From contig JADZBA010000319.1 of NCBI GenBank assembly GCA_020852355.1, positions 10,513 to 74,512 of the forward strand: DNA of 64,000 bases. Direction: 5' to 3'. Position 1 is the first letter of the stretch. Each line of letters opens with the position of its first letter. Below are positions 1 through 64,000 of the stretch, one piece after another. Origin of the DNA: Alphaproteobacteria bacterium. GTDB taxonomy: Bacteria > Pseudomonadota > Alphaproteobacteria > ATCC43930 > Allostellaceae. Made by a program: the position numbers and the translations under genes. The notes under the pieces are model-generated. The model searched no databases and was not told the DNA's origin. It saw only the letters and a list, made by a program, of their open reading frames with translations.

Positions 1-576
1 CCATAGCGCGATCAGCCCGATGGGCAGGTTGATCAGGAACAGCCAGTGCCACGTCAGATATTCCGCGATGAAACCGCCGAGCGGCGGCCCCATCACCGGG
101 CCCAGCACGACGCACATGCCCAGGAACGACATCGCCCGGATCAGGTCGCTCTGGCCGTGCCGCTGCACCACCAGGATGCGCCCGATCGGCGTCAGCATCG
201 CCCCCGCCGCCCCTTGCAGGCAGCGCGCCGCGACCAGCATCGGCAGGCTCTGCGACAGGCCGCAGAGCAGCGAGGCGAAGGTGAAGAGCGCGATGGCGAG
301 CAGGAAGATGCGCTTCGCGCCGAACCGGGTCGACAGCCAGCCGCTGAGCGGGATGAACAGCGATGTCGTCAGCAGATAGGCCGTGACGACGGTGTTGAGC
401 TGGACCACCGGCAGGCCGAAATCGCGGGCCATCGTCGGCAGCGCGGTGGCGACGATGGTGGCGTCCAGCGATTGCAGGAACAGCGCCGCGCCGACGATCC
501 ACGGCGTGGCGACGGCCGCCGCCGCAGCGCCTTGGGCCCGAACGGCCGGCGGCCCGTCGGCCGGTTCGGCGGTCAT
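1..576 (-). CDS. MFS transporter, DHA2 (EmrB/QacA) family; N-terminal 192 codons, 3' end lies beyond the window edge
   Basis: Not in the ORF track because it has no in-window stop. The reverse strand opens with ATG at 576-574 and reads MTAEPADGPPAV...LFLQSLDATIVATALPTMARDFG...LSGWLSTRFGAKRIF...VLGPVMGPPLGGFIAEYLTWHWLFLINLPIGLIALW. These are typical DHA2 TM1-TM6 motifs. The frame stays open to nt 1. Confidence 0.8.
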   Translation of the reverse strand, partial: MTAEPADGPPAVRAQGAAAAAVATPWIVGAALFLQSLDATIVATALPTMARDFGLPVVQLNTVVTAYLLTTSLFIPLSGWLSTRFGAKRIFLLAIALFTFASLLCGLSQSLPMLVAARCLQGAAGAMLTPIGRILVVQRHGQSDLIRAMSFLGMCVVLGPVMGPPLGGFIAEYLTWHWLFLINLPIGLIALW

Positions 577-616
577 TCCGGATTTTCTCCCCGCGGCGTC
601 CTGCGCCTTTGCTATG

Positions 617-638
617 TGCATACTGTATGCAGAATGAT
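617..638. promoter_or_regulatory. Regulon operator, site A: perfect palindrome TGCATACTGTATGCA (617-631) overlapping a second register TGTATGCAGAATGAT (624-638)
   Basis: Seven-bp perfect inverted arms around a central T. It lies in the divergent intergenic region between the MFS gene (start 576, minus) and the Rieske alpha gene (start 768). The same motif recurs at eight other intergenic sites. Confidence 0.6.
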
Positions 639-733
639 TTGCGGTCTTAACGCCGAAATCGGCCGCTGTCGATATCGCAATGAGGCGCCCGCGACGCCTG
701 AGCCATCTTGACCCGGGTCCGATAGCCGCGTAC

Positions 734-748
734 TGCATGCGGTATACA
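734..748. promoter_or_regulatory. Regulon operator, site B: TGCATGCGGTATACA
   Basis: Matches the palindrome TGCATAC-N-GTATGCA at 12 of 14 positions. It lies 20 nt upstream of the Rieske alpha start codon and is nearly identical to site G (16451-16465). Confidence 0.55.
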
Positions 749-767
749 TTGCGATTGGGGGCTGCGG

Positions 768-2000
768 ATGAGCGTCGTCTGGCAAAACAATGCCTTGCAA
801 CTGGATTCGCGCCGCGTCATCGACCGGAAGATCTATGTCGAGAACCGCATCTACGATGCGGAAATCAGCCGGATTTTCGCCAGGACCTGGCAGTGGGTCG
901 GCCACGACACCGAACTTCCCGACTTCGGCGATTACCTCACCGCCACTGTCGCCGGGCGCGCCGTCGTCATCGCCCGCGGCGAGAACGACGCGATAGCCGC
1001 CTTCTACAACACCTGCACCCATCGCGGCGCCATCCTCGCGCCGCATCGCCGCGGCAAGAGCGACGGCGGCTTCACCTGCCTCTATCACGCGTGGTGCTTC
1101 GACACGACGGGCAAGCTGACCGCCGTGCCCCTGCCGCAGGCCTACCCCGAGAACCTCACCAGGAACGCCTGCTACGACATCCCCAAGGTCCGCTGCGAGC
1201 AGTTCAACGGCCACATCTTCGTCTGCCTGGATGCCGAAGCGCCGCCGCTGATGGAATTCCTCGGCCCGGTCGCGCCCCACATCGCCGAAGCCACCGGCGA
1301 CGGCGTGGCGCTGGGCCGCGTACGCTGGACGCTCGAAGGCAACTGGAAGCTCTGGCACGAGAACTTCCGCGACAACTACCATCCGATGTTCGCGCACCAG
1401 ATCCTCGGCCAGAACTATACGGGCGTGAAGATCGAGGGCGAGAATTACGATCTCGGCGCCGGGCACAGCCTGCTGACCTTCCCCTCGCAGGGCAATCCCA
1501 AGCAGATCATGCAGACCATGTCGCGCATGTCGGGCCGCAAGCTGCCGGAGCGTCCGAACATCCTCGGCCGGCGCACCACCGACGAGCCGCAGCGCACGCG
1601 CCACAACATTCTCGCCTGCTTCCCCAATCTCGATCTCCAGTACACCAGCAACACGGCTGCCAGCATGGTGCTCCAGACGGTGCAGCCGGCCGGCGTCGAC
1701 AAGGCCTATGTCGAGATCGTCGCCTTCGGCCGCAAGAGCGACACGCCGGAAATGCGCCAGCATCGCCTCGACACCGCGCTGGATGCGCAGACCGCCGCCG
1801 GCAAGATCAGCGGCGACGACAACGAGGCGGCGCGCCGCTGCGCCGTCGGCTTCTCGACGATCGACGCCGTCCGCTGGTCCAACATGGACCGCGGCCAGGA
1901 GCCGGGCAGCGTCGGCGCGAAGAACGACGAATACTCGCTGCGCGGTTTCTACGACGTCTACAAGGATTACATGGCCGACGCGTTGGCCGAAGTGGCGTGA
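768..2000 (+). CDS. Aromatic ring-hydroxylating dioxygenase, large (alpha) subunit, Rieske [2Fe-2S] type
   Basis: 410 aa. Rieske motif CTHRG...CLYHAW. Mononuclear iron motif NFRDNYHPMFAH (D-x2-H-x4-H). Followed directly by a beta subunit gene. Confidence 0.9.
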   Translation: MSVVWQNNALQLDSRRVIDRKIYVENRIYDAEISRIFARTWQWVGHDTELPDFGDYLTATVAGRAVVIARGENDAIAAFYNTCTHRGAILAPHRRGKSDGGFTCLYHAWCFDTTGKLTAVPLPQAYPENLTRNACYDIPKVRCEQFNGHIFVCLDAEAPPLMEFLGPVAPHIAEATGDGVALGRVRWTLEGNWKLWHENFRDNYHPMFAHQILGQNYTGVKIEGENYDLGAGHSLLTFPSQGNPKQIMQTMSRMSGRKLPERPNILGRRTTDEPQRTRHNILACFPNLDLQYTSNTAASMVLQTVQPAGVDKAYVEIVAFGRKSDTPEMRQHRLDTALDAQTAAGKISGDDNEAARRCAVGFSTIDAVRWSNMDRGQEPGSVGAKNDEYSLRGFYDVYKDYMADALAEVA

Positions 2001-2029
2001 TCGCCGCTCGTTAGGGTTTGGAGAACGCC

Positions 2030-2542
2030 ATGTCCGTTAGTCAGAACGTTGCCCAGGCCGCTGCGCCTGCCAACGAATACGCGATCGAGAAGGAAATCGT
2101 CGCGCTCATCCATCGCGTGGCCCGCTACTCGGATGAAAAGAAGTTCCTCGAATGGATGGACCTCTTCGCCGAGAACGCCGTCTATGGCGGCATCACCAGC
2201 GAGAATTACGGCGAGACCGGCCTCTATCTCTTCCGCGACAAGGGCAAGGGTGCGCTGCATGAGCGCGTCGCCTTCTTGAAGGGCCTGTGGCAGGTGCCGC
2301 GCGGCAAGACGCTGCATCTCATCACCAATATCGAGATCGAGATCGATCCCTCTGGCCTGGCGGCCTCGGCGAACAGCTATTTCCTCATGACGCGCACCGG
2401 CGAGATGGAGCATTCCAAGCTCCACGCCTGCGGGCGCTATTTCGACAAATTCGTTTTTGTGGATGGCGCCTGGCTGGTCGGCGAGCGTACGGTCGTCGTC
2501 GACAGCAACATGCTGCCGGGCGAGTTCACCGATCTTCTGTAA
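2030..2542 (+). CDS. Aromatic ring-hydroxylating dioxygenase, small (beta) subunit (NTF2/SnoaL-like fold)
   Basis: About 170 aa with beta-subunit-like sequence (EKEIVALIHRVARYSDEKKFLEWMDLFAENAVY). I prefer the ATG at 2030, which has GGAG 6 nt upstream, over the TTG at 2018 used in the ORF track. Confidence 0.8.
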   Translation: MSVSQNVAQAAAPANEYAIEKEIVALIHRVARYSDEKKFLEWMDLFAENAVYGGITSENYGETGLYLFRDKGKGALHERVAFLKGLWQVPRGKTLHLITNIEIEIDPSGLAASANSYFLMTRTGEMEHSKLHACGRYFDKFVFVDGAWLVGERTVVVDSNMLPGEFTDLL

Positions 2543-2584
2543 GGATCGGGCGCCGCCGGCGGCGCTCGCATAGGGAGGCCACGC

Positions 2585-3364
2585 GTGGGCACCAGGATTG
2601 AGGAGGCCGCCGGTCTCCTGCGGCAGGCCTATGGCGGCACGACCATCCCGCCGATGCGTGACCTCGTCGGCCCGAACGACGCCGATGCCGCCTATGACAT
2701 CCAGGCCTTCAACACGCGCCACTGGCTGGCCGCTGGGCGCCGCGTCGTCGGCCGCAAGATCGGCCTGACGGCGGAAGCGGTGCAGAAGCAGCTCGGCGTC
2801 GACCAGCCCGATTTCGGCGTCCTCTTCGCCGACATGCAGGTCGCCGACGGCGGCAAGCTCTCGCCCGCCAAGACCATCCAGGCCAAGGCCGAAGGCGAGG
2901 TCGCCCTCGTCATGGGCCGCCCGCTCGCCAAGCCTGACGCGACGCCCGAAGACGTCCTCGCCGCCGCAGAGTGCGCCGTCGCCGCGATCGAGATCGTCGA
3001 CAGCCGCATCGCCGACTGGAAGATCACCTTCGCCGACACGGTGGCCGACAACGGCTCGTCGGCCTTCTTCGTGCTCGGCGGCGCGCGCAAGCCCCTTCAG
3101 GGCCTCGATCTGCGCACCTGCGGCATGGCGCTGGAGGTGAACGGCAAGGTCGTCTCGCTGGGCGCCGGCGTCGCCGCGCTCGGCCATCCGCTGAACGCCG
3201 CGGCGTGGCTCGCCCGCACGCTCGCGCAGCGTGGCGAGCCGCTCCAGGCGGGTGATGTCGTGCTCACCGGCGCGCTCGGCCCGATGGTGACCCTCGTGCC
3301 GGGCGACCGGGTGAAGGTCGAGATCGGCGGCCTCGGCGCAGCCGGCTTTACATTCGCGGAATGA
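2585..3364 (+). CDS. mhpD: 2-keto-4-pentenoate (2-oxopent-4-enoate) hydratase
   Basis: 259 aa, GTG start preceded by GGGAGG. The sequence resembles the MhpD/BphH/XylJ family ([28 protein letters not shown]...). It is the first gene of the conserved hydratase / dehydrogenase / aldolase triad. Confidence 0.85.
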
Positions 3365-4317
3365 AGGCCGCCATGGCTGGGAAGACCAGGGTTGCGATCA
3401 TCGGCACGGGCAATATCGGCACCGACCTGATGATCAAGGTGATGCGCCTCTCCGAGGTGCTGGAGATGGGCGCCTTCGTCGGCATCGATCCGGAGTCGGA
3501 CGGCCTCGCGCGCGCCAGGCGCATGGGCGTCCCGGTCACCGCAGAGGGCCTCGACGGCCTCGTCGCCATGCCGGAATTCGCCGGCATCGACATCGTCTTC
3601 GACGCGACCTCGGCCGGCGCGCATGCCCGCCACGACGCCGTGCTGCGCAAGCACGGCAAGCGCGTCATCGACCTCACCCCCGCCGCCATCGGCCCCTACA
3701 CCATCCCGCCGGTCAACGGCGACGCGCATCTCGATGCGCCGAACGTCAACATGGTCACCTGCGGCGGCCAGGCGACGATCCCCATCGTTGCCGCGATCGG
3801 CCGCGTCGCGCCGGTGCACTATGCCGAGATCGTCGCCTCCATCGCCTCGAAGTCGGCCGGCCCCGGCACGCGCGCCAATATCGACGAGTTCACGGAAACC
3901 ACATCCCGCGCCATCGAAAGCGTCGGCGGCGCGACGCGCGGCAAGGCGATCATCGTGCTCAACCCCGCCGAGCCGCCGATGATCATGCGCGATACCGTGT
4001 TCTGTCTCACCGGCGACGCCGATCCCGATGCGATAACCCAGTCGGTCGAGGCGATGGTGGCCGAGGTGCAGTCCTATGTCCCCGGCTACCGCCTGAAGCA
4101 GAAGGTTCAGTTCGAGCGCATCGGCAGCAACCGCCCCTTGCGCATCCCCGAAATGAACGCCGAGTTCACCGGCCTGAAAGTCAGCGTCTTCCTCGAGGTC
4201 GAGGGCGCCGCGCATTACCTGCCCGCCTATGCCGGCAATCTCGACATCATGACCTCCGCCGCCCTCCTGACCGCCGAGAAGATCGCGCGCCGCACCCAGC
4301 GGAGCGCAGCGGCATGA
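3361..4317 (+). CDS. mhpF: Acetaldehyde dehydrogenase (acetylating)
   Basis: 318 aa. N-terminal Rossmann motif [17 protein letters not shown] and overall MhpF/DmpF/BphJ resemblance. ATGA overlap with the upstream stop codon. Confidence 0.92.
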
Positions 4318-5342
4318 GCTTCGATCCCAAACGGCAGAAGATCTACGTCCAGGACGTCACGCTGCGCGACGGCATGCACGCCATCCGCCACCAATACGGA
4401 CTCGATCACGTCAAGGCGATCGCCAGGGCACTCGACGACGCCAGGGTCGATGCCATCGAGATCGCCCATGGCGACGGCCTCGCCGGCTCGTCCTTCAACT
4501 ACGGCTTCGGCGCGCACACCGACTGGGACTGGATCGCCGCCGTCGGCGAGACGCTGAAGCACGCCAGGCTGACGACGCTGCTCCTCCCTGGCATCGGCAC
4601 GGTCCACGACCTCAAGCACGCCTACGAGATCGGCGTGCGTTCGGTCCGTGTCGCCACCCATTGCACCGAGGCCGATGTCTCCAGGCAGCATATCGAGTTC
4701 GCGCGCTCCATCGGTATGGACGTCGCCGGCTTCCTGATGATGAGCCACATGAACCCGCCCGAGAAGCTGGCGGAGCAGGCCAGGCTGATGGAGTCCTACG
4801 GCGCGCATTGCGTCTACGTGACCGACAGCGGCGGCCGGCTGACGATGGACGACGTCGCCGCGCGCTTCCAGGCCTATGACCGCGTGCTGAAGCCGGAGAC
4901 CGAGCGCGGCATCCACGCCCACCACAATCTCTCGCTCGGCGTCGCGAATTCCGTGCTCGCCGTGCAGAACGGCGCCGTCCGCGTCGACGCCAGCCTCGCC
5001 GGCATGGGGGCAGGGGCGGGCAATGCGCCCCTCGAAGTCTTCATCGCCGCGGCCGACCTCTATGGCTGGAACCACGGCTGCGATCTCTTCAAGCTCATGG
5101 ACGCCGCCGAAGATCTCGTCCGCCCGCTCCAGGATCGCCCGGTCCGCGTCGACCGCGAGACGCTTACCATCGGCTATGCCGGCGTCTATTCCAGCTTCCT
5201 GCGTCACGCGGAAAAGGCGGCGAGCGAATACGGCCTCGACACCCGCTCGATCCTCGTCGAACTCGGCAGGCGCAAGATGGTCGGCGGCCAGGAAGACATG
5301 ATCGTCGACGTCGCGCTCGATCTGGTGAAGCAGAAAGCATGA
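4314..5342 (+). CDS. mhpE: 4-hydroxy-2-oxovalerate aldolase
   Basis: 342 aa. The N-terminus [20 protein letters not shown] is typical of MhpE/DmpG/BphI. ATGA overlap with mhpF. Confidence 0.92.
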
Positions 5343-6355
5343 TCCCCAAGACAATGCGTGCGGTGCGGCTCGACGAAGTCGGACCGCCGGAGAATCTGAA
5401 GATCGTCGAGATGCCGGTGCCCCAGATCGGTCCGGACGACATCCTCATCCGCGTCGAGATGGCCGGCCTCATCTACGGCGACGCCGAGGCGCGGCGCGGC
5501 ACCTATTTCTCGGAAACCAAGCTGCCCTGGTTCCCCGGCCGCGAGGCCGCCGGCCACATCGCCGCGGTCGGCGATAACGTCACGGCGTGGAAGCCGGGCG
5601 ACCGCGTGATGGCGCTGATTCTCTCGAACGGCTGCTGCGCCGACTATGTGAAAGCCTCGACGAAGCCGCAGGTGCTGCCCAACGGCTATCGCATCCCGCC
5701 GGCCGACATCATCGCCGTGCCGCCCGAAGTCGCCTTCGCCAACGCGCTCGTCTATCTCGTCAATTTCCGCCTCGCCCATCTCCTGTTCCACGGCTCCAGC
5801 CGCGTCGTGAAGGGCGAGACCATCGTGATCCAGGGCGCCAGCGGCGGCATGGGCTCCATGATCGCCCAGCTCGCCCACGCCCAAGGCTGCACGATCATCG
5901 GCACCTGCCGCCGTCCCATCGAGGAAGAATTCTGCCGCAGGATCGGCATCGGCCATGTCGTCAACGTCAGCCGCACCGACTACGTCGCCGCCGTGCGCGA
6001 CCTCACCGACGGCAAGGGCGTGCGTGTCGTCTTCAACGGCGTCGGCGGCGACACCATCCAGCGCGACGCCGAGATCGTTCAGCCCTTCGGCGAGATCCAG
6101 GCCTATGGCTATGTCGCCGGCAAGAAGCCGCTCGACCTCTTCGGCGTGAAGCACTGCATCGCCTTCAAGACCTTCTCGGCCGATGATTTCTTCTCCACGC
6201 CCATGTTCCCCGCCGCCACCGCCGCGATGCACGACTGGCTCAAGACCGGCCCGCTGCTCTCCGCCGATCCGATCCTTCCGCTGGAACAGGCCGCCGAAGC
6301 CAACCGCCTCCTCGACCGCGGCGACGTCATCGGCAAGGTCGCGCTGAAGACCTGA
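5339..6355 (+). CDS. MDR-superfamily NAD(P)H:quinone oxidoreductase / zinc-type alcohol dehydrogenase-like protein
   Basis: 338 aa with a GroES-like N-terminus ([39 protein letters not shown]) and nucleotide-binding motif [20 protein letters not shown]-coupled to the aldolase gene. Confidence 0.8.
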
Positions 6356-6358
6356 CGC

Positions 6359-7522
6359 TTAGTCCTTCGGCAGAACGCGTTGGCCTGCCGCTGCCCTCTC
6401 ATGCACGATGTCATAAGGGTCGCCGGCGCGGACATCATTGACGCGCGCGCGTCTGTAGGCATCGAGCAGCGGCTCGGCAGCGACATAATATCGTCCCCGT
6501 TTTTCGCCGACCGGCTTCAGAAGGCCGGCGTCGCACAGGCGGCGCAGGTCGCGGCTTGCGACGACATCGGAAACCGCGTTGTCCTTCTGATATTGGCCGG
6601 CCCTTACCTTGAAGCCGAAGGCCGCATCCACGAGGGAAATCAGCGTCCGCTCGTGCAGTTTCTCGCGCCGGGCTGTTTTTTCGATATCTGCGAATACGCG
6701 CGCCATGGCGCGGCTGCGCTGAACGAGCGTGGCAGCCTGCTGATAATGCGCGCGGAGGCAAAACCGCACCCAGGGCAGCGCGTCGTTCTGTGGGCTCCAC
6801 TTGCCCTGACCGGTCTTTGAAAGAATGTCGTAGTAGGACTGCGTGTTGCGTCCGAGCCATTCTTCGATGCTGCAAAAGACGGGGCTCAGGAGACCGTCGC
6901 GAGCCATGACCAGAGTTTGGATGGCGCGCGCCATACGGCCGTTTCCGTCTCTGAAGGGGTGGATCATCGTCAGGTTGAGATGAGCCATCGCCCCGCGAAC
7001 CAAAGGATTGGTTCCCGGCGTCAACGAGGCGATCAGGTCGTTCATCAAGGCCGGAACCTGCTCGGCTTCCGGGCCTTCGTACACGGTTTCCCCGTCGTGA
7101 TCCCGAACGACGTAAATCGGCCCGGGACGCCATTGCCCGGGCATCTTGGTCAGGTCGTAGGAAAGCATCATGAAATGCAGGCTTTTCACGACCTGGGCAT
7201 TCAATTCGAAATACGGATCGTCGTGGGTTTGCAGGATATACGTCATGGCGTTCCGATAGCCGGCCAGGGCGCGAAACGTCTCTTCGTCGACCGTTTCCGG
7301 TCTCTCGTCGTCGATGATCGCCGCGGCGTCGCTGAGAGACGCGTTGATTCCTTCGATGCTGTTCGACCCCTGAACGGCGCGCGCGAATGTGCTGCGCCGA
7401 AGCGATCCCGTCCAGCGATTGGGAGCCTGCGCAACCGTATAGCGCAGGACGTCTCTCGCCTCCTGGATGAGCGCCATCACGGCTTCATCGACCCGCTCCA
7501 GAGGGGGCGTCGTGTAGATCAT
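6359..7522 (-). CDS. Fic-family protein (class II, auto-inhibited AMPylase type) with a C-terminal winged-helix-like region
   Basis: 387 aa. Canonical Fic motif HPFRDGNGRMAR. N-terminal inhibitory-helix motif SNSIEG, matching [ST]xxxE[GN]. Two 60-nt lines hand-counted at 48-50% G+C, visibly lower than the neighbouring genes. Confidence 0.9.
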   Translation of the reverse strand: MIYTTPPLERVDEAVMALIQEARDVLRYTVAQAPNRWTGSLRRSTFARAVQGSNSIEGINASLSDAAAIIDDERPETVDEETFRALAGYRNAMTYILQTHDDPYFELNAQVVKSLHFMMLSYDLTKMPGQWRPGPIYVVRDHDGETVYEGPEAEQVPALMNDLIASLTPGTNPLVRGAMAHLNLTMIHPFRDGNGRMARAIQTLVMARDGLLSPVFCSIEEWLGRNTQSYYDILSKTGQGKWSPQNDALPWVRFCLRAHYQQAATLVQRSRAMARVFADIEKTARREKLHERTLISLVDAAFGFKVRAGQYQKDNAVSDVVASRDLRRLCDAGLLKPVGEKRGRYYVAAEPLLDAYRRARVNDVRAGDPYDIVHERAAAGQRVLPKD

Positions 7523-7665
7523 GAGGGCTCTTATATAATATATCGCCGTTCAGATCGTATATAATCGCCTCAAAGTCTGAAACAAATTATATATCTGACA
7601 TAGGCTTGGCCCGACTCGATGCGGGGCCGGCTCGCGAATTGCGCCAGGACGCGCCGTCGCCTTTC

Positions 7666-7700
7666 TTGACGTCCTCCAGTACGTCGGCATACTGCATACA
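7666..7700 (+). promoter_or_regulatory. Putative sigma70-type promoter (TTGACG-N17-ATACTG) overlapped by regulon operator site C (7686-7700, reverse complement TGTATGCAGTATGCC)
   Basis: The -35-like hexamer is at 7666-7671 and the -10-like hexamer at 7689-7694. The operator matches the palindrome at 11 of 14 positions and lies 20 nt upstream of the hydrolase start codon. Confidence 0.45.
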
Positions 7701-7719
7701 AAGACCAAAGGGGTGGGCG

Positions 7720-8559
7720 ATGGAGCCGGCGAGTCATTTCATCGACGTCGAAGGACTCAGCACGCATTACCTCGAGGCGGGCGCCGGCGAGACGCTGGTG
7801 CTCATCCACGGCGGCGGCTCGGGCGCCGACGCCTACGGCAACTGGAAGGACTGCATCGGCGCCTATGCCCGGCAGTTTCACGTCATCGCCGTCGACATGA
7901 TCGGCTTCGGCAAGTCGGCGAAGCCCGATCCCGCGACCTATAATTACGGCCAGACCAACCGCAACAAGCACATGATCGCCTTCCTCGAGGCGGTCGCGAA
8001 GGGCAAGCCGGTCCTCCTCATCGGCAACTCGATGGGCGGCGCGACGGCGCTCGGCGTCACCATCCAGCGGCCGGAGCTCGTGAAGAAGCTGGTGCTCATG
8101 GGCGCCGCCGGCCTCGACATCGCCAATCCCGATCCTGCGCCCCGCAAGGCCCTCGGCGGCTACGACTTCACGCCCGAAGGCATGCGCAAGCTCGTCTCGG
8201 TGCTGGCCGGCCCGCATTTCAACATCTCCGACGAACTCGTCCGCTACCGCCATCAGCTCACCATCCAGCCCGGTTCGCGCGAGGCCATGACGGCGCTGCA
8301 TCAGCACATGCAGTCCGACCCGATGACCTATGCCCGCGAAGCCATCGCCTCGGTTCAGACCGAGACGCTGGTCGTCGGCGGCAAGCTCGACCAGATCGCG
8401 ATCCCGGCGCGCATCTACGGCTATCTGGAACTGATGCCGAACTCCTGGGGCTTCATCCTGCCGCATGTCGGCCATTGGGTGATGATGGAAGCGCCCCAGG
8501 AATTCGTCACCGTCACCTCCGCCTTCTTCTCCGGTACGATGTTCAGGGCGCCGCGATGA
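7720..8559 (+). CDS. Meta-cleavage product hydrolase (2-hydroxy-6-oxo-2,4-dienoate hydrolase, alpha/beta fold; BphD/MhpC/CarC-like)
   Basis: 279 aa counted from MEPASHFIDVEGLSTHYLEAGAG. HGGG oxyanion motif (LIHGGGSGA) and nucleophile elbow GNSMGG. The in-frame upstream extension to 7606 in the ORF track is rejected. Confidence 0.85.
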   Translation: MEPASHFIDVEGLSTHYLEAGAGETLVLIHGGGSGADAYGNWKDCIGAYARQFHVIAVDMIGFGKSAKPDPATYNYGQTNRNKHMIAFLEAVAKGKPVLLIGNSMGGATALGVTIQRPELVKKLVLMGAAGLDIANPDPAPRKALGGYDFTPEGMRKLVSVLAGPHFNISDELVRYRHQLTIQPGSREAMTALHQHMQSDPMTYAREAIASVQTETLVVGGKLDQIAIPARIYGYLELMPNSWGFILPHVGHWVMMEAPQEFVTVTSAFFSGTMFRAPR

Positions 8560-8831
8560 GCGGAGCCTATCGCGTCCAGAAGCTGATCCAGGACCTCCAG
8601 CGCAATCCGGCCGCCGCGGCGGAATTCGCCAGGGATCAGGAGCCGGCCTATGAAAGCTACGGCCTGACCGGCGAGGAAAAGGCGCTGCTGCGCGAGGGCT
8701 CGCCGCCGGCCCTGCACAAGGTCGGCCTGCATCCCAATCTTCAGATGAAATTCATGCGCCTGAAGGCGCCGCGGCCGCCGGGCGCGCCGGGCCTGATGGA
8801 CGCCTATCTCGATCGCTTGCTGGGGCGCTGA
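8556..8831 (+). CDS. Small (LigA/CarBa-like) subunit of a two-subunit class III extradiol dioxygenase
   Basis: 91 aa (MSGAYRVQKLIQDLQRNPAAAAEFARDQEPAYESYGLTGEEKALLREG...), resembling the LigA domain. ATGA overlap with the hydrolase gene and a 1-nt overlap with the LigB-type gene that follows. Confidence 0.7.
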   Translation: MSGAYRVQKLIQDLQRNPAAAAEFARDQEPAYESYGLTGEEKALLREGSPPALHKVGLHPNLQMKFMRLKAPRPPGAPGLMDAYLDRLLGR

Positions 8832-9646
8832 TGGGCCGGATCGTTGGCGGCTTTGGAATGTCGCATGTACTGTTCCCGCCCCAGGGCGTGGAGCCGCAGG
8901 CCGGGCGCGTGATCGACGGCATGATGGAAATCCGCCGCCGCATCGCCGCGCTGAAGCCCGACGTGATCGTCCTGGCGGGCAGCGACCACCTCAACAATTT
9001 CAGCCTCGCGGCACAGGTGACGCTCGCGGTCGGCGTCGCCGACAGCTTCACCACCATGGGCGACGGCACGCCCGCCGCCACCTTCCCCGGCCACCGCGCC
9101 TTCGCCGAAGCCTTCGCGCGCTTCGCCGAACCGAACGGCTTCGACCTCGTGCAGATGGAAGAGGTGAAGCCCGATCACGGCATGTCGCTGCCGAAGCTGG
9201 TCGTCGACCCCACCGACACGGTGCCGGTCGTCCCGGTCTACATCAATTCGCTGATGCCCGTGCCGCCCTCTCCGCGCCGCTGCTATCGCCTCGGCACGGT
9301 GCTGAAGCAGATGGTGGAACAGCAGCGTCCGGCCGGCGAGCGTGTCGTCGTCGTCGGCACCGGGGGCCTCTCGCACTGGCTCTGCCTGCCCGAGCAGGGC
9401 CGGGTCGCCGTGGAATTCGACGAGGATTTCATCGCCCGCATGATCGCCGGCCGTTCGGCCGAGCTCGCCGAATACAGCGCCGACCACATCTTCCGCGAAT
9501 CGGGCAATGGCGGGCTCGAAGTGGTGTCGTGGCTGTTCATGGCCGGCGCGCTGCCGGGCGCGAAGGGCGAGAAGCTCTTCTATGAACCGATCCCGCAATG
9601 GATCTCCGGCATGGGCGGCGTCGCGCTGATGCCGGAGGCCGCGTGA
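8831..9646 (+). CDS. Class III extradiol ring-cleavage dioxygenase, catalytic LigB/CarBb-type subunit
   Basis: 271 aa with LigB-family hallmarks: GMSHV near the N-terminus, LAGSDHLNNF, KPDHGMSLP, GTGGLSHW. Confidence 0.85.
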   Translation: MGRIVGGFGMSHVLFPPQGVEPQAGRVIDGMMEIRRRIAALKPDVIVLAGSDHLNNFSLAAQVTLAVGVADSFTTMGDGTPAATFPGHRAFAEAFARFAEPNGFDLVQMEEVKPDHGMSLPKLVVDPTDTVPVVPVYINSLMPVPPSPRRCYRLGTVLKQMVEQQRPAGERVVVVGTGGLSHWLCLPEQGRVAVEFDEDFIARMIAGRSAELAEYSADHIFRESGNGGLEVVSWLFMAGALPGAKGEKLFYEPIPQWISGMGGVALMPEAA

Positions 9647-10854
9647 ACACCGCCGAAGGGCCGCTGGTCATCGTCGGTGCCGGGCTCGCGGGGTTGCGGG
9701 TTGCCGAGGCCGCCCGCGCCGCCGGCTTTGCGAACCGCATCCTCCTGGTCAGCGACGAGCCGCACGCCCCCTATGACCGGCCGCCGCTGTCGAAGGCGGT
9801 CCTGCTCGCCGAAGGCCACGAGCGCGAAATCGCCCTCGCCCCCGGCGACAGCCTCGCCGAATCGCAGATCGAACTGCACACCGGCCGCGCCGTCACCGCC
9901 ATCGACCGCACCGCGCACCGCGTGATCTTGGCCGGCGGCGAGGCGCTGTCCTACGGCACGCTGGTACTGGCGACCGGATCGCGCGTGCGCACGCTGCCCT
10001 CCCTGCCGCCTGGCGCGCCCGGCGTGCATTACCTGCGCAGTCTCGACGACGCACTCGCTTTGCGCCGCGACCTCGCCGCGGCCAGCCGCGTCGCCATCGT
10101 CGGCGGCGGGATCATCGGCCTCGAGATCGCCGCCGCCTCTTCGTCGGGTCGCCAGGTAACGGTCATTGAACCGCAACCGCGCGTCATGGCCCGCGCGACG
10201 GCGCCCGCGGTGTCTGACTATTTCGAGCGGCGTCATCGCGAAGCGGGCGTAACATTTCTTTTCGGTGCAACGATCGCCGATGCGGCGCGCAACGAAGCCG
10301 GCTGGACGCTGCGCCTCTCGCAAGGCCCCGACCTCATCGCCGACATCGTCGTCGTCGGCGTCGGCGTCCTTCCGAACACCGAGCTTGCTGCCGCCGCCGG
10401 ACTGGAGGTCGCGCCCGGCGGCATCGTCGTCGACGCGCACGGCCGCACCGGCGATCCGCACATCTTCGCGGCGGGCGAGGTCGCGCTGCATGTCAACACG
10501 CGCCACGGCCGGCACGAGCGCCAGGAAACCTGGGCCCATGCCGCCGCGCATGGCGCGCATGTCGGCCGCAGCCTCCTCGCGCCGGACGAAGGCTATGCCG
10601 AGACCGCTTCCTACTGGACCGATCAATACGACATCAATCTCCAGGCCTGGGGCACGCCGATCGGCGAGACCGACATCGTCCGCGGCGACCCGGCCGGCGG
10701 CAAATTCCTGGTGTTCCACATCGTCGGCGGCGCGATCGCCGGCGTCAGCGCCGTCAACGCGGTTCGTGACCTGCGCACCGCAAAGAAGCTCCTCGGCCAT
10801 CCGCCCCCGCCCGACCTCGCCAACCCCGCCGTGCCCTTGAAAGCGCCGGGCTGA
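9643..10854 (+). CDS. Ferredoxin-NAD(P)+ reductase component of the Rieske oxygenase system (FAD-dependent pyridine nucleotide-disulfide oxidoreductase family)
   Basis: 403 aa from a GTG that overlaps the upstream stop (GTGA). Dinucleotide-binding motifs LVIVGAGLAGLRVAEAAR and VAIVGGGIIGLEIAAA. PYDRPPLSK motif as in BphA4/CarAd/putidaredoxin-reductase-like proteins. Confidence 0.85.
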   Translation: MNTAEGPLVIVGAGLAGLRVAEAARAAGFANRILLVSDEPHAPYDRPPLSKAVLLAEGHEREIALAPGDSLAESQIELHTGRAVTAIDRTAHRVILAGGEALSYGTLVLATGSRVRTLPSLPPGAPGVHYLRSLDDALALRRDLAAASRVAIVGGGIIGLEIAAASSSGRQVTVIEPQPRVMARATAPAVSDYFERRHREAGVTFLFGATIADAARNEAGWTLRLSQGPDLIADIVVVGVGVLPNTELAAAAGLEVAPGGIVVDAHGRTGDPHIFAAGEVALHVNTRHGRHERQETWAHAAAHGAHVGRSLLAPDEGYAETASYWTDQYDINLQAWGTPIGETDIVRGDPAGGKFLVFHIVGGAIAGVSAVNAVRDLRTAKKLLGHPPPPDLANPAVPLKAPG

Positions 10855-10861
10855 AGCCGGC

Positions 10862-11021
10862 CGTAAGCTCGTTCAGCCACAATCCTTTTTGCCATGGTGA
10901 GGTGCGACCCCGGACTTGACCCGGGGGAGCCTCGAACCACGCACAGCTCTTCAGGCGCGCAGGATAGAAACTGCGTGGTTCGAGGCTCGACGGCTCGCGC
11001 CGTCGCGCACCCTGGCACAAG
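10862..11021. repeat. REP/RIME-like intergenic palindromic element, family 1, full copy
   Basis: Nested inverted repeats: TTGCCATGGTGAGGTGCGAC / GTCGCGCACCCTGGCACAA and GAGCCTCGAACCACGCAC / CTGCGTGGTTCGAGGCTC. The left half recurs at 29109-29190. Confidence 0.7.
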
Positions 11022-11038
11022 GGGATTGGGCGCGAAGC

Positions 11039-11383
11039 TCAGTCCAGCGCTGCAAAAATCTCGCCGTCGACCACTTCGACCTTGTAGGTCTTCAGCCGCA
11101 CCCGGCAGGGCAGTTCGGTCGCTGCGCCGGTGCGGATGTCGAACGCGCCGCCGTGCAGCGGGCAGAAGATCTGTCCGTTCTCGACGTCGCCGTTGGCCAG
11201 CGAGACCAGGCCGTGGGTGCAGATGTCGTCGGTACAGAAATATTCCTCGCCCAGGCGATAGATGGCGTATTCCGTATCGCGGTCGCCCGGCGTCACCTGC
11301 ATCACGCCTTCCGGCGGCACCTCATCGGCCCGGCACATGCGGGTCAGCACGGTTGACTTGGGCTCTATCATCGTGGCGCTCAT
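11039..11383 (-). CDS. Rieske-type [2Fe-2S] ferredoxin component of a ring-hydroxylating oxygenase
   Basis: 114 aa from MSATMIEPKS. Rieske ligand motifs CTHG and CPLHGG. The upstream extension to 11461 in the ORF track is rejected. Confidence 0.85.
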   Translation of the reverse strand: MSATMIEPKSTVLTRMCRADEVPPEGVMQVTPGDRDTEYAIYRLGEEYFCTDDICTHGLVSLANGDVENGQIFCPLHGGAFDIRTGAATELPCRVRLKTYKVEVVDGEIFAALD

Positions 11384-11384
11384 G

Positions 11385-11399
11385 TGTATACAGTATACG
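11385..11399. promoter_or_regulatory. Regulon operator, site D: TGTATACAGTATACG
   Basis: Matches the palindrome at 11 of 14 positions. It abuts the ferredoxin start codon (11383) and lies in the divergent region toward the aspartate-dehydrogenase-like gene. Confidence 0.5.
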
Positions 11400-11487
11400 A
11401 CATACTGAATTGCTTCAAGCGGTCGCACAGATCGTGATATCGTTTGAGCCGAGGAAATCAACGCCGGACTTTTCCGGTGGTGGGGGA

Positions 11488-12309
11488 ATGTGGCGGATGC
11501 CCTATCGGGTCGGGGTTGCAGGTTTCGGCACCATCGGAAAGGCCGTCGGCCGCCGCTTGCTGGCGGGCGAGGTCGAAGGCATGGCGCTGGCGGCGATCGT
11601 CAGCGGCTCGCGCCGGAAAGCCGAGGCGGCATTGGCTGAGATGGGCGGCACGGCGGTTCCCGTCGTCTCGCCCCGGGAACTCGCCGATGCCTGCGACATC
11701 ATCGTCGAATGCGCCCCCACCGCCGCCTTCCTGGAGATCGCCGAGCCTGCCATGCGCGCCGGGCGCCAGATGGTGACGGTCAGTGCCGCGGCGCTGCTCG
11801 ACCACATGGAGATCGTCGACCTCGCCCGCCGCCACGGCGGCCGCGTCATCATGGCGACCGGCGCCTTGCTCGGCCTCGATGCCGTGCGCGCCGCCGCCAA
11901 GGGCACGATCCACGCGGTCACCATGATCACCCGCAAGCCCTCGAGATCGCTTGTCGGCGCGCCGCATCTTGCGAAGATCGGCGTCGACGTGATGGCGCTG
12001 ACCGAGCCGACGATGCTGTTCGACGGCAGCGCGCGCGACGGCGCCAGGGGTTTCCCCGCCAATGTGAATGTCGCCGCCGCCCTCGCCCTCGCCGGCATCG
12101 GGCCCGACCGCACGCGGCTCCAGATCTGGGCCGACCCGCATCTGGAGCGCAACACCCACGTCATTCAGGTCGACGCCGACTCGGCCTCGTTCGAGCTCCG
12201 CATCCAGAATGTGCCGTCGCCCGAAAAGCCCGGCACCGGCAAGATCACCGCCCTCTCGATGATCGCTGCGCTGGAGAGCCTCTCCTCGCCGCTCCGCGTC
12301 GGCACCTGA
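11488..12309 (+). CDS. Aspartate dehydrogenase-like (NadX/DUF108 family) NAD(P)-dependent dehydrogenase, paralogue 1
   Basis: 273 aa from MWRMPYRVGVAGFGTIGKAVG. Family-like C-terminal region NVAAALALAGIGPDRTRLQIWADP...HVIQVDADSASFELRIQNVPSPEKPGTGKITALS. The 471-aa ORF starting at 10894 runs through the REP element and is rejected. Confidence 0.75.
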   Translation: MWRMPYRVGVAGFGTIGKAVGRRLLAGEVEGMALAAIVSGSRRKAEAALAEMGGTAVPVVSPRELADACDIIVECAPTAAFLEIAEPAMRAGRQMVTVSAAALLDHMEIVDLARRHGGRVIMATGALLGLDAVRAAAKGTIHAVTMITRKPSRSLVGAPHLAKIGVDVMALTEPTMLFDGSARDGARGFPANVNVAAALALAGIGPDRTRLQIWADPHLERNTHVIQVDADSASFELRIQNVPSPEKPGTGKITALSMIAALESLSSPLRVGT

Positions 12310-12331
12310 GCGGCGCCCAAAGGATCGTCCC

Positions 12332-13033
12332 ATGACCGACAGCTTCGTTTTCGCGCCGGCTGCCATCCCCTCCGTCGCCGTGGCCGGCGACACGCGGCGT
12401 TTCCCGGTGCGCCGCATCTTCTGCGTCGGGCGCAACTACGCCGACCATGCCCGCGAGATGGGCAGCGATCCGGTGCGCGAACCGCCCTTCTTCTTCACCA
12501 AGCCCGCCGACGCCGTCGTCGACGACGGGACGGCGATTCCCTATCCCCCTGAGACCGCCAATCTCCACCATGAGATCGAGCTGGTCGTCGCGATCGGCCG
12601 CGCCGGGTTCAACGTCGCGCCGGCCGACGCCCTCGGCCTCGTCTTCGGCTATGCGGTCGGCCTCGACATGACGCGCCGCGACCTCCAGAACAAGGCGAAG
12701 GACACCGGCCGTCCCTGGGACTGGGGCAAGGCCTTCGATAATTCGGCGCCCTGTGCCGCCATCCGCCCGGTGGCTGAGATCGGTCATCCCGCTGGGGGCG
12801 CGATCACCCTCGACGTCAACGGCACGCGGCGCCAGACCGGCGATATCGCCGATCTCATCTGGCCGGTGGCCGACGTCATCGCGATCGTCTCGCGCTCGAT
12901 GGCCCTGAAACCCGGCGACCTCATCTACACGGGCACGCCGTCCGGCGTCGGCGCCGTCAGGCCCGGCGACCGTCTCGAAGGCCGCATCGCCGGCGTGGGC
13001 ACGCTCGCCGTCTCGATCGGCGAACCCGCGTGA
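12332..13033 (+). CDS. Fumarylacetoacetate hydrolase (FAH) family protein (fumarylpyruvate / acylpyruvate hydrolase or oxo-enoate hydratase/decarboxylase type)
   Basis: 233 aa. Motifs IFCVGRNYADHAREMG, HHEIELVVAIG, DMTRRDLQ and IYTGTPSGVG. Confidence 0.85.
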   Translation: MTDSFVFAPAAIPSVAVAGDTRRFPVRRIFCVGRNYADHAREMGSDPVREPPFFFTKPADAVVDDGTAIPYPPETANLHHEIELVVAIGRAGFNVAPADALGLVFGYAVGLDMTRRDLQNKAKDTGRPWDWGKAFDNSAPCAAIRPVAEIGHPAGGAITLDVNGTRRQTGDIADLIWPVADVIAIVSRSMALKPGDLIYTGTPSGVGAVRPGDRLEGRIAGVGTLAVSIGEPA

Positions 13034-13036
13034 GCC

Positions 13037-13702
13037 CTATTCCTCGTTGCTGTGCTCGCGATAATAGATCGCGAGAAAGTCCAGGAACTCGGTCGTCTCG
13101 TGGCGCGCCCCGGCCGCGTCGTGCTTCTGCGCCGCGGTCAGCAGGATCGCGTTGTGCTTGATCGAGCGCTCGCGGTTGGCCGCCGATTCGTGGATGCGGT
13201 TGCGCGCCATCTCGAACTGGTCGTCCACCATCGTCACGCAGCGCACCAGCAGGGTGTTCCTGCACATCGCGCGGAAGGTCACGCGGAAGTCGGAATTGGC
13301 CTTGTTGAAGGCGCGCACCCGCCCCGCGACATGCGCCGCCTGTTCCTGTTCGTGAAGCTTCGCGAGCTTGCGCAGCTCCTCGGGCTCGGCCTCCTCGACC
13401 GCATGCTCCGCCACCGCCGGTTCCAGCAGCCGCTTGACCTCCAGCCGCTCCATCGCCTCGCGCACCGTATAGGTCGGCGCCACGTAGCCCCGGTCGTTGC
13501 CTGCCAGCAGACCGTCGCGGGAGAGCTGGAACAGCGCCTCGCGCACCGGCGTCCGCGACACCCGGTATTTCTCGGCCAGTTCCACCTCGAGCAGGCGCTG
13601 GCCGGGCTCGAAGGTTCCGGACTTCAGGTCGTCTCGGATCAACTCGTAGACCTGATCCCGCAACCGCTCGACTTGGACGACGGTCCTTCCGACGCGAGCC
13701 AT
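13037..13702 (-). CDS. GntR-family transcriptional regulator, FadR/FCD subfamily; candidate master regulator of the 0.6-30 kb operator regulon
   Basis: 221 aa from MARVGRTVVQVERLRDQVYELIRDDLKSG. The wHTH reads LLEVELAEKYRVSRTPVREALFQLSRDGLL and is followed by an all-helical FCD-like C-terminus. Operator site E lies in its own upstream region. Confidence 0.85.
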   Translation of the reverse strand: MARVGRTVVQVERLRDQVYELIRDDLKSGTFEPGQRLLEVELAEKYRVSRTPVREALFQLSRDGLLAGNDRGYVAPTYTVREAMERLEVKRLLEPAVAEHAVEEAEPEELRKLAKLHEQEQAAHVAGRVRAFNKANSDFRVTFRAMCRNTLLVRCVTMVDDQFEMARNRIHESAANRERSIKHNAILLTAAQKHDAAGARHETTEFLDFLAIYYREHSNEE

Positions 13703-13786
13703 GTTCGCTCCCAGGTTAGCTGCCCGGCGGTCACGCGAATTCCGTACACCGCAACCGAACCGCGCAGGCTTCTGCTTACAGTCTTC

Positions 13787-13801
13787 TGTATCCAGTATGC
13801 T
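13787..13801. promoter_or_regulatory. Regulon operator, site E: TGTATCCAGTATGCT
   Basis: Matches the palindrome at 11 of 14 positions. It lies in the divergent region between the GntR gene (start 13702) and the FAD oxidoreductase gene (start 13833). Confidence 0.5.
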
Positions 13802-13832
13802 TGAACCGCAACGCAAAAATTTGACCTAGCGC

Positions 13833-15041
13833 ATGGACACGCAGAAAACCCTCCCCGCAGCGGCCGGCGATGCGTTCGCCGACGTGGTGATCGTGGGGGG
13901 CGGCGGCGTCGGCAGCGCCGTCGCCTATTTCCTCAGCGCCTTGGCCGGGCGAGCCTTGCGAATCGTCGTCTGCGAGCGCGACCCCAGCTACGCGCGGGCC
14001 GCGACCTGCCTCGCCGCCGGGGGCATCCGCCAGCACTTCTCCACGCCCGAGAATGTGCTGATGTCGCAGGCGGGCTACGACTTTCTGCTCCAGGCGCCGC
14101 ATCTGCTCGCCGTCAACGACATCGCGCCGGACATGGGGCTGAAGCCCCATCCCTATCTTCGTCTTGAGGCCGAGGCCGATGCGGCGCTGGTCCGCGAGCA
14201 GGCCGAAATGCAGCGCAGCCTCGGCGCCACCCCGGTGATTCTCGGCCGCGACGACCTCGCGCGGCGCTTCCCGTGGATGAATGTCGAGGACATCGGCATC
14301 GCCGTGCTGGGCGGCGCCTATGAAGGCGTTTTCGATCCCCAGGCTCTGCTCCATGCCTTTCGCCGCAAGGCGATCGCGCAGGGCGTCGTCTATCGCGCCG
14401 CGGAGGTCGTCGGCTTGCGGATGGCGCAGGGCGGCCGGATGGAAGCCGTCTGCCTCGCCGACGGCTCGGTCCTCCGCGCCGGCCTCATCGTCAATGCGGC
14501 CGGGGCACGGGCCGGCGCCGTTGCGGCGATGGCGGGGATCGACCTGCCGGTCGGTCCGCTCAAGGCGCACACCTTCGCCTTCCAGGCGGCCGATCCCGTT
14601 CCCGGCTGCCCGATCGTCCTCGACCATGTCGCGCATCTGAACTTCAAGCCCGAAGGCCATCTCTTCCTGGCGGCCTCGCCGCGCGAGAGCGTCCTTCACG
14701 GCGACGACGATTACGACGTCGCGCCCGATCTCTTCGAGAACCATGTCTGGCCGGCGCTGGCCCATCGCGTGCCGCGCTTCGAACGGCTCAGGCTGCAACG
14801 CGGCTGGGTCGGGCATATCGAATGGAACGCCTTCGACGGCAATCCGGTCCTCGGGCCACACCCCGCATGCGCCAATTTCGTCTTCGCCTGCGGCCTCAGT
14901 GGCCACGGCGTCCAGCACCTCGTCGCGGTCGGCCGTGCCATTGCCGAGCTGCTGGTCCATGGCGGCTACCGCAGCCTCGACCTCGCGCGCTTCGCCTACG
15001 GACGCATCGCTGCCGATGCGCCCGTGCGGGAACTCGTCTGA
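13833..15041 (+). CDS. FAD-dependent oxidoreductase (DAO / sarcosine-oxidase-beta-like family)
   Basis: 402 aa. N-terminal FAD-binding motif DVVIVGGGGVGSAVAYFLS, with overall resemblance to the DAO family. Confidence 0.75.
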   Translation: MDTQKTLPAAAGDAFADVVIVGGGGVGSAVAYFLSALAGRALRIVVCERDPSYARAATCLAAGGIRQHFSTPENVLMSQAGYDFLLQAPHLLAVNDIAPDMGLKPHPYLRLEAEADAALVREQAEMQRSLGATPVILGRDDLARRFPWMNVEDIGIAVLGGAYEGVFDPQALLHAFRRKAIAQGVVYRAAEVVGLRMAQGGRMEAVCLADGSVLRAGLIVNAAGARAGAVAAMAGIDLPVGPLKAHTFAFQAADPVPGCPIVLDHVAHLNFKPEGHLFLAASPRESVLHGDDDYDVAPDLFENHVWPALAHRVPRFERLRLQRGWVGHIEWNAFDGNPVLGPHPACANFVFACGLSGHGVQHLVAVGRAIAELLVHGGYRSLDLARFAYGRIAADAPVRELV

Positions 15042-15042
15042 G

Positions 15043-16308
15043 CTAGCGTTTCTCCGCCTCGGCGGGGAAGGCCGGCAGCATCAGCATCAGGATGCAGATG
15101 ACCGTGACGCCGATGCCGGCGAACAGGAACGGCATCTGGTAATTGCCCCACGCATCGAACGCGACACCGAAGAGATACGGCCCCAGCGCAATGCCGATCA
15201 TGAACATGCCGTAGACCGCGCCGAAGATCTGGCCGTAGCTCTTCAGGCCGAAATAGCGCCCGACGACATAGCCGATGAAGTCCGATTCCGCGCCGCTGCC
15301 GATCGTGATCAGCAGCGTCGCGAGGATCGCGACGATCAGCGTCGGCTCGGCGGCATAGCCGAAGGCCGAGACGGCGGCGATGCTGAAGATGACGGCCGAG
15401 ACATAGGGCGCGAAGAAGCGGTCGAACAGGAAGCCTGCGCCGACCCGCGCCACGATGCCGAGCGCTCCGTCGATCGCGAGGATCAGCGCCAGCAGCCAGG
15501 CCGCCATGCCGAAATCGCCCAGCAGCGGTGCGGTGTGGATGCCGATCGCCTGGAGGCAGCTCGACATCAGCAGCGCCATCGCCAGCAGCAGCCAGAAGGC
15601 CTGCGTCCGCATCGCTTCGCCCATCGTGAGGCCGGGCAGGTTCGCGGCCGCGACCGGTCCGCCGCCGCGCGGCCGCCGAACCTCGCCGGGCGCCGGGCGG
15701 ATCAGGAACAGCGCGATCGGCAGTCCGACCACCAGCGGCAGCAGCGCCAGTCCCCAAAAGCCGCCCTGCCAGCCGAAGGCGTCGATCAGCAGCACGCCCA
15801 GCGGCGAGGTGATCGTCGTTCCCAGCGGAATGCCGGCGGAGGAAATGCCGAGCGCCAGGCCGCGCTTGTCGTTCAGCGGCCCGGTGAACCAGCCTGAAAG
15901 CAGCCGCACATAGGCGATGACGTTCGAGCCGGCGCCGAAGCCGGCGATCGCCGCATAGGCGAGATAGAGCCCCCAGATGTCGCCCTCGCCGATCATCAGC
16001 GGCGTCGCCGCGACGAAGAGGCCGTAGAGCAGCAGCGAGGTCACCAGCACCGGCTTCACGCCGAAGCGGTCGATCAGCCCGCCGACGAACGGATTGGCCG
16101 CCGCCATCGAAAGGGCGGCGATCGAGAGCGACAGCGCGATGTCGCCGCGGGCCCAGCCGAAGGTCTCGCCCAGCGGCTTCATGAAGACGCCGACATTCAC
16201 CAGGATGACGGAGGTCGAGCAGCACATCGTGCCCAGCAGCGCGGCGCCGACCATGAACCATGCCTGCCGGCTGAGACTGCGCTCGGCGACAGGTTGGGTG
16301 ACCGTCAT
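15043..16308 (-). CDS. MFS transporter (12-TM type, aromatic-acid / oxalate-formate-antiporter-like)
   Basis: 421 aa from MTVTQPVAERSLSRQAWFMVGAALLG, hydrophobic throughout. GGAGG lies upstream of the ATG at 16308. The 877-aa ORF extending to 17676 is an antisense artefact over the Rieske gene. Confidence 0.8.
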   Translation of the reverse strand: MTVTQPVAERSLSRQAWFMVGAALLGTMCCSTSVILVNVGVFMKPLGETFGWARGDIALSLSIAALSMAAANPFVGGLIDRFGVKPVLVTSLLLYGLFVAATPLMIGEGDIWGLYLAYAAIAGFGAGSNVIAYVRLLSGWFTGPLNDKRGLALGISSAGIPLGTTITSPLGVLLIDAFGWQGGFWGLALLPLVVGLPIALFLIRPAPGEVRRPRGGGPVAAANLPGLTMGEAMRTQAFWLLLAMALLMSSCLQAIGIHTAPLLGDFGMAAWLLALILAIDGALGIVARVGAGFLFDRFFAPYVSAVIFSIAAVSAFGYAAEPTLIVAILATLLITIGSGAESDFIGYVVGRYFGLKSYGQIFGAVYGMFMIGIALGPYLFGVAFDAWGNYQMPFLFAGIGVTVICILMLMLPAFPAEAEKR

Positions 16309-16339
16309 ATCGACCAAGGGAGCCTCCGCGCTGGAAAAC

Positions 16340-16354
16340 TGAATACTGCATACA
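16340..16354. promoter_or_regulatory. Regulon operator, site F: TGAATACTGCATACA (reverse complement TGTATGCAGTATTCA)
   Basis: Matches the palindrome at 11 of 14 positions and lies 32 nt upstream of the MFS start codon. Confidence 0.5.
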
Positions 16355-16450
16355 TTTGTCGGGGTCCGCCAGCATCTTCTGCATTTCCTTGGGCTTTGGT
16401 GCAGCGCGCAAGGAAAAAATGTCACGCCGGCGTGCCCTCGGGTTGACAAA

Positions 16451-16465
16451 TGCATGCGGTATGCA
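16451..16465. promoter_or_regulatory. Regulon operator, site G: TGCATGCGGTATGCA, immediately downstream of a TTGACA hexamer (16443-16448)
   Basis: Matches the palindrome at 13 of 14 positions and lies upstream of the alpha-only Rieske oxygenase gene. Confidence 0.55.
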
Positions 16466-16530
16466 AACGTGCGCCCGCCGTCGCGTTGCAGTGCGACAAG
16501 GCAGCAGCCGCCAGCGAACGAGGAAGGTCG

Positions 16531-17805
16531 ATGTTCACCCAGCAGGACAACGAGGATCTCACGCGCGTCGGCCCCGGCACGGTGATGGGCGAATATCTCC
16601 GCCGCCACTGGCAGCCCTTCCTCATCGCCGATGAAGTGGCGCTGGCCGACGGCGCGCCGATGCGCACGCGCCTGCTGGGCGAAGACCTCATCGTCTTCCG
16701 CGATTCGAAGGGCCGTCTCGGCCTCCTCGACCGCTACTGCCCGCATCGCCGGGTCGATCTCTTCTTCGGGCGCAACGAGGAGTGCGGGCTGCGCTGCGTC
16801 TATCACGGCTGGAAGTTCGACGTTGAAGGCAACGTCATGGACATGCCCGCCGAGCCCGCCAACTCGCCGCTGCGCGACGAGGTGAAGATCAAGTCCTATC
16901 CGGTCATGGAATGGGGCGGCGTGATCTGGGCCTATATGGGTCCGAAGGAACACATGCCGGAGCGGCCGCCCGAGCTCGAATGGGGCCTGGTCCCGGCCGC
17001 CAACCGCCATGTCGGCAAGCGGCTTCAGGAGAATAATTTCGCGCAAGGCGTCGAGGGCGGCATCGATTCGAGCCATGTCGGCATCCTGCATTCGATGCTC
17101 GACCCCTCGAACCCGAACGCCTCGTTCCGCGAACGCCAGCGCGCGATCGACCCCAAGGTCTCCTATCTCGCCAGGGACACCGCGCCTAAATTCTTCGTCC
17201 GCAACACCTCCTATGGCCTGCGCATCGGCGCCCGCCGCAATGCGTCGGACACGGAATATTACTGGCGCATCACCCAGTTCCTCGCGCCGTTCTATACGAT
17301 GATCGCCCCGCGCGATCCGATGTCGCCGATCGCCGGCCACGCCTGGACACCGATCGACGACCACAACACCTGGACCTTCACCTTCCACTGGCACCCGAAG
17401 AACCCGCTGGACTCGAACTACGATCCCCAGTCGGTGAACGTGCCGGTGCACCCGGACGGCTCGTACCGTCCCATCAACAACCGCTCGAACAATTACGGCA
17501 TCAACCGCGACACCCAGCGGCTCTACAGCTCCAGCGGCATCGAGGGCATCGGCCTCCAGGACTCGGCGATCCAGGAGACGATGGGGCCGATCGTCGACCG
17601 CTCCCGGGAAATCCTCGCTTCCGGCGACGCGGCGATCGTCGCCTGGCGCAAGCTGATGCTGCAACAGGCCCGTCACCTGAAGGAAACCGGCGAAGTGCCG
17701 CTGCCCAAGCAGCCTGAGCTCTACCGGGTCCGTTCGGCCGGCATCGTCCTGCCGCGCGGCGTCGACTTCGAGGAAGGCGCCCGCGAGCTGATGAAAGTCG
17801 CCTGA
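16531..17805 (+). CDS. Rieske [2Fe-2S] non-haem iron oxygenase, alpha-only (phthalate / VanA / KshA-like family)
   Basis: 424 aa from MFTQQDNEDLTRVGPGT, with AGGAAGG upstream. Rieske motif CPHRRV...CVYHGW. Iron motif DSSHVGILH (D-x2-H-x4-H). No adjacent beta subunit gene. Confidence 0.88.
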   Translation: MFTQQDNEDLTRVGPGTVMGEYLRRHWQPFLIADEVALADGAPMRTRLLGEDLIVFRDSKGRLGLLDRYCPHRRVDLFFGRNEECGLRCVYHGWKFDVEGNVMDMPAEPANSPLRDEVKIKSYPVMEWGGVIWAYMGPKEHMPERPPELEWGLVPAANRHVGKRLQENNFAQGVEGGIDSSHVGILHSMLDPSNPNASFRERQRAIDPKVSYLARDTAPKFFVRNTSYGLRIGARRNASDTEYYWRITQFLAPFYTMIAPRDPMSPIAGHAWTPIDDHNTWTFTFHWHPKNPLDSNYDPQSVNVPVHPDGSYRPINNRSNNYGINRDTQRLYSSSGIEGIGLQDSAIQETMGPIVDRSREILASGDAAIVAWRKLMLQQARHLKETGEVPLPKQPELYRVRSAGIVLPRGVDFEEGARELMKVA

Positions 17806-17845
17806 TCTGCCGTGATTTTGCGTTCACTTCCTGGGGGTATTTGAG

Positions 17846-18835
17846 ATGGCGAAAGTCGTCATGGGAATCGGCAGCTCGCACAGCCCGGCGCTGCTGATGA
17901 AGCCGGATGCGTGGCTTGCCCGCGCCGAGGCCGACGACAAGCGCGACATGTTTGCGCTGCACGACCACACCGGCCGCAAGCTCTCCTACGCGGAACTGGC
18001 GACGCAGGCGCCGCGTTCGCTTCTGAAGGAGCTCGACCCGAACATCCTTCAGACGCGCCACGAAGCGAACGAAGCCGCGATCGCGCGCATCACCGAAGTG
18101 CTCGACGCCGCCGACCCCGACATCGTCCTGCTGATCGGCGACGACCACAAGGAAGTCTACCAGGACGACAACATGCCCGCGCTCGCCGTCTATTGGGGCG
18201 AGACGCTGCCCTACCGGCCCAAGGGCATGATGAAGTGGAAATACGATCCCAAGCTCATGCCGGACTTCTGGTATTGGCAGGACAATCGCGACTACCCCGT
18301 CGCGTCGGGCTTCGCGCGCCGCCTGATCGGCGATCTCATGGCGCGCGATTTCGATCCGGCGCACTCGAAATACTATCCCGAAGGCCAGGGCATGACCCAC
18401 TCCTTCGGCTACGTCTATCGCCGCATCATGACCAACAAGACCTATCCGGTCATCCCGGTCAGCGTGAACACCTACTACCCGCCGAACCAGATGCATCCCG
18501 GCCGCTGCTTCCGCATCGGCCAGGCCCTGCGCGAGGCGATCGAATCATGGACCGAGGATCTGCGTGTCGTCGTCATGGCGACCGGCGGCCTCAGCCATTT
18601 CGTGGTCGACGAGGCGTTCGACCGCGACTTCCTGCGCATCATGGACAAGGGCACGGCCGAAGATCACGCCGCCCTGCCGCTGGAAAAGCTCCAGTCGGGC
18701 AATTCCGAACTGCGCTGCTGGTCGGTCCTCGCCGGCGCGGTGCAGGGCATGGACATGAACCTCATCGACTATGTGCCGTGCTACCGCAGCGAAGCGGGCA
18801 CGGGATGCGCCATGGCGTTTGCCTATTGGGAGTAG
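17846..18835 (+). CDS. Class III (LigB-superfamily) extradiol ring-cleavage dioxygenase, single-subunit type
   Basis: 329 aa. GIGSSHSP near the N-terminus, LLIGDDHKEVY, MATGGLSHFVVDE. Confidence 0.8.
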   Translation: MAKVVMGIGSSHSPALLMKPDAWLARAEADDKRDMFALHDHTGRKLSYAELATQAPRSLLKELDPNILQTRHEANEAAIARITEVLDAADPDIVLLIGDDHKEVYQDDNMPALAVYWGETLPYRPKGMMKWKYDPKLMPDFWYWQDNRDYPVASGFARRLIGDLMARDFDPAHSKYYPEGQGMTHSFGYVYRRIMTNKTYPVIPVSVNTYYPPNQMHPGRCFRIGQALREAIESWTEDLRVVVMATGGLSHFVVDEAFDRDFLRIMDKGTAEDHAALPLEKLQSGNSELRCWSVLAGAVQGMDMNLIDYVPCYRSEAGTGCAMAFAYWE

Positions 18836-18869
18836 GGCAGGCGTCGCTTCGTTCAGGTCGAGTGATGGT

Positions 18870-20336
18870 ATGACGTCAACCGTGCGTGCCCGGCGGACCA
18901 GGGATGCGTCGTGGCGCAGCCTCCTCCGCGAAGAAGCCTGCGTCGGCGGCACCTGGATCGGGGCCGCGACATCCGCGCCGGTCCGCAATCCTGCCGACGG
19001 CAGCGTCCTCGGCCATGTGCCGAACCTGGACCGGGCCGCGGTGCAAGGCGCAATCGGCGCGGCGGCGCGGGCCTTGCCGGCCTGGCGCGGCTTGCTGCCG
19101 CGTCAGCGCGCCGACCACCTGATGGCCTGGCGCGCCGCCATCCTCGCGCGCGCCGACGATCTCGCCATGATCGTCACGCTCGAACAGGGCAAGCCGCTGG
19201 CCGACGCGCGCGGCGAAATCCTCTACGGCGCGGAGTTCGTGCGCTGGTTCGCGGAGGAAGCGAACCGCGCCTATGGCGATGTCATTCCGCCGCATCTGCC
19301 CGGCCGCAAGATGCTGGTGCAGCGCGAACCGGTGGGTGTCGCCGCGCTGGTGACGCCGTGGAATTTCCCGTCCGCCATGCTCACCCGCAAGGCCGCCGCC
19401 GCCCTCGCGGCCGGCTGCACCGCGGTGGCGGCGCCGTCGATGGAGACGCCCTTTTCCGCGCTCGCCCTCGCGCTCCTCGCCGTTGAGGCCGGGTTGCCGC
19501 CGGGCGTGCTCTCCGTGGTCACCGGCGCGCCGCCGGTCGTCGTCGGCGAACTCTGCAAGAGCCCTGCGGTGCGCGCGCTCTCCTTCACCGGCTCCACCGA
19601 AATCGGCCGCCTGCTCATGTCGCAATGCGCCCCCGGCGTGAAGCGCCTTTCGATGGAGCTAGGCGGCCACGCGCCCTTCCTCGTCTTCCCCGATGTCGAT
19701 GTCGAAGCGGCGGCGAAGGCGGCGGTCGCGGCCAAATACCAGACGAGCGGACAGGATTGCCTCGCCGCCAACCGCATCTATGTCCACGCCGACATCTATG
19801 GCGCCTTCATCGCTGCCTTCGTGCAGGAAACGCGCATGCTGAAGGTCGGCCCCGGCACCGATCCACAGAGCGACATCGGCCCCGTCATCAACACGGGGGT
19901 GCTCGACAAGGCGAAAGCGCATGTCCGCGACGCGCAAGCGAAGGGCGCCCGCGTCGCCAGCGGCGGCCGCTTCGGCCCCGGCCTCTTCTTCGAACCGACG
20001 GTCCTCGTCGACACCACGCCCGACATGCTGGTGATGCAGGAAGAAACCTTCGGCCCGGTCGCCGCGATCACGCCGTTCACCGACGAAGCCGCCGTCGTCG
20101 CCGCTGCCAACGACACCGAGTACGGCCTGATGGCCTATGTCTACACGCGCGACCTCTCGCGTGCCCATCGCCTCGGCGATGCGCTCGAATACGGCATGGT
20201 GGCGGTCAACACGATCAAGATCACCGGCGGCCCGATTCCCTTCGGCGGCGTCAAGCAATCCGGCCTCGGACGCGAAGGCTCGCGCTACGGCCTCGATGAA
20301 TTCACAGAGCTCAAATATGTCTGCCTCGCGATCTAG
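18870..20336 (+). CDS. NAD(P)-dependent aldehyde dehydrogenase (succinate-semialdehyde dehydrogenase-like)
   Basis: 488 aa from MTSTVRAR. ALDH motifs VTPWNFP, FTGSTEIG, MELGGHAP and the catalytic Cys region SGQDCLAANR. Confidence 0.88.
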   Translation: MTSTVRARRTRDASWRSLLREEACVGGTWIGAATSAPVRNPADGSVLGHVPNLDRAAVQGAIGAAARALPAWRGLLPRQRADHLMAWRAAILARADDLAMIVTLEQGKPLADARGEILYGAEFVRWFAEEANRAYGDVIPPHLPGRKMLVQREPVGVAALVTPWNFPSAMLTRKAAAALAAGCTAVAAPSMETPFSALALALLAVEAGLPPGVLSVVTGAPPVVVGELCKSPAVRALSFTGSTEIGRLLMSQCAPGVKRLSMELGGHAPFLVFPDVDVEAAAKAAVAAKYQTSGQDCLAANRIYVHADIYGAFIAAFVQETRMLKVGPGTDPQSDIGPVINTGVLDKAKAHVRDAQAKGARVASGGRFGPGLFFEPTVLVDTTPDMLVMQEETFGPVAAITPFTDEAAVVAAANDTEYGLMAYVYTRDLSRAHRLGDALEYGMVAVNTIKITGGPIPFGGVKQSGLGREGSRYGLDEFTELKYVCLAI

Positions 20337-20358
20337 CGGGCGGCATCAAGGATCGATC

Positions 20359-21987
20359 ATGGAGAACAAGACCGTCGCCCTCGAAGTGGCGGAGACCCTT
20401 CGCGACCTCGGCGTCAAATTCGTCTTCGGCGTGCCCAGCGGCGGCTGGGTCGACTACATGGACGCCCTGCGCAAGACCGAGGGCATCGAGTTCATCCTCG
20501 CGACGCACGAGGGCGGCGCGGGCATGATGGCCGATGTCTGCGGCCGCCTCTCGGGCGCGCCGGGTGTCTGCTTCGGCACCTTCGGCCCCGGCGCCACAAA
20601 TCTCGCGACCGGCGTCGGCGAAGCCCTGCTCGACCGCTCGCCGATGATCGCGCTGACCGACGAAATGCCCGCCGCCATGCGCACCCGCACGACCCAGATG
20701 GGCATCGACCACCAGGCTCTCTTCGCGCCGCTGACCAAGAAAACGACGCGCCTCGAAGCCGGCAGGGTGCGCGAGATCCTGCACGACGCCGCAACCGTCG
20801 CGCTGACCCCGCGGCCCGGCCCGGTCCATGTCGGCCTGCCCACCGGCCTCTCCGCCGAAACCGCAGCGCCGTCGGGCGGCGCCTTCAAGGCGCCCGCCGG
20901 ACCCAAGCCCGCGCCCGCCGATCGCATCGAAAAGGCCGGCAAGCTCTTCGACGCCGCCCGCAAGCCCGTCCTCGCCGTCGGCCTCGGCGCCGCCCGGGCC
21001 GGTGTCGGCGCTGAGATCGTCGCGCTCGCCGACAAATACCAGGTCCCGGTCATCCTCACGCCGATGGCCAAGGGCCTGCTGCCCGAGACGCACCCCTGCT
21101 ATGCCGGTGTCGTCTTCCACGCCCTCAGCGACATCGTCGGCCAGACCCACGCCCAGGCCGATCTCGTCGTCGCGATCGGCTACGACCCCGTCGAGTTCAA
21201 CTACGAAAGCTGGATGCCGAAGGCGCCGCTCGTCAGCTTCGACACCGAACCGGCCGACATCGACACCAAGGAATACGACCTCGCCTGCGATGTCGTCGGC
21301 GACATCGCCGCCTCGCTGAAAGCCCTGCTCGCGCGTCAGACGCCCGCCAAGCAATGGGACCTCGCCGCCCTCGCCGATCGCCGCGAGACGATGTTCGCGA
21401 AGCTGAAGGGCGCGACATCGGGCCCCTTCGGCCCGCGCGCCGCCCTCGACGTGCTGCGCGAGGTGCTGCCGCAGAACGGCATCATGACCTGCGACGTCGG
21501 CGCGCACACGCACCTGATCGGACAGCATTGGCGCACGCCCGCGCCGGGCCTCCAGATCATGACCAATGGCTGGTCCACGATGGGCTTCGGCGTCCCCGCG
21601 GCGATCGGCGCCAAGCTGGCGAAGCCGGATGTACCGGTCTGCGCCGTGGTCGGAGACGGCGGCTTCCTGATGACGGTCGGCGAACTCGCGACCGCCGTCC
21701 GCTATAACGTCAAGATCGTCGTGGTGCTGCTCACCGACAACGATCTCGCGCTCATCCGCATCAAGCAGGAAAAGAAGGGCAAGCCGATCTACGGCACGCC
21801 GGTGCGCGACGGCGGCAAGGTGGGCGAGGCCAATCTTTTCGGCGTGCCGGTGCGCACCGCCGAAGACCCCGCCACCTTCCGGCGCCTCCTCGAAGAAGCC
21901 TTCGCCGCCGACGGCCCCGTCGTCGTCGAAGCGCGTGTCGACAGCCGCGAATATGACGGCCTGGTCCTGCGCAAGGACAAGGCCTGA
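20359..21987 (+). CDS. Thiamine-diphosphate-dependent enzyme of the acetolactate synthase / benzoylformate decarboxylase / 2-hydroxyacyl-CoA lyase superfamily
   Basis: 542 aa from MENKTVALEVAETLRDLGVKFVFGVPSG. Catalytic Glu region ATHEGGAGMMAD. ThDP-binding motif GDGGF...TDND. No ALS small-subunit gene nearby. Confidence 0.85.
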   Translation: MENKTVALEVAETLRDLGVKFVFGVPSGGWVDYMDALRKTEGIEFILATHEGGAGMMADVCGRLSGAPGVCFGTFGPGATNLATGVGEALLDRSPMIALTDEMPAAMRTRTTQMGIDHQALFAPLTKKTTRLEAGRVREILHDAATVALTPRPGPVHVGLPTGLSAETAAPSGGAFKAPAGPKPAPADRIEKAGKLFDAARKPVLAVGLGAARAGVGAEIVALADKYQVPVILTPMAKGLLPETHPCYAGVVFHALSDIVGQTHAQADLVVAIGYDPVEFNYESWMPKAPLVSFDTEPADIDTKEYDLACDVVGDIAASLKALLARQTPAKQWDLAALADRRETMFAKLKGATSGPFGPRAALDVLREVLPQNGIMTCDVGAHTHLIGQHWRTPAPGLQIMTNGWSTMGFGVPAAIGAKLAKPDVPVCAVVGDGGFLMTVGELATAVRYNVKIVVVLLTDNDLALIRIKQEKKGKPIYGTPVRDGGKVGEANLFGVPVRTAEDPATFRRLLEEAFAADGPVVVEARVDSREYDGLVLRKDKA

Positions 21988-22018
21988 TTTCACGAAACGC
22001 CGCAGGGGGGAGCGCGCC

Positions 22019-22843
22019 ATGCCGTATGTGAATGCTGGAGAGAGCAGGCTCTATTACGAGCAATACGGCGAAGGCGTGCCGGTCGTCCTCGCGCACGGCG
22101 TCGGCGGCAATCACGCGAGCTGGTTCAACCAGATCCCGACGCTCTCGAAATCCTATCGCGTCATCTCCATCGACCAGCGCGCCTTCGGCAATTCGACCGA
22201 TGCCGAAGGCCTCGGCCGCTCGGCCTTCGTCGACGACCTGAGGCTCCTGCTCGACGAACTGAAGATCGACCGCGCCGCCCTCGTCGGCCAGTCGATGGGC
22301 GGCGGCACCTGCGCCGCCTTCACCTGCCGCTACCCGGAGCGTGTCGTTGCGCTGGCGGTCTGCGATTCGCTCGCCGCCATCCGCCTGCCTGAGCCCTACG
22401 CGTCGGAGCTCACCGCGCTCAATGCCGCCACCCGCGATTTCTCCCAGGCCCAGCGCGTGCTCGGCAAGACGACCCTCGCGGCCGATCCCGAGCGCACGCT
22501 GCTCTATCTCCAGATCGCCAGCTTCAACAGCGTCACGCTGAAGACCGTGAAGGGCGCGCCCGTCCCCTGGACGCCGTCCGAACTCGCCGCGACCGGCGTG
22601 CCCATCCTCTATCTCGTCGGGGAAGAGGACGTGATCTGCACGCCGAATCTCATCCGCGCCGCGCACGGGCTGACGCCCGGCTCGCGCTATGTGGAGCTGC
22701 CGAAGTCCGGCCACTCCGCCTATTTCGAAACACCGTCGGCGTTCAATGCGGCGCTGCTGCAATTCCTTGCTGCGAGCTGCCGCGCGGACTTATCGCCGGG
22801 CGAGCCCCCCTTGCGCGGCGGCGCTTGCGGCGCGAACCCTTGA
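22019..22843 (+). CDS. Alpha/beta-fold hydrolase
   Basis: 274 aa from MPYVNAGESRLYYEQYGEG. HGVGG oxyanion region and nucleophile elbow GQSMGG. The last ~24 residues (AASCRADLSPGEPPLRGGACGANP) look like a non-native tail. Confidence 0.8.
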   Translation: MPYVNAGESRLYYEQYGEGVPVVLAHGVGGNHASWFNQIPTLSKSYRVISIDQRAFGNSTDAEGLGRSAFVDDLRLLLDELKIDRAALVGQSMGGGTCAAFTCRYPERVVALAVCDSLAAIRLPEPYASELTALNAATRDFSQAQRVLGKTTLAADPERTLLYLQIASFNSVTLKTVKGAPVPWTPSELAATGVPILYLVGEEDVICTPNLIRAAHGLTPGSRYVELPKSGHSAYFETPSAFNAALLQFLAASCRADLSPGEPPLRGGACGANP

Positions 22844-22959
22844 AATCCCGCGCAAAACGGCGGGCTGACGGGGATTCCTGACATTCGCTGCATCGCAGCA
22901 TCGCAATTGCGAGACGGGCGGTTGACAGTCATTCCCAGAAGCGTACCGTCCACGGACTC

Positions 22960-22974
22960 TGTATGCAGAATGCA
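22960..22974. promoter_or_regulatory. Regulon operator, site H: TGTATGCAGAATGCA
   Basis: Matches the palindrome at 11 of 14 positions. It lies 43 nt upstream of the TonB-dependent receptor start codon. A CATAAT -10-like hexamer follows it. Confidence 0.5.
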
Positions 22975-23016
22975 GGGTGCATAATCACATATATATGGCT
23001 TTGACGCGGGGGCAGT

Positions 23017-25326
23017 ATGAGCAGGTACGGAAGACTAGGCGGTAAGACGCGTCTGATGCTGAGCAGCGGTCTCGGCCTCATGGCGGTGGCATTGGCAGGC
23101 GTCGCGGCGGCGCAGGGTACGCCCGCCCGCACGGCGGGTGACGGGTCCGAGGAAGTGGTCGTCACCGCGACCCGCCGCGAAGCCCAGGTCCAGGACATTC
23201 CGCTTTCGGTGAGCGCCTATACCGGGCAGGCGCTGGAGGCGCGCAACGTCACGTCGTTCCAGGATCTCACGAAGATCGACCCGACCTTCGCGACCCAGAA
23301 TTTCGGTGCCGCGTTCAACCAGTACATCATCCGCGGCGTCGCCTCGCAGATCGGCCAGACGGTCGGCGTCTATCTCGACGACGCACCCATCCTCGGCGGC
23401 TCGCTCACGGAAGACGGCGGCGACGGCAAGCCGGGCCTTCGCCTGCACGACATCCAGCGCGTCGAAATCCTGCGCGGCCCGCAGGGCACGCTGTTCGGGT
23501 CCAGCTCGATGAGCGGCACGCTGCGGGTGATCGAGAACCGTCCCGACTTCAAGAATGTCGAGGGCAGTTGGTCGGCCTCCATGTCGACGACCGACGGCGG
23601 CAACAATCTCTACATGGGCGACGTGGCGGTGAACCTGCCGGTCGTGAAGGACAAGCTGGCGATCCGCACCGTGCTCTGGGGCGAATCCGGCGGCGGCTTC
23701 ATCGATCAGGAAACCGCGAATTTCGACTACAAGAACGCCAACGACGTCACCACCAAGGGCGGCCGCATCTCGATCGGCGCCGAGGTGACCCCCGAATTCC
23801 ACCTGCTGGGCATGTACACCCACCAGGAGATCGACGTCGACGGCGTGCAGTCCTGGGCGCTCGGCCAGCCGGACTATGTCAGCAATCTGCGCGCGACCGA
23901 GCCCTACAGCGACGACTACGACCTCGGCTATGTCGAAGCGACCTACGACGCGTCTTTCGGCACGTTCCTCTTCGCCTATTCGAACACCCAGCAATGGGTC
24001 AGCCGCACCGCCGACACCTCGCAGACCTGCAACAATTTCGGCATCCCCGGCGCCTGCGCGATCACCCAGGCCCAGAATTTCGATGCGGATACCTTGGAGG
24101 GCCGCTTCAGCTCGTCCTTCGACGGGCCGTTCCAAGTCGTGGTCGGCGCCTATTACGAGAACAGCACCGTGTCGAACGAGACGACGGTGAAGCTCGCCAA
24201 CAGCGCCAACGGCGAAGCGCCCTGCGTGACCTATCGCGAGTGCACCGACGGCAATTTCTCGCGCAGCATCGTGTTCTCGACCGTCGACAACATCGACGTC
24301 GAGCAATACGCGCTCTACGCCCAGGGCGACTACGAGATCACCAGTCAGCTCACCGCCACCGTCGGCATCCGCTACTACTCCGCCGACATCAAGGACTACG
24401 GCACCATCCAGCAGGACGTGTTCGCGACGAACCCGGTCTGCGCCGAGCACTACAACGTGCCGCGTCCGGTCTGCGGCTTCGCCTTGGGTGATATCACGGT
24501 GCCCTACGCCCGCGAATCCGGCGACAGCTCGGAATCGAAGACGACGTTCAACTTCTCGCTGCTCTACGAGATGAACGACGACGTCAGCTTCTACGCGCGC
24601 GCCGCTTCGGGCTTCCGCATCGGCGGCGTCAACAATATCGCCCTGCTCGCGGGCTCGGGCGGCGTCGATGTGCCCGACTCCTACGGCCCCGATACGCTGT
24701 GGTCCTACGAACTCGGCACCAAGGCCTATTTCTGGGAGCGCAAGGGCAATATCGACCTGGCGGTGTATTACATCGACTGGACCGACCAGCAGCTCGGCTC
24801 GACCGATCCGTCGGGTGCGTTCGACTTCATCATCAACGGCGGCAAGACGGCGGTCTACGGCGTCGAGCTGCAAGGCACCATCATGCCGGTCGACGGCCTG
24901 ACGCTGGGCGGCGGCATCACCTTCACCGATGCCACCCTGGCGGAAGACCTGCCTGCGGTCTCGACCTCGGTCGGCGACGACGGTGACCGCATTCCGGGTG
25001 TCGCCAAGTGGCGCGGTTCGGTGACCGGCGAATACGAGTTCGGTCTCACCGAAACGACGCAGGGCTACGTCCAGGCTTCGGCGAACTTCCGCAGCAAGAC
25101 CGCCACGGCCTTCAACGACACCGACCCCAACTACCGCAAGCTCGACTCCTACTGGCTGTGGGATGCCGCGGTCGGCGTGCGCTACGAACAGTGGGACGCC
25201 CAGCTCTTCTTCCAGAACATCGGCAACGAGGCGGCGCAGCTCGCGCTGAACGTCGGCAACGACGGCCTGCGCGTCTACTCGCCGCGTCCGTTCACGGTGG
25301 GCCTCCGGATTTCGAGCAGCTTCTGA
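23017..25326 (+). CDS. TonB-dependent outer-membrane receptor
   Basis: 769 aa. Signal peptide (LMAVALAGVAAAQG). Plug-region TonB-box-like EVVVTATRRE. Long beta-barrel region rich in Y/G/D/N. C-terminal aromatic residue (...RISSSF). Confidence 0.9.
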   Translation: MSRYGRLGGKTRLMLSSGLGLMAVALAGVAAAQGTPARTAGDGSEEVVVTATRREAQVQDIPLSVSAYTGQALEARNVTSFQDLTKIDPTFATQNFGAAFNQYIIRGVASQIGQTVGVYLDDAPILGGSLTEDGGDGKPGLRLHDIQRVEILRGPQGTLFGSSSMSGTLRVIENRPDFKNVEGSWSASMSTTDGGNNLYMGDVAVNLPVVKDKLAIRTVLWGESGGGFIDQETANFDYKNANDVTTKGGRISIGAEVTPEFHLLGMYTHQEIDVDGVQSWALGQPDYVSNLRATEPYSDDYDLGYVEATYDASFGTFLFAYSNTQQWVSRTADTSQTCNNFGIPGACAITQAQNFDADTLEGRFSSSFDGPFQVVVGAYYENSTVSNETTVKLANSANGEAPCVTYRECTDGNFSRSIVFSTVDNIDVEQYALYAQGDYEITSQLTATVGIRYYSADIKDYGTIQQDVFATNPVCAEHYNVPRPVCGFALGDITVPYARESGDSSESKTTFNFSLLYEMNDDVSFYARAASGFRIGGVNNIALLAGSGGVDVPDSYGPDTLWSYELGTKAYFWERKGNIDLAVYYIDWTDQQLGSTDPSGAFDFIINGGKTAVYGVELQGTIMPVDGLTLGGGITFTDATLAEDLPAVSTSVGDDGDRIPGVAKWRGSVTGEYEFGLTETTQGYVQASANFRSKTATAFNDTDPNYRKLDSYWLWDAAVGVRYEQWDAQLFFQNIGNEAAQLALNVGNDGLRVYSPRPFTVGLRISSSF

Positions 25327-25344
25327 TCCGGGTTTGATGCAAAG

Positions 25345-25383
25345 AAGGGGCTGCGCTGCGATGCGGCGCGGCCCCTTTCGTTT
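25345..25383 (+). terminator. Rho-independent terminator-like hairpin after the TonB-dependent receptor gene
   Basis: AAGGGGCTGCGC (25345-25356) pairs with GCGCGGCCCCTT (25366-25377), including one G-U pair. TCGTTT follows. Confidence 0.55.
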
Positions 25384-25392
25384 GAGGCGACC

Positions 25393-27198
25393 ATGGCGGC
25401 ACAAGGCTTCACCACGCGCCCGACCATCCGCGGCACCTTCGGTGTCGTCGCGGCGACCCACTGGATCGCCGCGCAGGTCGGCATGCGCATGCTGGAGCGC
25501 GGCGGCAATGCCTTCGATGCCGCGGTCGCCGCCGGGCTGGTGGAACAGATCGTCGAGCCGCATCTCTGCGGCCCTGCCGGCGAAGTCCCCATAATCTTCC
25601 ACCATGCCGCCAGCGGCGCGACGCGCGTCCTCTGCGGCCAGGGCGTCGCGCCGCAGGCCGCCACCATCGAAGCCTTCGCCGCGCAGGGCCTCGACATGGT
25701 GCCCGGCGCGGGCATCATTTCGGCCGTCGTCCCCGGCGCCTTCGACGCCTGGATGACCCTCCTGCGCGACTATGGTTCGCTCCCCCTCGCCGACATCTTG
25801 GAGCCCGCCATCGGCTATGCGGAGAACGGCCACCCGATCCTCCCCGGCGCGGCGCGGGCGATCGCCGAGGTCGAACAGACCTTCCGCACCGAATGGACGA
25901 CCTCCTGCGACATCTGGCTCCCCGGCAACGCGCCGCCGCAGCCGCAGTCGCTCTTCCGCAACCCCGTCCTCGCCGCCACCTACAAGCGCATCCTCGCCGA
26001 AGCCGAAAGCGCCGGCGGCGACCGCGTGCGGCAGATCGAACGGGCGCGCGCCGCCTGGTCGCGCGGCTTCGTCGCAGAGGCCGTCGACACATTCGTCCGC
26101 GCCGCGCCCTCGATGGATTCCAGCGGCGAACGTCGCCGCGGGCTTCTCACCGGCGACGACATGGCGCGCTGGTCCGCGACCTACGAAGACCCCGCGCACC
26201 ATGACTACAAGGGCTGGACGATCTGCAAGACCGGCCCGTGGGGGCAGGGGCCGGCGCTGCTCCAGGCCCTCAGCCTCCTCTCCGGCTTCGACCTCGACCG
26301 CCTCCCGCCGGACTCGCCCGACTTCATCCACCTCGTGCTGGAATCGATCGGCCTCGCCTTCGCGGATCGCGAGACTTATTACGGCGATCCGGACTTCGTC
26401 GAGGTCCCGCTAGACCGCCTGCTCGGCGAAGATTATGCGCGCGCCCGCCGCGCCGAGATCGCGCCGGACGCCTCACGCGAATTCCGGCCCGGCCGCCTCG
26501 CCGGCTTCGAGGCGCAGGTCGACCGCGCCCGGTCGCTCCTCCGCATCGCCAGGCCCGAAGCGCGAACCGGCATCGGCGTCGGTGAGCCCACCATGGCGCA
26601 TCTCCGTCCGAAGCCGCGCGACACCACGCATCTCGACGTGATCGACCGCCACGGCAACATGGTCAGCGCGACACCCTCCGGCGGCTGGCCGCAATCCTCG
26701 CCGACCATTCCCGGGCTCGGCTTCGCGCTGAACACGCGCCTCCAGATGTTCTGGCTGACGCAGGGTGTGCCCTCCAGCCTCGCGCCCGGCAAGCGCCCGC
26801 GCACCACGCTCACCCCGACGCTCGCCTTCGATCACGGCCGGCCCGCGCTCGTCTGCGGCAGCCCCGGCGGCGACCAGCAGGACCAGTGGCAGCTCTTGCT
26901 GCTCCTCCGCCGCATCCATCACGGCATGAGCCTTCAGCAGGCCATCGACGCCCCGATGTTCCACAGCCTGCACTTCCCGTCATCTTTCTATCCGCGCGAA
27001 GCGATCCTCGGCGCCAGCGTCCTCGAAGAAGGCCACGCGCCGGAGACCATCGCAGCCCTGCGCGCCCGCGGCCACGACATCACGATCGCACCCGCCTGGT
27101 CCGTCGGCCGCCTCACCGCCGCCGAACGCGACGCCACCGGCACCCTTAACGCCGCCGCCTCCCCCCGACTGATGCAGGCCTACGCCGTGGGGCGGTAG
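25393..27198 (+). CDS. Gamma-glutamyltransferase-family Ntn hydrolase with no evident signal peptide
   Basis: 601 aa. GGNAFDAAVAAG near the N-terminus. Autoprocessing/nucleophile region RDTTHLDVIDRHGNMVSATPSGG. GSPGGDQ near the C-terminus. The N-terminus MAAQGFTTRPTIRG is not signal-like. Confidence 0.85.
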   Translation: MAAQGFTTRPTIRGTFGVVAATHWIAAQVGMRMLERGGNAFDAAVAAGLVEQIVEPHLCGPAGEVPIIFHHAASGATRVLCGQGVAPQAATIEAFAAQGLDMVPGAGIISAVVPGAFDAWMTLLRDYGSLPLADILEPAIGYAENGHPILPGAARAIAEVEQTFRTEWTTSCDIWLPGNAPPQPQSLFRNPVLAATYKRILAEAESAGGDRVRQIERARAAWSRGFVAEAVDTFVRAAPSMDSSGERRRGLLTGDDMARWSATYEDPAHHDYKGWTICKTGPWGQGPALLQALSLLSGFDLDRLPPDSPDFIHLVLESIGLAFADRETYYGDPDFVEVPLDRLLGEDYARARRAEIAPDASREFRPGRLAGFEAQVDRARSLLRIARPEARTGIGVGEPTMAHLRPKPRDTTHLDVIDRHGNMVSATPSGGWPQSSPTIPGLGFALNTRLQMFWLTQGVPSSLAPGKRPRTTLTPTLAFDHGRPALVCGSPGGDQQDQWQLLLLLRRIHHGMSLQQAIDAPMFHSLHFPSSFYPREAILGASVLEEGHAPETIAALRARGHDITIAPAWSVGRLTAAERDATGTLNAAASPRLMQAYAVGR

Positions 27199-27232
27199 GG
27201 CGCTTCAACACCAACGCGTGCCATGGCAAATG

Positions 27233-27254
27233 CTGAAGAAAGGCGGCCCCCGCC
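27233..27254 (-). terminator. Weak terminator-like hairpin directly after the cupin gene stop
   Basis: On the minus strand, GGCGG-GGG-CCGCC followed by TTTCTT. The stem is only 5 bp. Confidence 0.3.
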
Positions 27255-27779
27255 TCACCCCAGATGCCGGTCCCGCTGCTCGAACAGCTTCTGGTCCGCG
27301 AACCCTGCGGTCTCCGGCTTCCCGCGCCCCAGCATCACCTGGAGATAGCACGGCTCTTCGGTGTCGTTGACATAGCCGTGGATCACCCCCGCCGGGCAGC
27401 AGATCATCTCCCACGGCTCCAGCACCTTCGAAACGCGCCGCCCGCTCTCGTCTTCCACGAAGGCCGTCAGCCGGCCCTGGAGCACGAAGAACACCTCCTC
27501 CACCTCGTGCGTGTGGGGCGCGTTTCCCTGGCCCGGCGGCACCAGCATGATCGACAGCGTGAACGCCCCGGCCGGAATGGCGCTCGCATCGCCATGCTTG
27601 CCCGAAGCCCCCGCGCCGATGAAGCGGTGCTGCGCCCGGCGATTGCCCTCGATGCTGGCATCGGCGAAGGCGTTCCAGTCGGGCACCTTGTCTTGGAAGC
27701 GCCCGACATAGCGCGCCATGATCTCTTCCAGCGAAACGCCTTCAAGCTCGGCGGGGCGGGCGTGGCGGGCGGTGTTCAT
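27255..27779 (-). CDS. Cupin-domain protein
   Basis: 174 aa. Cupin metal motifs GQGNAPHTHEVEEVFFVLQG and PAGVIHGYVN. Confidence 0.75.
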   Translation of the reverse strand: MNTARHARPAELEGVSLEEIMARYVGRFQDKVPDWNAFADASIEGNRRAQHRFIGAGASGKHGDASAIPAGAFTLSIMLVPPGQGNAPHTHEVEEVFFVLQGRLTAFVEDESGRRVSKVLEPWEMICCPAGVIHGYVNDTEEPCYLQVMLGRGKPETAGFADQKLFEQRDRHLG

Positions 27780-27791
27780 GTCTCTCTCCGG

Positions 27792-29012
27792 TCAGGCGAC
27801 GGCGCGGGAATCGTGGAAACTGTCGATCAGGCAGGCGCGGCGGATGAAGGCGTCGTGCCGCTCGGGATCGGCGCCGGTCGCGCGGATATCGTCCAGCTTG
27901 CGCTTGCGCTCGGCGGGGTCGGTCTCGCCCAGCGTCTGCTTGTTCTGGATCGACTGCGCCTGGACATAGTTGAGCTGCGCCACCCGCATCTGCCGCGTAT
28001 ACTGGTCCAGCAGCGCCTCATGCGCCGCGCCCCTGGCGATCGCCTCCAGCCGTTCGGCCAGGTTCATCGCGTCGTGGATGCCGCCATTCATGCCCATCCC
28101 GCCGACCGGATTGTTCACATGCGCGGCGTCGCCGGCCAGCAGCACGCGGCCTTTGTTGAACGTCGCCGCGACCCGCTGGTGCACCTTGTAGAGCGCCACC
28201 GTCGCGATCCGGTAGGGCCCGGGCTTCGGACAGAAGAGTTGCAGCCGCTGCTCGATCTGCTCCGGCGACAGCAGATATTCGTCGGTCTGCTCGGGCAGCG
28301 TCGGGCTCACCGCGCGCCACATGCCCTCGCCGTCCGGCCCGCGTGCCTTGAACAGGTTCAGCCACTGGTCCGGATCGGCGAAATAATTGCGATTGCTCAA
28401 TTCGCTGCGCAGCGACTGGAAGTCGAAGATCGTGTCGATCTTCAGGAACCGCTCCGGCCAGGTGAAGCCGTCGAACGCGATGTCCGCAAGGCGCCGTATC
28501 GTGCTGCGCCCGCCGTCGCAGCCGACCAGGAAATCCGCCGCGATCGTCTCGCGTTCGCCGTTCGGCAGCTCCACTTCGGCGCGCACCTTGTCCGCATCCT
28601 GCGTCAGCCCGACGACACGGGTGCTCATGCGCAGCTCGGCGTCCGCGTCGTCCGACAGCAGCTTCACCACGGTCTGCGCGATCTTGTACTGCTCCCATTG
28701 CAGCACATAGGCGTGGCGCGGCGGCGTCTTCATCGCGCGGATGTCGAAGCGCGCGATCAATTCGCCCGACGGCCGGTCGAGATAGTTGAAGACCGGCGAG
28801 ACCAGCCCCTGCTCCAGCCCGAATTCCAGCAGGCCCAGCTCCTCCAGCATCGCGACGGTCGGCGGATGGCACGATGCGGCGCGGCACTCGATCTCGGGCT
28901 GCTCCAGCGCCTCGACCACGATCACCTTCAGCCCGCGCCGCCGCAGCGCCAGCGCCATCACCGCCCCCACCGGCCCCGCGCCGACGACGATGACGGTTGT
29001 CGAAAGGGTCAT
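27792..29012 (-). CDS. FAD-dependent aromatic-ring monooxygenase (group A flavoprotein hydroxylase)
   Basis: 406 aa. GxGxxG motif VIVVGAGPVGAVMALAL, DG motif LVGCDGGRSTIR, and GD motif LAGDAAHVNNPVGGMGMNGGIHDAMNL. Confidence 0.88.
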   Translation of the reverse strand: MTLSTTVIVVGAGPVGAVMALALRRRGLKVIVVEALEQPEIECRAASCHPPTVAMLEELGLLEFGLEQGLVSPVFNYLDRPSGELIARFDIRAMKTPPRHAYVLQWEQYKIAQTVVKLLSDDADAELRMSTRVVGLTQDADKVRAEVELPNGERETIAADFLVGCDGGRSTIRRLADIAFDGFTWPERFLKIDTIFDFQSLRSELSNRNYFADPDQWLNLFKARGPDGEGMWRAVSPTLPEQTDEYLLSPEQIEQRLQLFCPKPGPYRIATVALYKVHQRVAATFNKGRVLLAGDAAHVNNPVGGMGMNGGIHDAMNLAERLEAIARGAAHEALLDQYTRQMRVAQLNYVQAQSIQNKQTLGETDPAERKRKLDDIRATGADPERHDAFIRRACLIDSFHDSRAVA

Positions 29013-29108
29013 GCGTAGGCCTTTGCGTTGAACTTGACACTGTCATCCTCCGACGGCCCGCCGGGCCGATCGGGGAATCCACGCCTGAGCGCAGCCAGCC
29101 GCTCACCA

Positions 29109-29190
29109 CGGTAAGTCTTCTGAGTTCCAAAATTCGTTGCCATGGTGAGGTGCACGGCGGCGAACGCCGCCGGGCCTCGAACCACGCACA
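29109..29190. repeat. REP/RIME-like element, family 1, half copy
   Basis: GGTAAGTCTTCTGAGTTCCAAAATTCGTTGCCATGGTGAGGTGC...GCCTCGAACCACGCACA aligns with the left half of the element at 10862-10945. Confidence 0.65.
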
Positions 29191-29205
29191 TCGCTTCCAC
29201 CGCGC

Positions 29206-29997
29206 TCACAGCAGATCCAGCACGGGAATGCCCTGGCCCAGCCGCGCGCATTGCAGCAGGCTGTAGGCGGTCAGCAGCGATGTCTTCGGATTGGCCGGCG
29301 CCGCATGGGCGAAGGTCTCGTAGCGCATGCGGCCGAACGCCCCCGCCGCCTCGATCACCCCCAGCGGATCGCTCACCTTGCGCGACGACACCAGCACGGC
29401 GCGCGTGTCGTCGAGCCCCAGCGCGCAGAGGCCCACCGCCACCGCGACATTGGCGTTCTTCGGAAACCGCGCCGCCGCCTCGCGCGCCGTGCCGTCGAAC
29501 AGAACCTGTTCCTCGGCCGGGTTGTCGTAGTCGATCAGGCCTTCCGCCGGCGTGCCGCGCCAGGCGTGCGGCGGCTTGATCGAGGTGTAGCTGGCCGACG
29601 CAAGCCCGCCGAGCCGCGCCGCCAGCAAGCCGTCGAGCCCGCCGACCGCGCCGGGCGCCAGCAGCAGCCGCCCGCCGCCTTGCGCCGCTGCGCTGAGCTC
29701 CGCTGCGACCCTGGGGTCCGACAGGGCGCCGATCGACGTCACCACCAGGTCCAGCCCCGCCCGCAGGACCGCCGCGCCGTGCTCGCGCACCGCCGCATGC
29801 CCCGCGCATTCCAGCACCGTCCTGATGCCGTTGCCGCACAGCGCATCGGCGCTATGAACGGCGGCGAACCGCTCCGCATTCCGGCCTTCGCGCACCAGCA
29901 CCGCCTTCAGCGCGCCGGTCTCGCCCAGATGCGTCAGGACCCGGCCGATTTCGGTGCCGATGGCGCCATAGCCGATCAGGCCGAACGGGGCCGGCAT
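29206..29997 (-). CDS. Aspartate dehydrogenase-like (NadX/DUF108 family) NAD(P)-dependent dehydrogenase, paralogue 2
   Basis: 263 aa from MPAPFGLIGYGAIGTEIG. Its C-terminal half is like that of the 11488-12309 protein (FPKNANVAVAVGLCALGLDDTRAVLVS...). The upstream extension to 30108 in the ORF track is rejected. Confidence 0.75.
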   Translation of the reverse strand: MPAPFGLIGYGAIGTEIGRVLTHLGETGALKAVLVREGRNAERFAAVHSADALCGNGIRTVLECAGHAAVREHGAAVLRAGLDLVVTSIGALSDPRVAAELSAAAQGGGRLLLAPGAVGGLDGLLAARLGGLASASYTSIKPPHAWRGTPAEGLIDYDNPAEEQVLFDGTAREAAARFPKNANVAVAVGLCALGLDDTRAVLVSSRKVSDPLGVIEAAGAFGRMRYETFAHAAPANPKTSLLTAYSLLQCARLGQGIPVLDLL

Positions 29998-30016
29998 GGT
30001 CGTCACGCCTGGTTCT

Positions 30017-30031
30017 TGTATGCAGAATACA
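30017..30031. promoter_or_regulatory. Regulon operator, site I: TGTATGCAGAATACA, with an extra half-site TGCATAC at 30039-30045
   Basis: Matches the palindrome at 10 of 14 positions. It lies in the divergent region between the aspartate-dehydrogenase-like gene (start 29997) and the TauD-family gene (start 30114). Confidence 0.5.
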
Positions 30032-30113
30032 TTGTCCTTGCATACAACCGCGCGCCTATGGGAAAAGCAAGCCGCCGGATGACGGCGATCGAGCCGAGAG
30101 AGCCCCACCTCGC

Positions 30114-30920
30114 ATGACCTATCAGACGATCGAAGCGCAGCGTCTCACGCCCACCCTCGGCGCCATCATCCGCGGCATCGACCTGACGAAGACGCTCTCC
30201 AATGCACAGGTCGAGGATCTCCACGCCGCCATCGCCGACCACCAGGTCATCTTCTTCCGCGACCAGAGACTGGACCCCGATTCGCTGCGCCGCCTCGGCC
30301 GCCATTTCGGCGAGCTACAGGCCCATGCATTGAAGGGCATGGAGGGCTATCCCGAGGTCCGCCGCCTGCATGCCGACGCCAGCTCCAAGCATGTCTCGGG
30401 CGAGGAATGGCACACCGACATGTCGTGCATTCCGGTGCCCCCGATGGGCTCCATCCTCTATATGCACACGCTGCCGCCGCTCGGCGGCGACACCGTCTTC
30501 GCCAGCATGTACAGCGCCTACGACACGCTGTCGGAGCACATGAAGAAATATCTCGAAGGCCTCACCGCCACGCATGACGGCAAGCTCGCCTTCGGCCGCT
30601 TCGATCCCACCGGCAACTACCCCGTCTCGACCCATCCGGTCATCCGCACCCATCCGGTGACGAAGAAGAAGGTGCTCTTCGTCAATCGCGGCTTCACCTC
30701 GCACATCAACGACGTGCCCAAGGACGAATCCGACGCGATCCTCGCCTATCTCTTCAAGCACTGCGAGAACGCCTATTTCCAGGTGCGCTTCTGCTGGGAA
30801 CAGCATTCGGTCGCCTTCTGGGACAATCGCTGCACCCAGCATCTCGCCATCTGGGACTATTTCCCGAACGTGCGTTCAGGCTACCGCGTGCAGATCGAAG
30901 GCACCGCCGAAGCCGCCTGA
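30114..30920 (+). CDS. TauD/TfdA-family Fe(II)/2-oxoglutarate-dependent dioxygenase
   Basis: 268 aa. HxD motif WHTDMS and distal His region STHPVIRTHP. The C-terminal WDNRCTQH is typical of TauD-like enzymes. Confidence 0.85.
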   Translation: MTYQTIEAQRLTPTLGAIIRGIDLTKTLSNAQVEDLHAAIADHQVIFFRDQRLDPDSLRRLGRHFGELQAHALKGMEGYPEVRRLHADASSKHVSGEEWHTDMSCIPVPPMGSILYMHTLPPLGGDTVFASMYSAYDTLSEHMKKYLEGLTATHDGKLAFGRFDPTGNYPVSTHPVIRTHPVTKKKVLFVNRGFTSHINDVPKDESDAILAYLFKHCENAYFQVRFCWEQHSVAFWDNRCTQHLAIWDYFPNVRSGYRVQIEGTAEAA

Positions 30921-31035
30921 GGCGTCGCCGGGCCGTTCTTGACAAACCGCAGGGAAAACGGGGACGGCTCCCGCTGAAGCCGCCGCGGCGCCGGGCTGCG
31001 CGGGACTGCCGAGGGCGCGGGGAAGGAAAACTACG

Positions 31036-32019
31036 GTGCTGGGCCGGATACTGCGCGCGCTCGATCCCTATGTCCTGATGATGTTCGGAACGGTGGCCCT
31101 CGCCGCCGTTCTGCCCGCGCAGGGCGTCGGCGCGACCATCGCCGGCACGGCGGCCGACATCGGCATCGTCTTCCTCTTTTTCCTCTACGGCACGCGCATT
31201 TCGCCCGCCGCGGCGTGGGAAGGCATGCGCCACTGGCGGCTTCAGCTCGCGGTGCTGCTCAGCACCTTCGTCCTCATCCCGCTGCTCGGCCTCGGCGTCT
31301 CCGCCGGCCTCTCCGGCATTCTCCCGGCGCCGCTGCTCGCCGGCGTGCTCTTCCTCTCCGCTTTGCCCTCGACGGTGCAGTCCTCGATCGCGCTCGTCTC
31401 CATCGCCCGCGGCAATGTGCCCGCCGCGCTCTGCGCCGCCTCCGCCTCGAACATCCTCGGCATCTTCCTGACGCCCGTGCTGGCGGGATGGCTGCTCCAC
31501 ATGGACGGCGCCGGCCCCTCGCTGAAGGTCTTCCGCGACATCGTCCTGCTGCTGCTCGTGCCCTTCCTCGTGGGCCAGGTGCTGCGGCCGTGGATCTCCG
31601 CCTGGGTCACCCGCAACAAGGGCATCCTCGGCCTTGCCGACCGCGGCTCGATCCTGCTCATCATCTATGTCGCCTTCTCGCGCGGCATGGCCGACGGCAT
31701 CTGGAGCCGGGTCAGCGTGCCGGAGCTCGCCATCCTCGTCGCCGTCCTCGCGCTGCTGCTCGCCGTCATCCTCGCGCTCACCGCATTCGGCGCGCGCCGG
31801 CTCGTCGGGCTCGACACGGCGGACGAGATCGTCGTGCAGTTCTGCGGCGCGACGAAATCCCTCGCCAGCGGGCTCCCGATGGCCGGCGTCATGTTCGCCG
31901 GGCCGCAGGTCGGGCTCATCGTCCTGCCGGTCATGCTCTACCACCAGCTCCAGCTCGTCGCCTGCACCGTGCTGGCGCGGCGCTATGCGGCCCGGGCAGG
32001 GCAGGGCGCTTCACCCTAG
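31036..32019 (+). CDS. Bile acid:sodium symporter (BASS/SBF, YfeH-like) family transporter
   Basis: 327 aa, GTG start preceded by GGAAGGA. Polytopic, with family-like segments (FLFFLYGTRISP, LPSTVQSSIALVSIARGNVPAAL). Confidence 0.75.
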   Translation: MLGRILRALDPYVLMMFGTVALAAVLPAQGVGATIAGTAADIGIVFLFFLYGTRISPAAAWEGMRHWRLQLAVLLSTFVLIPLLGLGVSAGLSGILPAPLLAGVLFLSALPSTVQSSIALVSIARGNVPAALCAASASNILGIFLTPVLAGWLLHMDGAGPSLKVFRDIVLLLLVPFLVGQVLRPWISAWVTRNKGILGLADRGSILLIIYVAFSRGMADGIWSRVSVPELAILVAVLALLLAVILALTAFGARRLVGLDTADEIVVQFCGATKSLASGLPMAGVMFAGPQVGLIVLPVMLYHQLQLVACTVLARRYAARAGQGASP

Positions 32020-32079
32020 CGTCATCCGTGGACACGCCCGCCGGGTCGGTGCTTGATGCGCGCCGAACCGGAGGACTCC

Positions 32080-32784
32080 ATGATCAGGCTTCACGGCGGG
32101 CCGACGCCCAATGCCCGCAAGATCGCGATCGCCCTGATCGAGATGGACCTCCCGTGGGAACTCGTCGACGTCGACATCCTCGCCGGCGACCAGCTCACGC
32201 CGGAGTTCCTCGCGCTGAATCCCAACAACAGGACGCCGGTGATCGAGGATCTCGACGGCCCGCACGGCCGGCGCTTCGTGCTCTGGGAAACCGGCGCTAT
32301 CCTGCTTTACCTCGCCGAGAAGACCGGCCGCTTCCTCCCGGCCGATCCCGAGGCGCGCGCCATCTGCTGGCAGTGGCTGATGTTTCAGGTCTCCGGCGTC
32401 GGCCCGATGTTCGGCCAGTTCGCCCATTTCGCCTTCTACGCCAAGGACAAGCACCCCTATTCGATCGACCGGTACACCCGCGAGACGCAGCGCTTGATGC
32501 GCGTGCTCGATGGCCAGCTTGCAAAGACCGAATGGGTCGCCGGCGGCGACTACACCATCGCCGACATGGCGATGATTCCCTATCTCGCCGGCTCGCTTAA
32601 GGGCCAGCCGGGCCGCTATCCGCATATGGAGCGCTGGTCGGCGGCAATGTTCGCGCGGCCCGCCGTCGCCGCCGGCATGAAGGTCGGCACGGCGCGGGCG
32701 GAGACCATCGAAGGCGGCCTCAAGGGCTTCTCGGACGAGCACCGCTCGATCCTCTGGGGCGACCGCCAGCACGCCGCCCGCTAG
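32080..32784 (+). CDS. Glutathione S-transferase (YfcG/Nu-like)
   Basis: 234 aa from MIRLHGGPTPNARKIAIAL, with GGAGGA upstream. Motifs LNPNNRTPVIED and WETGAILLYLAEK. Confidence 0.8.
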   Translation: MIRLHGGPTPNARKIAIALIEMDLPWELVDVDILAGDQLTPEFLALNPNNRTPVIEDLDGPHGRRFVLWETGAILLYLAEKTGRFLPADPEARAICWQWLMFQVSGVGPMFGQFAHFAFYAKDKHPYSIDRYTRETQRLMRVLDGQLAKTEWVAGGDYTIADMAMIPYLAGSLKGQPGRYPHMERWSAAMFARPAVAAGMKVGTARAETIEGGLKGFSDEHRSILWGDRQHAAR

Positions 32785-32842
32785 GCCCATCGGCCCCGCG
32801 CAAGACATCAGACATTCACGCCACAGAGGACCACGCGCAGGC

Positions 32843-33616
32843 ATGGGAGATTTGTTCAGTCTGAAGGATCGCGTCGCGATCGTCACCGGATCGACGCGCG
32901 GCATCGGCTACGCCACCGCGCGCCTCATGGGCCGGGCCGGCGCCAGGATCGTCATCAGCTCGCGCAAGCCTGCGGCCTGCGACGAGGTCGCCGCGCGGCT
33001 CGCCGGCGAGGGCATCGAGACCGCCGCCATTCCCTGCCATGTCGGCAACGACGCCGATCTCCGCGCCCTCGTCGAGAAGACCATGGAGCGCTTCGGCCGC
33101 ATCGACACCGTCGTCGCCAACGCCGCCGTCAATCCGGTCTTCGCGCTGCTGCACGAATTCACCGAGGACACCTGGGACAAGATCTTCGACGTCGACCTGA
33201 AGAGCGCCTGGCGGCTTGCGCGCTACGCCCTGCCGCACATCGCCGCGCACGGCGAAGGCGGCTCGATGACGCTGCTCTCCTCGACCGCCAGCGTCCTCGC
33301 CGCGCCGCGCTCGGGCGCCTACGCCGTCGCCAAGGCCGGCATCAACCACCTCGCCTTGCAGCTCGCGTCGGAGTGGGGCAAGGCCGGCATCCGCATCAAT
33401 GCGGTGGCGCCGGGCGTCACGCGCACCGACATGATCCGCGCCGGCCTCGCCGACGAGGCCGCCATGCAGGCCGCGGTCGCTCGCATCCCGCTCGACCGCA
33501 TCGCCGAGCCGGAAGACATCGGCGCCGTCATCCTCTTCCTCGCCACCAGGGCCGGCCGCCACCTCACGGGCCAGACCATCGTCGTCGACGGCGGCGCGAC
33601 CCTCGTCGGCGGCTGA
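32843..33616 (+). CDS. Short-chain dehydrogenase/reductase (SDR)
   Basis: 257 aa. TGSTRGIG cofactor motif, NAAV, and YAVAKAG (YxxxK). Confidence 0.88.
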   Translation: MGDLFSLKDRVAIVTGSTRGIGYATARLMGRAGARIVISSRKPAACDEVAARLAGEGIETAAIPCHVGNDADLRALVEKTMERFGRIDTVVANAAVNPVFALLHEFTEDTWDKIFDVDLKSAWRLARYALPHIAAHGEGGSMTLLSSTASVLAAPRSGAYAVAKAGINHLALQLASEWGKAGIRINAVAPGVTRTDMIRAGLADEAAMQAAVARIPLDRIAEPEDIGAVILFLATRAGRHLTGQTIVVDGGATLVGG

Positions 33617-33630
33617 CCCAGGAGAACGCC

Positions 33631-34500
33631 ATGAAGCATTTCGATGTCCTCGCCGAGGGCCTGCAATTCCCGGAAGGCCCGATCGCCTGCGCCGACGGAT
33701 CCGTCCTCCTCGTCGAGATCGCGCGCGGCACGCTGACGCGCGTCTGGAACGGCAGGACCGAGATCGTCTGCACCCTCGGCGGCGGCCCCAACGGCGCCGC
33801 CTTCGGCCCCGACGGCCATGTCTACATCACCAACACTGGCGGCGGCGGCATGGCGAATCCGGAAGCCGCCCATCTCCAGGCCGGCATCGACCGCGTCGAT
33901 CTCGCGACCGGCAGGTCCGAACGGCTGATCGACGCGGTCGGCGGCCATCCGCTCTCCGCCCCGAACGATCTCGTCTTCGATCGCACCGGCGGCTTCTGGT
34001 TCACCGATTTCGGCCACGAGACCGGCCGCATCCGCCACCGCAGCGGCATCTACTACGTCACCGCCGGCGGCCAGGCGTCTGAGGTGTCGTTCGGCGGCAC
34101 CGGCTATAACGGCATCGGCCTCTCGCCGGACGAGACGACCGTCTACGCCGCCGAAACCTTCACCGGCCGCCTCATCGCCTTCGACCTCGAAGCGCCCGGC
34201 AAGGTAGTCAAGGGCGGCCGCGGCGGACGCCTCGTCGGCACGGCGCCCAATCGCGCCTTTCTCGACAGCCTCGCGGTCCAGGCCAACGGCGATGTCTGCG
34301 TCGCCTCGATCCGCGACGGCATCACCATCGTCGCGCCCGACGGCGGCATCCGCCGGGAAGCCGTGCCCGACAGGCTCACCACCAATATCTGCTTCGGCGG
34401 CAGCGACCTGCGCGACGCCTTTATCACGCTCTCGCAAACCGGCCGCCTCATCCGCATGCGCTGGGACGCGCCCGGCCTCCGCCTGAACTACGCCCGCTGA
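33631..34500 (+). CDS. SMP-30/gluconolactonase/LRE-like beta-propeller hydrolase
   Basis: 289 aa from MKHFDVLAEGLQFPEGPIACADGSVLLVE. Repeated propeller-blade motifs (PNGAAFGPDG, PNDLVFD, NGIGLSPDE). Confidence 0.8.
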   Translation: MKHFDVLAEGLQFPEGPIACADGSVLLVEIARGTLTRVWNGRTEIVCTLGGGPNGAAFGPDGHVYITNTGGGGMANPEAAHLQAGIDRVDLATGRSERLIDAVGGHPLSAPNDLVFDRTGGFWFTDFGHETGRIRHRSGIYYVTAGGQASEVSFGGTGYNGIGLSPDETTVYAAETFTGRLIAFDLEAPGKVVKGGRGGRLVGTAPNRAFLDSLAVQANGDVCVASIRDGITIVAPDGGIRREAVPDRLTTNICFGGSDLRDAFITLSQTGRLIRMRWDAPGLRLNYAR

Positions 34501-34507
34501 GGTGCAC

Positions 34508-35167
34508 TCAGGGGCGCCCGGCCGGGGCGGCGATCAGGGCGGCGGCGGTGATCAGGATGTCGTCCAGCGTCGCGTCCGCCCGCCACGTCGCGTGGGCCCG
34601 CGTCGGGTCGGCGATCATGTTTTCGCGCAAGGCCAGCAGCCCGCCGAGATAGGTGCCCAGGAACACGAAGCGGCGATTTTGTTCCGCCGTCGAAAGCCCC
34701 GCCATGAACCCCCGCAGCAGCCGCAGGCAGCGCTGATAGCCGGAATTCCAGCGCCCGCCCAGCGTGCGGTCGATGAAGCCTTCGTCGCTCAGCGACACCT
34801 GCATCAGGAACCGGTTGAACGTGTTCTCCGTCGCCTCCTCGGCATATTCGACCGACGGGCGCACCATGGCCTCGATCACCTCCAGCACGCTCCGCGGCCC
34901 GTCGCCAAGCTCCATGCGCTCCAGATAGGTCCGGCGCCGCGCCTCGATCTCCTGTGCGCCCTCGATCAGGATTTCGGCGATCAGGTTCTCCTTGGTCCCG
35001 AAATAATAGCCGACGACACCCATGTTCCGCTGGCCGGCGGCGAGCGCGATCTCGCGCACCGTGACATTGCGCAGGCCGCGCTCGGCGAACAGGCCGCGCG
35101 CGATGCGCATGACCTTCGCTCTCAGATCGGTGGCTTCGAGCGCCCCGGCGCTCGGCTTGACTCCCAT
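34508..35167 (-). CDS. TetR/AcrR-family transcriptional regulator
   Basis: 219 aa. N-terminal HTH region IARGLFAERGLRNVTVREIALAAGQRNMGVVGYYFGTKENL. Confidence 0.85.
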   Translation of the reverse strand: MGVKPSAGALEATDLRAKVMRIARGLFAERGLRNVTVREIALAAGQRNMGVVGYYFGTKENLIAEILIEGAQEIEARRRTYLERMELGDGPRSVLEVIEAMVRPSVEYAEEATENTFNRFLMQVSLSDEGFIDRTLGGRWNSGYQRCLRLLRGFMAGLSTAEQNRRFVFLGTYLGGLLALRENMIADPTRAHATWRADATLDDILITAAALIAAPAGRP

Positions 35168-35184
35168 CGGCGGGCGACCTTTAA

Positions 35185-35200
35185 TAATTCACGTGAATTA
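35185..35200. promoter_or_regulatory. Perfect 16-bp palindrome TAATTCACGTGAATTA; likely operator of the adjacent TetR
   Basis: Lies in the 92-bp divergent region between the TetR gene (start 35167) and the OYE-FAD reductase gene (start 35260). Confidence 0.55.
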
Positions 35201-35259
35201 ATTCAGAAACCCGCGCCTCGGGCAAGGCGGGTTCGGGAACATCGCCACCGGGAGGCCGC

Positions 35260-37278
35260 ATGAGCAAGATTTTTGAGCCGTTCGAGGCCAAGGGGCTGAC
35301 CTTCAAGAACCGCATCGTCCATGTCCCGACGACGATGAACATGTCGGACCCGCAGGGCTATGCGACGCGCCGCATCGCGGCGGTCTATGGCAGCCTCGCC
35401 AGGGGCGGCTATGCGGCGACCATCGTCGGCGCCACCTGCGTGCGCCGCGACGGCCTCATCAACGAGCGCATGCTGGGACTCTATGACGAGGACTACGTCA
35501 TCGAATTCCGCGACACGGTCTCGGAGATCAAGAACAACGACAGCCTCGCCGGCATCCAGCTCTTCTACGGCGGCCTCATCCCCGGCCTCGGCACCACCAT
35601 TCCGCTCCAGCCCGGCAAGGGCTGGATTCCCGGCACTGTCGCCTGGGGCCCGAGCACCAAATACGTCATCGGCAACCCGAAGAGCGACGTCATCCCGACC
35701 GAGGTCTACGAGGACATCGTCGAATCCTACGCCCAGGCGGCGCGGCGGGCGCGCGAGGCGGGCTTCGACTTCGTCTCCTATCATTTCTGCCACGGCTCGC
35801 TGCCGCACACCAATCTGTCGCTGCTCTCCAACCAGGGCCGCACCGACAAATACGCCGATCACTTCAAGATGTGCGAAGAGATCATCGAGCGCACCCAGGC
35901 GCTCTGCGGCAAGGACTACCCGATCATCCCGCGCCTCTGCGTCGACGAGAATCTCCAGGGCGGCTTCGACATCGAATATTTCGTCGAGCACTACGCGCCG
36001 CGCCTGCATGCCCTCGGCATCGCCGTCCTCGACGCGACCTTCGGCTCGATGCTGGGCGCGCCGAGCCGCCGGATGGACATCCACTCGACCGAATTCATCG
36101 GCCCGTCCTTCTACACCCCCAAGGTCGTCAACAAGGACAACATCCGCAAGCTCCGCGAGCTGCTGGTCGCCAGGGGCGTCGACATGCCGCTGATCGGTTC
36201 GGCGAATCTCATCACGCCCGACCACCTGCGCACCATGGTGGACGAGGCGGGGGCCGACTTCGCCGGCGTCTGCCGCCTCTCGCTCGACGACCCGGGCTTC
36301 CCCAACAAGATGCTCCAGGGCCGCGAGGACGAGATCCGCAAGTCGACGCATACCGGCGCCTCGCTGCTCCAGGGCAACATCTTCGGCAAGGGCTGGGCCG
36401 GTTCGGCGCAGAACCCGGTCTTCGGCCGCGAAGACGAATACCGCATCATCCCGACCAACCGGCCGAAGAAGGTGGTGATCGTCGGCGGCGGCTCGGGCGG
36501 CATGGAATACGCCCTCACCGCCAAGGAGATCGGCCACGACGTCGTCGTGCTCGAAAAGGGTCCGGCGCTGGGCGGCGCGATGGATTGGGCCGGCAACTAC
36601 CCGCACCTCCCCAACATGGAGATGCTGCGCTACCAGCCCGAATATCATCGCGTGATGATGAAGAAATGGGGCGTCGACGTCCGCCTCAACACCGAAGCGA
36701 CCAAGGCGGGCATCCTCGCCGAGAAGCCCGATGTCGTCGTGATCGCGACCGGGGCCGAGCCGATCCTGCCGGCGATCGACGGTTTCGCCGAGGCGCGCAA
36801 GGCCGGCTTCGCGGCGACCATCGACCAGGTGCTCGACCGCCACGCCCCCGCGAAGGTCGGCAAGTCGGTCATCGTCTGGGGTGCCGGCGAGGGCGCCGAG
36901 CTTGCGGCGAACCTCAAGCGCGGCGGCCACGACGTGCGCCTGCTCGACGCCAACCCCGCCTATGCGCCGGCCAATTATATCGGCTCGCGCATGTACGCGA
37001 TTATGGGCTTGCTCGCCGTCTCGGGCGTCACGATCGAACACGGCTACACGCTCACCGCCCTCGACGACGGCACCGCCGTCTTCACCAAGGCAGACGGCAC
37101 GACCGAAAAGCTCCGGGCCGACACGGTCGTCGTCTGCCAGGGGCGCAAGGCCTCGAACCGGCTGGCGAAGGAATTGCGCGACAGCCGCCTCACCGTGCAT
37201 GTCGTCGGCGACGCCCGCAAACCGCGCTCCTACGCCAACGCCATCCACGAAGCGGCCTATCTGTCGCGACAGATCTGA
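35260..37278 (+). CDS. Two-domain flavoprotein: Old-Yellow-Enzyme-like FMN oxidoreductase fused to an FAD/NAD(P)-binding domain (2,4-dienoyl-CoA reductase / NADH:flavin oxidoreductase type)
   Basis: 672 aa. The N-terminal TIM-barrel region resembles OYE (FKNRIVHVPTTMN...). The C-terminal half carries VVIVGGGSGGMEYAL and VIVWGAGEGAELA dinucleotide-binding motifs. Confidence 0.8.
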   Translation: MSKIFEPFEAKGLTFKNRIVHVPTTMNMSDPQGYATRRIAAVYGSLARGGYAATIVGATCVRRDGLINERMLGLYDEDYVIEFRDTVSEIKNNDSLAGIQLFYGGLIPGLGTTIPLQPGKGWIPGTVAWGPSTKYVIGNPKSDVIPTEVYEDIVESYAQAARRAREAGFDFVSYHFCHGSLPHTNLSLLSNQGRTDKYADHFKMCEEIIERTQALCGKDYPIIPRLCVDENLQGGFDIEYFVEHYAPRLHALGIAVLDATFGSMLGAPSRRMDIHSTEFIGPSFYTPKVVNKDNIRKLRELLVARGVDMPLIGSANLITPDHLRTMVDEAGADFAGVCRLSLDDPGFPNKMLQGREDEIRKSTHTGASLLQGNIFGKGWAGSAQNPVFGREDEYRIIPTNRPKKVVIVGGGSGGMEYALTAKEIGHDVVVLEKGPALGGAMDWAGNYPHLPNMEMLRYQPEYHRVMMKKWGVDVRLNTEATKAGILAEKPDVVVIATGAEPILPAIDGFAEARKAGFAATIDQVLDRHAPAKVGKSVIVWGAGEGAELAANLKRGGHDVRLLDANPAYAPANYIGSRMYAIMGLLAVSGVTIEHGYTLTALDDGTAVFTKADGTTEKLRADTVVVCQGRKASNRLAKELRDSRLTVHVVGDARKPRSYANAIHEAAYLSRQI

Positions 37279-37295
37279 GATGGAGATGTGGTGTC

Positions 37296-37426
37296 GCGCC
37301 CTCCCTTTGGTGTCATGGTCCGCGAAGGCGGACCATCCACGGCTTTGGGGTGGGGCGAGTCAGTAGCAAGGCGTGGATGGTCCGCCTTCGCGGACCATGA
37401 CAGTAGAGAAGGGGAGGGCGGCGCCA
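37296..37426. repeat. REP-like palindromic element, family 2, full copy
   Basis: GTCATGGTCCGCGAAGGCGGACCATCCACG (37312-37341) is the exact inverted repeat of CGTGGATGGTCCGCCTTCGCGGACCATGAC (37372-37401). Outer arms CGCCCTCCC / GGGAGGGCG extend it. Confidence 0.75.
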
Positions 37427-37451
37427 GACCGTCCCGCCAAGGGAGAACCGA

Positions 37452-38303
37452 ATGGGCAGGCTTGAAGGCAAGGTCGCGCTGATCACCGGTGGATGCTCCG
37501 GCATCGGCCTCGCGACCGCCGAGCTTTTCCTCGCCGAGGGCGCCCGTGTCGTCGTCGCCGACCTCCAGGACGAGAAGGGCGCGATGCTGGAGCGCCGCTT
37601 CGACGGCCGCCTCGCCTATTGCCACTGCGACGTCACCGCGGAAGCCGACATCGCCGCCGCGACCGGGACGGCGTCGAAAGCGTTCGGCGGCCTCGACATC
37701 CTCTTCAACAATGCCGGCGCCGGCGGCACCCCGGCCGGCGTCATGGACATGACGGTCGAGGGCTGGGACTTCACCCAGAACCTGCTCCTGCGCGCCCCCA
37801 TGCTCGGCATGAAGCACGCCGCCCCGCTGATGCAGGCGCGCGGCGGCGGCGCCATCGTCAACACCGCCTCGATCGCCGGGCTCGAGGCCGGCTGGGGCCT
37901 CGCCTACGGCGTCGCCAAGGCCGGCGTCATCCACCTCAGCAAGCTCGCCGCCGCCAACCTCGCGGTCCACAACATCCGCGTCAACGCGATCTGCCCGGGC
38001 GTCATCGTGACCCCGATCTTCGGCGTCGCCGCCGGACTGCCCCGCGCCAGCGCCGACCAGATGGCGGGCAGCCTGGTGGAAGCCGCCGGCCGGATGCAGC
38101 CTCTGCGCCGGGCCGGCCGCCCTGAGGACATCGCCCGTGCCGCGCTCTATCTCGCGAGCGAGGACTCCGCCTTCGTCACCGGCACCCATCTGGTGGTCGA
38201 CGGCGGCATCCTTGTCGGACAGCGCGTCGCGTGGGACGAAACCGCCTCGACGCCCATTCACGCCGCGATGTTCGAAGCGGCGGCCACCGCACCGCAGCCA
38301 TAG
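37452..38303 (+). CDS. Short-chain dehydrogenase/reductase (SDR)
   Basis: 283 aa. TGGCSGIG, NNAG, and YGVAKAG (YxxxK). Confidence 0.88.
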   Translation: MGRLEGKVALITGGCSGIGLATAELFLAEGARVVVADLQDEKGAMLERRFDGRLAYCHCDVTAEADIAAATGTASKAFGGLDILFNNAGAGGTPAGVMDMTVEGWDFTQNLLLRAPMLGMKHAAPLMQARGGGAIVNTASIAGLEAGWGLAYGVAKAGVIHLSKLAAANLAVHNIRVNAICPGVIVTPIFGVAAGLPRASADQMAGSLVEAAGRMQPLRRAGRPEDIARAALYLASEDSAFVTGTHLVVDGGILVGQRVAWDETASTPIHAAMFEAAATAPQP

Positions 38304-38313
38304 GGAGCGAACC

Positions 38314-38736
38314 ATGAGCGAAGCCGAAACCCAGGAAGCCGTCCCGCCGCTGGTGCCCTACCTGGAGCCCAATGCGGGCAAGCCCTACATCGCCGGATCG
38401 CGCTGCGAGGCGTGCGGCCATGTCTTCGTGGGCGAGCGTCAGGTCTGCGCCAAATGCACCGCGCGCGGCAAGATGAAGCCCGTCCACATCGCCGAGACCG
38501 GCAAGCTCTACGCCTTCACCATCGTCGAGCGCAGCTTCCCCGGCGTCCAGGTGCCCTTCGTCGACGTCGTGGTCGACATGGACGACGGCGCCCACCTCAA
38601 GGGCACGCTGCTCGACGTCGAGCCCAATCCTGAGAAGATCCCGTTCGATCTGCCGGTGAAGCTCGTCTATCGCGAGGCGGTGCCGATCAACACCAAGGGC
38701 AAGCCCTACCTCACCTATTATTTCGTGCCCGCCTGA
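38314..38736 (+). CDS. DUF35-type OB-fold / zinc-ribbon protein (thiolase partner)
   Basis: 140 aa from MSEAETQEAV, with GGGAG upstream. Zn-ribbon CEACGHVFVGERQVCAKC followed by an OB-fold-like segment. Sits immediately upstream of an SCPx-type thiolase gene. Confidence 0.75.
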   Translation: MSEAETQEAVPPLVPYLEPNAGKPYIAGSRCEACGHVFVGERQVCAKCTARGKMKPVHIAETGKLYAFTIVERSFPGVQVPFVDVVVDMDDGAHLKGTLLDVEPNPEKIPFDLPVKLVYREAVPINTKGKPYLTYYFVPA

Positions 38737-38775
38737 GAACAGAACGACCAGAGCGCAGAACGGAAGGAACGCGCC

Positions 38776-39927
38776 ATGAGCAATGATGTCTATATCGTCG
38801 GCGTCGACATGATCAAATTCGGTCGCTACCCCGACCGGACCGTGCCGAGCCTCGCGGCCGAAGCGGCGCTGATGGCGCTGGACGATGCGGGCCTCGGTAT
38901 CAAGGACATGCAGGCTTTGTTCTGCGGCAATCTCGGCCAGGCCTCCGGCATGGTCGGCCAGCGCCTGCTGAACGAGATCGGCCAGACCGGCATTCCCGTC
39001 ACCAACGTCGCCAATGCCTGCGCCACCGGGGCCACCGCCTTCCGCGACGCCTGGATGTCGATCAAGGCCGGCGTCTACGACGTCGTGCTGGCGGTCGGCG
39101 TGGAGCAGATGGGCAAGGGCCTTCTCGGCGGCGGCAGCAACGCGCCCTCGCCCGAAGGCATCATCGGCTCGGGCACCATGCCCGCCATGTTCGCCCATAT
39201 CGGCAACGAGCATACGCGCAAATACGGCACCACCTTCGCACAGTTCGCCCGCGTCTCGGTGAAGAACCACTGGCACTCGACGATGAATCCGAAGTCGATG
39301 TACCGCAAGGAGACGCCGCTTCAGGAAGTGATGGCGTCCGAGATGATCGCCTATCCGAACACCAAGCTGATGTGTTCGGTGAATGTCGACGGCTCCGCCG
39401 CGGCGGTGCTCTGCTCGGAAGCCAAGGTGAAGCAGCTCGGCCTCATGGACCGCGCCGTGAAGGTGCGCGCCTCCGAGATGAGCTCGACCCCGTTCGAAAG
39501 CCGCCAGGCCGCGATGCCCGACTTCACCGCCGCGACCCGCCTTGCCGCGAAGAATGTCTACGAGCGTGCCGGCGTCGGGCCCGACGACATCAACCTCATC
39601 GAGTTGCATGACTGCTTCGCGACCGCCGAGATCGTGCATTACGAAAATCTCGGCATCTGCGCCGACGGCGACGCCGGAAAGCTGATCGACAGCGGCGAAA
39701 CCCAGCTCGGCGGCCGCATTCCGGTAAACGTCTCGGGCGGCCTGCTCTCCAAGGGCCATCCGCTCGGCGCCACCGGCATCGCCAATATCTACGAGGTCGC
39801 GACCCATCTGCGCGGGCGGGCCGGCGAGCGCCAGGTCGAAGGCGCCCGTCTCGGCCTCACCCACGTCGTCGGCGGCGGTCCCGGCATGGGCACGGCCTGC
39901 GCCATCCACATCCTCGAAAAGGTCTGA
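38776..39927 (+). CDS. Thiolase-superfamily protein, SCPx / lipid-transfer-protein type
   Basis: 383 aa. Active-site Cys region NVANACATGATAF. C-terminal LIELHDCFA and SGGLLSKGHPLGATG. Confidence 0.85.
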   Translation: MSNDVYIVGVDMIKFGRYPDRTVPSLAAEAALMALDDAGLGIKDMQALFCGNLGQASGMVGQRLLNEIGQTGIPVTNVANACATGATAFRDAWMSIKAGVYDVVLAVGVEQMGKGLLGGGSNAPSPEGIIGSGTMPAMFAHIGNEHTRKYGTTFAQFARVSVKNHWHSTMNPKSMYRKETPLQEVMASEMIAYPNTKLMCSVNVDGSAAAVLCSEAKVKQLGLMDRAVKVRASEMSSTPFESRQAAMPDFTAATRLAAKNVYERAGVGPDDINLIELHDCFATAEIVHYENLGICADGDAGKLIDSGETQLGGRIPVNVSGGLLSKGHPLGATGIANIYEVATHLRGRAGERQVEGARLGLTHVVGGGPGMGTACAIHILEKV

Positions 39928-39930
39928 CGC

Positions 39931-40824
39931 ATGCAGGACCTGAAGGGCGCCGTCGCGGTCGTCACGGGGGCGGGCAGCGGCATCGGCTACGCGCTCGCCA
40001 GGGGCGCCCAGGCGCGCGGCGCGAAGCTCGTCATCTCCGACATCCGCGAGGATGCCCTCGCCGACGCGAAGGCGAAGCTCGCGGACGGCGGCGAGGTGCT
40101 GGCGATGCGCGGCGACGTCGCCGACGCCGGCGACATCGAGGCGCTCGCGAGCGCGGCCGTCGACCGCTTCGGCAAGGTCAACCTGCTCTTCAACAATGCC
40201 GGCGTCTTCGCCTCCGGCGTCGCCTGGAAGACCTCGCTCGAAGAGTATGAGTGGGTCATCAACGTGAACCAGAAGAGCGTCATCCACGGCATCCGCGCCT
40301 TCGTGCCGCGCATGATCGCGCAGGGCGATCCCTGCCATGTGACGACCATCTCGTCCGGCGCCGGCATCACCGTGAACCCCGGCTTCGCGACCTACTCGAT
40401 GACCAAGCACGCCGTCCTCGCCCTCACCGAGGCGCTCTATCTCGACCTCACGGCGCAAGGGGTCGGCAATATCGGCGTCACCGTCGTCATGCCGGGCGTG
40501 ATCCAGTCGAAGATCATGTTCCCCGAAAAGACCGGCCCCGATGCGATCCAGGACGAACTGAAATCGCGCCTCGCCAATCCGGCGCTGGGTGCGCTGGAGG
40601 CCTTCATGCGCCAGGCCGTCGACACCGGCCTGCCCGCCGACGCGCTCGCCGATCTCGTCTACGGGGCGATCGCCAGGGGCGACCTCTACGTCCTGCCGAA
40701 CTTCACCGACGACGCCTCGCAGGCCACCGCGCAGGGCATCGGCCTCGGCCGCGCCAGGGGCGAGAACGCCTATCCGCGCGTCATGCAGGCGCTCTTCAGC
40801 CAGTTACAACAAGCGCCGCAATAG
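39931..40824 (+). CDS. Short-chain dehydrogenase/reductase (SDR)
   Basis: 297 aa. TGAGSGIG, NNAG, and YSMTKHA (YxxxK). Confidence 0.85.
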   Translation: MQDLKGAVAVVTGAGSGIGYALARGAQARGAKLVISDIREDALADAKAKLADGGEVLAMRGDVADAGDIEALASAAVDRFGKVNLLFNNAGVFASGVAWKTSLEEYEWVINVNQKSVIHGIRAFVPRMIAQGDPCHVTTISSGAGITVNPGFATYSMTKHAVLALTEALYLDLTAQGVGNIGVTVVMPGVIQSKIMFPEKTGPDAIQDELKSRLANPALGALEAFMRQAVDTGLPADALADLVYGAIARGDLYVLPNFTDDASQATAQGIGLGRARGENAYPRVMQALFSQLQQAPQ

Positions 40825-40871
40825 GCGCGAGGACCGGGGAAGGCAACGTCAACCAGACCAAGGGATGCACG

Positions 40872-42026
40872 ATGTCTTACTTTCTTACCGAAGACCAGGA
40901 AGCCATGCGCCGCGTCGCGCAGAAATTCGCGCGCGAAGAGCTCATGCCGATCGCCAACCAGATCGATCTCGATGAACACGCGCCGGAGTGGCTCACCAAG
41001 CGCTGCGGCGAACTCGGCTTCCTCGCGATCCGCATCCCGGAAGCCTATGGCGGCATGGGCGGCGACCTCACCACCGCCTGCATCATTCTGGAGGAACTGG
41101 CCAAGGCCAGCCCCGCCTTCGCCGGCCTCCTGTCGGTGGAGATGATCCTCTGCCCCGGTGTCGTCGACATCCTGGGCACCGACGCACAGAAGCGCCGCCT
41201 GTTGCCCGATTCGGCGACCGGCCATCGCGTGATGGCCTTCTCGCAGACCGAACCCGCCGGCGCCGGCAACACCAAGTTCCACCAGACCCGCCTCACCGCC
41301 GACGGCAACGCCTGGCGGCTCAACGGCCACAAGCTCTTCTGCACCCAGGGCGCCGCGAAGAGCTATCTCGTCTTCTGCAAGACCGAGCGCGACGGCCAGC
41401 AGGGCTATGGCTGTGTCGTCGTGGAGCGCGAGGACGAGGGCTTCGAGGTCCAGAAATACGAGGACAAGCTCGGCTGGCGCGGCACCAACACCGGCCCCAT
41501 CGCCTTCAACGACGTCAAGGTCTCGGCCGACGACGTGCTGGGCGACCTGCTCACCGGCAACGCCGACATCGCCCCCGTCAACCAGGCGAGCTTCATGGGC
41601 CACGCCGCGACCTCGCTCGGCTGCATGGAGGGCCTCTTCGACCTCACCGTCGCCTATGTGAAGGACCGCTCGCTCTACGGCCAGCCGATGCACCGCCTCT
41701 CGCCGGTCACCGACCGACTGGCACAGGTCTACGCCAAGATCGAAGCCTGCCGCAGCTTGCTCTATTCCAGCACGCGGCTGCTCGACGAAGGCAGGATGAC
41801 CGGGCCGCAGGGCTCCATCTGCAAGGCCTATATCTGCGACACCGCCTTCGAATGCACCAGCCAGCTGCTTCAGATGTGGGGCGGCAGCGGCATGATGAAC
41901 TCGACCGGCGTCAACCGCTACATGCGCGACGCGCGGGCCAAGATGGTCGCCGAGGGCGCGACCGAGATGCACCATGCGATCATCGCGGCGACGATCGGCT
42001 TTCCGGTCTCGATGGTCGAAGGCTGA
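40872..42026 (+). CDS. Acyl-CoA dehydrogenase
   Basis: 384 aa from MSYFLTEDQEAMRRVAQKFAREEL, with ACAD architecture. The C-terminal region carries the catalytic-base Glu context (MVAEGATEMHH). Confidence 0.88.
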   Translation: MSYFLTEDQEAMRRVAQKFAREELMPIANQIDLDEHAPEWLTKRCGELGFLAIRIPEAYGGMGGDLTTACIILEELAKASPAFAGLLSVEMILCPGVVDILGTDAQKRRLLPDSATGHRVMAFSQTEPAGAGNTKFHQTRLTADGNAWRLNGHKLFCTQGAAKSYLVFCKTERDGQQGYGCVVVEREDEGFEVQKYEDKLGWRGTNTGPIAFNDVKVSADDVLGDLLTGNADIAPVNQASFMGHAATSLGCMEGLFDLTVAYVKDRSLYGQPMHRLSPVTDRLAQVYAKIEACRSLLYSSTRLLDEGRMTGPQGSICKAYICDTAFECTSQLLQMWGGSGMMNSTGVNRYMRDARAKMVAEGATEMHHAIIAATIGFPVSMVEG

Positions 42027-42071
42027 AGAAAACAACGGGCGGGAAGCGCCCGGATGAGGGAGGACAGCGCA

Positions 42072-42920
42072 ATGATCGACTTCACGGCACTCGCCCGCGA
42101 GCGGGAGCGTTACGCCCGCGACGGCGTCCTGCTCCTGAAGAATGCGCTGTCCTTGCAGGAGATGGCGCTCGCCCGCCAGGCCTATGACTGGAGCATGTCG
42201 CATCCCGGCCCCTCGCGCTTTGACGTCATGCAGGGCTCCGAAGGCCGGTTCTTCACCGATACCAACAACCCGAAGGCCTTCGATGCCTACAAGCCGTTCC
42301 TGAAGCGCACCGGCCTCGTCGATGTCGCGGCGACGCTCTGGGGCGTCGAGGATGTCTGGTTCTTCTACGAGCAGGTCTTCGTGAAGGAGGGCGGCCAGAC
42401 GGTGCGCACGCCGTGGCATCAGGACACCTCCTATGCCCCGATCGACGGCAAGCATCTGATGGCCTTCTGGATCTGCTTCGAACCCATCCCGGCCGACCAG
42501 AGCCTCGAATTCATTCCGGGCACTCATAACGGCGTGCTCTATGACGGCTCCGCGCTCGACGCCAACGATCCGCTGCGCCCGCTCTACGGCGACGGCTCCA
42601 TGCCGGTCCTGCCGGATGTCGACGGCCATCGCGAACGCTTCAACATCGTCTCCTGGGCCGTCGATCCCGGCGACGTCGTCGTCTTCCATCCCTCCGTCCT
42701 GCACGGCGGTGCGCCGACCGGGCCGGGCCAGAGCCGCCACACGCTGACCTTCAAGCTGTTCGGCCCCGATGCCATCGTGGCGCGGCGGCCGGGCGCCGGC
42801 GAAGGCGTGAAGGACATGCCCAAGGGCTCCGAGCTCTCGCCGATGGCGCAGGTCGTCGCCACCATTCCGCCGGGCGGCTCGTTCCGCCATCCCGGCTTCC
42901 CGCAGCTTCGCCCGGCCTAG
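42072..42920 (+). CDS. Phytanoyl-CoA dioxygenase (PhyH) family Fe(II)/2-oxoglutarate oxygenase, copy 1
   Basis: 282 aa from MIDFTALARERERYARDGVLLLKNAL. GGGAGG lies upstream; an alternative ATG is at 42054. HxD motif WHQDTSY and distal His in VVFHPSVLHGG. Confidence 0.8.
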   Translation: MIDFTALARERERYARDGVLLLKNALSLQEMALARQAYDWSMSHPGPSRFDVMQGSEGRFFTDTNNPKAFDAYKPFLKRTGLVDVAATLWGVEDVWFFYEQVFVKEGGQTVRTPWHQDTSYAPIDGKHLMAFWICFEPIPADQSLEFIPGTHNGVLYDGSALDANDPLRPLYGDGSMPVLPDVDGHRERFNIVSWAVDPGDVVVFHPSVLHGGAPTGPGQSRHTLTFKLFGPDAIVARRPGAGEGVKDMPKGSELSPMAQVVATIPPGGSFRHPGFPQLRPA

Positions 42921-42955
42921 CCGCGCCCGATCTTCGCAACAGAACGGTTCCTTCG

Positions 42956-44503
42956 ATGTCCCAGACCCTGCCGCCGTCCGCCTATCCGGTGTCGCCCATC
43001 ATCAATGCCCTCAGGCGCGACGCCAGCCGCGTGCTGGTCGAGATGGTCGACGGCGAATCCTGGACCGCGGGCCGGATCCTCGATGCCATCAGCCGATATG
43101 CCCAGGCCCTCACCGCCCGCGGCGTCGGCGTCGGCACCCGGGTCGCGCTGCTCGCCCGCAACAGCGTCGAGGTGCTGGTCCTCCACAACGCCACCGGTTT
43201 CGCCGGGGCCGGCCTCGTCGCGCTGCATCCGATGGGCTCGGCCGACGACCACATCTTCGCGATCGAAGACGGCCAGGTCGATGCGCTGATCTATGATCCG
43301 AAGAAGTTCGGCGAACGGGCCGCCGAGCTTCAGCGCCGCACCAACCGGCTGAAGACCATCCTCTCGCTCGGCAAGGGCGATGTCGGCGAGAATCTGTTCG
43401 AGGAGATCAAAAAATACACGCCCGGCCCGCTCGTCGCGCCGCAGCTCCCGTCCAACGCCGTGACGCGGCTCTCCTATTCCGGCGGCACCACCGGCAAGCC
43501 CAAGGCGATCCCCGGCAACGCCCGGGTCGGCGCCACGGCGCTCGCCATCATGCTCCAGGAATGGGAATGGCCGATCAATCCGCGCGTCCTCGCGGTCGTG
43601 CCGCTCAGCCATGCCGGCGGCTCGCTCTTCGCGCCGGTCGTGCTGAAGCACGGCACGATGGTCGTGATGGCCGGCTTCGAACCCGGCGCCGTGCTGAAGG
43701 CGATCCAGGACTACAAGATCACCTGCACCATGCTGGTGCCGACGATGATCTACGCGCTGCTCGATCACCCCGACTTCGACAAATACGATCTCTCCAGCCT
43801 CGAGACGATCTTCTACGGCGCCTCCCTCATGTCGCCGGCCCGCCTGAAGGAAGGCATAGAGCGCATCGGCCCCGTCTTCTTCCAGTTCTACGGCCAGGCC
43901 GAAGCGCCGATGACCGTCACCACGATGCGCCGCTCCGAGCACGACCCGAACAACCCCCTGCGCATGCAGAGCTGCGGCCGTCCGGTGCCGTGGGTCGACG
44001 TCGCGCTGCTCGACAACGACAACAACCTCGTCAAGGACGGCGACCCCGGCGAGATCTGCGTGCGCGGCCCGCTGGTGATGGACGGCTATCTCGACCGCGA
44101 GGAACTGAACAAGGAAACCTTTGCCGGCGGCTGGCTGCACACCGGCGACGTCGCGGTGAAGGACCCCGACGGCTTCTTCCGCATCGTCGACCGCAAGAAG
44201 GACATGATCGTCTCCGGCGGCTTCAATGTCTTCCCCAGCGAAGTCGAGAACGTCATCGCCGGCCATCCCGCCGTCGCCCAGGTCTCGGTCTTCGGCACGC
44301 CCGACGAGAAATGGGGCGAGGCGGTCACCGCCGCCGTCGTCCTGCGTCCCGGCGCCAAGGTCGACGGCGCCGAGCTCAGCGCGCTGGTGAAGGAACACAA
44401 GGGCCCCGTCCAGGCGCCCAAGCACGTCCACTTCATCGACGCCATCCCGCAAACCGCCGTCGGCAAACCCGACAAGAAAGCCCTCCGCAAACAGTTCGCC
44501 TAG
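42956..44503 (+). CDS. AMP-dependent acyl-CoA synthetase/ligase (ANL superfamily)
   Basis: 515 aa. AMP-binding motif LSYSGGTTGKPKA. Also YGQAE, GWLHTGD, VDRKKDMIVSGG, and a C-terminal GKPDKKALR. Confidence 0.9.
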   Translation: MSQTLPPSAYPVSPIINALRRDASRVLVEMVDGESWTAGRILDAISRYAQALTARGVGVGTRVALLARNSVEVLVLHNATGFAGAGLVALHPMGSADDHIFAIEDGQVDALIYDPKKFGERAAELQRRTNRLKTILSLGKGDVGENLFEEIKKYTPGPLVAPQLPSNAVTRLSYSGGTTGKPKAIPGNARVGATALAIMLQEWEWPINPRVLAVVPLSHAGGSLFAPVVLKHGTMVVMAGFEPGAVLKAIQDYKITCTMLVPTMIYALLDHPDFDKYDLSSLETIFYGASLMSPARLKEGIERIGPVFFQFYGQAEAPMTVTTMRRSEHDPNNPLRMQSCGRPVPWVDVALLDNDNNLVKDGDPGEICVRGPLVMDGYLDREELNKETFAGGWLHTGDVAVKDPDGFFRIVDRKKDMIVSGGFNVFPSEVENVIAGHPAVAQVSVFGTPDEKWGEAVTAAVVLRPGAKVDGAELSALVKEHKGPVQAPKHVHFIDAIPQTAVGKPDKKALRKQFA

Positions 44504-44560
44504 CGCGCTGGGAGACCGGTGGCGGGCCGCCAACCCGCCCCTCGCGCTTCCCCCTCTATC

Positions 44561-44596
44561 GTCATGGTCCGCGCAGGCGCAGGCGGACCCTGGCAC
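44561..44596. repeat. REP-like element, family 2, partial copy
   Basis: GTCATGGTCCGCGCAGGCGCAGGCGGACCCTGGCAC shares the GTCATGGTCCGCG...GCGGACC core with the element at 37312-37341. Confidence 0.55.
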
Positions 44597-44603
44597 CGCG
44601 GTA

Positions 44604-45422
44604 TCAGCGCGCCCGCGCGTAGCTGTCTTCGAGCGCCTTGTAGCCTTCGGTCAGCCAGGGGCGCTCGACCGTGTCGGTCCGCTGCACGGGCACGGTCTGG
44701 AACTCGTTCGCCCAGGCGCGGCGCAGCCGGTCGGTCCGGTTCGGGCCGGCATAATGCCAGGTGCGGGCGTGGTGGAACGTCATCCCGCCCGCCTCCAGCG
44801 GCACCGGCACGCCCTTCGACACGTCCGGCGCGTCGCGGAACTGGAGCACGTGGATATAGGGATCGTCGTTCTTGTGCTTGTGCGGCAGCACCTCGGACTC
44901 ATGCGAGCCCGGCACGAACCACAGGCAGCCATTGTCGGTGTCGACCTTGTCGACCGCCAGCCACGAGCCGAGCGCGTTGTAGGTTTTGGTCATGTCCCAA
45001 TAGGCTTCGTCCTGGTGCCAGGGCGTGACCTCCGGGCTGAGGCGGCCCTTGAAGATCAGATGCCCCCAGCTCGACACGTCGTCCAACGGAACGTCCAGCA
45101 GCTTCGCCGAGATCTGCCGCGCATTCTTCCACATGCGCGTCTCGAGGATTTGCGGCGCCTGGGCCTCCGGCCGCAGCAACTGCCCCAGCTTCGGCGTGTC
45201 GGTGGTGCCGTAGCGATTCGCCAGGTCGAAGATGCCGTTCAGCAGCCCGGTCGGCTTCGCGCCGAGCAGGATGTCATAGGTTTCGCGCAGCCAGGCGAGT
45301 TCGGCGTCGTCCATGATGCGCTCGACGGCGAGGTAGCCGTTCTCGCGGTAGAAGGCGATTTCCTCGGGCCCGATATCGACCTCGAAATCGGATTCCGGCA
45401 GCGGCGGGATGGACATGGGCAT
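44604..45422 (-). CDS. Phytanoyl-CoA dioxygenase (PhyH) family Fe(II)/2-oxoglutarate oxygenase, copy 2
   Basis: 272 aa. HxD motif WHQDEAYW, distal His in FHHARTWHYAG, and N-terminal FYRENGYLAVERI typical of the family. Confidence 0.82.
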   Translation of the reverse strand: MPMSIPPLPESDFEVDIGPEEIAFYRENGYLAVERIMDDAELAWLRETYDILLGAKPTGLLNGIFDLANRYGTTDTPKLGQLLRPEAQAPQILETRMWKNARQISAKLLDVPLDDVSSWGHLIFKGRLSPEVTPWHQDEAYWDMTKTYNALGSWLAVDKVDTDNGCLWFVPGSHESEVLPHKHKNDDPYIHVLQFRDAPDVSKGVPVPLEAGGMTFHHARTWHYAGPNRTDRLRRAWANEFQTVPVQRTDTVERPWLTEGYKALEDSYARAR

Positions 45423-45436
45423 TCCTCGGATCGGCT

Positions 45437-45452
45437 ATCTAACATGTTAGAT
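45437..45452. promoter_or_regulatory. Perfect 16-bp palindrome ATCTAACATGTTAGAT
   Basis: Lies 15 nt upstream of the PhyH copy 2 start codon (45422). A one-mismatch 12-bp core, CTAACATGCTAG, recurs at 51092-51103. Confidence 0.5.
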
Positions 45453-45526
45453 TGTTTCCGCTACCGCGGCAACGGCTCGCAAGGCGGCGGAAGCCCCACC
45501 GCCATCGCGCGGCAAATATTCCAGCG

Positions 45527-46387
45527 TCACAGCCTGCCTTGGGCGAACAGGTCCAGCGGATCGGCCAGGTCCACCGCGCCCAGATAGCCGAGCCCCATGC
45601 TGAGCCCGTCATGCGCGGCATAGCCGAGCAGCGTCTGGGCCAGCGGGCTCAGCCGGCGCACGCGGTCGAGCGTCAGCGAGAGGTAGTTGTTCTCCTCGGT
45701 CCGCAGCCAGCCCAGGCAATAGCTCACATGCATGCCGCGCCGCCGGCGATCCCGGCTGACATTTGCCCCGCCCGCATGCAGCGTCGAGCCGAGATAGATC
45801 ACCGCCGCACCGGGCGGCATCTCGGCGGCGATCACCTCGTCCGGCCGCGCCCGCCGCCCAGGCTCCCATATGTGGCTTCCCGGCACGATCAGCGTCGCGC
45901 CGATCTCGGCGGTGAATTCGTTGAGGGCGATCACCGAGGCGAATTGGCGGTGGGGATGCTGCGGCCCGATGTCCGGCCACACGACCTGGTCGCGGTGGAG
46001 GATCTGCGCCGTCGCGCCCGGGCAGCGCTCCAGCACATGCGCGACGTTGAGCTGCATGTTCTGGCAGCTCTTCTTCAGCACCCGGTCGCCGATCGCGACG
46101 AACACCGGATGGCACAGCACCTCGTCGATGAAGCTGTCCGACTTCTGCGCCACCGCCAGCACATGGCGCATATGGGGCCCGTAGAACGCGGCGTAGCCGT
46201 CGTTCACATAGCCCTGGTCCTTGGTCTCGGCCTCCTCGAGATGCGGCTCCAGCTCGGCATTGAAGCGCCGCAGCACCGCCTCCGAAAGGAACCCTTCCAC
46301 GATCACCGCGCCGTCCGCCAGCAGGGCGCCGACGATCGCCTCGGCGGGTTCCGAAGCCGGGATGCGTGACAGGACGGGTCTGGTCAT
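45527..46387 (-). CDS. Phytanoyl-CoA dioxygenase (PhyH) family Fe(II)/2-oxoglutarate oxygenase, copy 3
   Basis: 286 aa. HxD motif LHRDQ, distal His in STLHAGGAN, and N-terminal ALLADGAVIVEGFLS. Confidence 0.78.
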   Translation of the reverse strand: MTRPVLSRIPASEPAEAIVGALLADGAVIVEGFLSEAVLRRFNAELEPHLEEAETKDQGYVNDGYAAFYGPHMRHVLAVAQKSDSFIDEVLCHPVFVAIGDRVLKKSCQNMQLNVAHVLERCPGATAQILHRDQVVWPDIGPQHPHRQFASVIALNEFTAEIGATLIVPGSHIWEPGRRARPDEVIAAEMPPGAAVIYLGSTLHAGGANVSRDRRRRGMHVSYCLGWLRTEENNYLSLTLDRVRRLSPLAQTLLGYAAHDGLSMGLGYLGAVDLADPLDLFAQGRL

Positions 46388-46396
46388 GGCTCGTTC

Positions 46397-46420
46397 TTAA
46401 TACACGAAACAGTGCATTAA
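46397..46420. promoter_or_regulatory. Inverted repeat TTAATACACGAAACAGTGCATTAA (TetR-type operator family, copy 1)
   Basis: Lies 10 nt upstream of the PhyH copy 3 start, in the divergent region toward the TetR gene at 46494. It aligns with 48590-48613 and 51067-51090. Confidence 0.55.
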
Positions 46421-46493
46421 TGAACCGCTGGCCGCGCCTGTCAATCGCAGCGCGCGGTGGCCGCGCCGCCCGAACGCGATATAACGAGGCCGC

Positions 46494-47069
46494 ATGGAGA
46501 GTTCGCGCGTGATGCTGCGCCCCGGCGGGCGCACGGAGAGCAACCGCAAGGCCGTCGCCGACGCGGTGCTGACGCTCGTCACCTCGGGCAATGTGATGTT
46601 CGAGGCGCAGGACATCGCCGATCTCGCCGGCGTCCACCGCACCACCGTGCGCCGCCGCTGGCCGACACGCGAGGCGCTGCTGGCGCTGGCGATGGAGGAA
46701 CACACCGCCCGCTTCACCGTCGACCTCACGGGCGACTGGAAGACCGTCCTCCGCCGCATCGCCTTCGGCCTGCGCGATTTCATGGACGATCCCGTCGAGG
46801 ACGCGCTCAACCGTGTCGTCGCCGTCTCGGCCAGTCCGCAATTCACCGACCTCGTGAAGCGCCAGTGGGACCGCCTGATCGAGGCCTTCGCCCAGCCCCT
46901 GCTGGCCGCGCAGAAGAAGGGCCGCATCGCCGCCTCGGCCGACATCGCGCTGGCGCTGTTCGCCATCGCCTCCAGCGTGCTGACGCAGAAGGTCTATGCC
47001 GGCCGCCCGATGAGCGACGCCCGCCTCGAACGGCTGGTGCGCCAGACCGTACGGGCGCTTACGCCCTGA
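46494..47069 (+). CDS. TetR-family transcriptional regulator
   Basis: 191 aa. The HTH-like region FEAQDIADLAGVHRTTVRRRWPTREAL is followed by a helical C-terminal domain. Its 3' end overlaps the convergent transporter gene by 11 nt. Confidence 0.8.
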   Translation: MESSRVMLRPGGRTESNRKAVADAVLTLVTSGNVMFEAQDIADLAGVHRTTVRRRWPTREALLALAMEEHTARFTVDLTGDWKTVLRRIAFGLRDFMDDPVEDALNRVVAVSASPQFTDLVKRQWDRLIEAFAQPLLAAQKKGRIAASADIALALFAIASSVLTQKVYAGRPMSDARLERLVRQTVRALTP

Positions 47070-48561
47070 CCCCGCCGGCCGCGGCCGCTTCGGCCCGCGC
47101 CGCCAGCTCCGCCTGTATCCGCGCCAGCTCCTTGCGGTCGATGCGATAGCGCCTGAGCAGGATCACCCCGCCGATGCCGAGCAGCCCGGCGACCGGCCCC
47201 TGCACGATGCCGATGGCGTCCAGCGTCGCCGGCGCGATCGCCGCCAGGTCGGCATTGGCGAGGTCGCTCGGGAAGCCGATGATGTCGAGCGACAGGCCAG
47301 CGAGCAGGCCGCCGATGCCCGTCGCCGCCTTGATCGACACCGTCAGCCCGGCGAAATAGACGCCCTCGCGCCGCGACCCGAACAGCAATTCGTGCTCGTC
47401 CACCGCGTCGCTCATCATCGACCCCCACGCCACGAAGGCGCAGGTCCCGGCCATGCCGCCCGCGAAGGCGATGGCGCCGAGGATGATGTGCAGCGCCGTG
47501 CCGGTCGGCAGCACGCCCAGGATCGCCAGCGGCGCCGCCACGAACTGGACGCCGCAGGTCGCGAAGAGCCCGATCAGCGCCACCTCGCGCTTCTCGAAGC
47601 GATGCGTCAGATAGGCCGAGAGCGGCAGCCCGGCGACGAAGCCGGCGATGTTCACCAGCGGCAGGGTGGCGACCACTTCGTCGGGCAGCTTCCAGAAATA
47701 GAGATTGGCGTGGACGCCCAGCGTCGCCGCGAGCCCCGCCGAGGTCCAGAACAGCAGGGTCGAGAGGAACAGGCTGAGGAACGAGCGCGCCTGGAACACC
47801 TCGGTCAGCTCGCGCACCAGTTGGCGCAGGCCGAACTGTGTCGGGACGTTCAGCCGGCGCAGTTGCGGCAGTTGCGGCAGCGCCCCGAAGGCCGAGATCA
47901 GCGAGGCGGCCAGGGCGACCGCCGCGATGGTCCAGCCGAACGCCGCATAGGCGCCGCGGTCCAGCAGCCCCTCGTGGCCGCGCATGAACACCCAATAGCC
48001 CAGCACCAGCAGGATGATGTTGCCCACGCAGTTGAAGAAGGTGCGATAGGCGAACACGAACGAGCGCTCGGTGTAGTCGTCGCTGAGTTCGGCGCTCAGC
48101 GAGGCATAGGGCAGGAAGAAGAACGAGGTCGCGAGGCGCAGGGCCAGCAGCACGACGCCGGCATAGAGCGCCAGCATCCAGCCCGGCGGGAAGGCGGGGA
48201 TCGAGAAGATCAGGCCGAAGGCGAGCGCCGTCGGCAGGCCGGAGGCGAACATATAGGGCAGCCGCCGCCCGAGGCGCGCATTGGTGTTGTCGCTGATCGA
48301 GCCGACGAAGGGATCGGCGACGCCGTCGATCACCGTCGAGAGCACGAGGATGGTCCCCGCCGTCGCCCCCGACATGCCGCACACCGCGGTGAGGTAGTAG
48401 AACAGGAAGATCGCGACGCCGTAGGTGACGGTGCCGTCGACGATGTCGCCGATCGAGAACAGCGTCTTGACCCGCAGCGGCAGCCGCCCCCGGGTGGCCT
48501 GTGCGTCGGGCGGTAGGGGCAGGGCGCCGGCCGCGTCGGCCGGGTGCGCAGTCGACGACAC
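47059..48561 (-). CDS. MFS-type transporter of the glycoside-pentoside-hexuronide (GPH):cation symporter family
   Basis: 500 aa. GPH-like N-terminus (KTLFSIGDIVDGTVTYGVAIFLFYYLT...VIDGVADPFVGSISDNTNARLGRRLPYM). Polytopic throughout. Confidence 0.8.
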   Translation of the reverse strand: MSSTAHPADAAGALPLPPDAQATRGRLPLRVKTLFSIGDIVDGTVTYGVAIFLFYYLTAVCGMSGATAGTILVLSTVIDGVADPFVGSISDNTNARLGRRLPYMFASGLPTALAFGLIFSIPAFPPGWMLALYAGVVLLALRLATSFFFLPYASLSAELSDDYTERSFVFAYRTFFNCVGNIILLVLGYWVFMRGHEGLLDRGAYAAFGWTIAAVALAASLISAFGALPQLPQLRRLNVPTQFGLRQLVRELTEVFQARSFLSLFLSTLLFWTSAGLAATLGVHANLYFWKLPDEVVATLPLVNIAGFVAGLPLSAYLTHRFEKREVALIGLFATCGVQFVAAPLAILGVLPTGTALHIILGAIAFAGGMAGTCAFVAWGSMMSDAVDEHELLFGSRREGVYFAGLTVSIKAATGIGGLLAGLSLDIIGFPSDLANADLAAIAPATLDAIGIVQGPVAGLLGIGGVILLRRYRIDRKELARIQAELAARAEAAAAGGVRA

Positions 48562-48589
48562 GGATTTCGCTCCGCCAGGGTCCGGGGTA

Positions 48590-48613
48590 TTAACGCACGA
48601 TGCGGTGCATTAA
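48590..48613. promoter_or_regulatory. Inverted repeat TTAACGCACGATGCGGTGCATTAA (TetR-type operator family, copy 2)
   Basis: Lies 29 nt upstream of the GPH transporter start codon (48561). Confidence 0.5.
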
Positions 48614-48732
48614 GCGCAGGCGGCGCGGCGCCGTCAACGCCTTGGGGCCTGCGCCTGGGAAAAATGGCCCCGCCGGTGAGGGCGGAGCCAGGTGCGGGGA
48701 CGAAACTTCGAAATGCGCCTTGGCGCGATCCG

Positions 48733-51048
48733 TCAGAAGCTGTGCGTCACGCGCAGGCCGAAGAGCCGGCGCGGGCCGCCATAGACGATGCCGTTGATGT
48801 GCACCACGGGGATCGTGGCGGACGGCGCGGCCGCCTCCACGTTCTGCTTGGCGCCGGCATATTTCTCGTCGGTCAGGTTGGTGCCCCACAGTTCGAGCGC
48901 CCAGGGTCCGTTCTCGTAGCGGATATTGCCGTTCAGCAGCGTCACCGATTCCAGTTCCGTCGCCTTGTTCTGGAACAGGCGCGCATAGGACTTGCCGCGA
49001 TAGCCGATGTCGAGACGCGGGGTCAGCGTCGCGCCGTCTTCGCCGCCGCTCATGTGGAAGGTGTATTCGGCGCCGAGATTGGCGGTCCATTCCGGCGCGA
49101 ACGGGGTGCGCGCGCCGTCAAGGTCAAAGAAGTCCGGACCGCCGTAGAAGGCCTGGAACTCGTTCGCGACGCGCCCGAAATTGCCCAGCTCGCTCTTCGA
49201 ATAGGCAAGGCCGCCGTCGATCCCGAAATCGCCGAAACGGCCCTGGAAGCCGAACTCCACGCCGTAGATGATGCTGTCGGTCTTGGCGTTCTGGAGAATG
49301 GTCGTCGTCAGGCTGGCCGGCACGCCCGGCGCCTCCAGCCCGAAGTCGGCCTGGTAGTTCTTGAACACCTGGTAATAGACGTTGAGCTGCGTGCGCAGCC
49401 GCCCGTCGGAGAACGCGCCCTTCCAGCCGGCCTCGTAATTGACGACCGACATTTCCTTGTAGTCGAGATGATCTTCGGCGAGGTCCGGTGGGTAGAAGAG
49501 GTTGATCGAGCCCGGCGTGTGGCCGCGCGAGATCACGCCATAGAGGAAGTGGTCGTCGTTGACCTGATAGTTGAGCGCCACCTTCCAGTCCGTCGAATCC
49601 TCCTCGAAGTCCTGCTTGTGGCCGTCGCCGGTGAAGCCGTCCGCGAGCGGGAAGAGGCCCGAACTGGGCGAGCCGACGCCGCCGAGGCCCGTCGGGTCGA
49701 AGGCGAAGTTCGTGAACTGCGTGAACTCATAGTGGTTCCAGCGCGCCCCGACCTCGACCTGCAATTGATCGGTGATCTCGTAGCTGACCTGGCCGAAGAT
49801 CGCATAGCCGGTCTCGTTCTTGCGCCACGGCGTGGTGAAGTCGACCTGGTCTCCGTTATTGGTGTTGAAGCCGAAGGCCAGCGGCGGGATCGAGTTGATG
49901 TAGCGCTGGATGAACACGCCGGTGACCCATTTGAGCCGGCCTTCGTCGGGCGACAGCAGGTTGAATTCCTGCGAGTAGTTGAAGAAGTTGCCGCCGCTGA
50001 CGAAGCCGAAGGCCTGCGGGTCCGAGCCGTTGATGTCCCAGTTGGCGAGCGTGCTCACCGTCTGATAGCCCGACAGCGAGTTGAGCGTGATGCCGTTGTC
50101 GAAGGCATAGCTCAGCTTCAGCGACGCGCGGGCGCCCTTGTCGCGATAGATGTGCCAGCCGTTGACGACCGGCGTACGGATGTCCTCGATCTCGTCGGTG
50201 CCGGCGCGGAAGCCGGTCGTCGCATGCGTGCCGAAATAGAGATAGTCATAGTCGATCTTGAACGTCGCCGTGAAATTGTCCGTCGGCTTCCACAGCATGC
50301 CGAGACGCACGCTCCGCAGGCGGCGGTCGTCGTCGCCGCGGAACGGCCCCGCGCCGTTGCCGAAGGCGCCGGGCAGCGGATTGGTCTCGATGCTGTTGAA
50401 CAGCGAATCGCGGTTCTCGCCGTGGAACGACAGGCGCACGGCGAAGGTGTCCGTGACCGGGATATTGACCACGCCGGTGGTCTCGATGAAGGCGAAGTCG
50501 CCGATGCCGGCCATCAGGCTGCCCGAGATGTCGTCGCCGAGTTCCGGGTCGCGGGTGCGGATGAAGACCGCGCCGGCCGAAGCGCTCTTGCCCGCGTTGA
50601 CGCCCTGCGGGCCGCGCAGCACTTCGATGCTGGCCATGTCGTAATAGGGTGCGTTCTGGAAATAGCCGGTCAGCGTCGGCACGCCGTCGCGGTAGATGGT
50701 GACGCCGGAGGGCAGGTCGACGTCCACCTTGGCCTGGCCGACGCCGCGGATGTTGAACGTGTTGGCCGACGCATAATCGGCGATCTGCACGCCGGGCGCC
50801 GCGAACTGCACCGCCGTCAGGCCGACGATGCCCTTCTTCTCCAGCGTCTTGCCGCTCAGCACGGTGGCCGAGATCGCCGTCTTCTGAAGATTGGTGACCC
50901 GCCGTTCGCCGGTCACGACCACGGTTTCCGCCCCGTTGCCGGCACGCGCCTGCTGGTCGCCGGTGGGCTGTCCCTGCGCCACCGGTAAAATGGCAGCGCT
51001 GCATGCACTCGCCAGCGCCCAAGCCTTTACATGCTGAAAAGCCTTCAT
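48733..51048 (-). CDS. TonB-dependent outer-membrane receptor
   Basis: 771 aa. Signal peptide (AWALASACSAAILPVAQG). TonB-box-like ETVVVTGERR. Beta-barrel composition and C-terminal ...RVTHSF. Confidence 0.9.
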   Translation of the reverse strand: MKAFQHVKAWALASACSAAILPVAQGQPTGDQQARAGNGAETVVVTGERRVTNLQKTAISATVLSGKTLEKKGIVGLTAVQFAAPGVQIADYASANTFNIRGVGQAKVDVDLPSGVTIYRDGVPTLTGYFQNAPYYDMASIEVLRGPQGVNAGKSASAGAVFIRTRDPELGDDISGSLMAGIGDFAFIETTGVVNIPVTDTFAVRLSFHGENRDSLFNSIETNPLPGAFGNGAGPFRGDDDRRLRSVRLGMLWKPTDNFTATFKIDYDYLYFGTHATTGFRAGTDEIEDIRTPVVNGWHIYRDKGARASLKLSYAFDNGITLNSLSGYQTVSTLANWDINGSDPQAFGFVSGGNFFNYSQEFNLLSPDEGRLKWVTGVFIQRYINSIPPLAFGFNTNNGDQVDFTTPWRKNETGYAIFGQVSYEITDQLQVEVGARWNHYEFTQFTNFAFDPTGLGGVGSPSSGLFPLADGFTGDGHKQDFEEDSTDWKVALNYQVNDDHFLYGVISRGHTPGSINLFYPPDLAEDHLDYKEMSVVNYEAGWKGAFSDGRLRTQLNVYYQVFKNYQADFGLEAPGVPASLTTTILQNAKTDSIIYGVEFGFQGRFGDFGIDGGLAYSKSELGNFGRVANEFQAFYGGPDFFDLDGARTPFAPEWTANLGAEYTFHMSGGEDGATLTPRLDIGYRGKSYARLFQNKATELESVTLLNGNIRYENGPWALELWGTNLTDEKYAGAKQNVEAAAPSATIPVVHINGIVYGGPRRLFGLRVTHSF

Positions 51049-51066
51049 TCGCCCCTCCCGCTGTTT

Positions 51067-51103
51067 CTAACGCACGCGTTCGTGCGTTTGACTAACATGC
51101 TAG
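51067..51103. promoter_or_regulatory. Composite regulatory region: inverted repeat CTAACGCACGCGTTCGTGCGTTTG (51067-51090, TetR-type family copy 3) abutting CTAACATGCTAG (51092-51103)
   Basis: Lies 19-55 nt upstream of the TonB-dependent receptor start codon (51048). Confidence 0.45.
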
Positions 51104-51146
51104 CGTGGGGTCGTCTAGCCCGGGTCCCGTATGTTTCCCTGTCGCG

Positions 51147-51779
51147 TCAATCCGCCGCGGCATAGGCGGCGAGAAAAGTCTCGACCGCGCCGCCCACATG
51201 GGCGGCGATTTCCTCCTCGCCGGCCATCGGGCTGACATTCCACAGCCGCCGGTGATGCAGGCCGGACTTGCAGAGGTCGAAGAATTGCTCCGCCGCGCGC
51301 CTGAGATCGCCGGCCCGCAGGTGGCCCTGTTCCACGGCGCGCTCGAAATAGGCCGCCAGCCGCGCGATGCCGCGCTGGAAGCCGCGTTCGTAGAGCGCCC
51401 GGCCGACTTCCGGGAACCGGCCGGACTCCGCCGTCACGAGGCGATAGGTCGCGATCGCCTCCTCGCCCAGCGCGAAGCCCAGGAACCGCCGGCCCAGCCG
51501 GTTGAGCGCCTGGGCGAAATCGCCGCCTTCCAGCTCCACCTCATAGATGAAGGCCATGATCTCTTCGCAGCGCGTCTCGATCACCGCGACGAAGAGATCC
51601 TCCTTCGACGGGAAGTAATTGTAGAGCGTGCCTTTCGAGCCGCCGAGCCGCGCGGCGATCGCCGACATCGAGGTCGCCGCATAGCCGTCCGCCAGGAAGG
51701 CCGCATGGGCGATCTCGATGATGCCGGCGCGACGATCCGTCTCGCGCTTGCGCTCCCGCGTCTTCAAAACTGGTTCCAT
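51147..51779 (-). CDS. TetR/AcrR-family transcriptional regulator
   Basis: 210 aa. HTH region IIEIAHAAFLADGYAATSMSAIAARLGGSKGTLYNYFPSKEDLF. Confidence 0.88.
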   Translation of the reverse strand: MEPVLKTRERKRETDRRAGIIEIAHAAFLADGYAATSMSAIAARLGGSKGTLYNYFPSKEDLFVAVIETRCEEIMAFIYEVELEGGDFAQALNRLGRRFLGFALGEEAIATYRLVTAESGRFPEVGRALYERGFQRGIARLAAYFERAVEQGHLRAGDLRRAAEQFFDLCKSGLHHRRLWNVSPMAGEEEIAAHVGGAVETFLAAYAAAD

Positions 51780-51825
51780 GATGCGCGCTGTGCGTTCTTG
51801 ACCCTGAGGATGCGGTCCCTGTATA

Positions 51826-51840
51826 ACCGTACTGTACGGT
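51826..51840. promoter_or_regulatory. Perfect inverted repeat ACCGTAC-T-GTACGGT; likely operator of the adjacent TetR/AcrR
   Basis: Lies in the 77-bp divergent region between the TetR gene (start 51779) and the efflux operon (start 51857). Confidence 0.55.
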
Positions 51841-51856
51841 CATATCAATTTCATCA

Positions 51857-53323
51857 ATGAAATCAAATAGCGCGCCTGCCGACATCTCTCCGGCTTTGCG
51901 CAAACCCCTCTCCGGCCTTGCCGTGGCGCTGGTCTTGTCGGTCTCCGTCGCGGCCTGCGCGCCCGATCTGGGGCCGAAGCCGGCGCTCCTGTCACCGGCC
52001 GATCTGCACACGGAACGCAGCTTCGCCGCCCCGCAGGCCGACTGGCCGACGACGGCGTGGTGGCGCGCCTATGGCGACCCGGGGCTCGATGCGCTGATCG
52101 GCGAGGCCCTCGCCGGCGCGCCCGACCTGAAGATCGCCGAGGCGCGCATGCGCCAGGCCGAGGCGGCCGCTGAGGCCGCAGGCGCCGCGACGCTGCCCGC
52201 GGTGGACGCCGACGGCTCCGCCCTCGCCACCCGCCAGAGCCTCAACACCGGCTTCCCCGAAGCCTTCAAGGATTTCCTCCCGCGCGGCTATCACAACGAC
52301 GCGCGCGCCACGCTCTCGCTCGCCTATCAGCTCGATTTCTTCGGCAGGAACGCCGCCGCCCTCGCCGCCGCGACCTCCGCCGCCGACGCCGCCCGCGCCG
52401 ATGTCGCCGCCGCCCGCATCCAGCTCTCGACCGCCGTCGCCGCCGCCTATGCCGAATTCGTCCGCCTCGCCGCCGATCGTGCCGCCGCGGCCGATGCCGT
52501 GAAGCTGCGCCGCGCGAGCGCCGGCCTCGTCGCCGACCGCGTCAGCCACGAACTCGAAAACGAAGGCCAGCTCGCCCAGGCCCGCTCCGACGTCGCCGCG
52601 GCCGAGGCCGATCTCGCCGCCGTCGACGGCCGGATCGCCCGTGTCCGCAACCAGCTCGCGGCGCTGCTCGGCAAGGGCCCGGACCGCGGTCTCGACATCG
52701 CCGTGCCGTCGCGCCCGGCCTTGCGCCCCTTCGGCGTGCCGCGGGCGCTCGCCGTCGATCTCCTCGGCCGCCGGCCCGACATCATCGCCGCCCGACTGCG
52801 CGCCGAAGCCGCATCGCAGCGCATCGACGTGGCGCGCGCCGACTTCTATCCCAATGTCGACCTCACCGCCTATATCGGCCTCCAGTCGCTCGGGCTCGGC
52901 GATCTGCTGAAGGCCGATTCGCAGATCGGCCGCATCGGCCCCGCCATCCATCTGCCGATCTTCGACGGCGGCCGCATCGAAGGCGCCTATCGCCAGGCGC
53001 GCGCCGCCTATGACGAGGCCGCCGCGCTCTACGACAGGACGCTCGCCGACGCCCTGCGCGAGGTCGCCGACGCGCTCGCCGACCAGCGCGCGCTGGCAGG
53101 CGAACTGGCGCATGCCCGCGACGCCCGCGCCGCGATCGAAGACGCCCACCGCATCGCCACGGCGCGCTACCGCGCCGGGCTGTCGCGCTATCTCGACGTC
53201 CTCGCCGCCGAGGACAAGCTGGTCGCGGCCCGCCGCCGCGTCGCCGATCTCGAAGCGCAGGCCTTTGCCCTCGACGTCGCGCTGGTGCGCGCGCTCGGCG
53301 GCGGCTTCGCCGAACATTCCTGA
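51857..53323 (+). CDS. Efflux-system outer-membrane factor lipoprotein (NodT family)
   Basis: 488 aa. The lipobox-like LSVSVAAC is followed by the Ala/Leu-rich coiled-coil repeats typical of the OMF family. Confidence 0.85.
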   Translation: MKSNSAPADISPALRKPLSGLAVALVLSVSVAACAPDLGPKPALLSPADLHTERSFAAPQADWPTTAWWRAYGDPGLDALIGEALAGAPDLKIAEARMRQAEAAAEAAGAATLPAVDADGSALATRQSLNTGFPEAFKDFLPRGYHNDARATLSLAYQLDFFGRNAAALAAATSAADAARADVAAARIQLSTAVAAAYAEFVRLAADRAAAADAVKLRRASAGLVADRVSHELENEGQLAQARSDVAAAEADLAAVDGRIARVRNQLAALLGKGPDRGLDIAVPSRPALRPFGVPRALAVDLLGRRPDIIAARLRAEAASQRIDVARADFYPNVDLTAYIGLQSLGLGDLLKADSQIGRIGPAIHLPIFDGGRIEGAYRQARAAYDEAAALYDRTLADALREVADALADQRALAGELAHARDARAAIEDAHRIATARYRAGLSRYLDVLAAEDKLVAARRRVADLEAQAFALDVALVRALGGGFAEHS

Positions 53324-53334
53324 AGGCACCCTCC

Positions 53335-54420
53335 ATGGACCGTCCCGACACCTTCGAGGCGCCTAAGGCCCCCATCGCCGCAGCGCCCGCCGCCCCGCCC
53401 GCCGCCCCGCCGCCCAGGCGCACGATGCGCCGCCGCCTCTTCGCCATACTCGGCCTTGCCGTGCTCGCCGGCGCGGTCGGCTACGGCGCCTATTACTATC
53501 TCGTCAGCGCGAATTACGAGACGACCGACGACGCCTATGTCGACGCCTCCGTCGCCGCGATCACCCCCCAGGTGCAGGGCCGCATCGCCGAGCTGCCGGT
53601 CAAGGACACCCAGCATGTGAAGGCCGGCGACATCCTCGTCGTCATCGGCGACGCCGACGCGAAGCTTGCCGTCGCGCAGGCCGAGGCCGCCTATTCGCTC
53701 GCCCGCCGCCGCGTCCAGGGCTATTTCGCCGATGTCGCCGGCGCGAAGGCCGAGCTGGCCGCGCGCCAGGCCGACGTGAAGCGCGCCGAGGGCGACTATC
53801 GCCGCCGCGCCGGCCTTGCTGCGTCGGGCGCCGTCTCGGGCGACGAGATCACCAGCGCCCGCAACGCCCTCGACAACGCCCGCGCCGCCTACACCGCCGC
53901 CGAACAGAAACTCGCGGGCCTTGAGGCCCTCGTCGAAGGCCACGACATCGACACCAACCCCGAAGTGCTCTCGGCCGAAGCCTCGCTCGACAAGGCGAAG
54001 CTCGACCTCGCCCGCACCGTCCTCCGGGCGCCCATCGACGGCATCGTCGCGCAGAACACGGTGCAGGTCGGCCAGCAGGTCGGCGTCGGCGCGACGCTGA
54101 TGATCGTCGTCCCGATCGCCGAGGCGCATGTGAACGCCAATTTCAAGGAAGTGCAGCTCGAACATGTCCGCCCCGGCCAGGCGGTGGAGCTGATCTCCGA
54201 CCTCTACGGCTCCGATGTCGTCTTCCACGGCACCGTCGAAGGCATCGGCGGCGGCACGGGCGCCGCCTTCTCGGTCATCCCGGCCCAGAACGCCACCGGC
54301 AACTGGATCAAGGTCGTCCAGCGCCTCCCGGTCCGCATCGCGCTCGACCCGAAGGAGCTCGCCGAACATCCGCTCCGCGTCGGCCTCTCGATGTCGGTCT
54401 CCATCGACATCCGCCAGTAG
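53335..54420 (+). CDS. HlyD/EmrA-family membrane fusion (periplasmic adaptor) protein
   Basis: 361 aa. Single N-terminal TM segment (LFAILGLAVLAGAVGYGAYYYL). Lipoyl-like motif TPQVQGRIAELPVKDTQHVKAGDILVVI. Long coiled coil. Confidence 0.88.
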   Translation: MDRPDTFEAPKAPIAAAPAAPPAAPPPRRTMRRRLFAILGLAVLAGAVGYGAYYYLVSANYETTDDAYVDASVAAITPQVQGRIAELPVKDTQHVKAGDILVVIGDADAKLAVAQAEAAYSLARRRVQGYFADVAGAKAELAARQADVKRAEGDYRRRAGLAASGAVSGDEITSARNALDNARAAYTAAEQKLAGLEALVEGHDIDTNPEVLSAEASLDKAKLDLARTVLRAPIDGIVAQNTVQVGQQVGVGATLMIVVPIAEAHVNANFKEVQLEHVRPGQAVELISDLYGSDVVFHGTVEGIGGGTGAAFSVIPAQNATGNWIKVVQRLPVRIALDPKELAEHPLRVGLSMSVSIDIRQ

Positions 54421-54437
54421 CGGCCGCGGAGAGGCGC

Positions 54438-55982
54438 ATGGCCGGCAGCCGGCAGCTCCCCAGCGACGATCCCGTCCTGCACGGCCTTCTCCTGGCCGGT
54501 GCGATCTTCATCCTCGCCATGGCGAATTTCATGGCGATCCTCGACACCACCATCGTCAACGTCGCAGTGCCGCACATCGCCGGCGCCCTCGCCGTGTCGC
54601 CGCACGAGGGCACCTGGGTCATCACCTCCTATGCCGTCGCCGAGGCGGTGACGGTGCCGCTCTCGGGCTGGCTCGCCGCGCGCTTCGGCGCAGTGCGCGT
54701 CTTCGCCGTCTCGGCCATCGCCTTCGGCCTCTTCTCGGCTCTCTGCGGCTTCGCGACGAGCCTGCCGATGCTGGTGCTCTTCCGCGTCCTCCAGGGCCTT
54801 GCCGGCGGACCGCTGATGCCGATGTCGCAGACCCTGCTGCTCCGCGTCGCGCCGCCCGAACGGGCCAACATGGCGATGGGCCTGTGGATGATGACGACCA
54901 TCATCGCGCCCATCGCCGGCCCCGTCCTCGGCGGCACGATGTCCGACACCATCGGCTGGGAATGGGCCTTCTACATCAACGTCCCGTTCTCGGTGATCTG
55001 CGGTGTCGTCGGCTTCCAGATGCTGCGCACGCGCGAGACCTCGATCGTCAAGAACCCGGTCGACTTCGTCGGCCTCATCTTCCTCATCGTCTTCGTCGGC
55101 TCGCTCCAGGTGATGCTCGACAACGGCCAGAACGAGGACTGGTTCGCCTCGTCCTTCATCCGCATCCTCGCCGTCACCGCGGTGCTCGGCTTTGTCGCCT
55201 TCCTCATCTGGGAGCTGACCGACGAGCACCCGATCGTCAATCTCCGCGTCTTCCGCCATCCCGGCTTCGCGATGTCGACCGTCGCGATGGCGCTCACCTT
55301 CGGCTCGTTCTTCGCCTCCGTCGTGCTGATCCCGCTCTGGCTCCAGACCAACATGGGCTACACCGCCACCTGGGCCGGCTATGTCCTTGCCTTCCAGGGC
55401 ATCCTCGGCGTCTGCATGGCCCCGGTCGCCGCCATGCTGGTCAGCCGCTTCGATCCGCGCCTCTTGATGTCGGTCGGCCTCGCGATGCTCTCCTACGCGA
55501 TCCTCATGCGCACCGGCTTTGCCCAGAACATGACCTTCGGCCAGCTCGTCCTGCCGCAGGCCTTGATGGGCTTCATGCCGTTCTTCTTCATGCCGCTGAT
55601 GACGATGGCGATGGGCTCGGTCGAGCGCGAGGAGACCGCCTCCGCCTCCGGCCTCGTCAACTTCACGCGCACCATGTCGGGGGCCTTCGGCACGGCGCTC
55701 GCGACCTCGGCGTGGACCAGCGCCACCGCCGACAGCCGCGCCGAACTCGTCGGCGTGCTGAACGATCCGGCCGCCGTCATCCAGACGATGCAGCAGGGCG
55801 GCCTGACCCCCGATCAGGCGCTGCACGCCTTCGACAACATGGTGCAGGGCCAGGCCGTGATGCTCGCCACCAACCACATGTTCCTGATCATCGGCCTCAT
55901 CGTCGCCGTCACCGCCGTCGGCGTCTGGTTCATGCCCCGCCCCACCGGCCTCGCCCAAGGCCTCCCCGCCGGCGGACACTGA
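54438..55982 (+). CDS. MFS drug efflux transporter, DHA2 (EmrB/QacA, 14-TM) family
   Basis: 514 aa. Motifs LDTTIVNVAVPHI, LSGWLAARFG, GPVLGG and WEWAFYINVP. Confidence 0.9.
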   Translation: MAGSRQLPSDDPVLHGLLLAGAIFILAMANFMAILDTTIVNVAVPHIAGALAVSPHEGTWVITSYAVAEAVTVPLSGWLAARFGAVRVFAVSAIAFGLFSALCGFATSLPMLVLFRVLQGLAGGPLMPMSQTLLLRVAPPERANMAMGLWMMTTIIAPIAGPVLGGTMSDTIGWEWAFYINVPFSVICGVVGFQMLRTRETSIVKNPVDFVGLIFLIVFVGSLQVMLDNGQNEDWFASSFIRILAVTAVLGFVAFLIWELTDEHPIVNLRVFRHPGFAMSTVAMALTFGSFFASVVLIPLWLQTNMGYTATWAGYVLAFQGILGVCMAPVAAMLVSRFDPRLLMSVGLAMLSYAILMRTGFAQNMTFGQLVLPQALMGFMPFFFMPLMTMAMGSVEREETASASGLVNFTRTMSGAFGTALATSAWTSATADSRAELVGVLNDPAAVIQTMQQGGLTPDQALHAFDNMVQGQAVMLATNHMFLIIGLIVAVTAVGVWFMPRPTGLAQGLPAGGH

Positions 55983-55984
55983 TA

Positions 55985-56029
55985 CCCCACTTGTCATCGC
56001 CGGAACACGTCCGGCGATGACAAGTGGGG
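55985..56029. terminator. Perfect 20-bp-arm hairpin between convergent genes (bidirectional terminator or REP-like element)
   Basis: CCCCACTTGTCATCGCCGGA (55985-56004), loop ACACG, then TCCGGCGATGACAAGTGGGG (56010-56029). No flanking T-tract. Confidence 0.5.
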
Positions 56030-56059
56030 ACAATGTGGGAAAGCCCGGCCCCGCGTCCC

Positions 56060-57238
56060 CTAATAACTCTTCGGCAGGTCCAGCACCTTTTCCGCGATGA
56101 AGCTCAGGATGAGCTGCTCGGTGATCGGCGCGAGCCGGGTCAGCGCGGCTTCGCGGTACAGGCGCTCGACGTGGTATTCCTTCGCATAGCCGAAGCCGCC
56201 ATGCGTCGCGACCGCCTGCCAGGCCGCGTCGTGGCAGGCCCGCCCGGCCAGGAATTTCGCCGCGTTCGCCTCGGCCCCGCAGGGTGCGCCGCGGTCGTAG
56301 AGTTCGGCCGCCCGCTTCACCATCAGCCAGGCGCTCTCCAGATACATCCAGCGTTCCGCGAGCGGGTGCTGGATGCCCTGGTTCTGGCCGATCGGTCGGT
56401 CGAAGACGACGCGCTCGCGCGCATATTTCGTCGCCCGGCGCAGCGCGTCGCGGCCGATGCCGATCGCCTCCGCGCCGATCAGGATGCGCTCCGGGTTCAG
56501 GCTGTGCAGGATATAGCCGAAGCCCTTGCCCTCCTCGCCGATGCGGTCCGCCTCGGGAATGAACAGCCCGTCGATATAGATCGCGTTCGAATCGACCGCC
56601 TTGCGCCCCATCTTGGGGATGAGCTGCACGTCGATCCTGCTGCGATCGAAGTCGGTATAGAAGATCGTGATGCCGTCGGTCGGCCGCGCGCAGTCCTCGT
56701 ATTTCGTCGTGCGCGTCAGCAGCATGATCTTGTTCGCCACCTGCGCGGTCGAGGTCCACACCTTCTGCCCGTTGACGACATAGCCGCCCGGCACGCGCTG
56801 CGCGAAGGTCTTGATCCGCGTCGTGTTGAGCCCGGCATCCGGCTCGGTGAAGCCGAAGCAGCACTGGTCCGCGCCCGCCACCAGCCGCGGCACCCAGCGC
56901 GCCTTCTGCTCCGGCGTGCCCTTCACGACGATCGGGTGCGGCCCGAAGAGGTTGATGTGGATGGTCGAGGCCGCCGCGAAGCCGCCGCCGTGGCTCGCCA
57001 CCTCGTTCATCATCACCATCGCCTCGCTGACCCCGAGGCCCGAGCCGCCATAGTCCTGCGGCATCGTGATGCCCAGCCAGCCGGCCTCCGCCATCGCGCG
57101 GTGGAATTCGCGCGGGAAATGCCCGTCGTCGTCGCGGGCCAGCCAGTAATCGTCGCCGAAGCGCTGGCACACGGCGCGCACGCCCTGGCGGATGGCGTCG
57201 AGTTCCTCCTCGGTCGGCTGCGGGCGGGGTGTGCTCAT
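56060..57238 (-). CDS. Acyl-CoA dehydrogenase
   Basis: 392 aa from MSTPRPQPTEEELDAIRQGVRAVCQRF. ACAD-family features (FGFTEPDAGLNT, VNGQKVWTS, GGFGYAKEYHVERLYREA). The 616-aa ORF extension to 57910 is rejected. Confidence 0.88.
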   Translation of the reverse strand: MSTPRPQPTEEELDAIRQGVRAVCQRFGDDYWLARDDDGHFPREFHRAMAEAGWLGITMPQDYGGSGLGVSEAMVMMNEVASHGGGFAAASTIHINLFGPHPIVVKGTPEQKARWVPRLVAGADQCCFGFTEPDAGLNTTRIKTFAQRVPGGYVVNGQKVWTSTAQVANKIMLLTRTTKYEDCARPTDGITIFYTDFDRSRIDVQLIPKMGRKAVDSNAIYIDGLFIPEADRIGEEGKGFGYILHSLNPERILIGAEAIGIGRDALRRATKYARERVVFDRPIGQNQGIQHPLAERWMYLESAWLMVKRAAELYDRGAPCGAEANAAKFLAGRACHDAAWQAVATHGGFGYAKEYHVERLYREAALTRLAPITEQLILSFIAEKVLDLPKSY

Positions 57239-57325
57239 GGGCGAACCTTCTCGTCTGGGATCGGGGCCCATCATGCCGCCTCGCCGGGCAATGACAAACC
57301 GCCGATCGCGCCGCAGGATGGGCGG

Positions 57326-58000
57326 ATGGCCACCAGCACGCTCCAGATCGACGTCGCGCCCGATACCGCCGTTACCGCCCTCTGGGACGCCCCGGCGAAG
57401 CCCCGGGCGGTGCTCGTCCTCGCCCATGGCGCCGGCGCCGGCATGCAGCACAAGGCGATGGCGGCGACGGCGGAGGGCCTCGCCGCCCGCGGCATCGCCG
57501 TGCTGCGCTATAACTTCCCCTATATGGAGCGCGGCTCGAAGCGCCCCGATGCGCCGCGCATCGCGGAAGCCGCCGTGCGCGCCGCGGTCGCCGAAGGGGC
57601 CGCCCGCGCCGGGGGCCTGCCGCTCTTCGCCGGCGGCCGCTCCTTCGGCGGGCGCATGACGTCGCAGGCCGAGGCCGCTGCGCCGCTGCCCCAAGTGCGC
57701 GGCCTCGTCTTCTTCGCCTTCCCGCTGCATTCCGCCGGCGCCCCGGCCGTCACCCGCGCCGCGCATCTGGCGAAGGTCGCGCTGCCGATGCTCTTCCTCC
57801 AGGGCTCGCGCGACGCGCTGGCCGAGGCCGCCCTGCTCCGGCAGACCGTCCAGGGCCTCGGCCGCCGCGCCACGCTGCATCTGGTGCCGGACGCCGACCA
57901 CAGCTTCCACGTCCCCGCCCGCAGCGGCCGCACCGACGCCGACACCCTGACCGACCTCCTCGACACCGCCGCCGCCTGGATGGCCACCTCGGCGGACTAG
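57326..58000 (+). CDS. Alpha/beta-fold hydrolase (dienelactone-hydrolase / KANL3-Tex30-like small hydrolase)
   Basis: 224 aa from MATSTLQIDVAPD. Motifs VLVLAHGAGAG, GGRSFGGRM (nucleophile elbow), LFLQGSRD and DADHSF. The long upstream in-frame ORF from 56024 is antisense to the ACAD gene and is rejected. Confidence 0.72.
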   Translation: MATSTLQIDVAPDTAVTALWDAPAKPRAVLVLAHGAGAGMQHKAMAATAEGLAARGIAVLRYNFPYMERGSKRPDAPRIAEAAVRAAVAEGAARAGGLPLFAGGRSFGGRMTSQAEAAAPLPQVRGLVFFAFPLHSAGAPAVTRAAHLAKVALPMLFLQGSRDALAEAALLRQTVQGLGRRATLHLVPDADHSFHVPARSGRTDADTLTDLLDTAAAWMATSAD

Positions 58001-58086
58001 GCGCGCGCGGAGTTAAGTAAGCTATCGCCACAATTTCACGGTGAAGGGCCTGAGTTTAGCTATGGCCCGGAAAGTGGGGACTTCCC

Positions 58087-58308
58087 ATGAGCGTCGAAGA
58101 AATAATCTACATGCCATTGATCGGAGAGGGAGTAAGTGTATGGCGCCCGGTATCTGGGAAGAAAATAAGAACAGACATATATAAAATACTTCCATATGAC
58201 TACGACCCGTCCGTCGAGGAATGGGAATTCCCTCCGGGTACGTGTGTTGTATGCGAAATCAGGCGGATGGATGTCGGACTCGTCAAGCTTGCAGTCAGGA
58301 AGGTATAA
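58087..58308 (+). CDS. Hypothetical small protein (73 aa) in the AT-rich islet
   Basis: MSVEEIIYMPLIGEGVSVWRPVSGKKIRTDIYKILPYDYDPSVEEWEFPPGTCVVCEIRRMDVGLVKLAVRKV. GGGGA lies 7 nt upstream of the ATG. Codon usage is AT-rich, unlike the host genes. I recognise no family. Confidence 0.45.
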   Translation: MSVEEIIYMPLIGEGVSVWRPVSGKKIRTDIYKILPYDYDPSVEEWEFPPGTCVVCEIRRMDVGLVKLAVRKV

Positions 58309-58474
58309 ATTCCACCGCAATTGTGGGGATAATCTAAGATCAAAAATAGAACTTTTGGAAGACTGATTCAGCCCTTTGATGGACAATAAGCATTTGCTCT
58401 TGAGGCCAATTGCTTCATCTCCCGCCCGGCGCTAGAGTCTTTATCTTGCGGGTATAACTACCCCGCACGTATAC

Positions 58475-58684
58475 TCAATTTTTATTCTCCGGACTTCTGG
58501 ATTTCATTTTAGCTTGGATATGATCAAAATATCTGTCCACTAGGAAATTAACAACCAAAATGGCCAGAACGATACCCGAATCGATCGCAATTATTTTGAA
58601 GACAAACACAGAGAGAACTATTAGTAATATGACCAATATTTGGTATATCCCGAATATACGACGATATCTCTCGACATTCATCAT
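58475..58684 (-). CDS. Hypothetical small membrane protein (69 aa, two predicted TM helices) in the AT-rich islet
   Basis: MMNVERYRRIFGIYQILVILLIVLSVFVFKIIAIDSGIVLAILVVNFLVDRYFDHIQAKMKSRSPENKN has two hydrophobic stretches. I see no clear Shine-Dalgarno sequence. Confidence 0.35.
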   Translation of the reverse strand: MMNVERYRRIFGIYQILVILLIVLSVFVFKIIAIDSGIVLAILVVNFLVDRYFDHIQAKMKSRSPENKN

Positions 58685-58763
58685 GCTGTTACGTCTTCAT
58701 TTTGTATTACGGTATTGTGGCGACTAAGTAGCGCCCCCGCCCGCCTAATTCCTGTCACCGATC

Positions 58764-59399
58764 TCACCCCCGCGCGGCGTCGGCGGCTGCGAACTGGCGG
58801 AGCTGTGCGTCGTGGACCTTGCGGAAGGCCGGGCGGCCGGTGACGCGCTGGACATAGGCCTCGCTCGCCGGGCGATGGCCGAGGGCGCGGACCTCCGGCA
58901 CCCGCAGTACGTCGGCCATCAGCAAATCCGCGACCGTGAAGCGTCCGGCGGCGAGCCAGTCCCGCCCGGCGAGGACGGCTTCGAGCTGGCCGAGCCGCTG
59001 GCCCAGCCACCCCGTCAGCCTGTTCTCCGCCTCGCCCGAAATCGTCAGGAACCACCACGGCACCGAGGCCATCTCGATCGAGTTCAGCGCGGCGATCGTC
59101 CATTGCAGGGTCTCCGCTTCGCCGGCCGGATCGCGCGGCATCAGCCGCTCGCTCTGCCGCGCGAGGTGCAGCAGGCAGGCGCCGCTTTCGAATAGCTCCA
59201 GGTCGCCGTCGCTGAGGAACGGCACCTGCCCGAAGGGCTGGCGCGCCAGGTGGTTGGTCTCGCGCCCCTCGAAGGGAATGGTGCGGACGGTGTAGTCGAG
59301 GCCCGCTTCCTCGCACGCCCATCGCAGCCTCAGGTCGCGCACGAAACCGCGGGGGCGCTCGGGCACCCAGTCGAGGGTCCAGATGGTCAGTTCGCCCAT
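58764..59399 (-). CDS. Glutathione S-transferase
   Basis: 211 aa. N-terminal thioredoxin-like domain with QPFGQVPFL and ESGACLLHLA, followed by a helical C-terminal domain. Confidence 0.8.
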   Translation of the reverse strand: MGELTIWTLDWVPERPRGFVRDLRLRWACEEAGLDYTVRTIPFEGRETNHLARQPFGQVPFLSDGDLELFESGACLLHLARQSERLMPRDPAGEAETLQWTIAALNSIEMASVPWWFLTISGEAENRLTGWLGQRLGQLEAVLAGRDWLAAGRFTVADLLMADVLRVPEVRALGHRPASEAYVQRVTGRPAFRKVHDAQLRQFAAADAARG

Positions 59400-59501
59400 G
59401 CAAGCAAGCCCTCCCGCCGGCGCGTCCCTTGAAAACGCCCATGAAGCCGCAAGCCACGCCCGGGCGCAACGTGAAGCTGCGCGGCACGCGGGAGAAGGGG
59501 C

Positions 59502-59996
59502 TTACTTCGCCGCGCTGCGCTTCGGCCGCGGCCGGTCTTCGCGGACCGCCGCCGCCGGCACCACGATGTCGGCCAGCGGCGCGCCCCAGTCGGCGGCGAA
59601 AGCCTTCGACAGATTGGCGACGTTCTCTTTGCCGATGCGCCGGATCAGCTCGCCGGTCAGCGCCTCGACCGCCATGTCGGCGTCCTTGCGCATCGTGTGC
59701 CCCTTGGCCGACAGCGCCACGATCTTGGAGCGCTTGTCGGCCGGGTCGTCGCGCATCTCCAGCATGCCCATCTCGATCATCTGGCCGATCGTCGTGTGCA
59801 TCGCCTGCCGGCTGACCCCGACATTGCGCGCGATCTCCGACGGGCGGCGCACCCCGGTCAGCACATTCACCATCACCATCGACTGCGGCCGCGTCACATG
59901 CGCCCAGCCGCGCTTCTGGAGGAAGGCCTGGAGGCCGTCGTCGAACCAGCAGAAGGCCTGGAGCAGCGGCACGATCAGATAGCGCGTGGTTTCCAT
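59502..59996 (-). CDS. MarR-family transcriptional regulator
   Basis: 164 aa. wHTH region RPSEIARNVGVSRQAMHTTIGQMIEMGMLEMRDDPADKRSKIVALSAKG. Confidence 0.85.
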   Translation of the reverse strand: METTRYLIVPLLQAFCWFDDGLQAFLQKRGWAHVTRPQSMVMVNVLTGVRRPSEIARNVGVSRQAMHTTIGQMIEMGMLEMRDDPADKRSKIVALSAKGHTMRKDADMAVEALTGELIRRIGKENVANLSKAFAADWGAPLADIVVPAAAVREDRPRPKRSAAK

Positions 59997-60023
59997 GTCT
60001 TCGCGGGGGGCCGGCGTCCGCCC

Positions 60024-60407
60024 TCAGGCGCGCCAGGACTCCAGCGGCTTCGGATCGAAATATTCGTCCAGCCGCGTGATGCGCCCGTCCGCCACTTCGC
60101 ACACGATGCAGGCCGGCAGCTCCAGCACCTTGCCGTTCGGCAGTTCGGCGACCAGCAGATGCTGCTGCACGAAGCCGCCGGGATAGGCGGTCAGCCGCCG
60201 GTCGGTATAGCTCCGCTTGGGCGCCGTCTTGATGAAGCCGCGCAGCGTCTTCAGATTCTCGTCCCGGCCGATCGTCGTGCGGTCGAAATTGTGCCAGATT
60301 CGGGCGTCGTCGGCGTAGATCGCGTGGATCGTGTCGGGATCGCCCTTTTCGATCGCGTCGAAGAAGCGCTTCGCCAGCGCCTCGATGCCTTGCACGCTGT
60401 CGGCCAT
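60024..60407 (-). CDS. SnoaL-like / ketosteroid-isomerase-like (NTF2 fold) protein
   Basis: 127 aa. N-terminal ALAKRFFDAIEKGDPDTIHAIYADDARIWHN is typical of the SnoaL_2/NTF2-like family. Confidence 0.7.
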   Translation of the reverse strand: MADSVQGIEALAKRFFDAIEKGDPDTIHAIYADDARIWHNFDRTTIGRDENLKTLRGFIKTAPKRSYTDRRLTAYPGGFVQQHLLVAELPNGKVLELPACIVCEVADGRITRLDEYFDPKPLESWRA

Positions 60408-60513
60408 TTCGTGCCTTCCCCTGATTGTAAGTTTCCTTGACGAAACTGCGCGCCGCCGCCCTGTCTGTCAACACGGGGCGAGACGGCAGCCGCGCGGGCG
60501 GGGCCGCCGGCCG

Positions 60514-61170
60514 CTACGCCTTCTCGGCGCGGGCCAGCCGCGAGAGCAGCGTGTGGCGGGCCGAGAGGATATGGCTTTCCATCACCGATCGCGCCCATTC
60601 GCCGTCATGCGCCTCCAGCGCCGTGACCAGTTCGGCATGCTGGGTCATCGAGCGGCGCATCTCGCGCAGGTCGTAGCGGCGGAAGGTCGAGAGCACCAGC
60701 GGCACCTCGACGATCGCGCTCAGCAGGCCCTGGAGCCGCGAATTGCCGCTGGCCTGGACGATCAGCTTGTGGAAGGCGTTGTTGCGCGCCGCGATCGCGT
60801 CGATCTCGGGTTCGCCGTCGCTCTGCACGAAGCTTTCCATCTCGTTCGCCAGCCGGCGCAGCTCGGCGAGCTGTTCGTCCGTCGCATGGCGCGCCGCCGC
60901 CTCGGCCGCGAAGCCTTCCAGCAGCACCCGCAGCTCGTAGATCTGGTGGATTTCCGATTCGCTCCAGCTCGAAACGAAGGCGCCGCGATTGGCGATGAAC
61001 CGGATCAGCCCCTCGGCATGCAGCCGCCGCATCGCCTCGCGCACCGGCGTGCGGCTGAGCCCGCTGGCCGCGGCGAGCGACTGGGCCGTGATATGCGACC
61101 CTTGCGGGTAGATGCCGCGTACGATGCCGTCCCGTATCGTCTCGTAGGCCTTCTCGACAGCAGCAGCCAT
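60514..61170 (-). CDS. GntR-family transcriptional regulator, FadR/FCD subfamily
   Basis: 218 aa. wHTH region ITAQSLAAASGLSRTPVREAMRRLHAEGLI, plus an FCD-like helical domain. Confidence 0.88.
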   Translation of the reverse strand: MAAAVEKAYETIRDGIVRGIYPQGSHITAQSLAAASGLSRTPVREAMRRLHAEGLIRFIANRGAFVSSWSESEIHQIYELRVLLEGFAAEAAARHATDEQLAELRRLANEMESFVQSDGEPEIDAIAARNNAFHKLIVQASGNSRLQGLLSAIVEVPLVLSTFRRYDLREMRRSMTQHAELVTALEAHDGEWARSVMESHILSARHTLLSRLARAEKA

Positions 61171-61538
61171 GCCCAGCGCATCCGTTCCGCGGGCCGGCGA
61201 TCGCCCGTCCCCCTTCGGCGGCTAAACCGTCCCCGGGATTTGTCAAGCTGGATGCAATCTGTAAGGAACCAGCGCCGCCGCGCGATGGCCACCCCGGTCG
61301 CGGCCCAAGGATAATCCTTGGAACCATAGAGGCTTGAGGACCATCGGATGCCGGAGGCCAGGCCCCCGACCGAACTCCGGCCTGTGGGCGCTTGAAACCT
61401 GTTGCATGCAAGATCGCCCGACTGTATCCAATCCCTATGCGTGGCGGCGGGCCGGTTCAGGTCCGGCGCCCTTGGCGCGTTGCGGGCCTGGGGAAAGTCT
61501 GTCAGGTAAACTGACGATAGAGGGGTGGGGTTTCTTTC

Positions 61539-62753
61539 GTGCGCGCATTGGAAGGCATAACGGTCCTGGATCTGACCCATATGCTGTCGGGCCCCTACGG
61601 CACGATGCTGATGGCCGATCTCGGGGCGCGCACGATCAAGGTCGAGCCGCCGGGCAAGGGCGAGGGCACCCGCCGCCTTTTGGAGAAGTCGCCGGACTAT
61701 GCCCGCGACGGCATGGGCGCCTATTTTCTCACCCTCTGCCGCAACAAGGAAAGCGTGGCGATCGACCTCAAGGCCGAGGAAGGTCGCGCCCTCTTCTACG
61801 AGATGGTCAGGCATGCCGACATCGTCGTCTCGAATTTCGGCGTCGGCGTCACCGAGCGGCTGAAGATCGACTTCGCGACGCTCTCCGCCCACAACCCGCG
61901 CATCATCACCTGCGCGATCTCCGGCTTCGGCGAGACCGGGCCGATCCGCGACTGGCCTTCGTTCGACCTGGTGGCCCAGGGCATGGGCGGCGGCATGTCG
62001 CTGACCGGCACCGAGGGCAGCGAGTATCTGCGCTCCGGCATCCCGATCGGCGATCTCGGCGGCGGCATGTTCGGGGTGATCGGCATCCTCGCCGCCCTGC
62101 GGGCCCGCGACACCACCGGCAAGGGCCAGCATGTCGACATCTCGATGTTCGACGTCCAGCTCTCGATGCTCAACTATATCGGCACGATGCAGCTCATGAG
62201 CGGAAAGCTGACCGAGCGTGTCGGCAACGGCCATTTCGTGCATGTGCCCTACAACACCTTCCACACCCGGACGCGCCCGCTCATCATCGCCGTCATCACC
62301 GACAATTTCTGGGCGACGCTGGTGAAGCTGCTGGAGGCGCCCGACCTCGACCGGCCGGAATTCGCACACCAGCCGGGGCGCTATGCGCAGAAGGATTTCA
62401 TCGAACGACGCCTCAATGAGATCTTCGCGACGAAGACCTGCGAGGAATGGCTCGCCTTGCTCGAAACCGTGCGCATTCCCGCCGCCCCCGTGAACGACGT
62501 GCAGCAGGCGCTCGCCGAACCGCAGACCCGGGCGCGCAACATGAAGGTCACGGTCGCGCTGCCCGGCGGCGGCACGGTCGACCAGCCCGGGAATCCGGTG
62601 AAGCTCTCCGACACCTACGAGGACATCTACACCCCGCCGCCGCGCGTCGGCGAAAACACCCGCGAGGTCCTCGCCGCCATGCTCGGCATGGGCGACGCGC
62701 GGCTGAAGGAACTCGCGGCCCGCGGCGTCATCGACCTTGGGCCGAAGGGCTGA
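61539..62753 (+). CDS. Family III CoA-transferase (CaiB/BaiF/Frc-like)
   Basis: 404 aa, GTG start. N-terminal LEGITVLDLTHMLSGPYGTMLMADLGARTIKVEPP and later GIPIGDLGGG are typical of the family. Confidence 0.9.
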   Translation: MRALEGITVLDLTHMLSGPYGTMLMADLGARTIKVEPPGKGEGTRRLLEKSPDYARDGMGAYFLTLCRNKESVAIDLKAEEGRALFYEMVRHADIVVSNFGVGVTERLKIDFATLSAHNPRIITCAISGFGETGPIRDWPSFDLVAQGMGGGMSLTGTEGSEYLRSGIPIGDLGGGMFGVIGILAALRARDTTGKGQHVDISMFDVQLSMLNYIGTMQLMSGKLTERVGNGHFVHVPYNTFHTRTRPLIIAVITDNFWATLVKLLEAPDLDRPEFAHQPGRYAQKDFIERRLNEIFATKTCEEWLALLETVRIPAAPVNDVQQALAEPQTRARNMKVTVALPGGGTVDQPGNPVKLSDTYEDIYTPPPRVGENTREVLAAMLGMGDARLKELAARGVIDLGPKG

Positions 62754-62777
62754 ACGCAAACCAAGGGAGCACCAGGC

Positions 62778-63680
62778 GTGACCCGCCGCATCGAGATCGT
62801 CGAGGTCGGCCCGCGGGACGGCCTCCAGAACGAGAAGACCCTGCTGAGCGTCGAGGAGAAGCTCGACTTCGTCCGCCGCCTCGAAGGGGCCGGCGTGCGC
62901 CGCATCGAGGCCGTCTCCTTCGTGAACCCGAAGCGCGTGCCGCAGATGGCCGGCGCCGAGGAGGTGATGGCCGGCCTGCCGCATCAGGCCGGCCGCTCGC
63001 GCATCGGCCTCGTCCTCAACCGGCGCGGCTGGGAGCGCGCCGTCGCGGCGCGCTGCGACGAGGCCAATCTCGTCCTCACCTGCTCCGACACCTTCGGCAT
63101 CAGGAACCAGGGCGCCTCGCGGGCCGAACAGATCGCCGCGCTCGCGCCCATCGCCGCCGACGCCGGCCCCGGCAAGCCCTCGCTCTCCGTCACCATCGCC
63201 GTCGCCTTCGGCTGCCCCTTCGAGGGCGAGGTGCCGGACAGCGCCGTCGCCGAGATCGCCGAGGCCTGCGCCGCCGGCGGCGTCGCCGAGATCGCGCTCG
63301 CCGACACGATCGGCGTCGGCGATCCGTGGAAGGTGCGCCGCCTCGTCAGGCTCGTCCGCCGCGCCGCGCCTGCGGCGAAGCTCCGCCTGCATTTCCACGA
63401 CACCCGCAACACCGGCCTCGCCAATGCCGCCGCCGCGGTGGACGAGGGCGCCGACATCCTCGATGCCAGCGTCGGCGGCATCGGCGGCTGCCCCTTCGCG
63501 CCCGCCGCCACCGGCAACATCGCGACCGAGGACCTCGTCTACATGCTCGCCCGCGGCGGCTTCGAGACCGGCCTCGACATTGCCGCGCTCGTCGACACCG
63601 CCGAGTGGATCGGCGCGAAGCTCGGCCGCCCGCATCCCTCCGCCCTCTCGCGCGCCGGCGTCTTCCCCAAAGCCGCCTGA
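62778..63680 (+). CDS. Hydroxymethylglutaryl-CoA lyase-like (HMGL/DRE-TIM) lyase
   Basis: 300 aa, GTG start preceded by AAGGGAG. Motifs EVGPRDGLQNE, LADTIGVG, HFHDTRNTGLAN and GGLGGCPFAP-like (GGIGGCPFAP). Confidence 0.9.
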   Translation: MTRRIEIVEVGPRDGLQNEKTLLSVEEKLDFVRRLEGAGVRRIEAVSFVNPKRVPQMAGAEEVMAGLPHQAGRSRIGLVLNRRGWERAVAARCDEANLVLTCSDTFGIRNQGASRAEQIAALAPIAADAGPGKPSLSVTIAVAFGCPFEGEVPDSAVAEIAEACAAGGVAEIALADTIGVGDPWKVRRLVRLVRRAAPAAKLRLHFHDTRNTGLANAAAAVDEGADILDASVGGIGGCPFAPAATGNIATEDLVYMLARGGFETGLDIAALVDTAEWIGAKLGRPHPSALSRAGVFPKAA

Positions 63681-63757
63681 CCCCGGGCGGAAGTGGCGAT
63701 CGCCTATGGCTTGTCTTCCCCCAGCGGAGGCGAAGCCGGAGCGGTGCGGAGGAAGGC

Positions 63758-64000
63758 CTACGCCCCCAGCTCCTCCAGCATCGCCGGCACGCAGGTGAGG
63801 GCCCGCAGCGCGTCGTTCAGATGCGTGCAGCCTTCCGTCTTGGCCAGCAGCACCGGCACCTCGTCGCGCAGCGCCTCCAGCCGCATCGCCTTCACGCGGT
63901 GGATGTTCAGCACCGCGCCCGGGCATTCCACGTAAGGCAGCACGCGCGGCGTCGCCTCGACCGAAAGGATGCGCCCGCTCTGCGGATCGGCGGTCGCCGT
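63758..64000 (-). CDS. Hypothetical protein, C-terminal 80 codons (5' end beyond the window); possibly DUF2889-like
   Basis: The reverse frame is open from the window edge: TATADPQSGRILSVEATPRVLPYVECPGAVLNIHRVKAMRLEALRDEVPVLLAKTEGCTHLNDALRALTCVPAMLEELGA*. The GCTHL segment recalls DUF2889, but that assignment is from memory only. Confidence 0.4.
   Translation of the reverse strand, partial: TATADPQSGRILSVEATPRVLPYVECPGAVLNIHRVKAMRLEALRDEVPVLLAKTEGCTHLNDALRALTCVPAMLEELGA

Follow-up and report, generated by a model that had tools for sequence, protein, structure and literature searches.

Nine 15-bp sites in seven promoter regions of a cluster for aromatic-compound breakdown and uptake are probable operators of a local VanR-group GntR/FCD regulator

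The window (the whole 64-kb stretch of DNA analysed here) carries in its first 31 kb a cluster of genes for the breakdown and uptake of aromatic compounds, in which a GntR/FCD gene is the sole regulator gene. The gene labels of the original prediction agreed with Pfam for the MFS, Rieske alpha/beta, hydrolase/LigAB/reductase, Rieske ferredoxin, Asp-DH-like, GntR/FCD, DAO oxidoreductase, LigXa-type Rieske, TBDR and TauD genes. The gene units and the operators assigned to them are as follows.

1-576, minus strand: unit 1, MFS transporter, cut by the window edge; operator 1
768-6355, plus strand: unit 1, Rieske alpha/beta - hydratase - acetaldehyde DH - aldolase - Zn-ADH operon; operator 2
7720-10854, plus strand: units 2-3, hydrolase - LigA-like - LigB - ferredoxin reductase; operator 3
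11039-11383, minus strand: units 2-3, Rieske ferredoxin; operator 4
11488-13033, plus strand: units 2-3, Asp-DH-like - FAA hydrolase; operator 4
13037-13702, minus strand: GntR-family regulator, 221 aa, PF00392 and PF07729, the proposed repressor
13833-15041, plus strand: units 4-5, DAO-type FAD oxidoreductase; operators 5-7 (shared by units 4-5)
15043-16308, minus strand: units 4-5, MFS; operators 5-7
16531-22843, plus strand: units 4-5, LigXa-type Rieske - LigB-like - aldehyde DH - ThDP enzyme - alpha/beta hydrolase; operators 5-7
23017-27198, plus strand: units 6-7, TonB-dependent receptor - gamma-glutamyltranspeptidase; operators 8 and 9 (shared by units 6-7)
27255-29997, minus strand: units 6-7, Asp-DH-like - FAD monooxygenase - cupin; operators 8 and 9
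30114-30920, plus strand: units 6-7, TauD-family dioxygenase; operators 8 and 9

All nine copies of the predicted 15-mer were recovered in position and strand. They are listed here with their matrix scores and their distances to the neighboring start codons, the nearest of which lies 2-66 bp downstream of each site.

617-631: operator 1, TGCATACTGTATGCA, a perfect consensus palindrome as predicted, 26.0 bits; MFS transporter ATG (576, minus strand) 41 bp downstream
734-748: operator 2, TGCATGCGGTATACA, 22.9 bits; Rieske alpha-subunit ATG (768) at 20 bp
7686-7700: operator 3, 21.0 bits; meta-cleavage-type hydrolase ATG (7720) at 20 bp
11385-11399: operator 4, in the Rieske-ferredoxin / Asp-DH-like divergon, 23.8 bits; ferredoxin ATG (11383) at 2 bp, Asp-DH-like ATG (11488) at 89 bp
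13787-13801: operator 5, in the GntR / DAO-oxidoreductase divergon, 19.6 bits, the weakest; DAO ATG at 32 bp, GntR ATG at 85 bp
16340-16354: operator 6, 23.8 bits; second MFS transporter ATG (16308, minus strand) 32 bp downstream
16451-16465: operator 7, 21.7 bits; LigXa-type Rieske oxygenase ATG (16531) at 66 bp
22960-22974: operator 8, 23.5 bits; TonB-dependent receptor ATG (23017) at 43 bp
30017-30031: operator 9, in the Asp-DH-like / TauD divergon, 24.7 bits; Asp-DH-like ATG (29997) at 20 bp, TauD ATG (30114) at 83 bp
30039-30046: an extra single 8-mer box, TGCATACA, starting 8 bp past operator 9

The operator consensus is TGCATAC-N-GTATGCA, and the predicted match of the copies to the ideal palindrome, at 10-14 of 14 positions, was reproduced against operator 1. 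The degenerate consensus TGYATRCNGWATRCA gave six exact matches, covering five sites (0.00 expected from 100 dinucleotide-preserving shuffles), and 12 matches with at most one mismatch, covering eight sites (0.07 expected in shuffles); the ninth site (13787) departs from it by two mismatches. When the 64-kb window was scanned with a symmetrised weight matrix, built from the same nine sites that it then scores, these sites (19.6-26.0 bits) stood alone, the runner-up at 14.0 bits being an overlap of operator 1 shifted by 7 bp, and the top score unrelated to any operator being 9.7 bits at 17080, in coding DNA. Past 31 kb, where the prediction had placed no copies, the scan gave at most 8.2 bits everywhere. 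The intergenic location claimed for all nine copies was borne out by the gene calls (GC3 plus Pfam), and with an intergenic share of 2019 of 32784 bp (6.2%) over the first 33 kb, the naive chance of nine intergenic sites out of nine is ~1e-11. Within 1-31 kb, all six divergent intergenic regions are occupied by one or two sites each, as is the gap preceding the TonB-dependent receptor gene, and the convergent gaps are free of operators.

The half-site TGCATAC includes the hexamer GYATRC, which becomes GT-N2-AC with T for Y and A for R, and each 15-mer consists of two fused GYATRC boxes with their centres 7 bp apart. Such half-sites, of the palindromic GT-N(2-3)-AC type expected for the FadR subfamily and its VanR group, occur both in the regulator's own divergon and at the other six promoter regions. 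Single GYATRC hexamers occur in coding DNA at about chance level (31 copies), and the double box occurs at promoters only; outside the nine operators, the intergenic DNA of the whole window holds just two TGYATRCA boxes, at 30039-30046 and 61403-61410. Both hexamers were present in 60 of the 60 collected sites, which were chosen with the full 15-bp matrix, and a third hexamer at the 7-bp period was sporadic, without overall enrichment.

The regulator encoded at 13037-13702 matches PF00392, the GntR-type wHTH domain, over residues 15-67 with E = 2.2e-20 and 72.5 bits (cut-off 27), and PF07729, the all-helical FCD effector domain, over residues 87-208 with E = 3.2e-14 and 53.8 bits (cut-off 24.3). 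Its AlphaFold2 model (pLDDT 86.9) has three helices and a beta-hairpin wing at the N-terminus followed by an FCD domain of six helices (residues 80-217), where six FCD helices define the VanR group and seven the FadR group. The best Foldseek matches of the model are VanR-group proteins, namely McbR (4p9f, TM 0.83), AlkR (9isw), 3ihu, 2hs5 and Atu1419, and the family and the modeled fold thus place the regulator among the FCD-type proteins, in the FadR subfamily and its VanR group. By manual alignment to the FadR numbering, Glu39, Arg50, Thr51, Arg54 and Gly72 correspond to Glu34, Arg45, Thr46, Arg49 and Gly66 of FadR/Atu1419; these contact residues are fixed or almost fixed across 28 homologues, among which the HTH region as a whole shows almost no variation. 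The half-site hexamer of the operators is the established recognition sequence of FCD regulators that share these DNA-contact residues, which supports the regulon claim.

The motif is also found at orthologous promoters in seven syntenic loci (L086, L087, L090 and L093-L096) whose GntR proteins are 58-69% identical to ours, with 3-12 sites per locus that reach 16.5 bits or more. These sites occupy promoters that correspond to those of the window (the LigXa-Rieske/MFS, GntR and ferredoxin/Asp-DH divergons, the hydrolase-LigAB operon and the Rieske alpha gene), and GntR/FCD genes are the only regulators in these 17-21 kb stretches, which supports the predicted seven-promoter regulon. A site in the regulator's own divergent promoter is kept in L086, L087, L090, L093 and L095, and where a divergon holds a pair of sites, the two are separated by 63-157 bp without fixed phasing, a spacing that speaks neither for nor against looping. 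Among 80 distant FCD loci, picked solely by the same recognition helix, the 15-mer was enriched 17-fold in the 400 bp preceding the regulator gene, with examples in Cupriavidus, Nisaea, Collinsella and an Actinomycetota MAG, and the 8-mer box was enriched 12-fold (19 of 80 loci). In an unbiased metagenome scan with the perfect palindrome, the hits were mostly low-GC chance matches, and a related GntR was found in one of 120.

On this comparative evidence, the gene at 13037-13702 quite probably encodes the VanR-group GntR/FCD repressor for which the nine 15-mers serve as operators; it is the candidate that the original prediction had favored as the cluster regulator with a site in its own promoter region. 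Operator 5 is presumed to be autoregulatory because it lies inside the GntR / DAO-oxidoreductase divergon. It is unlikely that the sites are genuine operators of another regulator, whether this is the window's second GntR/FCD protein (60514-61170), a paralogue from another part of the genome or a member of another family. The second GntR has the same SRTPVREA recognition helix and could cross-bind the operators, and a TGCATGCA box is present in its own promoter region; however, its gene is 47 kb away, its product is only 29% identical, and no 15-mer is nearby, as is also the case for the three TetR genes and the MarR gene past 34 kb. Paralogous GntR genes are often found inside the clusters of relatives (51% identical, with a near-identical HTH), and the motif alone therefore cannot tell paralogues apart, but it is the 13037-13702 gene whose own-promoter site keeps its position in relatives. 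The syntenic loci have no conserved TetR, IclR, LysR or MarR gene, and a 7-1-7 site of GT-N2-AC boxes is of the GntR/FadR-subfamily type. Such a site is not of the LexA, Fur or CRP/FNR type.

The positions of the sites indicate that the GntR/FCD protein would act as a repressor, since the sites lie 2-66 bp from start codons or adjoin TTGACA. The only sigma-70-like promoter obtained from a promoter scan, TTGACG-16-CATACT, has its -10 element CATACT inside operator 3, and a TTGACA hexamer stops 2 bp short of operator 7. At 13 of the 60 collected sites, an exact TTGAC is part of a TTGACN hexamer that ends 1-2 bp before the operator, so that the operator would fill the spacer. E. coli-type promoters are recognisable at only three of the 12 gene/site pairs, and the operator/promoter overlap is therefore partly assumed. 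It is very unlikely that GntR instead serves as an activator or dual regulator at some promoters, like the BphR1/ORF0-type proteins of biphenyl clusters: GntR-family activators of bph operons have been described, and the divergon sites 83-98 bp from the TauD, GntR and Asp-DH-like ATGs could lie upstream of a -35 element, but the nearest genes start too close to the sites to fit a promoter in between, as an activator would require, the recognisable promoter elements put the operator on the -10 element or in the -35/-10 spacer, and Atu1419 and DipR, the closest characterised regulators by operator type, are repressors. A reading of the 15-mers as fortuitous matches, or as a small dispersed repeat, without a regulatory role is effectively refuted, even though the motif and intergenic DNA are both A+T-richer than the genome, by the absence of matches in shuffles, the matrix scan, the restriction of the double box to promoters, the flanks, which are unconserved past 3 nt and therefore not those of a mobile repeat, and the retention of sites at orthologous promoters although the regulators are only about 60% identical.

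For the GntR/FCD repressor, the actual binding, repression, stoichiometry and effector that we infer would combine as follows. Without effector, GntR would sit on the operators, which would overlap or abut the core promoters in seven promoter regions and thereby block RNA polymerase. This would silence the uptake genes (two MFS transporters and the TonB-dependent receptor), the catabolic genes (two Rieske-oxygenase/extradiol ring-cleavage modules with ferredoxin and reductase, and the lower meta-cleavage pathway), several accessory oxidoreductases and the gene of GntR itself. Upon entry of a pathway substrate or intermediate into the FCD domain, GntR would be released, and the whole cluster would be switched on together. 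The switch so proposed for the aromatic-compound breakdown and uptake genes is well supported and, as local gene switches go, ordinary.

Among known systems, Atu1419 of Agrobacterium fabrum (PDB 6z74, 6za3) is a VanR-group FCD repressor of its own gene and of catabolic genes for hydroxycinnamic acids, which are plant-derived aromatics; it binds a ATGTATACAT box with one dimer each, and its Arg45 contacts G3 of this box (PMC7797058). It shares with the window GntR the VanR-group fold of wHTH and six helices, the arginine (Arg50 in our protein) and the arrangement of two sites in a divergon. It is only ~22% identical, however, and forms a tetramer that loops single 10-bp boxes 109-190 bp apart, whereas the window has two boxes fused at 7 bp. 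It also has a His3/Asn zinc site, whereas in the 28-sequence alignment of the window clade no histidine other than H100 falls in a column that is invariant or at least 90% conserved, which would speak against a conserved His triad. A His3 + Asp/Asn metal site is found in several VanR members (Atu1419, TM0439, PS5454), and members of the group may lack it.

DipR of Alcaligenes faecalis JQ135, of the GntR/FadR subfamily, represses the dipicolinate cluster from six promoters, including its own, via GWATAC hexamers, and is released by the substrate (PMC11472048). DipR is a single FCD-type repressor that governs one catabolic cluster together with its own promoter, as the window GntR would, and the footprinted dipA site TTTGTATAAGGTATTCAATC agrees with the window consensus at 13 of 15 positions by manual count and can be read as two hexamers 7 bp apart. 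Its substrate and enzymes are different from those of the window, and its authors give the DipR unit as a single 6-bp palindrome, whereas both hexamers are kept in all of our 60 matrix-selected sites.

The E. coli FCD regulator NanR places several dimers closely and cooperatively on (GGTATA)3 tandem hexamers, and this cooperativity requires a 32-residue N-terminal extension (PMC8012715). A similar close packing of FCD dimers is likely on the window operators by analogy, with the differences that the NanR repeats are direct and non-palindromic, whereas the window boxes form a palindrome, and that the extension of about 32 residues is absent from the window GntR, whose helix 1 begins at residue 11 after ~10 residues in which, together with the start of the helix, V8, V9 and R13 are nearly invariant. 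The repeat spacing at the nanA operator is 8-9 bp. Because an Atu1419 dimer occupies one GTATAC box, the 15-mer may hold two dimers, and by this analogy each operator probably carries two side by side rather than one; a single symmetric complex on the 15-mer fits equally well, since the preferred half-site TGCATAC is not self-complementary. Thus, in the original proposal of one dimeric repressor, the local GntR/FCD repressor stands on comparative evidence and the single dimer does not.

With respect to the pathway, BphS, encoded locally, is described as repressing the bph operon, which specifies a Rieske dioxygenase, an extradiol dioxygenase and a hydrolase, and as having the meta-cleavage product for its inducer, and CarR is annotated as a GntR-family regulator of the car operon (PMC10282184, PMC2848856). 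The car cluster, with LigAB-type CarBaBb, the hydrolase CarC and a ferredoxin, resembles the window operon 7720-11383, but BphS and CarR govern one or two promoters, as against seven in the window. No close sequence relative was found among the PLSDB plasmids. The window regulator clade and its regulon do not appear in the comparative data set of Suvorova et al. 2015, as far as its supplement represents it (PMC4494728). That study gives TKGT/ACMA as the FadR-subfamily consensus, the GT-AC distance being 2 nt in several groups, predicts TGTATACA/TGCATACA sites for regulators with a GVSRTPVREAL helix, and describes divergon double sites, each beside its own operon, as well as common weaker extra boxes 7-12 nt off the site centre (PMC4494728). 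In the window, by comparison, the second box equals the first in strength, and the unit is therefore the symmetric 15-mer.

The nine 15-mers of the original prediction (starting at 617, 734, 7686, 11385, 13787, 16340, 16451, 22960 and 30017) were all confirmed in place, and all nine proved intergenic, as had been claimed, by gene calls made from third-position G+C and then checked against Pfam. By these calls the first 31 kb of the window are one catabolic and uptake cluster.

Genes of the first 31 kb (coordinates, strand, product)
1-576, minus: MFS transporter, cut by the window edge
768-6355, plus: Rieske alpha/beta, hydratase, acetaldehyde dehydrogenase, aldolase and Zn-ADH
6359-7522, minus: Fic-domain gene
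7720-10854, plus: meta-cleavage-type hydrolase, LigA-like, LigB and ferredoxin reductase
11039-11383, minus: Rieske ferredoxin
11488-13033, plus: Asp-dehydrogenase-like and FAA hydrolase
13037-13702, minus: GntR/FCD regulator
13833-15041, plus: DAO-type oxidoreductase
15043-16308, minus: second MFS transporter
16531-22843, plus: LigXa-type Rieske, LigB-like, aldehyde dehydrogenase, ThDP enzyme and hydrolase
23017-27198, plus: TonB-dependent receptor and gamma-glutamyltranspeptidase
27255-29997, minus: cupin, FAD monooxygenase and Asp-dehydrogenase-like
30114-30920, plus: TauD

The degenerate consensus TGYATRCNGWATRCA has six exact matches in the window, which cover five of the sites, and none in 100 dinucleotide-preserving shuffles; with at most one mismatch it has 12 matches covering eight sites, where 0.07 would be expected, and the ninth site (13787) carries two mismatches. 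A symmetrised weight matrix made from the nine window sites scored them at 19.6-26.0 bits. The next match (14.0 bits) is an overlap of site 1 shifted by 7 bp, and the best match unrelated to a site (9.7 bits) lies in a coding region. Beyond 31 kb, where no copy had been reported, no matrix match exceeds 8.2 bits, and the proposed matrix-scan check, here run on the 64-kb window, placed the sites in promoters and not in coding DNA. The window is 67.5% G+C, and intergenic DNA makes up 2019 bp (6.2%) of its first 32784 bp; within this part, 6/6 divergent intergenic regions have one or two sites, as does the 173-bp gap preceding the TonB-dependent receptor gene, and the convergent gaps have none. 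Of the 50 bare GYATRC hexamers in the window, 31 fall in coding DNA, about as many as chance would give, and 19 are intergenic; 18 of these 19 belong to the nine sites. The double-box arrangement is found at promoters only. Only two intergenic TGYATRCA boxes lie outside the nine sites in the window, at 61403-61410 and at 30039-30046, the latter a single 8-mer box, TGCATACA, 8 bp past operator 9 in the Asp-dehydrogenase-like/TauD divergon.

The GntR/FCD gene (13037-13702) is the sole regulator gene of the 31-kb cluster. The regulator genes beyond 34 kb, three of TetR type, one MarR and a second GntR/FCD, have no 15-mer nearby, and the second TonB-dependent receptor gene (48733-51048) is without a site. 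The exact regulator protein was found on short metagenome contigs only, and its homologues at 60-89% identity are mostly metagenomic, with some Caulobacteraceae MAGs; the HTH region is near-invariant in an alignment of 28 homologues, and among plasmids, searched for annotated homologues such as CarR, there was no match at E <= 1e-12. In seven independent syntenic loci (L086, L087, L090 and L093-L096), which have a regulator 58-69% identical to that of the window and no regulator genes other than GntR/FCD ones, the gene neighbourhood is kept, and the window matrix detects 3-12 sites (>=16.5 bits) in each locus of 17-21 kb. These sites lie at corresponding promoters, namely LigXa-type Rieske/MFS, upstream of the regulator and ferredoxin/Asp-dehydrogenase-like, and further upstream of the hydrolase-LigAB operon and of Rieske alpha. 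On the sequences compared, this conservation is a phylogenetic footprint over regulators that have diverged by 30-40%.

Could another regulator own the sites, either the second GntR (60514-61170) or an unlinked paralogue? [quoted passage not shown] Linkage, the autoregulatory site and conservation favour the product of 13037-13702 over other regulators; this rival is therefore disfavoured. The interpretation as one local GntR regulon is supported at the comparative-genomics level. The palindromic TGCATGCA box (61403-61410) lies between the second GntR/FCD gene (minus strand) and a family III CoA-transferase gene (61539-62753), and may be that GntR's own single-box operator. Most syntenic relatives carry a second, paralogous GntR/FCD gene (L090 15338-16018; L093 16813-17475; L095 15210-15878; L096 10689-11318; and the ends of L086 and L087). 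The L090 copy encodes a protein that shares 51% identity with the window regulator and has nearly the same HTH; no such paralogue is present within the 64 kb of the window. The paralogous GntRs could bind the same operators and sense different effectors.

The nearest gene start is 2-66 bp from each site. A single sigma-70-like promoter was found, TTGACG-16-CATACT, ahead of the hydrolase gene, and its -10 falls within operator 3; plausible -35/-10 elements were seen in 3/12 gene/site pairs, as judged by the E. coli consensus, which does not cover alphaproteobacterial promoters. When the window sites were pooled with those of the seven loci, exact TTGAC was found at 13/60 sites, operator 7 included, with the TTGACN hexamer ending 1-2 bp before the operator, which occupies the -35/-10 spacer of those promoters; about 0.1 such cases would be expected by chance (estimated from base composition). 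The alternative that the regulator activates rather than represses is disfavoured because the site positions are contrary to it and fit steric repression. In the divergons, the distance between paired sites ranges over 63-157 bp and shows no fixed phasing, in line with published site pairs, whose members each control their own operon. We also observed that the Rieske ferredoxin ATG lies 0-2 nt past an operator both in the window (11383-11399) and in several relatives (operators at L087 11584-11598, L093 13099-13113 and L096 12599-12613), an arrangement that would fit a leaderless ferredoxin mRNA with the -10 inside the operator. Most likely, then, the regulator is a repressor of all seven promoter regions and of its own gene, and it would be released by effector binding to its FCD domain; by analogy, the effector may be the substrate, as for DipR, or a meta-cleavage product, as for BphS (PMC10282184).

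From the 60 pooled sites, which were selected with the matrix and are thus biased in the core columns and unbiased in the flanks, TGCATAC emerges as the favoured half-site and TGCATAC-N-GTATGCA as the whole consensus, with G2, A4, T5 and C7 invariant or near-invariant. The flanks show A/T enrichment over 3 nt only and no extended repeat, and this, together with the absence of shuffle matches, excludes chance matches or a dispersed repeat. Each half-site contains the hexamer G-Y-A-T-R-C, which the literature places firmly with regulators of the GntR/FadR subfamily. The FadR-subfamily consensus is TKGT/ACMA, with a GT-AC distance of 2 nt in several groups and a recognition-helix Arg that reads the G, and for regulators with a GVSRTPVREAL helix, TGTATACA/TGCATACA sites have been predicted (Suvorova et al. 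supplementary tables, PMC4494728). In the window protein, the contact-residue equivalents are Glu39, Arg50, Thr51, Arg54 and Gly72 (manual alignment, FadR numbering). Its AlphaFold2 model (pLDDT 86.9) has a wHTH and six helices, the defining feature of the VanR group, and the best structural matches are McbR, AlkR, 3ihu, 2hs5 and Atu1419. Other operator types were rejected: the 7-1-7 geometry does not fit LexA (CTGT-N8-ACAG or GTTC-N7-GTTC), Fur, or CRP/FNR or NtcA sites (even-length 5-6-5 or GTA-N8-TAC), and none of the corresponding genes is nearby.

In the 15-mer, two boxes share the central base pair and their centres are separated by 7 bp; both boxes are present in 60/60 collected sites, which were selected with the full 15-bp matrix. 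Atu1419, a VanR-group FCD repressor, binds ATGTATACAT with one dimer per 10-bp box, and its Arg45 contacts G3, mutation of which abolishes binding (PMC7797058). NanR dimers are closely packed on (GGTATA)3, and NanR has a 32-residue N-terminal extension (PMC8012715) that the window protein lacks. Because one FCD dimer occupies each GTATAC box in Atu1419 and both boxes occur in all sites, the analogy suggests two dimers per operator, packed as tightly as those of NanR. The fused boxes are ~240 degrees apart round the helix, which may place two VanR-type dimers on different DNA faces, and in relatives with two paralogues, one dimer of each per operator might form a two-signal gate. To our knowledge, such close packing has not been structurally described for GntR/FCD proteins without the NanR extension. 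The 15-mer, not the half-site TGCATAC, is the true symmetry unit, since the half-site lacks self-complementarity; a single symmetric complex spanning the whole 15-mer is a plausible alternative to two dimers. We regard as tentative, and on balance doubtful, the joint reading of an obligate two-box fusion bound by two VanR-type dimers plus an uncharacterised aromatic pathway fed by the TonB receptor; if true, the regulon would define a pathway for an aromatic, possibly nitrogen-containing, compound in Caulobacteraceae-like soil bacteria. A third hexamer at the 7-bp period, suggested by shifted matrix matches at six window sites, is seen at sites 1 and 8, at the Nisaea site and in some metagenome matches, and was rejected as a general feature as G...C is not enriched at the expected flank columns of the 60 sites. 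Three GYATRC hexamers at a strict 7-bp period recur on contigs unrelated to each other, in a Nisaea MAG (L043 9857-9878) and in metagenomes (L104 7530-7551, L138 9176-9197 and L196 2589-2610); one example, TGCATACTGTATGCAGAATGCA, is almost identical to window 617-638, and a GntR relative was found nearby only in L043.

The profile search of genome contigs with the GntR alignment chose generic HTH peptides and yielded distant loci, not orthologues. In a test set of 80 distant GntR/FCD loci (26-45% identity) picked only by the peptide VSRTPVREA, the 400 bp ahead of the regulator gene hold the 15-mer (>=15 bits) at 17 times the density seen elsewhere, and the single 8-mer TGYATRCA, present in 19/80 loci, is 12-fold enriched. 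Near-perfect 15-mers lie upstream of regulators in Collinsella, an Actinomycetota MAG, a Cupriavidus and a Nisaea. The Cupriavidus regulator (45% identical) is encoded divergently from a ferredoxin reductase and a LigXa-type Rieske protein, and the Nisaea one (31% identical) next to a TRAP transporter and a PdxA-like gene. This enrichment implies that the box travels with the VSRTPVREA-type recognition helix across unrelated phyla and regulons, and the fused double box is, judging by these comparisons, one recurrent arrangement of the single box. A metagenome-contig scan for TGCATACNGTATGCA gave 120 matches, mostly on 30-50% GC contigs where chance matches dominate, with a related GntR at one of them.

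Further observations concern the cluster and the rest of the window. The Fic-domain gene (6359-7522, minus strand) lies in a lower-G+C stretch (0.60-0.64) between two Rieske/LigAB operons, a position held in syntenic relatives by a paralogous GntR or Zn-ADH gene, and looks like an insertion. ARAGORN called a 99-nt tRNA-Ser(GCU) at 29838-29936 (minus strand) inside the Asp-dehydrogenase-like CDS; Rfam at gathering score found no tRNA there, so the call is doubtful and probably a false positive, and an Rfam scan of the window returned no RNA family. The block at 34508-46400, with its own TetR regulators and no 15-mer, appears to be a separate CoA-dependent catabolic module, in which Pfam was used to check a TetR gene, a thiolase-like gene and an OYE-type flavin reductase carrying a fused FAD domain. 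Its SDRs, DUF35-like gene, acyl-CoA dehydrogenase, PhyH-like dioxygenases and CoA ligase are by-eye assignments only. The 1-kb stretch at 58001-59000 (52% G+C vs 67% for the window) has a sole, unconvincing ORF of 108 aa (58060-58386, minus strand) and is flanked by an acyl-CoA-dehydrogenase-like gene on one side and a GST-like gene on the other, both assigned by eye.

The new elements are the regulator clade, the conserved 15-bp double-box operator and the regulon, which joins several accessory enzymes to two ring-cleavage modules and three transporters, of which one is a TonB-dependent receptor. This regulon, clean and testable, belongs to a conserved cluster of genes that comprises two Rieske/extradiol modules, several nitrogen-related enzymes, a TonB-dependent receptor and two MFS transporters. 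In the curated family libraries searched the cluster is uncharacterised: among ten proteins including the regulator, only the Asp-dehydrogenase-like one reached the curated cut-off for an NCBIfam equivalog-level name. The host clade of the cluster is known almost only from metagenomes. The operator marks the cluster boundary, since the regulon ends at ~31 kb with the second TonB receptor (48.7 kb) outside, and it lets regulon members be predicted in related genomes; the repressor/operator pair could serve for inducer screening or as a biosensor part. Mechanistically, this is an ordinary local repressor system, and the points that merit experiment are the double-box stoichiometry and the pathway substrate. 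A GntR/FCD repressor with GTATAC-type boxes at several promoters of a catabolic cluster is of a known kind, represented by DipR, Atu1419, BphS and CarR. DipR represses six dipicolinate-cluster promoters, its own included, through GWATAC (PMC11472048), and by our count its footprinted dipA site, TTTGTATAAGGTATTCAATC, agrees with the present consensus at 13/15 positions.
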